From Ruditapes philippinarum (Eukaryota), in NCBI RefSeq assembly GCF_026571515.1, contig NW_026855528.1:310001-374000 (forward strand): 64,000 nucleotides of DNA. Reading direction: 5' to 3'. The notes under the pieces were generated by a model. That model ran no database searches. It was not told the origin of the DNA and worked only from the letters and a program-made list of their open reading frames with translations. A program made the translations under genes and the position numbers. Below, piece after piece: positions 1-64,000 of this stretch. How positions within the stretch are numbered: position 1 is the first letter of the stretch; the number at the start of each line of letters is the position of its first letter.

Positions 1-435
1 AGCTGGTGTTCACGAATGAACTATATTTCATTCTTATATGTAAAAGAAATAATTTTTTTATTTCATGCTAAGTATTTTTTAATAGATTTTGCCGCGTAAC
101 ATCGTGCATTCTCCTTTATGACGTCATTAAATCATGAATTCACATCATCATGATTGAAATATAGTTATGTTAAATTTTGTTACATTTTAACATGATGTAT
201 GATGACACCGGCTTTCTTTTACTAAAGATGCAAACTTTACGTATGTCGGCCCGTTATTTATTTATTTTGTTTATTTATTTTTGCCCGTTAGTCCATTTAG
301 TTATATTTGTCTATTCATCCGCATTCAGATATAGTCCGGCTACAGTGAACATTATATTTTATAGATTTCACTAGTGGTTTATCAGAATATAATCATCTGA
401 TATATTACAGTAAAATACTGGAAAGCAGAAATAAA

Positions 436-590
436 CATGTACATGAAACAAGTCTATCATACATGTACATGAAATAAGTCTATCATACATGTACATGAAA
501 TAAGTCGATCATACGTGTATATGAAATAAGTCGATCATACGTGTACATGAAATAAGTCTATCATACATGTACATGAAATAAGTCGATCAC
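436..590. repeat. 26-bp minisatellite (CATGTACATGAAATAAGTCTATCATA), about 6 copies
   Basis: Tandem units directly visible; a shorter copy lies at about 12336-12440 at the start of the duplicated block. Confidence 0.85.
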
Positions 591-1071
591 AAGTCGTGAT
601 TATGTTGAGAAAATTGATCGGACACTAGACGTTAAACAAATCTTGCACTGTTGTTCAAAGTTACATGTAACTTTATTATTCAATGTATGTAAATTATATT
701 CGAGCTCAATGTCAGTATCGTGTGATGTTTTTCTTCTCCTTTTCTAACACATGTTTCACTAATAAAGCAATTGTGCGAACTTCTCTGTTAACTCAATTAA
801 TCTTTGTATACAGTAAATTATTTCCTTAAATAGGTTAAATAATAATATCATATATATTTTATAATCGATCCTCGATAAATTCTCCGGTTTAGTTTACAAT
901 GAAACAATGCAGCTAAGAACAATTAATGTTTTTTTTTTCTTTTATTATTAACAATTTGAGTGTATCGTGAACTGTTTAGGGACAATACTTCCTTTTTTAT
1001 AACAATCGGATTTATACATATATAAAGAATCATTTTTATATTTTACTTCATTTAATTGGATAAACATCGGA

Positions 1072-4000
1072 ATGGGAATTTACTGTTTTATGTGCCTTCT
1101 ATGGTTTATTAGAGGTATCTACACTTCTATTGTATCTTGAACAGAATACTTTAAATATGTAGAATGACTTTTTGTCCCATTATATTCCATGTATGTTTAA
1201 TTCAAATTATTTTCAAGATAAATATAAAAAGTTGTTTTTTATAGCTTTGAATGTTCCAGTAAAGAGAGAAATTAGTTTAAGCATATACCTTTTGTAATTG
1301 AATTTTAAATAAGTCATCTTAAAGATATACTATGCTCAATTTTGATATATTTCAAAATATCAATAATTGCTACATATTTTCTAATTCTGTAATTGTAAAA
1401 CGAACATGTGTTAAATTAACATAGAGTAGACATGTCACGTTTAGAACTCTAAAAACTATAAGTAAACATAATATGAATACATACCGGCAGTTCATTACAA
1501 AATACTTTTTTCAGTAAGTACAATCTTAGCTTGACTTGTTAAAAGGAATGCTGTATCCCTGCGTTCTTTTGTTCAAATTAGACATCATCATGATTTTTTT
1601 TTATATTTTATCACGGATTTATATTACATTTAAAAGATATGTATGGACATCACATGTAGGTGACATAGTGCTAAGGATATTAATTTGATCCCTTTACAAA
1701 AGTGATTAAACATTACTACTCTTCTGATCCTTGTTGTATAAAAAGCTATGAATTCGGTATCGCATGCATGCATTATTTCATCTGTTATCACATACTTTGT
1801 TATCACTTCAATATATACATTATAAATGAACATTAAAATGTAAATCCGTGATTTCATTAATTTCTGTAATGAAACAATTTTATTCCCATATTGGCATAGT
1901 ATATCTTAAATTGTATGATATTATGCACAAATATATACATATGTTATACATATTTTCAATCAAAGTTTTAAACTGCAATAGCTTGACGCTGTGTGTAATG
2001 ATACAGTTTGATAGCAGGATGAATGTGATTATGTTGATTCTCAAACATTCCACTATTAGGTCCTCTTAAATCTTGATTCTGTTCTATATGTCTGATATAA
2101 TAAGGCAATTATTTTTTCAGGCACTCAGTGTAAATCATTTTGTGGACCCAGAACAATACCTAGTACGTATAGTTTAGTAAATGTAAGACTTAAAAAACTA
2201 GCTATTTTCCATCTCAGCAGACAATCATTATCATTTAATTTTATACAAAATTAGTAAGAAGTAAACTACATTTCCTGTAAAAGGAATTGAAAATTAATGC
2301 TTCTCTAATTTGTGAACGGTTTCAATAGTTTATAATGTAAAGGAAATTAAAAATGTTCCTTTAATAAGTCACTGATTTTTATGTCAATTGTTCAAATAAG
2401 ATTTGTATTATTGTTGACCTAATCTGTCACGACTGTTGATCTTTTTAACATTGATTTAATAAAATGGCAGAATATTGATGCATTGAAATGGTTGTGGCGT
2501 AGTTTTCATATATTTCCGGAAAACCTGGTGTATGTTAGTTTACATAGATTAATCGAGAAAATGAAACTGTATGTAGCCTACGTTTAGATATTCGACATAT
2601 AACTGTCTAGTGGAGGTCTTCTCAAGTTATATGGAGTTGCCCAAGTTTGACCCAGTGACTGAGTTCATGACCCTATATTTTTTCAAACTTATCACTAAAT
2701 TGATTTTAATCTATTCTGTCTTCAATATGTGAGGCTAAATCTTTATTTCTGATGATTAAAATCAATAAATTCATGTTTATTATCTCAATAAAATGCTTTT
2801 GTCGTTATAATGAGGAAATGTCGGAAGTCTTGATATTTGAACGATTTAATAAATTATTCTTCCCGAAAGTTTATATTGTAAATGTTACGAAGTCAAGTTT
2901 CTATTTTGGTTATGTACAATGCACACACAGGAAGTTTAAAATAGAAGATAAGAATGGCTATATTTTTTAATATGATTGAAAAGAATCATGAAAGCATATA
3001 TTTCTATTCATAATAAATATTTAAAAATGAGAAAAGCTGGCAGGCATAGTTCTTGTACAGTGTCGATGATCATTTACATGGTCTTCTGCATTTATGTTCA
3101 CCCGAGCATTACATATCCGTAAAGATATTCACCTCTGTAACATCGAAAACCTGAGATATGGAATACTTTGAAAATAGCCTATTTCAGTTTCACATTTTCT
3201 TAATCAAACTTTTTAACTTTATTTAAAGGTTTATAAAACATTTCTTAAGGTACAGCGTTTTACACTTAAAAACGCGCACGGGGCACTTTGAACAATGTTA
3301 AGTTAATAGATTTTGTTAAAAAGTTCATGACACACTCAGACAAAGTTGTTACTTCTAAATCATGCAGACACTTCAATCAAGTGTTTACGAACGATTTGTT
3401 TTCGATGACTTAAAATGTTTCATGATGGTGTTAAAATATTATCGTGAACGATCTACAACAGGCATAAGTGGAACATGGGTTTGAGGTAAAACGATGTGCT
3501 TTAAGAGATCGACGACAAGGAGAGGATATTGCTGACATTCTTGGTTTCAGTCACGGAGTCGTAATATTATTTAAATATACAAAGTTCTACCCAAGTACGT
3601 TTCTCTGCTGTTGACAAGTGAAAATATTATTGAATAGAACAAAATAGGAATTCATGAGGCTATAGGAGAAGGTCGTTGATATAGTTCTAGCCAGCCTTAT
3701 CACGCATTTACGCACGCAAACACGCACCAACAAACACACACACACGCACCAACACACGTACGTACGCACGCACGCACGCACGCACACACACACAGACACA
3801 CACACACATACACACACAAACTGTGTTTAATTTAATGGCCCCTAAGGCAAAGGCAAGCCGTCATTGTTCATGGTTTGGATACACAAGTCGTCTCGATCAC
3901 CTTAGAAAGCAAGGGCTACAAAATCATCCTAGTATAGTCTCGATCACCTTAGAAAGCAAGGGCTACAAAATCATCCTAGTATAGTAGAAAGTGACAAATA

Positions 4001-7000
4001 TTTGCAGTAAGTGTAACGTCATTTAATCGACGACGCCAGATGACGTTCCAATGTGCCCCGTGTACTCGATAATGTATGCGCAATAATAAACCTCGTGTAT
4101 TTATATTTTGTTCATTTATTCAAATGTTTACAACATTAAACGATTTAACATTACATCTTTCCTGTCGTATACCGATATCTTTTTCTCAAGTTTCGCGCCG
4201 TTATAATGGATAATCGCTTCAGTCCGGGAACTTTCTGACTATACCGCGTATTAGTGTCAAAAAAGGAAATACTTATGCTCAACCGATTTTCATGTCTATC
4301 TAAGTTATTTTGTGAAAAAAATGTCCCTTTACCTACAAAACAAGCTGTGTAAAATTTACCAAACATATGCATTATCTCTAATTTACCTTATAATACAGAC
4401 AATACAATTATTTTGATAAAACAAACTGTGTTCATTTGAGCTCCTGTCATACACACTTTGATAACTTTAATTTGTTTGCTTATCCTATAAAATGAAACAT
4501 TTTCTCTTTTTGGTTTAAATTTGTAACTTGAATAAGACAGATGAAACAATCTACGATCATTTTCTTACAGTTGTAAATATCTGCACAGATCACTTAGTAG
4601 AGCAATCAAACTACATCCTTATTGATACAGCAAGTGTTCAAGATTTCCAACAAACGCCATGTGAATGTGTTATTTTAACAAATAAACAAGAACTTGAAAT
4701 CACTTTGTTGTTAGAAAATTCCACTCAAGTGTTCAACATGGAATTTGAAATAAACGAAACTGTCATAAACAATATCAAACATTATTATCCTACAAGGATT
4801 AAAAATGGTACAACAATTTCATTTTCAACTGATAAAAATCACAAACGAGATGGTGCGTGTCTCGGTGTTTTTTCAAGTAAGTATTCGTCACACATAAGTA
4901 TAAAATTAACAGTGTTACTTTATTATAATGTTTTACAGTTTTGTTGGCTTTGTTAATGTGCATTGTATATCTTTCATGATTATTTAGTGTTTGAAATGAA
5001 AAATACAATAGGATTCAGCTTTAAAATTATGTTATGCATATTTTATTTATTTCGAAGATTATAAAATTCCATATTTCAGGAATTAAATTTTGATAATGAT
5101 AATCGTATTTTCAATAATTTGCTGTTTTCTCGTTTCTTTAGAGGATCAATCAAAGTTCAGTATTGCTTGTAATAAATCAACTCTAAACTCAAACCAAGGA
5201 AAAGAAAGCGAGGGAAATGAAAACACAAGTCCGAGTAAGTTAAAACAGACTTATTTGACAAGATAAAAACTGTTTGTGATTGTCTTTATTTTAACATTTT
5301 ACATATTGTCTCCGAGGATATGTATTAAAAGTCTAAATAAAATATCTAAATGATATGTCAGCAATTCACAAAGACATTCGAAAGGTCTTAAGCGTCAATT
5401 TTTTTCCTATCCAGTTTTTAATTTTTTTTTTTTGACAAACATGTTAAGTAAGTATTTTAATTGACATTTTACCCATCCAACTCAAGTGTAAATGGGGAGT
5501 GTATACAAATGTAGGTAAGTCTCAAAATAACTTGAAATGTTTAATTTTATATTTTAATAGGAAAAAATAATAAAAAATAAACGCGGCTCTCGGAAATTTT
5601 CTATACTTATCGCTCGGGATATATCGGTAGCGTTTAATTTACAAAAAATAGGCTAAGGTAGTTTTTGTATATTATCCTGAACATTTTTCAATATCAATCA
5701 TTGTTCAATCGCTATTATTACAGTCACGGTTTTGAAATATATTACTTATTCCGCTGAACTTTACATGATTTATAGAAATGGAATACTTTTAATATTTTGT
5801 ATAATTTACAAATGAAACACATTTTATTATTTATATTTTTCAAATAAATCGATATTTATTTTGTTCTAAAATGATATATGTTTATGAATTACAAGATAAC
5901 AATAACCTTAACTAATCTTCTATTTCATATAAACATATTTCATGAGTTGTCAATTCATTGATATGTAAGAAGTAAATATTTTATTATTTAATAGCAATTT
6001 AAAATAAAAACTAATAAATTAAACTAATTATTTTGAATGTACTTAACATATATTTGATGGTTTGATTCATAACATTAAGGGGTGAAGATGGAATACCACT
6101 TAAGCCGGTATCAGGGGTCGTGAGAGATGTTGCACTTTTCCATTATACCTAAACTAATTTTGTTTAGTTCACAAAGCACTATATCATATAACAATAGATG
6201 TGTAATAAAGAATCTTATGGAGACACTATCTTTTAGCATGAATCTGGACACTAAATATTGTAAAATTACATTTTTTGCGGGGGATAGAACTTTTTTCAAC
6301 ATTTCAGTTACGGAAGCAATGAAAGAAACAATACAATCCACTCCAGCATCCATATCAAATGGAAATGAAACAACCGAGCGTACAACTTTAAAACCTACTC
6401 ATTCTACGATGCAAGCTTTAACTGATAAAGTGGATGGAGACAACCATATTAAAAGTTTGTTTAAAAATACTTACGAGTAAATTTAAGAGTCATTTTTGTC
6501 CTAGTCACTAACTGTGCAAAACATACCCTTCTTTAGCAGTCAATCAAATGTAATGATTATCGTCTCTTGGGTTCTGTTGGTTTAACTGGACTGAATCTGA
6601 CAGATGATAAAATTAGAAATACTTGTTTAATTAAACATCAAAATCATGAATCAAAATGCGGAAAGTAGGTAATAACAGAATAATTTCTTGTCAATTTTGA
6701 TCATTCTGTACATACCTAAACAATAACAAAAATATTGACATTACATGAGTATCATATCCCATAGTCAAGTGTCTTAAGCCGATGCGTCAATCGAGATAGC
6801 CATCATATAAATGAGGCAGACTTTAATATAACTAACATAGTTTTTTGTTTTATAAAAAAAAAACATTTTTGAATATCATTCATTGTCCAATCTCTATTTT
6901 AAAAGTCACTCCTTTGAGAATTCTTTTCAAACATTTCATGTACGAAAATAACAGAAGAAACAACAAGACAAGCAAGCTCAGCATCTATATCACGTGGAAG

Positions 7001-8903
7001 CCAAACAACCGAGAGTACAACTTTAAAACATCTTTATTCTACGATGCAACCTTCAACGGATAACGTGAACGTCAACCCTATTATCAGTTTGTTTAAAACA
7101 TTACTTTTGAAGTTAATCTAGAAGTAAACATTTTTCTACTTATTACAGTCAACTCTACTTACAACGAGATCAGTTTTGACGAGATACTGCTTATAGAATA
7201 CATTCTACTGTGTCCCGGCCTTTTTCCTTCTATCTACTTTCTTGTTATATCGTTTATAACGAGATCGGTTTTAGCGAGATATCGGTTACAACGTCAATAT
7301 ATTTGATGTCCCATGCGTATTGTTTAGAATTTAAACGAGGACACTTCATTGGCACTTCGTCGGCATCAGTTTGTCATCTTGAGAAAAAAATGGTGACTTA
7401 AAACAAAAGACAATTAAGGAAGAAATTGAAATTTCTGAACAATTAGCGCCTTGTTTGTCAGCCCTACGGGCTAAATCGTCCTTTAGGTTACAAAATGTCA
7501 TAACAAAACAATTCTATTGAGTGATTGGCACAAAGGAAGCGACATATTTCTTGTAGTGTTATTCGCTGTTCGTGAGTGACTTTTGAAAACGAACTTTAAA
7601 ATGTACTTATTAATAAAAATCCAGGTTGTTGAACGTAGCATTATGTGTTTTCATATGTTTTGTTAAAATTCTATGATAACTTGATATATTTATATACATG
7701 TATGTTTAAATAAAACAAATACTGCTGAGTGCAAAGAGATATCTCGCATTTTATATTTTTTTAAAAAGGATGTTCTCGAAAGCGAAAGTAGAAATAAATG
7801 ATGCTCGATAGTGTCGGATTTCACAATTTGTAATGACCCGGTTAGAACGAGGAGGACAGTCTTGTTGTTTCTGGAGTGCACTTTATTTAAATATTGTGAC
7901 ACACAAAAAGCCTTTTTTTGCAATTCAAATAGATTAAACTATGAGCATTTACACTATCATTCCTGCAATATTTGAATTTTGTTCAAAACACATATTTTTA
8001 GTTTGAATAAAATTACCTTTATCTGTTTAAACTTCCAGTTCCTTCAGTGATAGCAGCTTGCGGACTTCTATGTTCAATTGTTATTGCTGTTGTATGCGTT
8101 ATCTTCTACATAAGGTAAAGTTAACTTACACTCGTACACTTACAAAAATGTGTTGAATTCTTAAATATTTTATGATAAGTTTAACATTGGCATATGGTTG
8201 AAACGTTAAAATTTATATGTTATCTTTTTTAATAAAACTAAACTGTCATAATGGCGTGAATGCAGTTTTGTGTACATAACTAATGAATAATAATGAATAA
8301 CGTAAATATACTCGTACTTTATAATAATGCAAAACTATTTTATCAATAAGCTAATTTTATTGATTTGTGAACATATATTCTGTTTTTTGTAGGAGAAAGA
8401 AAGGAAAGCGAAGAAATGCCACTACAGTAAGCTCCACAAACGCACCTGTAGAGAGTGACTATTATATGACTGAAAATGCGATGTACAATATGGGCCAGAT
8501 ATGCACGCGAGAAACAATCAATGAAAACGAACACAACGATGTTTACAATTATCACGGAGCATCCCCAAGCCATTATGATTGTATTCAAGACACAACTGGC
8601 AGAAACCAATCTTCTAAAAACTCACCAAGCCATGCTGTGTCAAACGAGTATTCAACGTGTCTAAAAGTAGGCAAAGGAAGTGATGTTGTCTCAAACAATA
8701 AACGGTCGATTATTGATAACGAAGTGCAACCAAAATTTTCAGGAATTAATGGAGACGATGACACAGTATATGACAGTACAGTGTCAACTTTTTCTCAGCA
8801 GACAGTCGGAGATAATGATTATCATCATTTGGGCTCTGTTGGTTTGAATGGACTGAATTTGACATATGACAGAATTGGAAATACTGGCTTAGGTAGACAT
8901 TAA
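1072..8903 (+). CDS. Receptor R1: uncharacterised type I membrane protein with six-Cys ectodomain, Ser/Thr stalk and Tyr-motif tail (about 405 aa)
   Basis: join(1072..1114, 2121..2162, 4571..4876, 5142..5234, 6308..6454, 8039..8114, 8393..8903). All introns are GT-AG, phases 1,1,1,1,1,2, total 1218 nt in frame. Signal MGIYCFMCLLWFIRGTQC; ectodomain SFCG..IVNICTD..YILIDT..CECVIL..GACLGVF..FSIAC; TM IPSVIAACGLLCSIVIAVVCVIFYI followed by RRKKGKRR; tail SHYDCI, TVYDST, NDYHHL, LTYDRI. Exon organisation matches three paralogs. Confidence 0.8.
3709..3817. repeat. (CA)n/(CACG)n microsatellite; shorter paralogous copy at about 15450-15495
   Basis: Directly visible; explains the spurious CV-repeat ORF 3587..3817. 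Confidence 0.95.
6510..6805 (+). pseudogene. Relic of the 3' end of a receptor terminal exon plus 3' UTR, inside an R1 intron
   Basis: Reads QSIKCNDYRLLGSVGLTGLNLTDDKIRNTCLIKH, versus the R1 C-terminus QTVGDNDYHHLGSVGLNGLNLTYDRIGNTGLGRH. DNA similarity continues into the UTR (ttcttgtcaattttgatcattctgtacatacct vs ttcttgtcaatattgattattctgttcatacct at about 8940). Confidence 0.8.
6940..7086 (+). pseudogene. Second, paralogous stalk exon with a mutated acceptor (possible cryptic cassette exon 6955..7086)
   Basis: Open frame TKITEETTRQASSASISRGSQTTESTTLKHLYSTMQPSTDNVNVNPII aligns with stalk exon 6308..6454 and has the same GTTTGT donor. The acceptor catttcag has become catttcat. An in-phase AG exists at 6953-6954 but has a poor pyrimidine tract. 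Confidence 0.7.
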
Positions 8904-9520
8904 ACATTGTGTTTTTTAGGAATATGGATAATCATCTTTTCTTGTCAATATTGATTATTCTGTTCATACCTGAAAAACAGTTAATATTAGATAAACATCA
9001 TATCTCAAAGTAGAGTGACCTCATCCAGTACGTAAGCCGAGATGGCCATCACGGGTGAAGTTCTATTGCTACCCTAAATCATTGAAGGTATTATATTATC
9101 ATTTTCAGTCACAACAACAGGTATCAACGGCATATGATAGGGAATATAGTGAAAAAATAACATAACATATATCATTTGTATGTAAAAGCATGATGTCAGC
9201 GATCTGAAATTTCGTATCAATCATGTATATAAATCACCTCTTCATAACCATAAAATGATTTTTTTTGTAGTCAATACGGCTCAAAACTAGATATCATTGT
9301 AAAGTCAACAGGTTTTCAAGACATCACTGAAGATATTATGATTAAGTAAAATTATTATTTACCTGAAAGTAATGAGATAAAGATGTATGTGCAAATTAAC
9401 AGATAAATACAAGAAATGTCAACAGCACCTCAGACACCTATCTTTAAAGTCATATATCCAATAGACAATAGTTTCGTTTAGTTTTTTATCGATGTCCCTT
9501 GAACCAAAGATTCATTATCA

Positions 9521-9530
9521 GGGACTTTCC
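9521..9530 (+). promoter_or_regulatory. Canonical NF-kB/Rel site GGGACTTTCC
   Basis: Exact match to the classic kB decamer, between R1 and R2. Function is untested. Confidence 0.25.
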
Positions 9531-10679
9531 TTTTAAGCTTTCAGAATGCACATGAGAAAACGTTTAGGAAAAACAAGACCTTGAGCAGAAAAGTTGAGTT
9601 AGATACATTTTATGCATTGATAGCAAGTAATGTAGATTTGGCAAAATATGTTTCGAGTTGTATATTTAGTCATACAAATAATAAGAATGGAAAATTAAGT
9701 TTTTTATCATATACCATCATCGTTGTTTTAATTTTCTGCCACATTCACAAAGTACACACGTATATTTTCTATCTAGTCACTGATAATAACGGTGTGAATG
9801 TCTTTTATAATTTTATTATTCACCTTCTATATTATACAAATATATGTGTCAATTTGCATTGATATTGATTGTTTACCACTCCGGTAATTGAAATTTCAGG
9901 AATCCTATAACAACATGTCATAAATCATACACAACAATTTTCACTTCCAGATCGGATTGGATTTACTCCTTATTCGGAGATAACTGGTCTAGAACATGTT
10001 ACATATTTACCTACTATAGTAGATAATGGAAAAATATTGATATAGATTATGTCTAGCTACATGTCTTAGTATTGAATGGATAAGCATTTGAAAAAAAACA
10101 ACAACAACGGAAAATAATAAAACTTGATATAAGTTTATACAGAATTTTATGATATATATTGTCCATCCTACCTCGGAATTGTTGTGTTCTTCCGTTTCCT
10201 GTTTATTTTTTTATGAAATATAATTTACAAAAAAAATGTAATTCGATTGTAAACAAAACTTTAAGCTTATCAACTTACTGATCCGCTATTGAAGCAATCG
10301 GTACTAAACAATGGGTGTTAAGATTTTTTTGCTCAAAGAAACAACCGCCTGCACCTCAATGGTTTGAATCCACTCGACAATCATTAGATTACCTGTTGAC
10401 TTAGCCAACGGGCACTTTGTTACTTTTTTGCCGGGGTATTGGCTTGAACGTTATAACACATTTCAATATATCTATACAATCCAGCATTAAAGTTGATAAC
10501 CATACACATTGTACATATTTTTCATTTGATAAAATATCTTCAACCACTTGTACAAGTCATTTTGGCATAACATATTTATTTATTAAATTTTTGTAACAGC
10601 CCAATGTAAAAGTGTATCATGTTTTGATATATTGCACAACAGTTTAATAACAAGCAATTATCATAGTATTGCAAGCAAT

Positions 10680-12040
10680 CCATAAGTCCCCTACCGGTAA
10701 GAACCCCAGCAACATTCTGAAGGGTCATTGGCCATTCACTTGTGTTTCTATTTTAAGTAAATTTGTTGAAAAAGTTCATTAAAAGTGATCACAGGAAACA
10801 GTTTTATGTACAGCTTGAAGGACACTCGGATAATATTTTTTTAAACATCACTGTTATCAAAAGATAACATTTTTAAAAGCAAAATTCTTTAAAAGAAGAT
10901 AACTCTTGAAATAATGATGCAAGACGTCACACATAATGCGAGTGTTGTTACAAAGAACAATTAGTAATGAAGGTGTTGATAATGAATGTCTATTTTGAAT
11001 TTCTAGTAAAAGAAAGTTAAAAGAATGAATAAGAAAAATTCAAAGTTTAAATTGGAAATAATTCTGGAAATACGGATGCTAGATTTATAAACCTTGTCAT
11101 TATTATTATGATGTGGGAGTTTGAAGAAAATCCTATAATGATTTAAGAAGTTGGAGTAAAAATTACCAATTTCTCGAAAAAAGTCTTAAGTTCAAAAGCG
11201 GCATAATTCCTAAAATAGTCTTGCTAGAGTATTGAACTTTCTCACAAATGTTGAGTGATAATAAGAAACATATATATGAAGTTTGAAGAAGATACATTAA
11301 GAAAAAAAGAAATTATTTGAAAAAAATATTTTTTTTCATGAAAATTCTAAGTTCAAGGGAGAAAATTCTGATAAATCTTGCGCTACAGTTGTAAACCTTG
11401 TCACATATGGTCTGGTTGATGACTGGAAACTTAAATTTGAAGTTTGAAGAAAATACCTTTAGAAATAAAGAACTAATAGCAAAAAAACGTAAAAACTAGA
11501 ATCAGAAATCTTGAAATTCAGTCTATTTGTTGCCATAGCAACCAGAATTTTCAACATAGGAAGAAAAGAAAAGGATGTACATAATCTCTTGACTGCCATC
11601 TACCCATATTTTAAGTTTCATAAAAATATTTTCAGTACTTTTTGCGTTATCAATTGATCAAGGTTATGTGTAAAATTTGCAATATTTTCAATCTATTTGT
11701 TGCCATAGCAACCAGAATTTTCAACATAGGAAGAAAAGAAAAAGGTGTGCTTAATTTGCATACTACCATCTATCCATATTTCAAGTTTCATAAAAATATT
11801 TTCAGTACTTTTTGCTTTATCACTGGATCCAGGTTATGTGTAAAATTTGCCATATTTTCAGTCTATTTGTTGCCATAACAACCAGAATTTTCAACATAGG
11901 AAGACAAGAAAACGACGTGCATAATCTCCATACTGCCATCTATCCATATATCAAGTTTCATAAAAATATTTTCAGTTTTTTTTTGCATTATCGCGGGATC
12001 CATTTTTGTGGACGGACGACCGGTAGGGGAGTGAAAATCT
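10680..12040. mobile_element. Non-autonomous Helentron/HINE-like element with an internal 170-bp tandem repeat (about 11510-12000, about 2.9 copies)
   Basis: Inverted CCCCTACCGGT / ACCGGTAGGGG near the ends, GGACGGACG motif near the right end, repeat units starting at 11521, 11691 and 11861. Confidence 0.6.
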
Positions 12041-12334
12041 AGTATCGTATCAAGATGTAAGTAACCAATTTTACAAATAATTCTATGCTTATCCTGGTTA
12101 TAGACAAAACGAAGCATAAATTACATTCTATGACAAGACGTTAAAAGGATGGTACCATTACAGTGTTTGATGACAAAAGTTAAGGTAGCAGGACATTGCA
12201 TGTTAGTGTTGCAAACACAGCGTTATATAACGAATTGTTACAAAATGACAGCTGGTATTGTAAAACAACCAACTCCCTTGCATAACACAGTGCAGCGTTT
12301 TGTTACAGACGAGCTAAATATAGGTACATAATTA

Positions 12335-15300
12335 TACATGTAAATGGAATTAGTCTATCATACAAATATATGAAATTAGTCGATCAAACATGTATATGAA
12401 ATTAGTCGATCATACGTGTACATGAAATAAGTCGATCAGAAGTCGTGATTATGTCGAGAAATCGATCGGACACTAGACGTTGGTATTGAGGTAAAGTCAG
12501 CCAAAACCAGTTTTGATATCAGCATGCTTAAAGTACGACATAGCACTGTTGTTCAAAGTCAAATGTAAACTTTATTATTCAATGTATGTGCTCAATGTCA
12601 GTATCTTGTAATGTTCTTTTTTTTTCGTTTTCTAACACATGTTTCACTAAATTAAATAACTTCTCTGTTAACTCAATTAACCTTCGTATACAGTAAATTA
12701 TGTTCTCAAATAGGTTTAATGATAATATCATATATACTTTACAACCGATCCTCAATCGATTGATAGATTTTCCGGTTTAGTTTACAATGAAACAATGTTA
12801 CTAAGAACAATTAATTTTATTTCCTTTTATTATTAACAATTTGAGGGTAACGTGAACTGTTTAAGGACAATATTTCCTTTTATAACAATCGGATTTATAC
12901 ATATATAATAATAATCATTTTATATTTTACTTCATTTAATTGGATAAACATCGGAATGGGAATTTACTGTTTTATGTGCCTACTATGGTTTATTAGAGGT
13001 ATCTACATATCTATTGTATCTTGAACAGAATACTTTAAATATGTAAAATGACTTTTTGTCCCATTATATTCCATGTATGTTTAATTCAAATTATTTTCAT
13101 AATAAATATAAAAAGTTGTTTTTTTATAGCTTGGAATGTTCCAGTTAAAAGAGAAATTAGTTTAAGCATATACCTTTCGTAATTCAATTTTAAATAAGTC
13201 ATCTTAAAGATATATTAAGCTCAATTTTGATATATTTCAAAATATCGATAATTGCTACATATTTTCTAATTCTGTAATTGTAAAACCAACATGTGTTAAA
13301 TTCACAAAGAGTAGACATATCACGTTTAGAACTCTAAAAACTATAAGTAATATACACAATATCAATAGATACCGGTAGTTCATTACATTTTTTTTTCAGT
13401 AAGTACCACCTTAGCAGTAAGTACCACCTTAGCTTGAGGACTGCTGTATCCCTGCATTCTTTTGTTCAAATAAGATATATTCATGAATTTTCTATATTTC
13501 ATTAATTTTGTCATGAAATAATTTTATTCACATATTGGCATAGTACTAGTTTATCTTAAATTGTATGATATTATGCACAAATATATAAGCCGCGTCACGA
13601 CAAAACCAACATAGTGCGTTTGCTACCAGCATGGATCAATACCAGCCTGCGTATCCGCGCAGTCTTATAAGGATCCATGCTGTTCGCTATCAGTTTCTCT
13701 ACTTGTAATAGAGTTGGTAAGCGAACAGCATGGATCCTGATCAGACTGGTCTGGATCCATGCTGGTCGCAAACCCACTATGTTGGTTATGTCGTGACGCG
13801 GCTCATATACATATGTTATACATATTTTCAATCAAAGTCTTATACGGCAATAGCTTGACGCTATGTGTAATGATACAGTTTAATTGCAGAATATTTTACG
13901 TTCCTGAGGATGAATGTGATTATGTTGATTCTCAAACACTCCACTATTAGGTCCTCTAAAATCTTGATTCTGTTCTATATGTTTGATATAATAAGGCAAT
14001 TAATTTTTTTCAGGCACTCAGTGTAGATCATTTTGTGGACGCAGAACACATCCTAGTACGTATAGTTAAGTGAATGCTAGCTAATTTTCACCTCAGCGAG
14101 CATAGAATGCAGACAGTCTTTATCATTTAATTTAATACAAAATCAGTAGGAAGTAAACTACATTTCCTGTAAAAGGAATTCAAATGCTTATCTAATTTGT
14201 GAACGGTTTCAATAGTTTATAATGTAAAAGAAATTAAAAATGTTCCTTTAATTAGTCATTGATTTTAATATCAATTGTTCAAATCAGATTTGTATTATTG
14301 TTGACCTAATCTGTCTCGACTTTTGATCTTTTGAACATTGATTTAATAAAATGGCAGAATATTGATGCATTGAAATGGTTGTGGCGTGGTTTTCATATAT
14401 TCCCACAAGTCCTGGTGTATGTTAATTTGCATAGATTTATTGAGAAAATGAAACTATGTACATGTATGTAGCCTACGTTTAGATATTCGACATATAACTT
14501 ACCAGTGGAGGACTTCTCAAATTATATGGAGCTGCCAAAGTTTGACCCAGTAACTGATTTCATGATTCAAAATTATAACTAAATCGATTTTTAATCTATT
14601 CTGTCTTCAATATGTGAGGGTAAATCTTTATTTCTGATGATTAGAATCCATAAATTAATTTTCGCACTTTTGATAAAATGGTTTTGCCGTTGTTATGGGG
14701 GAATCTCGGAAGTCTTAATATTTTAAAGATTCAATAAAATGTTCTTGCCGAAATTTTAGATTATAAATGTTACGAAGTCAGGTTTCTTTATTGGTTATGT
14801 ACTATGCACACACAGGAAGTTTAAAAATAGAAATTAAGAATGGCTATATTTTTTCATATGATTGAAAAGAATCATGAAAACATATATTTCTATTCATAAT
14901 GAATATTTAAAAATGAGAAAAGCTGGGAGGCATAGACAAAAAGTTCCTTTACAGGGTCGACGATACTTTACATGGTCTTCTGCATTTATGCTCAACCGAG
15001 CGTTCCCTATCCGTTAAGATATTCACCTTTGTAACATCGAGAACCAGAGATATGGGATACTTTGAAAATAGCCTATTTCAGTTTAATATTTTCTTTATCA
15101 AACTTTTTAACTTTATCCAAAGTTTTATAAAACATTTCTTAAGGTACAGCGTTTTACACTTAAAAACGCGCACGGGGCACTTTGAACAATGTTAAGTTAA
15201 TGTTAAGTTAATTGATTTTGGGCTTGCTGTAAAACGACGTGATTTAAGAGATCGACGACAAGTAGAGGATATGGCTGACATTCTTGGTTTCAGTCACAGA

Positions 15301-16870
15301 GTCATAATATTATAAAATATACAAAGTTTTACCCAAGTACGTTTCTCTGGTGTTGACAAGTGAAACTTTTATTGAAAAGAACAAAATTGGAATTCATGAG
15401 GCTATAGGAGAAGGTCGGCGAGATAGTTCTAGCGGGCTTTATCACGCATTCACGCACGCACGCACACACGCACACACACACACACACACACACAAACTGT
15501 GATCAATATAATGGCCCCTAAGGCAAAGGCAAGTCGTCATTGTTTATGGATTGATAACACAAGTCGTCTCGATCACCTCAGAAAGCAAAGGCTACAAAAT
15601 CATCATTAGTAGAAAGTGACAAATATTTACAGTAAGCGTAACATCATCTAATCGACGACGCTAAATGACGTTCCAATGTGCCCCGTTTACCCGACGATGT
15701 ATGCGCAATAATTAGCCTCGTGAATTTATATTTGTTTTATTCAATTGTTTACAGCATTTACATTTCATCTTATTGTCATATGATCAAATTTCGCGCCGTT
15801 ATAGTGGAACTATTGCCTCAGTTTGGAACTTCCTGACTATACCGCGTACACGTGTCAAAAAAGGAGACACAATGTTCGACCGATATTCAGGTCTTTCTTC
15901 TAAGTTATTTTGAAAAAAATACCTATACCTAAAAATAAAGATATGTAAAAATACCAAAAATATGCATTATCTCTAATTAACCTGATAATGAAGACAATAC
16001 AAATTTATATTTGATAAAAGAAACTGTTTACTTGAAGTTCTTGCTTTAAAGGCACAATTTGATATAACTTATAAAATTAAACATTTTCTCTTTTTGGTTT
16101 AAATTTGTAACTTGAATAAGACAGATGAAACAATCTACGATCATTTTCTTACAGTTGTAAATATCTGCACAGACGACTTAGTGGGGCAATCAAACTACAT
16201 CCTTATTGATACAGCAAGTGTTCCAGATTTTCAACAAACGTCATGTGAATGTGTTATTTTAACAAATAAACATGAACTTGGAATGACTTTGATGTTAGAA
16301 AATTTTACTCAAGTGTTCAACATGGAATTTGAAATAAAAGAAACTGTCATAAACAAAATTAAATACAATTATGATACAACGATTAAAAGTGGTACAAAAA
16401 TTTCATTTTCCACTCATGAAAATCACGAGCGAGATGGGGCGTGTCTCGGTGTTTTTTCAAGTAAGTATTCGTGATACATAAGTATAAAATTAACAGTGTT
16501 ACTTTATTATAATGCTTTTACAGTTTCGTTTGCTTTGTTCATGTACATTGTATATCTTAGATAACTATTTAGGGTTTGAAATGTTAAATACAATAGGAAT
16601 CACCTTTAAAATGATGTTATGCTTATTTTATCTGCTTTTGAAGATTAACCAATTCTTAAAAATACCATAATTCAGGAATTAATTTTTGATAAAAATAATC
16701 GTATTTTCAATAATTTGCTGTTTTCTCGTTTCTGTAGATGATCAAACTAAGTTCAATATTTCTTGTGTTAGATCAATTATCAACTCAAACCCAGACAAAG
16801 AAAGTGAAGGAAATGAAAACACAAGTACGGGTAAGTTGAAGCAGTTGACTTACTAGACAAGCTTAAAACT
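12335..16870 (+). repeat. Segmental duplication of about 435-5270 (upstream region to exon 4 of R1/R2)
   Basis: Collinear near-identity (roughly 90% by eye) across upstream DNA, introns and exons 1-4; similarity ends just after the exon-4 donor. Confidence 0.95.
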
Positions 16871-18643
16871 GTTAATGACTTAATATTATACACATGTTCT
16901 AATGGTGATAAATAAGAACAGATTTATCAAAGTTTGTCTATGTTTTTTCTCGTAAATGCACTTGACAATTATGATGAATTACAAGTGTGCCAAATAAAAC
17001 ATACTCGTCTTTGCATTTTAGCTAGTTGCTTTAGACGATGGTACGCGGATGAAAATGATTAAACATATATTTTCTAAAATTCATGAGTAATTGGAATAAT
17101 TTGTATACGTTACATAAATGCAATTTATTTTGTAAAGCAATCTAGTCAGCATTCTGTTTATGGCTTCTTTAGGGATTCCGTTTTCCTCTATTCTAATAAG
17201 CCCTCAAAATAATGTGGTTAAACATGCCTTTTTACTATGTTATCAATATAATTAATAATTCATGTATCTTACAAGAAAAAGAAGCATTTTACTGTAATAC
17301 CATTACCCATATTCATGCTGGGAGATTGTATTACATTTTATTCAAAATCATATATTTATAATCTTATATTTTCAGTTCCTGCAGCATTAGCAACTTTGAC
17401 ACTCGTATGTTGTTTAGCAATTGCTGTCATCTTCGCTATTTGTTATAGAAGGTATGACTTCGTCATGCACCAATGTACCAGATTTTTAATTTATATCATC
17501 CGGATTAACATGTAGCACATGAGTGGGTGATAGGTTCCCGCTTTCGATTTTGTCAGTAGTAACATAGTAAATGTTAAGAAACTTTTTAGCTTTTAGGATA
17601 TTTTAACTGTTCCCGTAAATATGAATCTTAATCAGAATAAAATCTCTTTTTTGACATTTTTATACTTGTCCTATATTCTTTTGTGTTTTAATTTCGATGT
17701 TCGACGTTTCAGGATTGATGTTCATTAACTGTGTTCAAAACAAAGAACAATTTATGATTACTTATATCTAATAATCATTTAATTAGATAAAATTATATTC
17801 TTATTCTTATAAACTGGAAACATGAACCTATAAGTGTTTATATAAAAAACAAATAACCAGTAGGAATTTATAGTATATCTTTATTATATAGAATGCATTT
17901 GTGGTTACTGTTCTGATGTGAAGTATTTTGATTCTGTTTACTTAAAAATAAACAAAAATCTCTCATATCATTAAAAAAAATGGCTGAAACACAAAACAAA
18001 TCACATATATTACAAATTAACAATTTCTATATCCGAAATGATTTATTGTTTTCCATATACAATAGCAAATAGTTATTTGTTATTAAATGTATAGTATGTT
18101 CTTTTTATCTAAATGACATATTTCATAGATGCATCTATTTGCATCTATTGCAGAAGACAAGCCGAAAGAGTAATCAAGCAAGAAACAAAACCATCTGTAA
18201 ACACAAGAACAGAAGGTGACAATTACATGACAGACAGTCAAAGGTGCAATAATGGTCAAAATTTTATGGTTGGTACTGTTATGGAAAACGAACACAGTGC
18301 GGCAATAGTTTCAGGCCATTATGAAAGTATTAAGGAAACAGCCGACGAACACCACCGCTCAGAACACTTACCTAAACATCCTGTATCCTACGATTATTTA
18401 GGGCACCCTCCGACTGGCGTGAAAATGGGAGCTGCAAGCAACAAAACCACAAATAACGATATTGAAGGCGAGCGTGACTTGTCAAGTTTAAATGCGGAAG
18501 ACCAGACGGTATATGACTGTACAAACGTAACATCACCTCAAAAGGCAACCGGACACAATGATTATGATCATTTGAGTCCTATTTGTTCAAATAAACTGTG
18601 TGATTTTGGTCTATATGATAAGGTTGAACAAAAAACTGAATGA
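12956..18643 (+). CDS. Receptor R2: paralog with no stalk exon (about 349 aa)
   Basis: join(12956..12998, 14014..14055, 16155..16460, 16738..16830, 17376..17451, 18154..18643) = 1050 nt in frame, all GT-AG. TM VPAALATLTLVCCLAIAVIFAICY followed by RRR; tail GHYESI, VSYDYL, TVYDCT, NDYDHL, LYDKV. Confidence 0.85.
13586..13805. mobile_element. About 220-bp palindromic MITE inserted in R2 intron 1 (probable TA TSD)
   Basis: Long inverted ends TAAGCCGCGTCACGACAAAACCAACATAGTG / CACTATGTTGGTTATGTCGTGACGCGGCTCA. The paralogous site in R1 (about 1930) is empty. A second copy is at 43111-43327. Confidence 0.9.
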
Positions 18644-19089
18644 CTTGAAAACAAAGAGTGTGACGTGACTAATCATGGTGTATAAATGTTCCAGATTTCC
18701 AATTTTGACATGTATAAAAAATGCAAAAACTAATTAATGAATCTGAAGACTGTGTTTTTAGCATATACGAGTACAAACTTACTTAAAGAATGAAACCGCT
18801 CTAAATATAATGTATCATAGTTTGGGGACCTTTCTGTTGAAAATGTGTCAAAGTTAAATAGTATACATATACATGCACAGTGCGTTAACTGGAGTGCAGG
18901 TATTAGTTACCCGCACTCCAGAGTATGCCCATCGATTGGCTCATTTTTGCTGGGGTTTACATATTGTGACGGTTGAGAAAGGGAAAGCGACAGACATATC
19001 ATGTTCAGATGTTTGTTCATTGGTTCCTTTTTGCTGGGGTTTTATTTTGTGATAACAGGGAACGTGTTTTTATGTTTGACTATGATACA

Positions 19090-19197
19090 AAAGAGAAAGA
19101 ACATCAAAACACTCGGCAATCTGATTAATACTCGGGGGCTACGCCCCTCGTACAAATCAGATAGCCTCGTGATTCGATGCTCTTTCTATTACTTATG
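19090..19197. repeat. Imperfect palindrome centred on GGGGCTACGCCCC (non-autonomous hairpin element)
   Basis: Arms gaaagaacatc..aatctgatt / aatcagat..gatgctctttc are reverse complements. Confidence 0.6.
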
Positions 19198-19265
19198 TTT
19201 GAACAAATGAAAAAAATATATCATTCATTTATTATTTTAGCTATATTACGAGAACTTCATTAAGC

Positions 19266-20327
19266 TACGGTGGCACAAAGGTGACATGTGTGGGTTTTTA
19301 TTTATCTCGTGGCCACGACATACTATGTCGTGGCCACGAGTTACTAAGTCGTGACCACGAGATAAATAACCAATCAAAATACACTATATATAATAATATT
19401 ATTATGAATTTGTTAAACTTAACAACTTACTGTTACATGCAACATTAATCTTTGAAAATACTGAAGATATTCACTTTGAACTTGTCTTTAGGGTCATATT
19501 AGAAAGTCACCTTCCAAGGCCCAACAGACATTAATTTTGACTGTAGCCCTTTGTTTGGTCAATTTTGTGATCGAATTGATCAGTTTGTACGTAATACGAC
19601 CTGTTAACCTTGTTTATACAATAACATGAGAAGGACTTAGTCCTGGTTTATTTAATTTGGAAGGGACATTGCCCATTGACAGTAGATAGCCTATAAGGTA
19701 AAATCCTTGCCTGATGAATAACTGAGAAAGGATAAGCCATGGTTTATATTACCCAGAAAGATCATTGCACCTGATCAGTAGATGACATCTAATAATTATG
19801 GGGCCATTGGGTCAAAAATCAGGGTCACAGTGACGCTAAATGTAAACTTATTGACCAGTCAATAAGTTGTATAAATGGCACTTTTGCAGGCTTGTGAAGT
19901 AGGGGCATCCTTGTACTATAGCACATGTCTAGTTAATTATGGAAAATCATATAATAGTGTTATCTGATTGTCTCGTGGCCACGACTTAGTAACTCGTGGC
20001 CACGACATAGTATCTTGTGGCCACGACTTAGTTATCTCGTGACCACGACTTAGTAACTCGTGGCCACGACATAGTATCTCGTGGCCACGACATAGTATCT
20101 CGTGGCCGCGACTTAGTAACTCGTGGCTACGACATAGTATCTCGTGGCCACGACTTAGCTATCTCGTGGCCACGACTTAGTAACTCGTGGCCACGACATA
20201 GTATCTCGTGGCCACGACTTAGCTATCTCGTGGCCACGACTTAGTTACTCGTTGCCACGACTTAGTTATCTGGTAGCGACATAGTTTATCGTGGCGACGA
20301 GACACATGTCACCTTTGTGTCACCGTA
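19266..20327. mobile_element. Non-autonomous TIR DNA transposon with a 6-bp TSD (IS3EU-like termini TAC..GTA) and an internal 21-bp tandem array
   Basis: TIR TACGGTGGCACAAAGGTGACATGTGT / ACACATGTCACCTTTGTGTCACCGTA; TTAAGC on both flanks; array of CTCGTGGCCACGAC(T/A)TAGT at 19970-20300; nested Helentron-type fragment ending GGGGCATCC..ACATGTCTAGTT near 19935. Confidence 0.85.
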
Positions 20328-20334
20328 TTAAGCA

Positions 20335-20575
20335 ATGACAAAAACATTACAATAACATTCACAAAACCATTACAATTTCTTTTTTACAAAACCATTTCAA
20401 TTTCTTTGACAAAACCATTACAATTACAGTGACAAACCATTATCATTGCATTGACAAAACATTACATTTACATTGAAAAACGCAGTACCGTTACATTGAC
20501 AAAACCATAATATTTACAATGACAAAACCATTAAATATACATTGACAACACTATTACAATTACATTGACAAAATC
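20335..20575. repeat. Degenerate minisatellite of about 21 bp (ACATTGACAAAACCATTACAATT)
   Basis: Directly visible tandem units. Confidence 0.75.
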
Positions 20576-20931
20576 ATGAGAATTTATTTACATTTATTAT
20601 ATATTTTTACACATTAGCTGGGTCATGTGCTCTGTAAATGCCTAAATTTACTATTTAAACACTGTCTATACTCACATATAGGAAAAGCATGAATCTGGAA
20701 GGAAATCTACTTTAAATTGTTAATGTAAAATATGTTTAAAAAACGTATCACATCACGATTTCAAACTATATTAAACTTCCTGAAACAGTTAAATATCAAG
20801 TGATTTAGATAAAGTGTAAAGGAAATGTTATTTAGACCGAATGTCTTGTTTGAAGTAGTTCAAACAATGACTTTCCTCATTAGTAATTGTACATTTCACA
20901 AAAGAAACAAATAGACGGGATTTTATAGAAA

Positions 20932-23900
20932 ATGGGAAATTGTCGTATATTACTGTGTGCTGTTTGTCTTCTTTGGTTTTCAAGGAGTAAGTTTGAATAT
21001 TATACGTGTATCTAAATATCAAAAGAATTTTAAAATATGTGTGGTAATTTATGATAATTTAGGAAAGTATGCTAATTAAATGGCGGATGAATATGTGTCC
21101 ATTTCGTTTTTAATGTGATCAAGCAAATGTCATGTACTTTTTTAAATGAGTTGTGTTCTCTCTTTCTCGTTGTTGTAATTTTGTTGTGATTAACGTTTCC
21201 GAGGGGTCACACTTTATCCAGATTTTTAAACTTCACAACAACAGGTGTCAAGTGCTGTGTTGCAGCTGTAAGATGTTGCATTTTACTTCACTTCTATGTT
21301 GTTCCAACATTTTAAGGGTTGAAAATTGAGTACCCCTAAAACCGGTGCTAGCTATGGGGCTACACTTTTTCTTTATTCACCATGTACAGACTCAATGAAA
21401 CCAAGTTTGCAATGTCCATGTATTTTTGTTGTGATTTATGATTCCTAGGGATCACACTTTATTCAGACTATATTTTTTAAAAAAAGGGTTGAACTAGGAA
21501 CATATGAAGACTGAATAATCACCGATCACATTGCCTTTCAAATGAAGATATGCTTTAAACATGAGAAAATAGTTGACCATAAAAGACACACCCAAACAAT
21601 GCTTGATTAAGCGACCGGTTCGACCCAATTTGGTGCTAATGTAAAGCAGACTCTATTTAGAATCTGCATGATTATTGTTCTGAAAGTTTAAACTTCATAT
21701 AAACAATTTTACGATACTTACGGTTCTGACATCTTTTCATGTAGCTATGAAGTAATTATCAAGATAATTATCTTTCAGTAACTCACACGGAATCATTCTG
21801 CGGACAAAGCAAGCAACCCAGTATGTAACGTGATCATTTCATTTCTCTTAAAATATAGGTTTTTCGTACATTAACATCTTCAGAAACACGAAGAAACATT
21901 TTAAGCGCGAGGGCTTTTATCAGTACAATGTCTTCTGCAAATCTGCACAAAAATGTGCATTAGCTCCGGTCTTGCATAGATGTACATGTATATACATGTA
22001 ACTGATTTGGTATTTCCGAGTTTCGTTATTTCTGGCTCTTATGATTAAATCGTTTTTTTTTTTTCATGTTTTTCACGTGCTAGTGCGATACCATTTGATA
22101 TGTCTACCGGGGCTGTCATTGTTGTAGGTGAGTTGGTTTTACTTGGCGCCCTGAGTCACGCATATTTAAAGACGCGTGCTCGTGTGATTTTCCGTAAATG
22201 ATGATTTCTTCTCCGGTAATGAACATCATTTTGACAACATATTTAAACATCATTTTGACAACATATCTCAATATAATAAAAAGGTTTGAAATATATATAC
22301 AAAAAAATGTGTTCATTACAGTCGTAAATATCTGCACTGACTACACAGTGAGTGAAACCCATTATATCCTTATTGACACCAGAAATGTACCCGTGCTTCA
22401 ACAAACATCGTGCAAATGCGTTATATCACCTGCTAGACAAATTATTACATTAGTTGTGCGGATAACAAATCACACTGGAGAAACGAATATAAAATTTCAA
22501 ATAGCAAATATTTCTGTAACAGAAAAAGTTTTCCCTAAACACCGAATATCTGGGGATACAGAGCTATTATTATCTACTGATTCAAGTTTTAACGGAGGTG
22601 GTGTTTGTCTTGGCGTTTACACTGGTATGTATGTAAAACTTTTTTTTTTAAGAAATGTACCTTTTGGTGAAACTTCATACTGTTTTAGAAGTTCAGAATA
22701 ATACTCTAAAAAAATCGTCTTAATAAGATTTTGTTTTTATTGACGTTTTATTGCATTATAATACAAAACCAATTGAATGACTGCTACTATTAAATGCTTT
22801 TGTTTTTTAAATGTCATGGATCTTATTTTTCGGAAATATGTTTATCTAAAATTAATGTAATATATAAAGAAAATGTTTTTCAACAAGAATTATGGGAAGT
22901 TTTTGTAACTTGTTTATATATTTGTGTTCTTCAAACTAAAGATCAATGACAAAAGTGAATTTGATGGACTATTTTTGACACATTGACGCGAGACAATCAC
23001 AATTATTGTGAAACGTTTACAGGATAAACATATTTAAACTGAAACTAATATTTTTATCTCATCCTTGAAGTTATTGGTCTTAAACTATTAACCTTTATGT
23101 ATGACAATATTCCATATATTAAATGTTTGACAACTATTGCTGTTTTATAGTTAATGGGACATTGTTCAACATTATGTGTACGAAATCAGCAAGACAGGCA
23201 TCAACATCACAAGGTATTGTAACACAACCATTTATCTTTACTACATTTCTAATATCTTTTCAACACATTTCAACAGTCATTGATAACGCTATTAAAAGAA
23301 TGTTAACACAATTTTTTTTTGGTTTTATATCATAAATATGATGCTCAAATTAAGATTTATCAATTTTGTAAGTTCCAAAAAGCATTATTTATAAAGATAT
23401 TACCGAATTTAACATTTCATGTAAATAATGGGAGGTAATAAAAAATATTTTCTATAAAGTCTATGTCAAATTTTTCAATAATTATTACCTGAAAGCATAT
23501 ATATTTTAATAATTACATATAACATGTTAAAAATATTTGCAGTACATATGTTACATATTCTTCGATGTTTGAAAATTGTTTTATAAGCATAATTATAAAC
23601 ATATATATAATTTCACTTAAGTGTAGTATACAACCTCAATTACAACATAAAGAAGGAAATAGCCAAAAAAGTAGTTGAGTAATTTAATTTAACTAGTTTT
23701 CTTTAAACGCTTTTAGCTTTCGTTATTTCGTTAAAAAAGCCAACAAACAAATGACATTAAAAAAGAGAATAAATAAATAAAATAAATAAAGAAAAATAAT
23801 TCAAAAAAAAAATTAACGTGATTTAAGATGTTTCTTTCAAAGAATTGATGTCAACATTCAACAATGGTTTGCATTACCATTAAACAAGTCAGTAAACGAG

Positions 23901-25545
23901 AGGTATGAACGGGATAATGTTTGTTTTTTTTTTTTGTATTTTTCAGGTCTTATAGTGTCTGTAATATTTGGGGTCGTATGTTTCCTAGTCATCGTTTTCA
24001 TCAGCGCTATTTACTTCAAAAGGTATCTTTACGTCATGTTATATATAAGTATCGTTAAAGCGGCCTTAAACTTTTCTCCAGGCCAAATATGTTATGGTTA
24101 GATAAATCGTTTCATATAATTGTCAAATCAAAAGAATAAAGGTGAAAAAGAAATCTGCAGTTGTTAAAGCACATAAACAAAAAGAGAATTCATTGACACC
24201 CTGATTAAGTTACTGAAATACTTAGCTTGAAACATCACGGAATTGTTTTTTCCAACAAAAAATAAAGATGAAAGCCGTTTTAAATATCACCTAAATACGG
24301 AGTATGAGTGGTTTTATAAAACATTTTAAACGTATGAACTATGTAAAAAACATCTGGAAACAAAGTGATCCCTCGGAAGCATTAATCACAACAAAATAAC
24401 ATAAGAATTGCAGACTCGGTTGTAAGTTTTGCTCTAAAAAAATAAAATATCATGAGCAATGAAAGACAATTGTAATCTAAGAACCATTTGAGACTTCAGT
24501 TATCGTCCACCTAATATTTCCTTTATAATCAATGTGCTTCAACGCTTTAGGCTTCGCCTTCGGTAGTTAATTTGTATTTGACTGCATGTGATACTCAGTT
24601 CCCTATTTGTTGTATTTGTTTATCTTTACTGTATTTCTTCATAATAAGCATCTGTTAAACTACCTTACAGTAAAACATAATTTGCAAAAATATGTACTAG
24701 AATTGTATTAAATTGAACTAATGTAATATATGTACCGTTTAATCTTTGATTGAGAAAGAGCAATACTTTCAGTTATTGAAAATAAGAACATTATAAACAA
24801 CTATAGCTAAAATACAAATGTATTTCAAAAAGATTATTTCTAATATTCCTATGCCCGTATTGGATTTATAACATAGTTATAACTCATACAAAAACTCATA
24901 CTTGGATATTGTTAGTAATTCTTTAACTTCCATTTGTTGTCTTTAAAATCTAACATATACTTCTGGAGTCATGGAAGAGGCTTGAGACGAGTTTGATATT
25001 GTATTATTTATTGTAGACGCAGAGCGGAAACAAAAACAAACTCCACTACAGGTCACTGTACAAGCACAAGAGTAGAGAGTGAAAATCGTTTGATAGAAAA
25101 TTCTGTTAATGATAGGAATCCGACTTGTATGATAGGATCTAGCGAACATAATAATGTTCAGTACAACAAGCAGAATGAGGAGACAGTAGCAAGTCATTAT
25201 GATAGTATCCAGGAATCAACAACAGACGGAAATCTCTCTTCAGAAAACCCAACAAATCATGTTGCGCTGTACGACCATGCCATATGCCATTCACAAGGCC
25301 AAGCAATTGCTGATCTCTCAAACAATAAAACACCAATTAAAAATATTGAGGACCAACAAAAATGGCCAGGTTTAGAGGCTAAGGATGACACAGTTTATGA
25401 CAGTACAAAAGCTATGCCTACTCAACAGGCAATCGTTCATAATGATTACGATCATTTGAATGATGTTTGCCTTACTGGGAAGAGTCTAACATATGATACT
25501 GTTATGAAGGTATCCAAGGAGCCTCAGACAATAACGCCAAACTAA
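20932..25545 (+). CDS. Receptor R3: older paralog (about 355 aa)
   Basis: join(20932..20986, 21779..21820, 22322..22624, 23151..23213, 23947..24022, 25017..25545) = 1068 nt in frame. Signal MGNCRILLCAVCLLWFSRITHT; SFCG..IVNICTD..YILIDT..CKCVIS..GVCLGVY..FNIMC; TM GLIVSVIFGVVCFLVIVFISAIYF followed by KRRR; tail SHYDSI, TVYDST, NDYDHL, LTYDTV. The 42-nt exon 2 and 76-nt TM exon are the same length as in R1/R2. Confidence 0.85.
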
Positions 25546-25589
25546 AAATACTCAGAATCTTGAGACTCAGTAATACGTCTACCATCAGA

Positions 25590-25810
25590 TCACCGCTGTG
25601 TGTTCGAATCCTTACATGGAATTTGGAGTTTTTAATGTGATGAAACAATCCAACCAGCCCACAGAACGTCGGTGGTTCTACTCAAGTGTCCATCTATTCG
25701 TGCCTGCCTAAAATAATGCACGGTAGGGCACCTGATGTCTTCTTCCATCAGCAGAGCTAGAAAGTCGCCATATGATCTATAATGTGTGAGTGCGACGTCA
25801 ACCCGAACTA
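25590..25810 (+). mobile_element. tRNA-derived SINE (Meta-SINE-like core) in the presumed R3 3' UTR
   Basis: B-box-like GTTCGAATCC followed by the core GTCGGTGGTTCTACTCAAGTG..AAATAATGCACGG..GGCACCTG..GAAAGTCGCCATATGA, recognised from memory as a molluscan SINE core. Confidence 0.65.
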
Positions 25811-26678
25811 ATAAAAGCATCAGGTCAAATAAATGTGAATTTATCAAACAATTAAGAAATATTTGATAGTATTGCTGATGTAGATAAAATGGACAGACAC
25901 AGTGAAGTGAAATACTAATGCTGTGCCGCTTAAACAAGTCATGAATTTCATCATTTCTGTACTATTGAATTATTGAAACCAGAAATGTTAAAGATATGTA
26001 TAATACTTTTGAAAGCATAACGAACAGTTGCAAAAATAAATGGTAAAGATGATATATTAAAAACAAATGAAAACTGTGCTAATTACCTTTAAAAAAACGT
26101 ATGAATTGTTTTGTGAATAAGCGGCATATACACACCCTTGTGCTGTTTTGGGAAGTTGTTTCTATGCACATGTTATTATGATTCTTTTTTTATTTCATGT
26201 TATAATTCATTATGTCGCATATATTCATAATCTGGTAAGAGTTTACTTGCGAATAGTACTTTCACCGTCTTCATCAATACACTTTCTGTTATTGATTTGT
26301 CACACATTATATTGTATTATCGTTTCTGCTTAACGATTCAAATCAGGGTGTTTAATTTATTCATTGATTATTGTAATTATTCATAAAATCATGACGATAG
26401 GTTATTTGCTATTAAGTAAGAGAACGCGTCTTGCCTTCCGCATGTGCATCACAAGGTGTATTTTATTACTTAAATACTTGATTGAATCAATTAGAGATTA
26501 AAGTTTTCAAATATATTGATCAGATGATTTCTTAATATCCAAATTTTATTTCAATTCTGTTTTTCAAAAATCACTCCGAAAATTGATTTATAATGTTATT
26601 TTTTAATTGGAGATATTATCATTATAGTTAGAATGTATACTTGTATTACATTTCAAAACATGTTGTCTAAGACGTTTA

Positions 26679-29600
26679 TCACCTAACGTTTGCTATGTGA
26701 TAACCAGGTTCATCCCCACTTTCACTACACTCACTTTGTCTTTTACCACCCCTTTCTATCGTATGGTAGGCTTCCAAAACTTCCTCCCTCTTCAATGTCC
26801 CTGGATTTAAATGATGATAATCGTTTACCCCTATGATAAGAGTAGCCTGACTTTTTTCTAAATTGTCATACATGCTATCCCTGGCTATCAACTTTTGTTT
26901 TTGAACTATCCCCTTGTTAGTATGCGCCGCAATCATATCATTATTACCAACATCTGTTTTATCTCTGTCTATTGTGAGGCAACTAGAGTAGTCGTAGTCA
27001 TCATCTAGTGTGGCTTGTATACGATGTTTATTGTCAGCTTCACAAGAGGGAATTTCATAATAGCTTGCCCGATTGTCGGCATCAAATTTATCTATGTAAT
27101 TATATTCATGTTCAGTCTGAGGTCTGTTTGAATGAATTGCAACTCCGTGATCCCCTGACATATAAATAGATTTCTCATAAAGTCTGCCTTTGCTACCGTT
27201 TTGTGCACGGGGTTGTGTTGTATCCTGAATCCATCTCCTGTTATGTATAGAGAGAAAAATGTTTGAATGATATTTTTGTTTAAATAAAATATAGGAATAT
27301 ATGAAAGATTGTTTCGTATAATTGTTATGCATAAATCGTTATGCCTTAATTACATGCTTTAATTTCTTTTCCAGACCAAAAGGCTGATAAATAGCACATA
27401 TACACGTATATCATGAATGTCTATCATGAAATGAAATTGATTAATACCCTGGTCGAAATTTGACATTTAATCTTTCTAAACAATAGTTTACATGTTGGAT
27501 TCATTTCAGTTCAGATAAAATTTCAAACAGACGTAAAAATCTAAACAGTAACAGCTTTGCTTTATTTAATTTTAACTTACTTTTTGAGGCAAACAATAAC
27601 ACATACCACAATAACCAAACAAACAAGACCACATATTGAACCAACTAATGGGTCTGAAAAGAAATGTTTTAAGATGTGTACTAGCATAACATTTTGGTAT
27701 CTGTAACTAGTATGATGTCGAAAGCTTGTACATTTACTTTTACTGATACAATGAATAGAAGTTGACTCAAGCATATTCGATATTTGAAATTGCTTATAAA
27801 GTTAATACAATGACATTATAGAAGCTTACATATAAATATATCATTCAAATACTTATTGTACTCTAAGTCGTAACAAAAGAAAGAATTCGCATCTGATGAA
27901 AAACATACAGATAAATGATTTTCTTGAAGAGTCCGTTTGTCCTGTCGTTGAAACTGTTGAGTTGCCATATGTTGTTGAAGATTTAGGCGAAGAGAATGCG
28001 CTAGTTTCTATGGAGTCAGATGTTGTGGATATTCCTGATGTGAAAGTGCTAATCTTTGTTGATGTAAATAGTATGTTTCTCATACAACTTATGCTAAACG
28101 ACGATGCTAAAGAACAAAAAATGGAATAAAATAGTATTGTCTTATTCATTTGTCAAAATATACAATTATAAACTTGCTTAAAAAGCTGGCATTCTTCACG
28201 TATCTCACTGATTTACGCAAACATTAATAACTTGATTATAGTACTTTATTGATTGTTTTCTGCTACAAGTACTAGAAAACAATCTTCATTGAAATCATTG
28301 GAATAATTTGGAACTGTCCGAACTGTTATTTGTGTAACGACGCTGGCAGAACGTCATAAAACTCATAATGAGCCTTGCAATATGCAAAATCTAAAGGTGG
28401 TGAATTAAAATATCGGAAAGTATCCCATATATAAGGGCATAAACCACTCTCTGTTGTCAGCTTGCTTTCCACCGACAGGATTTGTGTGACTTAAAACGTT
28501 ACACCTGCAAACCTAACAACCCCAGGTATGCCTAGACCCTACCTAACCGTATGATTTAAATCCATCGTATTCAGTTCTATATAAAGATGTTTAAGTAGCA
28601 TATATAATTCTTAACATTAAAAACCAGACTTAATATTGTCACAGTAAATGCACAATTAGCGTCATTTAGTCATAGTCTATTAATGGGCTGTGGTGTTCAC
28701 TATTTCGTCATCAGATTGATAATAAGTTAGCATTTATTTATACATGAGGACGAGTATTGGTGCCTGTAAGATTTGGCTAGTGTACCAGAAAATCTGTTTT
28801 TGGGTATCTGTGTCGGCGTGAAACATATCCTTACTTTTTATAAACGATGCTATACTCGTAATGCAATAAAACTACACATAGATAACATTTTTGAAACTAT
28901 TACAATAGTATATTTAATTCTTAGGCACCTTAAATTTATTTCAATTTTTCATGGTATTAAGAAATTTATAACAAAATATTTGTTTGTTTTTTTTTCAAAT
29001 TTATTATCTGATTATTTGAAATTAATTGTCAGAGAAAATAGATTTCATGCATTTCTTCTTTACATTTAAAAGAAGTATCCGTTACTATACCTGAATCGCT
29101 ATCGCTGCAGTATCTGCCTACGACACATATATCTGCAATATGATAAGATCTACTGTATTTAAACTTGCAAAAAGTTGAGAAATCGGATTGAATTTCAATG
29201 TTCACAGAAAAAGAACTTTCGTTTGTTTGCAAAGACCTTATCCTTTCTGAATCATTTTCAAGCCAAGTATATACCTGCTTGTCTGTTATAAGGACACATA
29301 GGAAAAGTATGTCCCTTTTGAACCATTAAAACAGAAAAAAGCTATGTATTCGAAATTCAAAAGACTGAAAACATCTTCTGTCAAATTTGGCATTGGCATT
29401 TTTGTTCTGCAAATTTCCTAAATTACCTCATAAAACCTAAGGCAAATCCTTTTAAAATATACTGGTTTTATGACACTTTGAATGCATAGGGAAATATGTT
29501 ATATAAATAGACTAATAGACTATATATGACTTTCCAAAAGACATTTGCTGACATATGGATTTCTAATCATTTATCATTTTACGTAAAATTTAAGGCTTAT

Positions 29601-29774
29601 AGTCGTTCTTAAACAATCTAGATTTTAAATGTATTAAGTTTTTAATCATTCCGAACATAAGGTAAGAAAATAATATGGTTGTTTTGATATTTTTTAAAAA
29701 CAGCAAATACGTAGTTACTTACCGAGATGTATTAATCCAAGTAAGGAACATACCATGATGATTGTGTTTGCCAT
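26679..29774 (-). CDS. Receptor R4: inverted, divergent paralog (about 357 aa if the decayed exon is skipped; may be a pseudogene)
   Basis: complement join(29723..29774, 29091..29282, 27909..28106, 27581..27653, 26679..27237) = 1074 nt in frame. Signal MANTIIMVCSLLGLIHL; FSISC followed by a Ser/Thr stalk; TM PLVGSICGLVCLVIVVCVIVCL followed by KKR; tail SMYDNL, NDYHHL, AYHTI. The last three exons are secure; the 5' ectodomain exon is less certain. Confidence 0.65.
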
Positions 29775-30421
29775 AGATATAATTTTAATGATATATCCTC
29801 AAACAAACATGCAATTGCTTGAGTTTATGTGCATATTAGAAGTACGGATAGATATATTTAAACCCGTATGATTGATATTAGTAATTATATATTTCCGGTT
29901 TTACTTACTATAATTTATATCGGAAACAAACTTTGATAAATGATAAATATTAGATGTGAACATACTATACATGTCGTACATTCGTGCTAATATGTCATCT
30001 CTCTATTGAATACCAAGAATTGCTGTGTTGTTGCTGTTGTTGTTTTTCTAATTGTTATAATGATAGTTAGTCAGTGAGTCCCTTCTAACTTGATTTGAAT
30101 TTATTAATTTTTATCTAGTAGTTACTTGTTGGGCACATTTACGCCTTCGGTTTATCATATCAGAGCCTATTCGCATAATCGTGATATAGATAGTTGTGCA
30201 TGCCTTAAAGCGGTCTTAATTTTTTCTAAAGGTGTAGATAAATCAATTGATGTAATTGTCAAATCAAATCGAGTCAAATCGAAATAATTCTGGTGAAAAA
30301 TGAATAAAAAGAATTCATGTGAAAAATAAAATGTGTCGTCGATTAAATACATAACAGTAAGAAAATGTCTCGATACCTCTAATCAACCGGTCCCCACTCT
30401 ATATGTAAATAAGCAAAGCAG

Positions 30422-32766
30422 TGTAGGAGCACATTTGTCTCGGAGCACATTTGTCTCACGAAGTGTGACCGATGCGTTTGTAAACATTCATATTTGCGGC
30501 AAATTGGAAATGAGACAGATGTGTTCGACACACAATAGAAAGGACACTCGAAGCACATTTGTCTCACATTTTTCCATAAAATTCTTAAAAGGTAATAATT
30601 ATGCCCGTCCGTTTACCGGCAACCAGCCATTGTTCAGTGTTTTCTGTATTTATTAAACCGTTTTTAGGTCACTTCCGGTCAGTTAAAAACTTCCTGCCTC
30701 TGCATAGGAGTCATATATTAAATTAAAGAATATCCCTGTTCTGCATGTCACAATGAAAATTTCTACAAGTGCAGCATCCAGAACCTAAACACATATGCAG
30801 CAAGTCTATTGTTATCATACGTTTATTTTCAATGCTTAAAGTTTTAAAATGATTTATGGCACTAGAAATATTCTTAGCAAAAACAAGGTAGTATCTACGG
30901 TGGCATAAAGGGGACATACAATTTTCTTATTTATTACGTGCGCACACGATAGCTTTTACGTGGCCACGCGATACTATTACGTGCGCACGCGATAGCTATG
31001 ACGTGCGCATGCGGATATGTATTCCGCATTTGGACACTGACCGGGATCCTCGCAAAGTTCGATGAATAGTTAGATGCCCCGTGTATATGTCGAACCTACA
31101 GCGGTTAGGGACAAGTGTTTTTTTTTTAATCAATCGGCCACGGAGGCCCTTAAATGATCTATGGAAGAAAATAAGAAGACCATTACACACGTATTTTGTT
31201 TTCATCAGAAATATATGTATGTAAAAATCGCCATTTTCCAAGAATTGCGGCTTTCAGATCCGCCATTGAAAAAGCACTTACAACATGTATGAGTTCCTAA
31301 AAAAATCCGGGTAATGCCATAATTATGGAATATCGGACGACTCAGAATCGTGCGAGACGCGACATTCCGATGAGACACGAAGCGAGGCACGATCTTGTAA
31401 CACGAGATCTCGCAATGTCGAATTATCCCGTACCACGAGATTTCAGAAATGAATAAATTTTTACTTCTAGAGCAAGTATTAATTTATTAATATTCAAATA
31501 ATGATTTCTGAGGAGTTTAGATGCTTGTAATCTAAAGAAATTCGCGATAAATGTGAAATAATGCGTCATAAAAATGTAGTATTTTGACTTCAATACAAAA
31601 TTCTAAATCACTTCAACTGTACAAACTGCAAAAAAGCAGCAGATGAAAAATGCTTTAGGTAATTAGCCAATGAGTAATTTTTTTGGAGCTATAAAAGTAT
31701 ACCAAAAATACAAAGCTTTTAAGGTATACAAATAAAAGCATTTCTCAGGCATAATGTGCCTTTAAGTGATTTTATATAGACTATAAAGGGAATACTACTT
31801 AGCGGCATATGACCTGGAATCAATTTCTTGTCTCGCGTCGACTATCTAGATGCGAAGCGAGATGCGAGATTTCGGCAAGATGCGAAACGAGTCACGATAT
31901 TGTATCATTCAATATCAACCGATTACGGTATTCCGTTTGGACATAAGTAACATTTTGACTCCCTGAACAGCTATGCGCAATGGCACAAAGGTGAAATTGA
32001 GATGGTACGATGATTAAAACACGATGACACGATGGTGAAATCACGATGATGCGATGACACGATAGAGAAAATAATATCGCGTTTTCATCATCATGTCATC
32101 GCAGTTTCATCATATCGTACCATCGTATTTTCGCTATCGTTACATCGTCTTTCACCATAGTATCATCACGTTTTCATCATCGAACCTTCGTTGTTTCACC
32201 ATCGTACAATCGTTGTTTCACCATCGTACAGTCGTTGTTTCACGTTCGTACCATTATGTTTTCACCATCGCACTATCGCGTTTTCATCAACGTAACATCG
32301 TGCCACCGCGCTGTCACCATTGTACCATCGTGAACGGGATTTAGTTTGTTTCAATGTACGCCTTCAGGTTAAGCCAATCAATAACTTGAATTAGAAATAT
32401 TATGATTAATAGTTCACTTTAGGTTTTTATAAAGAAAGCATAAGCGGTTTAAACCTATTAATGATTACACTTGACATGAGGTCAAACGGCGAACCTCGAT
32501 TCTAAAAAAGAATTTCTGCCGTGGGAATAATGTGACAAATAATTCATAAAAAAATGACATGAGACAAATGTGCTTTCTTGTTCCTTAAAAACACATGAGA
32601 CAAATGTGCTTTCTTGTCCCTTAAAAAACTTGATCGGAGCACATTTGTCACACAAATGAGTTTTTTGGGGTAGACATTTGAGGTCCCATTTGTCTCATGT
32701 GGGACAAATGCGACCGCATTGGTCTTACGTAAGACAAATGTGCTCCGAGACAAATGTGCTCCTACA
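30422..32766. mobile_element. 2.3-kb non-autonomous TIR element (TGT..ACA ends, 6-bp TSD AAGCAG) carrying nested repeat fragments
   Basis: TIR TGTAGGAGCACATTTGTCTCGGAGCACATTTGTCT and its reverse complement at the right end; AAGCAG on both flanks; internal TACGGTGGCA-type ends near 30896 and 31975; ACGATGGTGAAA-type repeats at 32000-32335. Confidence 0.85.
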
Positions 32767-34789
32767 AAGCAGACGATTCGTTTCCTAGAAGCAAACGTCA
32801 CTGAATATCTATCTATAAAAAAACTCAAGATATGATAAAGTTACTGAAATACTTAGTTTGAAACAAAATATAACTGTCTGTTTTTTTTCCAACAAAATAA
32901 ATGAATAAATAAAAAGTAAAATTAAAAGCTGTAGGCCACTTTCATCCTGTAGCGTATGTGCGTTCACATTACCGGGCACTGTACGTGTAGTGGTGTAGTG
33001 AATAATTAAATGATCAGTGTGAATCTTCGTTCTACTTTTAATTGGCTAAAAAAGGCTTATTTTGAATTCATTCACTGTACATGTATTGTTTATTCTATGC
33101 GGACTTAATACACTCGTGTAAAGAATTAATTGGTGTTACTAGTGTTATTTATTTCAATGGGTATTCGTATTGTCGAAATAAGATATAGCTTTTTAATCGA
33201 GAGCAACTAAAGCAAAAAAGTAAAAATAAAAACCGCATTTGCGATATAGCTAAAAATGCAGTACTGAATACCAATAATGGTAGTTTTTGAATTTTGAAGT
33301 TTGAATTAATAATACAAGAACTGAATTTTTATATATATTCAGAAATTGTACCAATCTTAAGAGAATATTGCATTGAAATTTTCATGCAAAATTGGAAATG
33401 GTAGCAGTACAAAAGTGGAATGATACAAAGAAATCAACTTAAAACATGCCGTAAAATTATCAACCCCTCGTTGTATTTGATAGTTCATAATATACTAGTT
33501 CTTTTTGCAAACGTATAACAAAGAAGCCATGAATGTTCTCCCTTGCCGTACAACTAATTGCTTTGTACCCGATTGCACTCTAAGAATGATGTAAAGTAAT
33601 TGGAAAGAACTGGGATAAAGTAAAGTAAGGGGACGTAACTACAGACTACTTGGACAACCACTTCTTTCATGTGTCCTTGTGTATCTGAGCTTGACAATTT
33701 CCCGTTAATTCCTTATAAAACTTTACTTTAGTGTTATTGTACGTAAACGCTTTTATAAATGGCGGTTTTAATAAGAAACTTTGACTGGTCGTATGTTTCG
33801 TCGGTTTACTGTTGTTACTGCAATGTTTGTTTCGGTTCTTGTTGGCTCCATTCTTCTTGGTTCGCAAAAAGACATCAAAGGACAGAGACATAGTATATAA
33901 TATGTAGAAAGACAACATGTCTAAACAAAATGTAAGGATGGTTTATTAGATTTTAGTTATGAAACAAACAAGCAAAAAAAAAACAAACAGACAAAACCTG
34001 TAAAAATATGGTAAGAAAGGCGAAGAGAATTTATTATGTTTTCGTTCTACATTTTAGTACAAACGCAATAAATGTTATTGCACCTTTTGTTTGCGTTTTA
34101 CGCGAAGAAGATGAATAATGATAATAAAAATAACTCTTTCATAACCATGAATCTACAACATAAAAGGCCAAGGTCAGTATGCATATCTTTAATTAATAAA
34201 ATAATACTAAAACGAAGGACAGACAAGTTTTTTTTTCAGACGCCACACGACAAGTTACACCTGTAAAGTCTGACCAATATGTAAACCATTTATTGTTTTA
34301 ATATTGAAATCATTGAAAAATAATGGAGTGGTTCAAAGTTCAAAGCACAGTGATTCTGTTATACAAATTCAGAAAGGTTTGTGTTAAGCCCAATGTGGCC
34401 TATAAATGGTTGAACCTGTCAGTTCTTATACCAGCAGACGACTTTTCTCAAAACAGTATGGATTCAGATTTATACTGTTGGGTGATACATGATATGGGAG
34501 ATTGTGTCGGCGTGGCCGAGTGGTTAACGCGTCGGACTGTCACGGCTTAGTACTGGTTGGTTCCAGGAACGGATTCGAGAGTGTTTCAAAACAATCTTAC
34601 TAAAATAAATTAGTACATTGTATTAAGTATTATGTTTGTTCTCTATATAGACTAGATTTGTTATATCGATGATATGATATCTGTATAAAAAAGTATGAGA
34701 TATAGATGATATCACGATCCTTATATTCAAAATGAAAACGGATTATTGTTTGCTTTCACTTCATAACAGAAGTCTAAGTCTTTAGTGAA

Positions 34790-36021
34790 TTAGGGTCTCT
34801 CTGCCTTTGGTTTATTCCGAATAATGTAACACCTGTAAGCGATAATAATTATCGCTGCTAGCGTTATCCCCAGGGCTATACCACCACCGAACGAACCACC
34901 ATCGAAGCCGTGTTTAGGTTTTGGAGTAGGTTGATTGGGAGCTGATGTTGATTTTGTCGTTTGGGTGCTTGTCATAGTTGGCATACTTCCTGTGACAGTA
35001 ACGGCCGATGTAGCTTCTACAATCAAAATACAGTTGTTTTTTATTCAAGATCACAAGTCCTGATAATCACACGTACTATATGTTGAAGTCATTATAAAAT
35101 AAATCATTTAGGAATACAAAAAAACAAAATGATGATTTATCTTGTTATCTGAAATCTTAACCATTGCAATGTCAATTTACTATTTTTATTAAGGACTTAA
35201 AGATATGGCCAATATTCACATAGACTTCAACATAACGTTTTACCAATATATATGTCATTACGGGTATTTGTCTCTTTTCTTTTATTATGAATGGATTCTG
35301 ATTATACTAGTATCTCAATAAGAAATGAGAAATATCAATTATTTTTCAAGAAAATGACATGTTAAGCAATTTGAAGAGGGATGTATTCCATATTAACTTA
35401 AAACATTTTTTCCTTCATATTCAAAAGGCCTTACTTTTCTGCATGCAAACAAGACAGACATTTTCAAACAATGGGATCAAATGACGGGAGCGGTGGACTA
35501 GTGGTGGTTAACTTAAGGTGTCTGCTTCTCAACCCAGGAATCATGGGTTTGAGCCCTAATTGGGTCACGACCATGTTTCTTCATACGACACCAGTACTAA
35601 GCTGACTCGAAAGTGATTAATATAAGTTGCAAGAACTTGTTTCGTAATGGAGCTTGAATAAATACGTTTAAACCAAGCTAGATGATATCAAATTACATGT
35701 CAGCATGAAAATATTTATTCTTTTCGTATGCAACTTTGTTATCTTTTATATGTAAAGAATGGGAACCAAACATCCACAATATCATCAATTAAAAGGACAT
35801 TGGTGTTATTACAGGGGCTTGGTCGGAGACGGGCTACAGAGTCTAAAGTGTTGGGGATTATAAAATTCACGAGATATTAAATATGTATTTACCTGTGGTT
35901 TCCATTGTTACCATGGTGACATTAGAAGTAGTCATGGTGTTTGTAGTCATGGTGTTGGTAGTCATGGTATGGTCAGTAATCATAGTTATCGGTGAAGTTA
36001 CGGTCATAGTTGTGTTGGTCA
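34790..36021 (-). CDS. CD164/TMEM123-like sialomucin cassette A (mucin exon plus mucin-TM-tail exon; no private signal-peptide exon found)
   Basis: Exons 35893..36021 (TNTTMTVTSPITMITDHTMTTNTMTTNTMTT.., phase 1-1) and 34790..35016 (..KHGFDGGSFGGGIALGITLAAIIIIAYRCYIIRNKPKAERP*). FDxxSFxGGI before the TM is the CD164/porimin (MGC-24) family signature. Confidence 0.8.
35486..35650 (+). mobile_element. tRNA-derived SINE head (degenerate); related fragment at about 34510-34590
   Basis: A-box-like GGTGGACTAGTGG and B-box-like GGGTTTGAGCCC, followed by GGGTCACGACCATG..GACACCAGTACT. Confidence 0.55.
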
Positions 36022-36170
36022 CTAGGAAATTAAAATAACATAAGAACTACTTTCTCGTGAAAAACAAATTTTCAAACCTACTTAAACTGTAATAAAACAA
36101 AACGTCCATTTAATTGTTATTATTCGGATAAAGCTTTTTTGGCGACACACAAAAGTGGATATCAAATACG

Positions 36171-36558
36171 CAGGTGGCAGTATCGTATCAGTATCAGAAA
36201 AAAAATCGATAGAATATTGATATTCGTTGGACTTGAATTAGGTAAGATGTGGAATTCTAGTTCTTTTTATTGATCTTAATGAATGATGCAGCGAAATCCT
36301 GCTGCAAAGCGCCTCAGTTGCCGAAACGACGATTTCCCGTGTTCCACATTGTTTGGCAAATGAACATATAGTAGGCTTTCCACCTTTCTATAACTATAAT
36401 TTTGATAGTGGATTTTTTTTCATATATAATTTTATCAGTGGTTTTGTATTTGGTATCTTATAGTAAGCCTTAGAGTGTTGAATTATTTTTTTCAGGGTTG
36501 TAGCAGGGGTCCAGGGGCAGGGTGCGGTGGGGTGTCCAAACACTGATACTGCCACCTG
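36171..36558. mobile_element. Possible MITE of about 390 bp
   Basis: 14-bp perfect inverted repeat CAGGTGGCAGTATC / GATACTGCCACCTG; no TSD resolved. Confidence 0.45.
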
Positions 36559-37439
36559 TGATCAAATATATACGAATATGAATGCACGTGCTGCGGTATA
36601 AGTATTGTGAAAATCAACGAAATCTTGTAACTACGGTGTCCCGTTTGGGTCATCACAGTGTATGTGAATAGACAATGAAATTACAGTTGAAACTGCCTAA
36701 TTATGCGACACTTAATCGTGAAATGAAATACATATATAGGGTGTTTAAAGCAAAGTTTTTCCCAAATGTCACTTTTTCATGAATAATACTTTTTTACATA
36801 TTTCCAAATTCTCTAGCATTGCAATTATGAAACTGTAATGAATTTATGAAATTCCGGTGTTTAATCTAGAAAATGGCGTATACTTTGCAAAACATCTAAA
36901 AGACAACAAAATCATGGTAGAACGATTTTTTCAAACTATCGTTTAAACATGATTTGTAATAGATATATGTGAAACTTAATCTGTCAACATTAACAATTCA
37001 TATATATACTGTTTTTTATTCTATTTATTTGGTTTAACTTTTATTGATCTATGAAGAATATTGTATGGCGGTCCGATGAGGTTGTTAACTGGTGCAAGAA
37101 ATAGTATAAGGAAGAAAATCAGAACAGTCTTTTTTTGTTACCTGTTATAGTTTCAAAAATTAAAAGTTACTTATTGGCCAATTACCTAGACCATCTTTTG
37201 TTTCTTTTGCTTTTATTTTGCAATTAGCACCTATTAAGTTATCTATTAATTTTTATTGGACGTCAAATTATTACTTTGTTTACATTTTGCTACTATAAAG
37301 ACAGATAATTTCAAATTCAGCGCTACTTTCTGTTGATGATATGTATCATTAATTCACTAAAAACATTAAAAAAACATTATGAAACTAATGATTGCCGTTT
37401 TTTTAGAAGGAAATTTGTCTTTTTTTAGACATAAAAAAT

Positions 37440-37760
37440 AGGATAAAAAAGGGATAAAAAGTGCGATCCCTCGAAAGCATTAATCACAACAAAATTGCAT
37501 GAAATTGCAGACTCGGTTTGACTAAGTCTGTGCATGAGCGATAATGAACATGTGCAACATCCCTCACGCCTTCTAGCACCGGCTTAAGCGGTATTTAATT
37601 TTCAACACTTAAAGGTGATGGAATCAATTATCCCGAAGGACAAAAAAAAAGAATGAACACTGAAATGAAGTACGGGGCAAATTTTACAGCTGCCACACGG
37701 CATTTGACACCTGCTGTTGTGAAGAGTCTTTAAACTAGTCTAAAAGAAGACACTCTGTTT
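37440..37760 (+). repeat. Dispersed repeat family; other fragments at about 6075-6135(-), 21160-21480(-), 24205-24470(+), 32840-32910(+), 41910-42060(+)
   Basis: Shared motifs GATCCCTCGGAAGCATTAATCACAACAAAAT, TTGCAGACTCGGTTTG and AGCACCGGCTTAAGC; the 32840 fragment links to the family only through the 24205 copy. Confidence 0.7.
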
Positions 37761-38393
37761 TTTTCTTGCATTTTCAATACAAAAATTAGATTACACTGCG
37801 TGGAGGACATGTGCAATATTTTCATGAAATACGAAGGAACGAGTAAAACGTAACAGTTTGTGTTCAAGAGTAATGACGTCATAAATTTAGATTGGTAATA
37901 TCAAAATAAAAATTGTATAAACCTAGAGATTTCTATATATTTTTACAACGATGTAAGCAAATACATAAATTGTGCATATTGTGTACTACGGAAAATAAAC
38001 GTTCAATTTCTAAAATAGTTCCACAACAGCAATCATATATTTTTAAATTTATATTTGAAATTGTTAGATACAATTCGTCGTTATCTTTTAATAATTTATT
38101 GCCAAAAACGTCATAAAATGTGCATGTTGCATTTACGTGTATGCAACAATTAAGCATAACAAATAATATTTCAATTGTCATCATCATATCAAATAAATAT
38201 AACATCGAATTAAACACACAACTTTCAATAAAATACGTTTATACAAACAAAAACGAACGTTTAAACATTAGTTCTGTAACACAGTCATTGGTTACACGAT
38301 ATCGCATGTTTGACGTGTGTTTTCTGCATTCATACATCATTTGTCCATGAAAGTCACGATAGGCCATGTTTACAGTCACCACAATTAAAGCTA

Positions 38394-41300
38394 TTACATT
38401 GTTCTGTATCCACCTTGGCGCCGACTTGCATATACTCTGTACACCACAAAGATGATTATACAAAGTCCAATTCCTAACGCAATACCCCCGCCAAATGATC
38501 CACCATCAAATCCTTTTTGTGGTGCGGGTGTAGGGTTGCCTGGAGGTAGTGTGGTTACAATAGGGACTATTGTAGCAGGTGTTGTTGGTTCGAGCGTAAT
38601 AATGGTTACGGGAATGGCTGACCCTGCAAAACAGTAATGCGATCACAGTAATAATCTGGAAAATTGAAAGCAATTGAAGGACGGTTTGTCCCGATCTTTG
38701 TTTAAAGATACAGGAGCAACATTGTAGATTTGTGTTTTATATAAACTAGCTCGAGACAAAAAGTAATATTTAAGACCATCATTTTATCTCTAATTTCATG
38801 CATCACATTTAGTGTTTTGCAGTGTCACTTTCGGGTAGATACATGTAATCAATGGACTTGTATATCACACATCTTAAAGCTTCTACGAAATAATAACAAC
38901 AAAATGGGTGTGAACCTTGTCTTTAGGAACTTAAGTTTAAACATTGCTCTGCAGCGGAAACAGATTCCTCACATGCGACAAGTGCAGACGAAGGTCATCG
39001 TCTGCATCATGCACGTGGTAATTATATAGGCTGACACACGATCATCAATATTACCCTTAGCAATACCTTAAATGGAGTTGCCCGTCTTTCAATCTGGACA
39101 AACCATTTTTCACTTTTAGGGGACGTTTTACTGACTGAATAGCGCCATGCAGTGCATATTATGATCAGACGGCACGGATGTACTGATTGGCCTTGGTCTG
39201 CAATGGTCGCATGGGTAACCTTAGTTGCACCAGCAGAAGTTAACGCATTATTGTCAAACCAAGTAACTTAGTTTGATGAAATCCAAATCCGTATAAAGTG
39301 TTTTTTACTTGTGGATTGCACAATCGGTCGATGTTATCTTTCACAACCTCAAAAGAAAACCATAGGATACATGTGAATTCATTAACAGAATGATCTGTTG
39401 AAGTAAAATCTGTTGTTTTTTCTCTCTTGTAGACAGCTGTTTGCTTTAGAAAGTTTTTATATCAAATATGTGGATATGCATATCATGTAGAGGAGGTTAC
39501 ATAATCTTTCAATCATGCCAAATATCAAATACATCATCAGCAACAAGGAGAAAAGAATATGGTATGATATCTTTCTTATTAATACAAAGAATGCATAATT
39601 TTGTTTTCTTTTGTTACGAAAGAAACCTATAGACATATTTGTGGACAACATTTTAAGCATATCCCGGGGACTTACCCGGTGTTGATGTAATTGGTCCAAT
39701 GGTTGGTGCCGTGTCTGTTTTTCCTGAAGCCGGTGGCATAGACGCTGCTGACACTGTCTGGCCTGTAGCTGGGTTTATTGTGGCAGCTCCTCCAGTTGTC
39801 ATGGGAATTAAAGTCACATTTATTGCCAAATCATTGCCATCCTCTAAGTCTAGGGCTGGGGCAGCTCGAACTGAAATAACACGGTACATAGTACTAACTT
39901 CTTTTGTATAATTAACATTATTACCTCGGTGTATAGAAAAATGGCTAATGTATAAAGAGATGTAACATTAATCTATATTTAATGAGGATCCATCCGTCTG
40001 TTAAAAAACAAAAGGTAGCTTTCGCTATCGCATACTGGCCGAAGACATGCTATAAGACATATTCTAAAAGGGTTGATTTTGAAGCAAGATGTAGTGATAA
40101 TTAACCTCTGTGAAATATAGCCAAAGAGATTAATTCTGAAACGAAAAAATGTCACTGTTCCGCGGGCAATGAGAAGCTTAAAGTAACCTGAAACAATAAC
40201 TGAAAAAGGTTTGTAAGCTACATTAAGCCAGCTTAGTGTATGCCTTTCAAGCCGCCTCTACATGCTAAGGTCTAGAGAGAATAGTACTCAAAAATATATT
40301 GATAGTTATTGATTGTTCTAGCAAATTTTGTATATTGAATGGTATTTTTTCCTAACTCTGATAAAACCATTAAATATTCCGATTTATTCCCTGTTTAATC
40401 TTTTGATATCAACATTAACGTAGTACAATCAGGCATTAGTATACAGTACGTGAAAATCCTTTGTTATGCAGAAAGAGATATGCAAAATATAATTAAGAAA
40501 TATACTCAAAAATAAATATTACTATACATTGTCCGATTTGAGTGAAAGGCTTTGCAAACATTTTCAATATCGATCATTTTTCACAATTGGAATATTTATT
40601 CTGGAAATACAAAGTGATCCAATGAACTGAAATTTTGCACATAAGTTACTTTTCTAGTCCTACACGAAATGGAATATTTATCTCGAACAAATATTTCCAG
40701 TCCCATCATTGTCAAAAAATCTCAGTGGAGTCCCTTTAACTACTACATGTCGTACATTTATTTTTATCCCAGGAAAACATGATAACCTTTCAACTTTTAC
40801 ATTTGGCAATTCAACAAACTGACCACGTGAACATTTTAATTGAATAATCTTATCTCTCATAAATTTGCAGACCGAGGACATTTTGTATACATGCCATTTA
40901 GAAACTGCATTTTAATATTACAATTTAAAAGACAGGATAAGGACAGCAAAAAAAATGCAGGTTTAAATATGTTTTTTATCAGTGATAACTTTTAATAAAG
41001 CATTTCTTTGCAATAATTTTCACAAAAAATAGATGGAATGTTTATTCTTGCATATCAGACTGGCGTTTCCGTGAGTTTTACCCATGCCGGAAATTTCATC
41101 TGGCATGGGGGGGGGGGGGGGTGCCAGGTGTGTCGCGTGCTGTACAATAGCACGCTTAGGATGGCGTCATTTTACCGTTATGAATGAAGTTGTAATTCAT
41201 ACGCTGTTGTAAGAAAGTAGTTACTGTTGCAATGATATAAATTTCCTTTGAATTTAAAGATAAAAATTTAAAATATAATGGAATATGGTAGAATATGCAA

Positions 41301-42225
41301 GAAAAAATATCTGACATATGTGTGCGGTTCGGATCGGAATATTCGTCCCTCGGTCACTCGCTCATGGGCGGGTCACCTCGGGACGGATATTCCGATCCGA
41401 ACCGCAAAATATGACAGATATTTTTAAACTTGTAGTGGAAATATTGTATATTCCGTACAGAATGTTTCATGTGTCATACCCATGTTTATTGCATTAAGAT
41501 TGACTTCGCATGGCACTTTATTTACATGATAAAAAGGCCATCAACAATAACACATTTGATATTTATATATGATAGAGATATTATATCAAATAAGCCGAAA
41601 GTCAAAATTGTAATAATGCATGATTGGCGACTTTTATAAGTTGGAATAGCCGGTGCTAGGGGACACGATCGGTAGCTTGCATTTCCCATAAACATTTCAA
41701 TTATGCCGTCTGGATCATTCTTTAAGGATACGTTATTTGAGATTAGCAGAGAATAGAATCCTTAACGTAATGTGACAACATATTCAAAACTATCTCAAAT
41801 ACATGCATTCACTAAAGACAACTGTTTTGAGATACATGTGCTTACCTTTCGTCACTAGATTACACACATTTTAAGATAACAAGAAATATGTAAATTAAGA
41901 AAATCAGGAAAATATCCCTCGGGAGAATGAAAACAAAGGTTATTTTGTGAAATTTGTAGACTCGGTTTGAGTCTGTTCATGAGAGATAATCGAAATTACA
42001 AAATCTGTCAAGCCCCCCCCCCCCCCCAGCACCGGCTTAAGCAGCATTCACTGTTCAACGGCATTATTGATCTCGGAGGATATAACAATATTCATAGTTC
42101 TAGAATTGTATGTGTATTTACATTCCGTGTGACACATTATAGCTTTTTTATCTTTTAACCACAATATATGTATATGTACATCATTAAAATTGTTTCTTTT
42201 AAATTGCTTGGTTTCCTCAAATATA

Positions 42226-42268
<43 letters not shown>

Positions 42269-44564
42269 AAATATAACTTTTTTTAAGAGTATAAAGTAAA
42301 CACGTTTCATTGATAGCCGATCCCTAGTTAGCAAGTAGGGTAGGATATCTCTGTATGTACATGTAAGTTGTACCCATGTACATACCAGTACAATCTCGTT
42401 ATAGATAATGTCTATATGGGAGTAAATCGTATTTTATCATGTTTATTTTTGATAACAACTTAAAACTATGCTGATATCATCCATGTATAATGATGTAAAA
42501 CATGTTTGGCTGAAAGTAGAAATACAAATTTACACTTTAACAATGAAATGATATTAAATTGTAGTATTTTCATTGATATATAAAGATATAAAACATGTTT
42601 GACTGAAACTAGAAACAGATATTTACACTTTAACAATGAAAAAACAGAAGAAGATTTAATTGTAATATGAATATGATAAAATGAATGATATCAAAATTTG
42701 AGAGAAGTTTTGAAATAATAGTAAACGATTCTCTGTGTAACTAAAGCATATTCATAATTTACAAACTGTATGTAGTATTTCATTATTAGTATTTTTTGAG
42801 CTGGTAAAAAATCGGGTTTTTTTACAGAAATAAAGTGATTCTAGATTATCGTTCTCCTAGAAGTTAATTAACCTCAGAATAATTTGGTCCGTAGTTTAAC
42901 TGCCTCTCAAAAGTGTTATGTCTATGATTATGTTTTCCGTGATTCGAGCATTTCAAATGGTGGCCATTTAAATGTTGAACACTGTTTTGAATCTACTGTG
43001 TATATGATATCATAAAGCTGAGAGACACTTCTAACACAGGTTTAACCTACCTAAATTCCTTCTAGGGAAACACTAATATTATAAAAATGGTTATAAGCCG
43101 GAAGCAGATTTGAGCCGTGTCATGACAAAACCAACATAGTGCGTTAGCGACCAGCATCCACGCAGGCTGGTCTGGATCCATGCTGTTCGCTTACAAACCC
43201 TATATCAAGTAGAGAAACTGATAGCGAACAGCATGGATCCTGGTCAGACTGTGCGGATGCGCATGCTGGTCTGGATCCATGCTGGCCGCAAACGCACTAT
43301 ATGTTGGTTTTGTCATGACGCGGCTCATTATGTACATACATGATGCCGGTATATCAATAACGCTCGCTTTCTTTGGTTCCAATAAAATCAAGAGTACATT
43401 GTTTGCTATGACTTGGAAACGGGCTATACAGTAACTGACCCGAAAATTTAACAATTTTGTGAAAAATGTCATTGTATTCATCTGTTCATTGAAGTGGAAT
43501 TTGTAGGAATGTTAGTTTCTACACTAGAAAAGTATGTGAGCATTTTTTTAATTTATTTTATGCATTATTTTTTTGGAATTAGCATGTAAAAAGGAAATCT
43601 TTGAATTATTAAATCATTCACATGCAATTTCGAAAATGCGCGCGCCATCAGCTGCACCAGATAGGTCATTCAAAATAAGTCGTGTAAATTTGCGCACATT
43701 TTCTAAATACTAGATATATACTTTAAATATTGCTCATAAATGTAAAATCTTTAAAAGTACATACACTTCATTTACAATGTAACATTACATTTTATTTTAA
43801 TTTACATTTGCGGATGAGTTGATTTGGTCCGTTCGTAAGGGAAGCGAGCGGTGCAACCGTGGGCGCTACCGGAAATAAATCCTAATGCGGGAATAAGTCC
43901 GGATGAACATGACACAGAATTGTGTACGTTACTAAGTGATATACATTTAACTATAATGTTCATGTACTTTATATATTTGATCTATACGTCAGAGATGTGT
44001 GTAGATATATCCCTTCATTCTAGAATGTATTCAATGATAATTGCTGTGATAAATCATCATTATCATGTTGTTATTATATTTTGTAATGATTCTTGCGATT
44101 TTTGTACAGCTATGTTAAACTATTTAAAAGATTTTTCACTATTTTTGTAATCTGATTACAATCGAATTTACAAGCAAAACATATGAGAAAAAATATGTTG
44201 TAAATTTGAACGATAACGATTCCCTAGGTGTTGCGTTCAGAATGTCTTTCATTGTACGAATGTTTAATTCATAAAGATGCAATAGATATATATGTAACTT
44301 TATTACCAGTTGTAAGTCGATCATGTCAACTTCTTTCTGATTTATCTTCATCTTCATAACAAATGTTTTTTGTTTTTTGTTGTTTTTTTTTCAAAATTTA
44401 TTCCTGTGTTGGGCTACATTTTTTTTCTTTGGTTTCTTTTTTTCTTTTATTTATTTTTAGTTTTACAATTCTTTTCTACCTAGTATGAATGAATACCTAA
44501 TATAAAAAAGAAACAAACCTGTATTCCCAACGCACAAAATCAGTATCACCGCCAGATATTTCAT
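38394..44564 (-). CDS. CD164/TMEM123 (porimin)-like sialomucin, cassette B isoform (156 aa; 159 aa with candidate microexon)
   Basis: complement join(44519..44564, [41846..41854], 39676..39870, 38394..38623). Signal MKYLAVILILCVGNTVRA; Thr/Pro-rich mucin; QKGFDGGSFGGGIALGIGLCIIIFVVYRVYASRRQGGYRTM*. Has the family motif and a C-terminal GYxxPhi lysosomal/endosomal sorting signal. No Cys-rich domain, as in porimin. Confidence 0.88.
41300..41425. repeat. Imperfect palindrome (non-autonomous hairpin element)
   Basis: AAAAATATCTGACATAT..TGCGGTTCGGATCGGAATAT / ATATTCCGATCCGAACCGCA..ATATGACAGATATTTTT. Confidence 0.75.
42226..42270. repeat. (TAAA)n microsatellite
   Basis: Directly visible. Confidence 0.95.
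43111..43327. mobile_element. Palindromic MITE of the same family as 13586-13805
   Basis: TGAGCCGTGTCATGACAAAACCAACATAGT / ATGTTGGTTTTGTCATGACGCGGCTCA. Confidence 0.9.
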
Positions 44565-45082
44565 ACTTTCTGTTCTATTGAATAATTGTTTCTGATCAAT
44601 TTATTTAAAATATACTATCGTCTTCACGAATAACACAGATTTACTGAAAATTTTAGTATTTTAATTTAAAGTTATAGACACGTCCGTAACCATGTAATTT
44701 CACAATAATTTGATCAGGGCAGTAGTTTATAGAACATTATCACCATCACGGGTTCAGGGATAGTTGATCAAAGTTCGTCTGTCTGTCTGTACGTACGTTT
44801 GAAATATCATCCCAATGATGAGTAGGTTTAACCTTTATGATGATAGATAAATGTGAAAATGAAACAGGTGAATATCTCCTGATAACATTTCAATGACAGT
44901 GTCCATATTGTTTACATTTTATTTTAAACATTCTACGTTGCTATTGCTCGTGTAAATGTGATAACGGCAATAAGTATTACTATATTTTACCTATTTTTAA
45001 TATTTATTTTTTTAGAAAAAAAATCAGGACGGTAGAAGATTTCCTTATAGAATGATAATAATTATAGTCAACAGGTGAAAAT

Positions 45083-45245
45083 TGAAGTGAAATTTCTATT
45101 TTCTAAGTTACAAAAATATTGAGTAGGTTTTTCACCTTCTAGAATCCATTTTGCACTTGATCTTGTTAGTGCTCTTCCTAATTTCTTCTGTCTTATTTCA
45201 AAAAAGTTCTTTCTTTCCTTTTTTTCTTCTAGCAAGGTTAAATCA
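45083..45245 (-). mobile_element. L1/Tx1-type LINE ORF2 fragment
   Basis: Minus-strand frame reads FEIRQKKLGRALTRSSAKWILEGEKPTQYFCNLENRNF, matching the RS.A.W.E.GEK.TKYF.NLE motif between endonuclease and RT in L1/Tx1 ORF2. Confidence 0.8.
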
Positions 45246-47012
45246 CTTGAATTTTGGAGTGTTGAAATGTCTCACTGGCAGTTTCTCTGTAGACCGAACA
45301 TCGCCATCTGACACACCAGATACAATACTCAATATCATATTATCACTAATACTCTTTTCCTTTCTCATATAATCCGTCTGTGGTATGATTTGCCTGTGTC
45401 CTTATAAGCTAGTCCCAATTTAGATATTATTTACTGGTCAGCAGCATCCCTTCTCTACCAATTCTTAGTCAAAACTGTTCCTATATATCTTATAGTTCCT
45501 TATAACTGCTCTTTCCTAATAAATGACACATAACATGTATTTGTTGTAACAAGTATTCACAGACAACGCACTTGCTAAGTGTAGTCGTCAACGATTATAA
45601 AGAAGTATTGCGTAGATGAAGTGTTAAAACCTTTGCCTTTGGTGGTTTGAAATAAAATTGATACATGTATACGGAACTATTAAATACACCTATAAATTCA
45701 GGACAGTGCGTGAAAATGTCTTAGACTAGACAATCTCAAAGTTTCAATTCAGAACCACTATACTAAATTTTTTTTAAAGTTTTCTCTACCGGTTTTGGTT
45801 TGGTGCCTTCTAGGCCCACTGCTGTTGTGGCTGAATTGTGTCGGGGCTGCGTAATATGAACGTCGTCTTTGACTTGTTGATCTTTGTTCTCATTTTACCA
45901 ATGTATGTCATTCATTTTTAACTATCCAACTTTGTCAAGTCTATTTCAGCAAAATCCCTACCAAGTGTAGGATTATATGTTCATGATGTTGTTTTTCGTG
46001 GATTAATATAGAACTTGGAAGACCACGACATGTTAAATGAAAAATAAAATGTATAAATAAACAAATTTGGACTTCAAAATATTAACTAATCCAGTGTTAC
46101 GCAACTGTATTCAACAAAGTACCAATTTATACTCGTATTATCCCAAATCTACAATCATACTTGTGATCGAGCTTTCGTTACTAAAAAGGTTAAGAAATCG
46201 AAACTGATTCATAATTATATAAGCTATACGCTGAATGGAAAAGGCGTACATAGCTAACCGAGACAAAAACTTACCATTCTAATTAAATTTGGAATCAATT
46301 ACCTTTTCTGGTGATTCTTATAACTGTTACAACAAAATATGCCATTTATTTGCAAAATAGAAAAACTGTATTGCACCACTTATGCCTGAGGATATGTCAT
46401 TCGCAGCGTATACATGTCCGCTAGATATTTTGTAAGGACCAGTTTGAATATTGGTTCCCGAACCCAAACCTGTAATCTTTAATGAATAGTGTATAGGATA
46501 AGATAAGCTAAGTTAAGATAAGATTATCTTTATATATAGTCGGTTACAATAAACATAATAACACTAGCTATCTAAGATAAATAAGCACATATTGATAAAA
46601 AAACTGATTACAAGCACATATTACATAACAATACAACAGAATATAATTCATTTTAAATACACTTAACTTATTAAGAGAAATTAAAACAAAAATGGAGGGA
46701 TCAGTCATGGTTCAGTACCAACCGAAGACTGACCCAAAGACCAACAGGCTGCTTGAGCATATATCAGTAGTAGCAATCTGATATATATTCAGCCATGAAA
46801 TTAGGACTATGAAATAACATATACATGCATCAATATATTAGTTTGAAACGTTTGTGTGGCAGTCGCTGAACTTGGCCTGGCCTAAAATATGAACTTAGAC
46901 GATGTGGGGTAAGATTATGAGGAAAAATTGTGCCAGACATTAAAAAAACGATTTAAAAGCTGTAATCACCAAAATCAAATTTGGGAAGATGATTAGCAGC
47001 TACCACACACGT

Positions 47013-47043
<31 letters not shown>

Positions 47044-47219
47044 AACAAAACACATTTGACATGGCAGAAAGCTATCCCAGCAGGAGCTATAGTCTACCTT
47101 AGGACCTTTTTTATAACTTTCTTTGAAACGCAAAATTTTCTCAATTTTTATCTTAGGACCGACTTAATTAAGACTTAAATTATATAGGACTCTCCATGGA
47201 ACGCAGCCCTGAATCCGCC

Positions 47220-47460
47220 ATAATCTAAGCTCGTTCGTAAGGCTATTCTAGACCTTGGTGGCTTCGTAGCGGAAGCTTTCCTGACCATTAGTTTCTGTAT
47301 TTACTCTTAGAGTTGTGTCAGATAAGCCATAGGCATTAAGTTTCAAAACAACAAAGTCGCGTGGCAGACAAAATTGCCTTAGACATGTCCATAAGTATAT
47401 TGCTGCTTTATACTCACGCCTATCCGAGACATTTTCCCAGTCTTCTTTTAGCCGCAATTA
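47220..47460 (-). mobile_element. CR1/L2-type LINE relic (RT fragment joined to the C-terminal segment, frameshifted)
   Basis: RLKEDWENVSDRREYKAA / ILMDMSKA / CLPRDFVVLKLNAYGLS resembles the RT DLSKAFD region; it is followed by RVNTETNGQESFRYEATKV*NSL, the CR1-type ORF2 end. Confidence 0.75.
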
Positions 47461-47905
47461 GAAATTAGTTTGAAAGAACCTGTAAAAGTTTATAGTAGTA
47501 CCAAGGTGGTATCACTAAATTTTCTGACGAAACTGAGTGAACATGAATTTAAAAATATGATAAATATACTCAGATATATGTACCTGATATACTATACTGT
47601 ACAGTAGCGTTTAAATTGAATTTTATAGTATTATTGCAGTTTATAGGAATATATTTCATTAAAGAATAATACATATTTATAATATTCATTATGTAAATAC
47701 AGTTTCAATTTATTTGCAAAATTTTTATAATCTTCCTTTACGAAGTATAGTATAAAGCTCTTGCGGGTAATTAATATTCTCTTTTTCGTAGTTTAATTAA
47801 TTAGGTTCATTTAGGAAACAAGATGTCAGCTTCCATATGAATTATGTAAACAAATGAAGTTTGTTTAAGATTATTTTATAATTCGCCGGTGTACATAGGT
47901 AAAAT

Positions 47906-50900
47906 ATGAGTGACAAACGAAAGCGGGCGCGTGTCCAAGGCGGCTGGGCTCCACCCTCGAACGTAAGATCTGATCGGAACAAAGCAAAACCTGCGAATGT
48001 GCCAAATTGGGTTGGAAAAAACATAGATCAAGTAAATTTGCCTTCAACTTCAAATGAAAAGAAATTCGTCTATGAGCAATCATCAGAGGTAAGACTTTAT
48101 TGAATTTGGCATAGACACTTGGGGTAATGTGCGTGGCTCCCCAGTTGTATACGGGATACGAAAAAGCCCCCCCCCGGACGAAAGCTACCCCCATCAAAAA
48201 ATGACAAGGTGGACAAAAGCCCCCCCCCCCCCCTCATGAAATTTACACATAAGACAAAAGCCTCCACCCATCAAAAATACAGGTAGGACAAAAGCCCCCA
48301 GTCTATCAAACAATTGTAATTGAGAACCTTGTCAGTTTATGTTGAGACAAGTCAATAAATTGATAAAAGTCTAATTCTTAAAAGTAAATTAACAAAAAAA
48401 AAAAAAAAAAAAAGGGCCATGTAAGAGTTCCTCCACGTGGTGTGGCCTGGATACAGATGAGCATATGAAAACATATATTAAACATCTGTAACTGAACGCT
48501 CTTAAAACGATTATATTAACTGCGAGTCAGTAAATATAATCTCCTATACTGGACGCTAACTTTCTTCCGGGCGCTTTGTTAGAGCGACATGAAATTACAC
48601 GGGTAAACGTCAGTTATATAAATAGAAAAAAAAAGATAAGTAAGATTATTTTTTCTACCACAAATACCTTAATACATAATAATATACATTATTGACAATA
48701 AATATAACCCTTCTGACTGTTTAAATTAACAATAATGCTTCGGGACGCTTCATGACATTTCGGGACGCTAAATTTCTTCGGGACGCTTTGTTAACGCAAC
48801 ATTGGAAACGTCAGTTTTCGCGCTGTATAATAATATTTTGTGGATGAAATGTTTATTTCCTTCTTTATGTCACTTACACATATCGTAAAAGAACTTAATT
48901 ACGATTTATCTTTGCTTAGATAAAAATAAAAATCATGAATACGTTTCGGGACACTATGTTAGTCATTACGCGACTTGAACTATGCTTGGATAGATGTACG
49001 ATTTCGGGCGCTATAAAGATAATTTTATGTATGGAAAACATTTTTCTCGCTATTGTTACTTATATAACTATTTCATTAACTAAAATTACGAAGTATTTCA
49101 AAATAATTTTGGTTTAGATAAACATTAAACCTTCCGGACGCCCCTAGCGGTATACGGTGGTTTTTGAGCAAGTGAACTGGAGTCGAAGGTATGTTAGTTT
49201 TTTATATAAATAGAAAAAAATGATAAGTAAGATTATTTTTTTCTACCACAAATACCTCAATACATAATAATATACATTATTTACAATAAATATAACCCTT
49301 CTGACTGTTTAAATAAACAATAATGCTTCGGGACGCTTCATGACATTTCGGGACGCTAAATTTCTTCGGGACGCTTTGTTAACGCAACATCGGAAACGTC
49401 AGTTTTCGCGCTGTATAATAATATTTTGTGGATGAAATGTTTATTTTCTTCTTTATGTCACTTACACATATCGTAAAAGAACTTAATTACGATTTATCTT
49501 TGCTTAGATAAAAATAAAAATCATGAATACGTTTCGGGACGCTATGTTAGTCAGTACGCGACTTGAACTATGCGTGGATAGATGTACGATTTCGGGCGCT
49601 ATAAAGATAATTTTATGTATGGAAAACATTTTTCTCGCTATTGTTACTTATATAACTATTTCATTAACTAAAATTACGAAGTATTTCAAAATAATTTTGG
49701 TTTAGATAAACATTAAACCACCCGGACGCCCCTAGCGGTATACGGTGGTTTTTGAGCAAGTGAACTGGAGTCGAAGGTATGTTAGTTTTTTTTATATAAA
49801 TAGAAAAAATGATAAGTAAGATTATTTTTTTCTACCACAAATACCTCAATACATAATAATATACATTATTTACAATAAATATAACCCTTCTGACTGTTTA
49901 AATTAACAATAATGCTTCGGGACGCTTCATGACATTTCGGGACGCTAAATTCTTCGGGACGATTTGTTAGCGCAACATGGGAAACGTCAGTTTTCGCGCT
50001 GTAAAATAATATTTTGTGGATGAAATGTTTATTTCCTTTTTAATGTCACTTACACATATCATAAAAGAACTTAATTACGATTTATCTTTGCTTAGATAAA
50101 AATAAAAATCATGAATACGTTTCGGGACGCTATGTTAGTCAGTACGCGACTTGAACTATGCGTGGGTAGATGCACGATTTCAGGCGCTATAAAGATAATT
50201 TTATGTATGGAAAACATTTTTTTCTCGCTATTGTTACTTATATTACTATTTCATTAACTAAAATTACGAAGTATTTCAAAATAATTTTGGTTTAGATAAA
50301 CATTAAACCTTCCGGACGCTTTGTCGGTATACGATGGTTTTTGAGCAAGTGAACGGGAGTCGAAGGTATGTTAGGTTTTTTTTATATAAATAGAAAAAAT
50401 GATAAGTAAGAATATTTTTTTCTACCATAAATACCTCAGTACATAATAATATAGCTCATTTACAATAAATATAACCCTTCTGGCTGTTTAAATTAACAAT
50501 AATGCTTCGGGACGCTTCGGGACGCTAAAATCCTTCGGGACGCTTTTTAGTGAGACCCAAAATCGGTATGTTTAATTTAACAAATAAATGCAATTGTTTT
50601 AAAAGATAATTTACATTAAAATTTAAAGGTGCAAAAGTTCTAAATTGATTTATTGTGTAATTTTTATATGTAATTCATTGATGATATGAATGTTTTTATG
50701 TTTACTTAACTATATATTATAAAGTACAAATGTAAATGAATATTTTCAGAGAATCGCTTATCAAAGCTTACCAAGGAAATGAAAGTGAAAGGCGCATACT
50801 TGTTTAGATTTATTTGAAGTATAACCCAAGTTCCCGAACACTGGGAGTGTGTAAAAAGATAGTAATCAGCCTGGTCTATAAACCTTAGGGGGGCTTTTGT

Positions 50901-53900
50901 TTGATAGACTGGGGGGTGGTGGGGGGGGGCTTTTGTCCTACCTGTATTTTTGATGGGGGGGGGGCTTCTGTCCTAGATGTGTGAATTTAATGGGGGTCTT
51001 TTGTCCACCTTGACATTTCTAAATGGGGTGCTTTTGTCCTACACTCCTTGTATACACCATGTCTAATTTTATTTTGCAAACCGTACGTCAATATTTTTTA
51101 ATTTGCATATTATTACGACCTGGTTATGAGTCTGGAACATAAAACTTGTTTCCGGCTATTTGACAACAAGTAAAAGACTCCCTAAAATATCATAATTTCA
51201 TAACAGATAACATTAACAATGTACGCTTTCCTTTGATGTGAGATGACTGGAATGAGTTTCAGCACTGTTTTGCGCTTTCATTTTATGCTGAGAACAAGAC
51301 ATAATTCTCTAATGAAACACATGCATTTTTTTTTTCAAGGAATCATCACATACGGAGGAATTTCATCCAGCCAATTTGATAACCACATGTAATTATAAAG
51401 AAACATAATTCAAGTAAAAATGATATTTAAACAATGATTGTAAAAGTCTTAACGTAAAAGGACATAAAATCATTCTATATTTTTATGGTAACCTTGTATT
51501 TTCGGTCCCGAAAATAAAGGCCATGCGCACGTGTGTGAGACGATAACAATGACATTTTCATTCATTAAACTTTTTTACGAAATTTGCTGTTTCCCTAGGA
51601 TTTTTCTGCTATAAGTTGGGGGAAACATTCCAGTCACCATGAATTCACAAACAAAGATGTGACAGAGTAAAGAAAATTTAATTAAATGTGCAAAGATTGT
51701 AAGAAAGGTATGATCGGATAGTAACATATATTTATTTATTAGAAGATTATATACCTCCACTGATTTACACCAGAAAGAAATGGCATGCTATAATATTTTG
51801 TATGAAATTCATGTAGGTCAGTTTTGTTTATATTTCGAAGCTTGGTATCTTTAGGAAATTGAAGTGTTGGTAAAAAATTGACTTTTTTAAAACGTTATGA
51901 AATTCTGTTCAAACTTGTTCATGTGTAAGACACTTAACCGTCTCATACTAACATGAGCAAAAAATTAAAACTAGTTTTTGTAATAAATAATACTTTCAGA
52001 TTTTAATATTCAGGGGCGATGAAGGGTGGGGCTCTACACTCCAAGTGTCTGTGCAATTTGGTGATATATAAGTAGCAAGACACTTCACCCCCAGACACTT
52101 CACCCCTCAAATTTTGAAAACACTTCACCCCTCAAGACACTTCACCCCCAAAATCAGTAAAACACTTCATCCCTCTATAATCAAAGGGGTAGCAAGACAC
52201 TTCATCCCCAGACACTTCACCCCTCATTTAACATGCAATAAAACATAACATGACCAACAATTTACAGCTGACAAACACATATTGTATATTACATCATTTA
52301 AACATAACATAGAGAGAACACACACATATACATGTATAATATAAATATATTTATTTACAGTTTCAGTCATATATGATATGAGAAGTAAATAGACATAGTC
52401 TATTCTGCAACAGTGTTAAACAGCACTTTATCTCGAACTTTCATCAGTACATATTTCTTTAAATCAGACAGTATCTGTTTTCTGGTTCAAAAAAACACAT
52501 TTTTATAAACGTCAATAAATTTCACCAACTTTCTCCAAGAATTCCACAGTCCTTGATTCATTAATTTGATTTATTAATTTTCCTTCCTTTAAAATCAATA
52601 GTTGGTATATTTTTGTAATTTAGACTAACAAATAAATCAAATTACTTTAAGTTTATTAATTTTGATAAAATTTGGAGGGGATTTTTTTTTTTCTGAGATA
52701 GGGAAACAACATATGATTTTGAGAGGGGAATGGTACCCATATTCGGCCCCAAAAACAACCAAACGAGTGCCCTAAGATGACTTAATGAGAACCAACCATA
52801 CAGTGACAGAAAAGTTACTGGTGCTCATGTTTATTGTTCTTTAATCATGCATGTAAACTATGTTAGCTTTGAGCATCTAGACATGCATTTATTCATACTT
52901 GAAGACTGCTTAATGAGATTTGTAACCAAAATATGAACCAGTATGGAATTTTGCTATCACCACAAGACTTGGGATTTGAACCTACAACCTCTTGTTCAGA
53001 AGTTCTGTGGCTCTACAGCCTACCTCAGTGAACAGCACTCTTCAATTAATATTTTTATTTCATCTTCTGTATTAACAAAATTTACTGTTAAATTTGTTTT
53101 TATCAGCAAACAAAAAATACTTATCGATTCAAGGAGAGGTACATTTAAATCATAATCAGTTAAAAATGAACCCTGTAATTATTTTTATCTTGTGGTGGAA
53201 ACATTTATCTTTGTTGAATATTCTTCAATAATTTTTAATAAATTGGTTAATGCAAACAAATTTTGCATGAATTGGTCTGACAGCTTTTATATAGAGGATA
53301 TTTGTTTAGTTCAGTGTAAGATCGGAATATATTTCACCGAGTTAGCACCAAAAGGTATATTTCACGAGTGGCGCAGCCACGAGTGAAATATGAACTTTTG
53401 GTGTTCAGGAGGTGACATATATTTCGATCTTACACTGAACAAACAAATTTTCTTTTTATTACATGCAAAGAAACGTTTAAAAAGACATTTTAACTTAGTA
53501 GTAAATGAAAAGGGCGCCAAATGATAATATAACGTGACGTCATTTACTACGTCACGTCATTAAGTTGGTTTCCAGTAATGTGAACGCTTGTATTTCACTG
53601 AAACAACGTACTGGGCTCAAATATTCAAAACAGTGAAATTATCAAATCGATAATTTCACTGTTTCAAACAGTGAAATTACCAGTTTTTAACTCACTGATA
53701 TATTTCTATAAACCACCGAAAAGCATGTAATAAAGTTTGGTTATTTACAAAATTGCAATATACTTTGTATAAAACATTTTTGTGCCCCCACTTTAGGGGG
53801 GGTATTTAGATTTACCCTTGTCCGTCTGTCCATCCGTCTGTTCTCTTTTGTGTCGCATGTAGCTCAAAAAGAATTTGACCTATGGTCATGAAACCTTACA

Positions 53901-56900
53901 GAAATGTTGATCAGCATGTGTAGTTGTACACCTGGGTATTTTCCTGTGGATATATTTAGTATTTTTAGAGTTATTGCCCTTGACTTAGTAAAAAAAAATA
54001 CAATTTTCAACTTGTGTTGCACATAACTCAAAAAGTATTTGACCTAGAGGCATGAAACCTTACAAAAATGTTGATCAGCATGTGTAGTTGTGCACCTGGG
54101 GTTTCGTTTGTGGATTTATTCTGTTTTGTTACGAGTTAATGCCATTGACTTAGTAAATATTTGCAATTATCAACTTGTGTCTCATGTAGCTCAAAAATTT
54201 TTGACCTAGTCATTAAACTTTACAGAAATAATGATCAGCATGTGAAGTTGTGCACCTGGGTAATTTCATGTGGATATGTTTAGGGTTATTGCCCTTGACT
54301 TTGATAAAATTTACGATTTTCAACTTGTGTTGCACGTAACTCAAAAAAGTATTTGATCTAGTGTCATGAAACTTTACAGGAATGTTGCTCAGCATGTAAA
54401 GCTGTGCACCTGGGGTTTCATGTGGATTTGTTCTGTTTTGTCAGATTTATTGCCCTTGACTTAGTAAAAACCATTCCATTATGTTGTGTTATTTGTTCTT
54501 CAAGTGCTCGAGTTAGAATCAACCAACTTTACAGGAGTAATGATCAACATCACTTTGAAGCTATGTACCTGGGTTTTGCATGTGGATTTTTTTTTTCAGT
54601 TTTGTTAGAGTTATTTCCCTTGACTTAGTATAAATTTGCAATTTTCAACTTGTTCATGCAATTAGCTCAAAAAATATTTGACTTGTAGATCTGAAAGTTT
54701 ACAAGAATGTTGGTCAGCCATGTATACTTATGCACCTTGAGTTTGCTTGTGGATTTATTCAGTATTTGTAAGTTCTTGCCCTTGACTTAGTAAACGATTT
54801 TTAGTTTTCAACTTGTAGCACAATTGTAGCCTAAAAAATATTTGACCTTAAATGTCATAAGATTGACAAAACAGTGACGTGTTGGGGCACCTCTGTCCTA
54901 TGGACACATTTCTAGTTGTATATAAATTGATAGAAAAAATACAAATACAGATATTTGTATTTATTTATTTTATGATGACAAGTTTTTTAAAGCAGAATTG
55001 AATGTATTGCTTTTTCCAATTGCTCATCATTTGTTTTATTATTAATATTTTTTTAAAGGAACTGAGGCAAAAACCAGCTGACAAAGTAATATCGTAAGTT
55101 AATTTTGTTACACATTGTCAATAAACAAAGTTTTTATAAGAGTATTTTGATGAAAAATATAAAAGTAGTTAAATTAGTATATAAATGATTTTAGATTTTG
55201 TATTATCAAAATGAATTTTTGTTGCTTATTGTGCCCGTGACATTGAAAGAAATTGGGGTATATTGCTTTGCTTAATGTTTGTTAGCCTGTTTGTCGATCA
55301 GTCCATAGACAGCATGTCTAACCAGATAATGCTTTAAGGTTAGATTTTCTATGTTAGATAATCATGCTGTTTAGATGAGGTCAGTTGGACAAAAGTCAAG
55401 ATCAAAATAGTGTGACCTTGTCAAGAAAAAGCTTGTCCTACCAATAACTTGAAAGTGTTTAAGCCTACAGTCCATAGATTGGTCATGACAAGAAGATGAC
55501 CCCTGTTCATTATTCAGGTCAGTTGGTCAAATGTTAAGTCACTTCCTGTGGACTTTTCATAATCATGAAAAGTTTTGTTCACCAATTAGAAGAGCCTACT
55601 GTCCTAAAATTCAGTGTGGAGGTTGGTCATGACTACATTTAGACTAGAACCCTATTTATTACGGGAGGTTTCTTGGTCCTTGCATGGGGATATCAGTCAC
55701 ATGGTCAATGTTGAAATTATAAATAATAATGTGACTTTACCATCTATTATCTGGTTCAGAATGTTATCTGATGCCATAACTCTGTTAGTTATTTCAGGCT
55801 CTAGTTGGCAGGGTAGACTTTTTATATGAAAAGATATTATGAAATTTTCCCAGGTGGGATTTAAACCCACAGTGATAAGCTGATTCAGTCAGTGGCCTTG
55901 TCATCTCCACTATAAAGACCTTAATTGTTTCTTTAATCATTAATTGACAAGATATATTACATATATAGCCATTTCAAGGTACTATATATATTTTATTTTT
56001 CAGGAAAGCTGGTGTATACGATATAAGTACAGAACCGTCTGGGATCTCAAGGTGAGAAATCTCAAACCCTTGTCTAAAATACTTAATATTTTCATTCTTT
56101 CTAGGTATAAACAAAATTCGAAAATATTTCAAGTTTGAATGTGATTCATTTGATGATTATGAAAAATGAAAATGACATACATATATATACAATATTTTTG
56201 TCACATGATGTTGTTTGTTTTCAATATTTTTAGTCAATATATGTGACTGAATATGAACCTGTGTATGGAGTCCTGGCAGAAGTATCCCTTTTAAGTCAAT
56301 GGATGACCATTGGTATAAAAACAACAAACAGCGATTTTCTTTTTTATGCCCCCGGGCATATAGTGATTGAACCGTCCGTCCGTCTGTCCGAGCAAACATT
56401 TGATTATTATGAGCTTCATTCCGTAGTTAAATAAAGAACAAAAACTCATAAAATTCAAATTAAGAGCTATTTTTTTGTTTTTATGAGCTTATTTTGCTTA
56501 TGGACGTTGGTCTAGGTGGTGTTTATGAGCTGATTTGCCTCATAAACATCAAATTTTGGTACGTCCGTCTGTCCGTACCAGGTTAACCTAGAACGGCAAG
56601 TTGGATTTTTCTTAAGTTCTTCCTGTACCAATGGCTTCTAAGTTTACACACTTACTAATCAATACAAAGTACATGATCTGGGCAAGTTACATAACTCTGA
56701 CTTTCATATTTACCAAGTTATTGCTCTTTTCAGCACTTAGAAAATGAATAATGGTTAACCTAAAACGGCAAGTTGGAAATATCTTAAGTTCTATCTATAC
56801 TAATGGCTTTATAATTCCCACACTTACTTATCAATACAAAGTACATGATATTGCCAAGTTATATAACTGTGTCATCCATATTTTCCAGTTATTTCCCTTT

Positions 56901-59850
56901 TTTCACTTTGAAAATAGGGCCTTGTCTGGTTAACCTATTTTGGCAAGTTGGATTTATCTTAAATTTCTCCTAATTGCTTAATTTCTTTAATGATATCTTT
57001 CATATTTAGTAGGTGGATACCTTTGATGGTCCTCTAATTTTTTGTGGAGTAAGCGGTCTTTAGGGTCAAGGTCATGGTCACTGGTTTAAACAATAAATAT
57101 AAACATTTTTGCTCATACAGCCTTTATATTTGAGTTGATGTTTTAGTTTAATACAAACATGCCAAGGGAGGTCCTCCTTCTTTGGGTGTAGTAAGGGGTC
57201 ATTTGGGTCAAGGTCAATGTTACCAATGTCAAATCACCAATGTTAAAATATTTTTTTTTTACATTTTTACAGGTGTATTGACCTTATTCTATAGACAGAT
57301 GCTATTTATAATTGATAGAAACATAAACTTTGAAGGAGTTAGTGGTCAGATGGGTCAAGGTCACAAGTGCTAAAAATAGATTTTTACACATTTGGTCATA
57401 TTGCCTTTATTAAGTGGCAGATATATTTTATATTTGGTTGGAAGATAACTTGCATGGTCATCATTTTGATTGGGGTAGGGATCAGTGGGTCAAGGTCACT
57501 TGTGCTAAAAATAGATTTTTACACTTTTGCCCATTCAGCTTTTATTTATTGACAGCTGTATTTCATATTTGGTAGGAAAATAACTTGCATGGTATTCTTC
57601 TTTTGGTCAGTTTGGTTAAGGTCACCAGTGCTAAAAATAGATTTTTACACCTTTGCCCATACAGCCTTTATTTATTGACAGATGTATTTCATATTTGGTA
57701 GGAAGATAACTTACATGGTATTCTTCTTTTGTATAGAGATAGGGGTCAGTTTTGTTAAGGCCACCAGTGCTTAAAATAGATTTAAACAGCCTTTATTTAA
57801 TGACAGATGGTTTTCATATTTGGTAGGAAGATAACTTGCATGAAGTTGAATATTTTTCATCTGCAAGTCAGATCAATGACTTGGCAACTTATATTTTTCA
57901 CAATTACAAAATGCTATGACTTTGTCAAGCTATATAACTTGTGTTTACAATTTTTTGGCAATTTTTCTGTCCATAACTTAGTGAATGGGTAAATATTTTT
58001 TAAAATATTGCGACTGACAAGAATCTGAGCCGGGGGCATTTGTGTTTAACAAACACGTTCTTGTTTTTTGGTATATTTGTTCAGATTTGTATTTAATATT
58101 GTGTGTTAAAAAAAGAATCTTACTGATATTGTGTATCAGCCTGCCTCTTTAAAAACTCCTAAACATGTCCTATTACAAGTCAGGGGTATTGCACCTTATA
58201 TTACAGAGGTATATAAAATGGGAAAGAAAAAATAATGCTGTTTTCCCAAAAATTAAACTTATTCTGGCTTTTTACTTTCCCAAATCAACCATTTTAATGA
58301 TAATTCTCCACAAAATTAAAGATCTACGGCCTCCTCATAAGTAAGAGAGAAAACCGCTGGAAAAGATTATATTCAAATTAAATTTAAGAGCCTATTAATT
58401 TTGTCTATATTTTTATAATACAGTGCAAGCATTGATAATTACCCATTAACTTAGAGCAAATTAAAGCATTTTCTCTAATTTCAGACTAAGATTTTTCCCT
58501 GCATTTATCGACCCAAAAGATGCAGACCAAATGTATGAGGAATTGTACCACGGTTTACCATGGCGACAAAGAAGTGATGTGAAGAACGGAGAAAAATATT
58601 TACAGCCGAGATTAACAGCATGGTATGGCGATCATCCATATCGTTATTCTGGTGTCACACACGATGCCTGCAAAGAGGTAATTTACTGTATAAGGTAGTC
58701 CTACCCTTCAATATGACAAAATTTGTCTCATTCTTTGTCTTGAATTTATTACAAAATGTGCATTTATTTGTGATGACAAAGGTGAATACAAATCACAGGT
58801 TGTGAAAAGTCATGTCTTTTGAATGGAAACATTAAGTTGAGGTTTATATTGGATATAACTCTTTTTTTGGTTATTTCAAGTTTGCCACTGTATTTATGGT
58901 TGCCATCGTAAATCCTTATAGAACAGCAGTATTTATAACCAAAAAAAATGAGAAGATTGTTTGTATAAACAGAAAGTCTTCTTTTTAATGAAGAAGTAAT
59001 CTACATGTACAGTTCTATAAAATGGATGCATGTAATGGGAGATCTCAAAGGACATAAATTTTTTTAGCAATTTTTGTCAAGAGTAGTTTTACACGCAACC
59101 CTTTGTGTTACAACTATACTACTCACTAAATAAGTTAGAAGTATTGAACTATAAAAATGGTTGTCATTGTTCAATAAGGATTGTTTGATATTTTTATGTG
59201 CTTAGAAATCTTTTATTTATATAAGTTAAAGATATCTGTTTTAACATCATCTATATGAGGACAGGTTATCAGCATACAAATTGTAAGTGTCCTTCACTGT
59301 CATGACAAGTACATGTATCATACAAGAGTACCTAATTTGAAAGTATAACGTTTGTAAATTTCGACAAAGAAGTACAAAATCATCACTCATCAATCCAATG
59401 TAAAAATGAAACAGAATATTGTAATAGGGCATGTTACATATTATTAACATATATTCATGCATGTTTGTTGTGTTATAAAATACAGAAATTATTGGTAAAA
59501 ACATTTTTATGAGAAACAACTGTGAGTGAATTTAATTCATTTATATTTAAATTTTGGAATTTTGTTTGTAGTATATATAATTGCAAGTTATAGCCATGCT
59601 TTCCTTAAAGTATTACCGGTATATAACATTTTCTTTACAGTGGCACCCTACTTTACAAAGAATAAAGCATTTACTTGAAGAAAGCACAGGGTTAGAATTC
59701 AATTCCATGTTGGCCAACTTATATCGAGATGGACACGACAGTCTGGCCTGGCATGCAGACGATGAGAAATCTCTAGGACCTGATCCCACGATAGCTTCTA
59801 TTTCACTTGGAGATAGTCGTACTTTCCAAATGAGGAAGAATCCTCCACCA
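47906..59850 (+). CDS. ALKBH3: Alpha-ketoglutarate-dependent dioxygenase AlkB homolog 3, exons 1-5 (3' end not found in the window)
   Basis: join(47906..48088, 55059..55093, 56004..56051, 58485..58677, 59641..59850) = 223 aa in frame. MSDKRKRARVQGGWA (ALKBH3-type N-terminus), GVYDISTEPSGISR, QPRLTAWYG, FNSMLANLYRDGHDSLAWHADDEKSLG..IASISLG..MRKNPPP with the Fe-binding HxD. The exons with the distal His and RxNLTFR were not found before 64000. Confidence 0.95.
48153..51047. mobile_element. 2.9-kb non-autonomous TIR element (GG..CC ends, 8-bp TSD TTGTATAC; MULE/Merlin-like) in ALKBH3 intron 1
   Basis: Subterminal GGACAAAAGCCCCC arrays inverted at the two ends; TTGTATAC at 48145-48152 and 51048-51055. 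Confidence 0.8.
48615..50540. repeat. 588-bp tandem repeat, about 3.3 copies, inside the TIR element
   Basis: Equivalent positions ATGAATACGTTTCGGGAC at 48935, 49523 and 50111; each unit contains several TTCGGGACGCT motifs. Confidence 0.95.
52075..52230. repeat. ACACTTCACCCC subterminal-type repeats (probable truncated TIR element end)
   Basis: Seven near-identical motifs in 150 bp. Confidence 0.6.
53290..53735. mobile_element. Non-autonomous hairpin element centred on CACGAGTGGCGCAGCCACGAGTG; a related fragment is at window positions 1-70
   Basis: Imperfect palindrome of about 165 bp at 53290-53455 (TTTGTTTAGTTCAGTGTAAGATCG / CGATCTTACACTGAACAAACAAA). Confidence 0.6.
53778..54917 (+). mobile_element. 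Helentron-associated (HINE/DINE-like) element with internal tandem repeats of about 175 bp
   Basis: T-rich start TTTTGTGCCCCC, GTCCGTCTGTCC microsatellite, repeated GATCAGCATGTG..GCCCTTGACTTAG units, end GGGGCACC..ACACATTTCTAGTT. Confidence 0.75.
56341..58065 (+). mobile_element. Helentron-associated (HINE/DINE-like) element
   Basis: TTTTTATGCCCCCG start, CCGTCCGTCCGTCTGTCC, internal GGTCAAGGTCAC repeats, end CGGGGGCATTTGTG..CACGTTCTTGTT. Confidence 0.75.
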
Positions 59851-60230
59851 GTAAGATGTTTCTATAAATAACAACATATGCTCAGTAGCATGTACATGTA
59901 TATATAATATACAAGTTAACATAACTTTTTATAGCAGGAATCAATAAGACAGTGGCTATTGTTTTTTGTTGTGTCTGTTTTGTTTTTTTTATCTGCAGAC
60001 AACTGTTACCATGGCTATTTAAATGACCTGCTAAAATTTTACGGCAGGTGAAAATTGTGTGAAAATAGACTGTTGGTAAGAAAAACTTGTACTTTCACTT
60101 ACAAATTATGGTTAGTTGTTGCCACTAATTAAAATATGCCTCTTGCATCCTATGAAATTTTTCCCTGCATATAAGAAGCAACATTCTTTTAGACAACTTT
60201 TTTTGTACTTAGTTTTTAATGCATTTCCTT

Positions 60231-60437
60231 AAGTTGATTAAGTAAAAACAATGCTTACGTTGATTAAGTAAAGACTATGCTTACGTTGATTAAGTAAAGA
60301 CAATGCTTATGTTGATTAAGTAAAGACAATGCTTACATTGATTAAGTAAAGACAATGCTTATGTTGATTAAGTGAAGACAATGCTTACATTGATTAAGTA
60401 AAGACAATGTTTACGTTGATTAAGTAAAGACAATGTT
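60231..60437. repeat. 26-bp minisatellite (GTTGATTAAGTAAAGACAATGCTTAC), about 8 copies
   Basis: Directly visible, no spacers. Confidence 0.95.
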
Positions 60438-61435
60438 GCTTTGAACTTCAATTTTGCCACCACCAGCCTCCAATAGTTGCCATTTTCCTGACCTTTTTAT
60501 CTTTATAATAGGTAAAAAACTAAAGTTACGAATATATATGCCATTTTTTCTACATGGTCACAATATTGAATGCCAGGCATATTTAAAATGATCTTGTTGA
60601 TAAATGTCTGTTTTAATGACAAACTGCAATTAAATGGTGCCACAATAAAACAGGCGACAAAAACGGTTATCTGATAAATTTGAATTCCTTTAAGCTATTT
60701 TTTGAGCATTCATTTAAACTTCTGCACTTATTTTTTTATCAACATACCAATAGTAAGAAAATTAAAGACCAATTGGATAATAAGCTTATAGGTTATATCA
60801 TTTGAAATAAAAGAATTGATCATATAATTAATTAATTAAATTATTAGAAAAACACACAATTGGGTAAAATTTAGCTTTTGTGATGTCAGATCATGGTTTG
60901 CACTGTTTGCTATTCAGTCATTACTATTTTAAAAATTCCCCATAAATGATGGTTGTGACCAGGGTGACAGATGGAAAAGTCTATTTAAGAAATTTACTGT
61001 GGGAAGGGTTAAAGTGATATAAATATCAGTCACATAGATGCATGGATTCTGATTTTTTTATGACTTTATAGAAGGCATGAGCAGATAATTATAATTTTAT
61101 TGAAAATGTCACCTCACACTGAAGGTTGGTATTTCTCTTTAACACAAAAAGATACACAAATAAAGATACAAACTTGAAATATAGAGTAAACTGCTGATAT
61201 ATTCAGGTCCATCAATGACACAGTGGAACTTATTTAGTGAGGTTATGTGTAACTGATTTAAAAATTATTGTTAATATTCTCATCTGAAAAACAGTAGTAC
61301 ATGTACATTCTTATATAAAATATATTATAATATAGTGTCTTAACATGGTGTTAGTACACAAAATTTGTGCAGAATAAGAAATTTGAGAAAAAAATGTTTT
61401 TTTATTAACTTGTATGTAACAAGTTGCTAATGTAT

Positions 61436-62924
61436 TTATTCAAAATACTTTGAGAGTTTAGGAATTATATCATCCAAAAAATTCTTTATATTTGTGACTC
61501 TAGGTAAGCCTTCGGAATTTCTAGCAGTAAAAACATCCCGTAAAGCATCTTCCCCACCACTGTTATGCAACAGTTTAAGATGAGACAAATTTAGCCCAGA
61601 CCCTGCTATGTTCTCTGCAGTAGGTCTTTTAATCACTCTGGTATAAAGCAATGTACTCAGTGATGGTAAATTTAAGGCTTTAGCCTTATTGAACATGATG
61701 TTGTTGACCACTGCTGATGGTGAGAAACTGTGAACCATCAAGTCATTAGTTGGTAGATTGACAGACTGAATTAACTTTCCGAGCGCTTTCACCCCTTCAG
61801 TTAGGTTATGAGCGTCATATACCTCACCTAGTATAGACAATACAAGGTCAGCTTGTAGCAAAGACTGGTTAGGGTAAAGTTTTCTGAACACAGTCACAGA
61901 GTCGATGAATGCACGCCAGAGAAAATTTATCAAAAATTCCAAGTTGTAACCAAAATTGGGAAAACAAACCTCAGTCCATTGCGTGCAACGAAACACACAT
62001 TATGAAATTTAGAAATCCAGTCGAGAAGTTTATCAATGGCTGATTTTATATTCACTAACTGAACTTTTGTATGGTTTATATCAGTTATTTTTACATTGAA
62101 TGTTAACGATATTCCACTTGTAGCACTTGTTGATGTTTGATATGATGGGTTGATATATGTGTGGAATATTTGCCAAGATACAACTTCCATTGCACAAATC
62201 TGGGATATCTGAGGCATCACTCCTTCTTCAACTGTAATAGGCATTGAAACATAATTATCAATAAATGTTTAAGGTAGTCTTACTGTAATGCTTTCCTTAC
62301 AAAACATTTCTTACATTGGCCAATATCATAATAAATCGGCCATTATTATTATCCGGAACGTTATTTTTCAAGTATCAGTATTCAATAATTTACTGTTTAT
62401 AACCAGAATTTAGTACATAGCAATAAAGGACGAGTGATTGTAAATAATTTTTTGGAAAAAAGAAATAACCAGAAATAACCATTTTGCTACAAAATAATGC
62501 ACTATACAAACATACATGTAGTGTAAAGAAACGCTAAGTATTAGCACATCAATGAACAAATATTCTTTTTGACTATACTCTGTTATAATTTTAAGTATTC
62601 TATACAAATAAATTTGGTCATAACATGTTATTTTATTTAACTTCTTCAATAAATTTAGTTTGGAATCTAAACTCATTCCATATCGGCCATCTCTGTTAGA
62701 CAGTGCTCAGACTAGTAACTTTTGTTGTTTGTTTTAACCAGAGATTAAAGTGAAAGTGTTGAAATAATTAGAATATGTGAATGATAATAGCTCACTTAGC
62801 CCAGTCCTTTCCAAATCAAAAGATACAATAGTCAGTTGTCCATGAAATGTAACAGGTTTGAAATAACCACGAGGAATTGCATCAGGAATTTGCTCAATTT
62901 TAACATATACCTCATGACCAATAC
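61436..62924 (-). pseudogene. Spliced DEDDh 3'-5' exonuclease (PML-like) relic, probably transposon-derived, antisense within ALKBH3 intron 5
   Basis: Exon 62796..62924 (GIGHEVYVKIEQIPDAIPRG..IVSFDLERTGL, ExoI) splices in phase to 62231 (IEEGVMPQISQICA..FHTYINP..VARNGLRFVFPIL). After a frameshift near 61945 it reads FIDSVTVFRKLYP..LGEVYDAHNLTEGVKAL..AENIAGSGLNLSHLKLL..GGEDAL. The ExoII and ExoIII Asp residues are replaced by V and G. Confidence 0.8.
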
Positions 62925-63199
62925 CTGTAATATATAATATTAAAGTTACTAAATCTAATTCAAATGAAAAGTTTATAAATTAAAATTGTTTTATGGCATC
63001 ATTTTACAGTAAGACCATAACACCATGTGTCTCAATTAGTGCTTGTAAAAATTAGAATGGATTTTGATACCAACTAGTGTCATTTACAAGTTTAACAATG
63101 CTGTATCAAGAATTATATTGTTAAAATTTTTAAAAGAAAATAAGGAGTGTTATACATTATGTACTATGCATGCATATAATTTTCTGCATGTGTAAAACA

Positions 63200-63615
63200 G
63201 ATGTACTGTATGTGTATTGCAGGTGTACTATATGTGTACCATAGATGTTCTTTTTATGTACCACAGGTGTACTGTATATGTACCACAGGTGTTCTGTATG
63301 TGTACCAAAGATGTTCTGTATGTGTACCATAGATGTTCTTTTTATGTACCACAGGTGTACTGTATGTGTACCACAGGTGTTCTGTATGTGTACCAAAGAT
63401 GTTCTGTATGTGTACCATACATGTAGATGTTTTTTTCATGTACCACAGGTGTACTGTATGTGTACCAAAGATGTTCTGTATGTGTACCATAGATGTTTTT
63501 TTTCATGTACCACAGGTGTACTGTATTTGTACCACAGGTGTTCTGTATGTGTACCAAAGATGTTCTGTATGTGTACCATAGATGTTTTTTTCATGTACCA
63601 CAGGTGTACTGTATG
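63200..63615. repeat. Compound 20-22-bp minisatellite (TGTACCACAGGTGTACTGTATG / TGTACCAAAGATGTTCTGTATG / TGTACCATAGATGTTTTTTT)
   Basis: Directly visible; generates the overlapping spurious ORFs at 63157-63705. Confidence 0.95.
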
Positions 63616-64000
63616 CCCGTCCCTAGATTTGCCACTACTTGCCAGCTATTTCCACTGAAAAGGGTGGCATTAAGTGTAAAAAAGGTGAAATTAACTGGAA
63701 AATGACAAAATTCCACTCTTTTTCCACTGTAGTGGCAAAATTACCACCAAACGCCACTATCCTTTGGTGGCATTTAGGTGGCATTGAGTGGAAATTTGAA
63801 CATAGACTTTTTTCATGGTGGCAAAAAGGTGGAAATTGGTGAAAAATGAAACTTAGTTTATTTTGAAGGTGGAAAATGAGTGGCTTTTAGTGGAAAAGTG
63901 AAACTCTAACTATTTTCTGGGTGGCAAATTAGTGGAAAAAAACTTAGAAAATTTTGTGAATAACTTTTAGTCGAAAAGGGAAACTCTTAACTATTTTCTG

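What the first reader, a model, noticed from the sequence alone, without database searches (positions are those of the whole stretch)
1072..29774. Unnamed tandem family of four tyrosine-motif surface receptors: candidate invertebrate immune or self/non-self receptor complex
Seen in sequence: four paralogs (R1-R3 on +, R4 inverted) share an exon plan of phase-1 signal exon, phase-1 ectodomain exons, a 73-76-nt TM exon ending in phase 2, and one large tail exon. The ORF track shows only fragments of them. They have no catalytic domain, and I do not recognise the family. Established: clustered, rapidly diverging single-pass receptors with tyrosine-based tails are typical of immune and allorecognition loci (vertebrate LILR/KIR/Siglec/CD300, Hydractinia Alr, Biomphalaria resistance-associated TM clusters). 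Inference: this is a lineage-specific recognition receptor array undergoing birth-and-death evolution.
Basis: partly seen in the sequence, partly recalled or inferred. Interest (0 to 1): 0.85.

Follow-up and report, generated by a model that had tools for sequence, protein, structure and literature searches.

The report
Clam CUB-like tyrosine-tail receptor array
The stretch holds the last four genes of a large tandem array, in the Manila clam, of uncharacterised single-pass surface proteins with a CUB-like outer domain and a tail of conserved tyrosine docking motifs; the genes are real, but an immune role has not been tested.

Summary
All four gene models (R1-R3 on +, R4 on -) are open, use AG/GT sites, and follow the stated phase plan. 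R3 matches RefSeq XP_060588165.1 (Ruditapes philippinarum LOC132743636) exon for exon. RefSeq models for R1 (LOC132743635) and R4 (LOC132743638) are partial and confirm only the middle or 3' junctions.

These four are only the distal end of an array of at least 13 units spanning about 180 kb on this contig. The genome holds at least 54 copies of the ectodomain exon.

The tails keep collinear tyrosine motifs (DYYMTEN[AP]MY, HY[DE]xI, TVYD[SC]T, NDYxHL-x11-13-Yxx[IV]). None is a canonical ITAM.

R4 is related through its tail only. Its ectodomain exon is a singleton without RefSeq support.

Birth-and-death evolution with exon-block exchange is supported. Positive selection is not shown (dN/dS 0.33-0.89).

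Other first-reader notes of this scan cover parts of the same stretch.

The parts
1072..8903 (+). R1 gene (RefSeq LOC132743635, partial model). Exons: 1072-1114 signal; 2121-2162 short Cys exon; 4571-4876 CUB-like core; 5142-5234 Cys exon; 6308-6454 stalk 1; 6955-7086 stalk 2; 8039-8114 TM (76 nt); 8393-8903 tail.
   Evidence: Open 449-aa frame with all AG/GT sites. The e3-e4-stalk1-stalk2 joins are identical to XP_060588164.1. The other joins are inferred.
6537..6665 (+). Stranded relic of an R1/t288-type tail end, followed by 3'UTR-like sequence to about 6850. It lies inside the R1 intron between the two stalk exons.
   Evidence: 62% aa identity to the last 34 residues of the R1 and t288 tails. 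The second tyrosine of the terminal pair is lost. The same module occurs at C4015:282.3k and 304.5k.
400..5260 (+). Block shared with R2 (12300-16850) at 82-97% nt identity. It covers upstream repeats, promoter, e1-e4 and introns. Similarity ends just 3' of e4.
   Evidence: the repeat finder families D2, D5-D8, D10-D20. Flanking-intron K is 0.13 and e3 dS is 0.16.
12956..18643 (+). R2 gene. Exons: 12956-12998; 14014-14055; 16155-16460; 16738-16830; 17376-17451 TM (76 nt); 18154-18643 tail. No stalk exon.
   Evidence: Open 349-aa frame with all AG/GT sites. e3 is 80% aa identical to R1, but the tail only 34%. The tail is closest to the unit at C4015:271.7k (55%). No public model was retrieved.
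20932..25545 (+). R3 gene = RefSeq LOC132743636. Exons: 20932-20986; 21779-21820; 22322-22624; 23151-23213; 23947-24022 TM (76 nt); 25017-25545 tail. Alternative first exon 22100-22127 (isoform X2).
   Evidence: Exact residue-by-residue map of XP_060588165.1 and XP_060588166.1 onto the window.
26679..29774 (-). R4 gene (RefSeq LOC132743638, 5'-shorter model). Exons: 29723-29774 signal; 29091-29282 63-aa Cys exon; 27909-28106 FSISC motif plus mucin-like stalk; 27581-27653 TM (73 nt); 26679-27237 tail.
   Evidence: Open 357-aa frame with all AG/GT sites. The stalk-TM-tail joins equal XP_060588169.1. The tail is homologous to R1-3 tails (27 bits against at most 6 in shuffles) and to the tail of XP_060590547.1. 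The first two exons are unsupported.

Best explanation
Window 1072-29774 is the distal end of a head-to-tail array on contig C4015 of the Manila clam Ruditapes philippinarum. The array has at least 13 units and spans about 180 kb. At least 5 further R1-like units lie on two unplaced contigs, and the genome holds at least 54 copies of the domain exon. The family is uncharacterised and was found only in molluscs.

Each gene encodes a type I membrane glycoprotein with these parts:
- a signal peptide;
- one six-cysteine beta-sandwich of about 130 aa with a CUB-like jelly-roll fold and no Pfam match;
- an optional Ser/Thr-rich stalk;
- one TM helix;
- a disordered, non-catalytic tail of 160-185 aa.

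Five to six tyrosines of the tail are positionally conserved: DYYMTEN[AP]MY (an NPxY relative), HY[DE]xI, TVYD[SC]T, and a terminal NDYxHL-x11-13-Yxx[IV] pair.

Inferred mechanism: the ectodomain binds an unknown ligand. Src-type kinases then phosphorylate the tail tyrosines, and the tail serves as a docking scaffold for SH2/PTB proteins. In this it would resemble ITAM/ITIM receptors, Draper/MEGF10 or CDCP1.

Shown here: the array grows by local tandem duplication, shuffles 5' (ectodomain) and 3' (TM and tail) halves between units, and loses units to frameshifts.

The biological process served (immunity, allorecognition, adhesion, gamete recognition) is not determined.
For: - Species and contig.
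- Gene models.
- Array map: 13 open e3 exons and 11 tails, all on the + strand, between C4015 160.7k and 335.5k.
- Extra units on C13874 and C6741 at 80-92% nt identity, one of them frameshifted. The u302 tail is split over three frames.
- Restricted range and 'uncharacterized' names.
- Structure: the AF2 model has an ectodomain at pLDDT above 90, a TM helix at residues 154-184 and a tail below 50.
- Tails: conserved tyrosine blocks across nine array tails. They are collinear in R4 and in Mya and Mercenaria proteins.
- Exon-block exchange: the e3 tree and the tail tree disagree. R1 e3 is 35% identical to u286 but its tail is 82% identical to t288, while R2 pairs with u266/t271 in both trees. 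A stranded tail relic lies in an R1 intron.
Against: - No transcript reads could be laid, so the R1 joins e1-e3 and stalk2-tail, all R2 joins and the R4 5' exons are unverified. RefSeq's R1 model ends in the intron after stalk 2 and has no TM or tail. R1 may therefore be made mainly as a truncated product or be poorly expressed.
- Tyrosine phosphorylation and SH2/PTB docking are inferred from motif conservation alone.
- The terminal tyrosine pair has a spacer of 11-13 residues, outside the canonical ITAM range of 6-8.
- No Pfam CUB model hits above its cut-off in any of 43 members. One member has a weak hit to a CUB variant (E 0.016).
Confidence: 0.62

Rival explanations
1. One reading: these are haemocyte or epithelial immune, or self/non-self (allorecognition), receptors. 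Their diversified ectodomains would recognise pathogens or conspecific (including transmissible-cancer) cells and signal through ITAM/ITIM-like tails.
For: - The family is clustered, lineage-restricted, copy-rich and turning over.
- e3 dN/dS of 0.33-0.89 is high for a coding exon.
- An ITAM-like pair is conserved at the same site in all tails, and ITIM-consensus hexamers occur in each tail.
- It is analogous to the Biomphalaria GRC/PTC2 clusters of domain-less single-pass genes that control schistosome resistance (PMC7494358).
Against: - No expression, induction, polymorphism or binding data were available.
- No pair reaches dN/dS above 1.
- There is no canonical ITAM, and the ITIM-type hexamers are not all at homologous sites.
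- No literature covers these loci.
- No Biomphalaria protein is among the hits whose organism is known.
Confidence: 0.28
2. They are non-immune adhesion or developmental scaffold receptors of the CUB-receptor type (like CDCP1, DCBLD2, Neto, Kremen), or rapidly evolving gamete-recognition proteins of a broadcast spawner (spermadhesins are CUB proteins).
For: - CUB-like fold.
- Non-catalytic tyrosine-rich tail.
- One Mercenaria member joins FN3 repeats to the domain, an adhesion-type architecture.
- Fast divergence without dN/dS above 1 fits many reproductive and adhesion families.
Against: - No sequence similarity to any of these families.
- Large tandem arrays with pseudogenes are unusual for core developmental receptors.
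- No tissue data.
Confidence: 0.2
3. Much of the array is decaying DNA. Only a few units (such as R3) are functional genes, and R1, R2 and R4 are transcribed remnants or pseudogenes in waiting.
For: - RefSeq gives only truncated models for R1 (181 aa, no signal, TM or tail) and R4 (no signal peptide).
- R1 carries a stranded tail relic.
- The u302 tail and one C6741 e3 are frameshifted, and one C13874 e3 has lost a conserved Cys.
Against: - All 25 exons of the four models are open with canonical sites.
- All 13 e3 exons on the contig are open and all keep the conserved cysteines.
- The tail tyrosine motifs are conserved against a poorly conserved background.
- dN/dS is below 1.
Confidence: 0.12

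Closest known systems
CUB domain (Pfam PF00431) and CUB-bearing single-pass receptors with tyrosine tails (CDCP1, DCBLD2/ESDN)
   Same: - Type I topology.
- Non-catalytic tail with several tyrosine motifs that could act as a kinase-dependent scaffold (inference).
   Different: - No Pfam CUB model reaches significance in 43 members, and the family profile finds no CUB chain in the PDB.
- The cysteine pattern differs: six conserved Cys spread over three exons.
- There is a single domain instead of multi-domain ectodomains.
- The tail motifs are unrelated in sequence to those of CDCP1 or DCBLD2.
ITAM/ITIM immunoreceptor clusters (LILR/KIR/Siglec/CD300; Hydractinia Alr) and ITAM+NPxY engulfment receptors (Draper/MEGF10/Jedi)
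   Same: - Clustered, duplicating single-pass receptors without a catalytic domain.
- A conserved YxxL ... Yxx[IV] pair at the C-terminus.
- An NPxY-type motif near the membrane in several members (NPMY or NPTY in XP_060590547.1, the Mercenaria proteins and the unit at 271.7k; NAMY in R1).
   Different: - The ectodomain is not Ig, EGF or lectin.
- The tyrosine-pair spacer is 11-13 residues, not 6-8.
- No evidence for Syk, SHP or Ced-6 binding.
- No activating/inhibitory pairing was shown.
Biomphalaria glabrata GRC/PTC2 polymorphic single-pass (TM1) gene clusters (PMC7494358)
   Same: Mollusc-restricted clusters of single-pass genes of 166-530 codons. They have no known domain and low paralog identity.
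   Different: - No detectable homology: no Biomphalaria protein is among the hits whose organism is known.
- For the clam array there is no association with resistance and no haplotype comparison.

Membership tests
CUB domain (PF00431 and clan) | Significant match to a CUB profile | tested here: not met
   No CUB model at E <= 1 for the exons or for 10 full-length relatives. Among 43 members, one weak hit to PF23061 at E 0.016. The profile search against PDB sequences was empty.
CUB domain (PF00431 and clan) | CUB jelly-roll fold | tested here: inconclusive
   [not shown]
CUB domain (PF00431 and clan) | Four cysteines forming the C1-C2 and C3-C4 disulfides at canonical spacing | tested here: not met
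   Conserved pattern here is FC (e2), IC..x25..CxC..x63..CL (e3), FxIxC (e4). Disulfide partners could not be read from the model.
ITAM | YxxL/I - x6-8 - YxxL/I | tested here: not met
   No match in any of the four tails. The terminal pair has spacers of 11 (R1, R3) or 13 (R2, R4). It fits only the loose x6-12 definition, and only in R1 and R3.
ITIM | [SIVL]xYxx[IVL] at a conserved site | tested here: inconclusive
   R1 and R3 have two hexamers each (SHYDxI, LTYDx[IV]); R2 and R4 have one each, at other sites. In the array tails the -2 residue of HYDxI varies between S and G.
NPxY (PTB-docking) motif | N-P-x-Y in the cytoplasmic tail | tested here: not met
   Absent from R1-R4 (R1 has NAMY). 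Present at the homologous site in the unit at 271.7k (NPTY), in XP_060590547.1 and in Mercenaria XP_053398001.1 (NPMY).
Biomphalaria GRC/PTC TM1 clusters | Sequence homology to GRC/PTC2 genes; extreme allelic polymorphism with presence/absence | tested here: inconclusive
   No Biomphalaria protein among the hits whose organism is known. Polymorphism could not be tested: C13874 and C6741 are 80-92% identical and cannot be told apart as haplotypes or paralogs.
This mollusc family (RefSeq 'uncharacterized protein' LOC132743636-like) | Ectodomain exon matching the family profile, plus a TM exon ending in phase 2, plus a collinear tyrosine tail | tested here: met
   R1-R3 meet all three features. 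R4 meets the TM-exon and tail features only.

The most novel reading that the evidence does not exclude
The array is a polymorphic non-self recognition system of heterodont clams. In this reading, mix-and-match CUB-like ectodomains on long-spacer ITAM-like tails recognise pathogens or foreign conspecific cells. That would be relevant to transmissible neoplasia in Mya, Mercenaria and venerid clams. It would be a new, non-Ig, non-lectin immunoreceptor class.
Probability: 0.15. Interest if true: 0.8.

Novelty: new variant of a known kind. Interest (0 to 1): 0.45.

Why it matters
Bivalves lack adaptive immunity but have huge lineage-specific receptor expansions, and very few tyrosine-motif receptors of theirs have been characterised. 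This family gives a concrete set of genes to test: a defined domain, defined motifs, at least 50 copies, and orthologous groups in Mercenaria, Mya and Mactra. It could be tested for ligand recognition and phosphotyrosine signalling in commercially important clams, which suffer from Vibrio, Perkinsus, QPX and transmissible leukaemia. The array also shows cleanly how ectodomain and tail halves are recombined between tandem units. Without expression or polymorphism data it remains one of many uncharacterised single-pass clusters in mollusc genomes.

Tried and rejected
- The word-indexed protein search found only self or near-self hits. It did find R4's RefSeq model and one 43%-identical tail.
- RefSeq models for R2, and a full-length one for R1, could not be retrieved. 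The exon queries are too short for the tool's length window, and joined models were not to be searched.
- A CUB-versus-family profile-profile comparison was planned from the clam's own CUB exons.
- The fold of the R1 core exon alone gave only pLDDT 73 and was not searched.
- Rejected: a canonical ITAM, Pfam CUB membership, dN/dS above 1, and homology of R4's ectodomain exon to the family domain.
- Joined spliced models were never sent to any search tool. Exons were searched one by one by reference, and joining was done only inside local scripts to check frame continuity.
Full report
**Identity of the DNA.** The window is G000:C4015:310001-374000 of a 1.41-Gb assembly. Proteins encoded in it are exact matches to RefSeq proteins of the Manila clam Ruditapes philippinarum, on a contig of the same length, 395,699 bp. 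GC content is 27-36%.

**Checking the observation.** Six-frame fragments showed three + strand copies of a roughly 100-aa Cys-containing exon. They lie at 4519-4953, 16103-16471 and 22198-22698 and are 38-84% identical. There are also three + strand tail ORFs, 34-39% identical. Hydrophobic 19-mers marked one TM candidate per gene, including one on the minus strand at about 27600.

I rebuilt the four models from splice-site logic. All exons have AG/GT sites and all frames are open.

R3 maps residue for residue onto XP_060588165.1 (LOC132743636 isoform X1). Isoform X2 uses an alternative first exon at 22100-22127.

RefSeq's R1 model (XP_060588164.1, LOC132743635) is only 181 aa. It starts at a Met inside e3, uses the e3-e4-stalk1-stalk2 junctions, then runs into the next intron. 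RefSeq's R4 model (XP_060588169.1, LOC132743638, 268 aa) starts at a Met inside the stalk exon and uses the stalk-TM-tail junctions.

The rest rest on open frames, canonical sites and paralogy. Joined spliced models were never sent to a search tool. Exons were searched singly by reference, and joining was done only in local scripts to test frame continuity.

**Is R4 a paralog?** Its 63-aa ectodomain exon does not match the family profile (E 1.3). It has no other copy in the genome.

Its tail, however, scores 27 bits against a profile of nine R1-3-type tails, and 200 shuffles of the same tail reach at most 6 bits. The alignment is collinear over about 145 residues and pairs the tyrosine blocks. 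The R4 tail end is also 37.5% identical to that of XP_060590547.1, a clam protein with a canonical ectodomain. It is 43% identical to a tail from another source. R4 is therefore a family member by its TM and tail half, with a divergent or degenerate, unverified N-terminal half.

**Size of the family.** The core exon has at least 54 matches in this genome, in clusters on more than a dozen contigs. On C4015 I fetched 130-310 kb and mapped all exon types.
- Thirteen e3 exons lie between 160.7k and 332.6k, all on the + strand, all open and keeping the conserved cysteines.
- Eleven tails were found, one partial and one split over three frames.
- R4 lies inverted at the distal end.
- Contigs C13874 and C6741 carry five more R1-like units at 80-92% nt identity. 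One has a frameshifted e3 and one has lost a conserved Cys. I cannot tell whether these are divergent haplotypes or further paralogs.

**How the array evolves.** R1 and R2 share a block (about 400-5260 against 12300-16850) at 82-97% identity that stops just after e4. Their tails are only 34% identical.

In an ML tree of the 13 e3 exons, neighbours cluster: (u165, u200, u225, u251), (u280, u286) and (u266, (R2, (u302, R1))). In the tail tree, R2 pairs with t271 (support 100/99), but R1 pairs with t288 at 82% identity, although R1 e3 is only 35% identical to u286 e3. R1-type genes therefore look like chimeras: an R2/u266-type 5' half on a u286/t288-type 3' half.

The R1 intron between the two stalk exons holds a stranded tail end plus 3'UTR-like sequence (6537-6665 and onward). 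The same stalk-relic-stalk module occurs at 282.3k and 304.5k.

Pairwise Nei-Gojobori dN/dS for e3 among seven R1-like units is 0.33-0.89. dS (0.05-0.33) is similar to flanking-intron divergence (0.09-0.29). Constraint is weak, but positive selection is not demonstrated.

**What the protein is.** No Pfam family explains the ectodomain or tail of the window's exons or of ten full-length relatives. Only TM-region noise appears. One Mercenaria member also carries FN3 repeats.

A 109-position profile of 23 clam exons, searched against 1.84 billion representatives, found 45 proteins at E <= 0.001. Every hit that carries an organism name is a mollusc: Ruditapes, Mercenaria, Mactra, Mya, and one Haliotis protein with four copies of the domain. 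The names given are 'uncharacterized', 'hypothetical' or 'mucin-5AC-like', and UniRef's automatic name for one Mya protein is 'CUB domain-containing protein'. The other hits checked (ENA, Logan, JGI/IMG) carry no organism.

AlphaFold2 of R3 with a 43-sequence alignment gives three regions:
- a beta-sandwich at residues 30-145 with pLDDT mostly above 90;
- a TM helix at 154-184;
- a tail with pLDDT below 50.

Among the ESM Atlas feature hits that carry a Pfam family, the nearest five are CUB families, at scores (0.76-0.79) below its trust level. My reading is a CUB-like jelly roll whose membership in the CUB family is not established. The cysteine pattern differs from the canonical one.

**Tails.** An alignment of nine array tails shows conserved blocks in an otherwise variable sequence:
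- VE[SG]D[YN]YMTEN[AP]MYN;
- ENEH;
- HY[DE]..I[QK]E;
- D.TVYD[SC]T;
- QQA.G.NDY.HL;
- [TL]YD[KRT][IV].

The same order is seen in R4, in XP_060590547.1 and, for the terminal pair, in Mya proteins.

Regex tests gave the following:
- No canonical ITAM.
- An ITAM-like pair with spacer 11 (R1, R3) or 13 (R2, R4) at the homologous site. The chance of such a pair is 2-8% per shuffled tail.
- ITIM-consensus hexamers in every tail, but not all at homologous sites.
- No NPxY in R1-R4, although NPMY or NPTY stands at the homologous site in other members.

**Mechanism.** Shown: type I topology is predicted, with a signal peptide, N-glycosylation sequons in the ectodomain exons, and basic residues after the TM helix. 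There is no catalytic domain, and the tyrosines are conserved.

Inferred: ligand binding by the CUB-like domain, tyrosine phosphorylation by Src-type kinases, and SH2/PTB docking. From my own knowledge, not tested here, bivalves encode Src-family, Syk and SHP homologues.

**Comparison and novelty.** The nearest analogues are CUB-bearing scaffold receptors (CDCP1, DCBLD2), ITAM/ITIM receptor clusters, ITAM-plus-NPxY engulfment receptors (Draper/MEGF10), and the Biomphalaria GRC/PTC2 TM1 clusters (PMC7494358). None is detectably homologous.

No paper in the library names these loci, and none combines bivalve, CUB domain and immunoreceptor tyrosine motifs. I rate the finding a new variant of a known kind: a clustered, non-catalytic tyrosine-motif receptor family, built here on a mollusc-specific CUB-like domain.

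**Verdict.** The immune or self/non-self interpretation is plausible but unsupported. Interest 0.45.

Noticed in passing
window 25632-25810: A highly repeated element of about 180 nt, SINE-like, lies just 3' of the R3 stop codon. The genome gave more than 2000 first-look candidates, and the 40 scored matches are 78-82% identical. The 101-aa minus-strand ORF there is probably an artefact of it.
   Followed up: partly
window 19971-20271 and 19303-19364: A 21-bp tandem repeat with a palindromic core (CTCGTGGCCACGA), 14 copies. A 3-copy inverted partner lies about 650 bp upstream, between R2 and R3. The arrangement looks like a foldback or MITE.
   Followed up: no
window 11517-11992; 435-589 and 12334-12438: A 170-bp tandem repeat (2.8 copies) lies between R1 and R2. 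26-bp tandem repeats mark the 5' edge of the block duplicated between R1 and R2.
   Followed up: no
G000:C4015:302,400-306,700 (just upstream of the window): An R1-like unit (u302) has the same stalk-relic-stalk structure. Its e3 is open, but its tail is split over three reading frames, so it is a likely pseudogene or an assembly error.
   Followed up: partly
G000:C4015:280,600-282,900: Unit u280 has e3, stalk, tail relic and stalk, but no TM exon or full tail was detected before the next unit. It may be a secreted or truncated member.
   Followed up: no
P0023 (Mercenaria XP_053398116.1); P0026 (Haliotis rufescens XP_046363232.2); P0001 (Mactra KAL4232490.1): The domain occurs in other architectures: three FN3 repeats plus the domain plus a TM helix in Mercenaria, and four tandem domains plus mucin stalks plus a TM helix in abalone. 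A 1351-aa Mactra model looks like several neighbouring genes merged.
   Followed up: partly
P0013 and P0054 (Logan/ENA): A canonical e3-type ORF and an R4-type tail (43% identical to R4) are both recorded from a contig of 6043 nt. If they come from one gene, the R4 tail type normally sits on a canonical ectodomain.
   Followed up: no
window 34790-44564: An earlier first-reader note puts a CD164/porimin-like mucin-TM locus here, next to the array. It was not examined.
   Followed up: no
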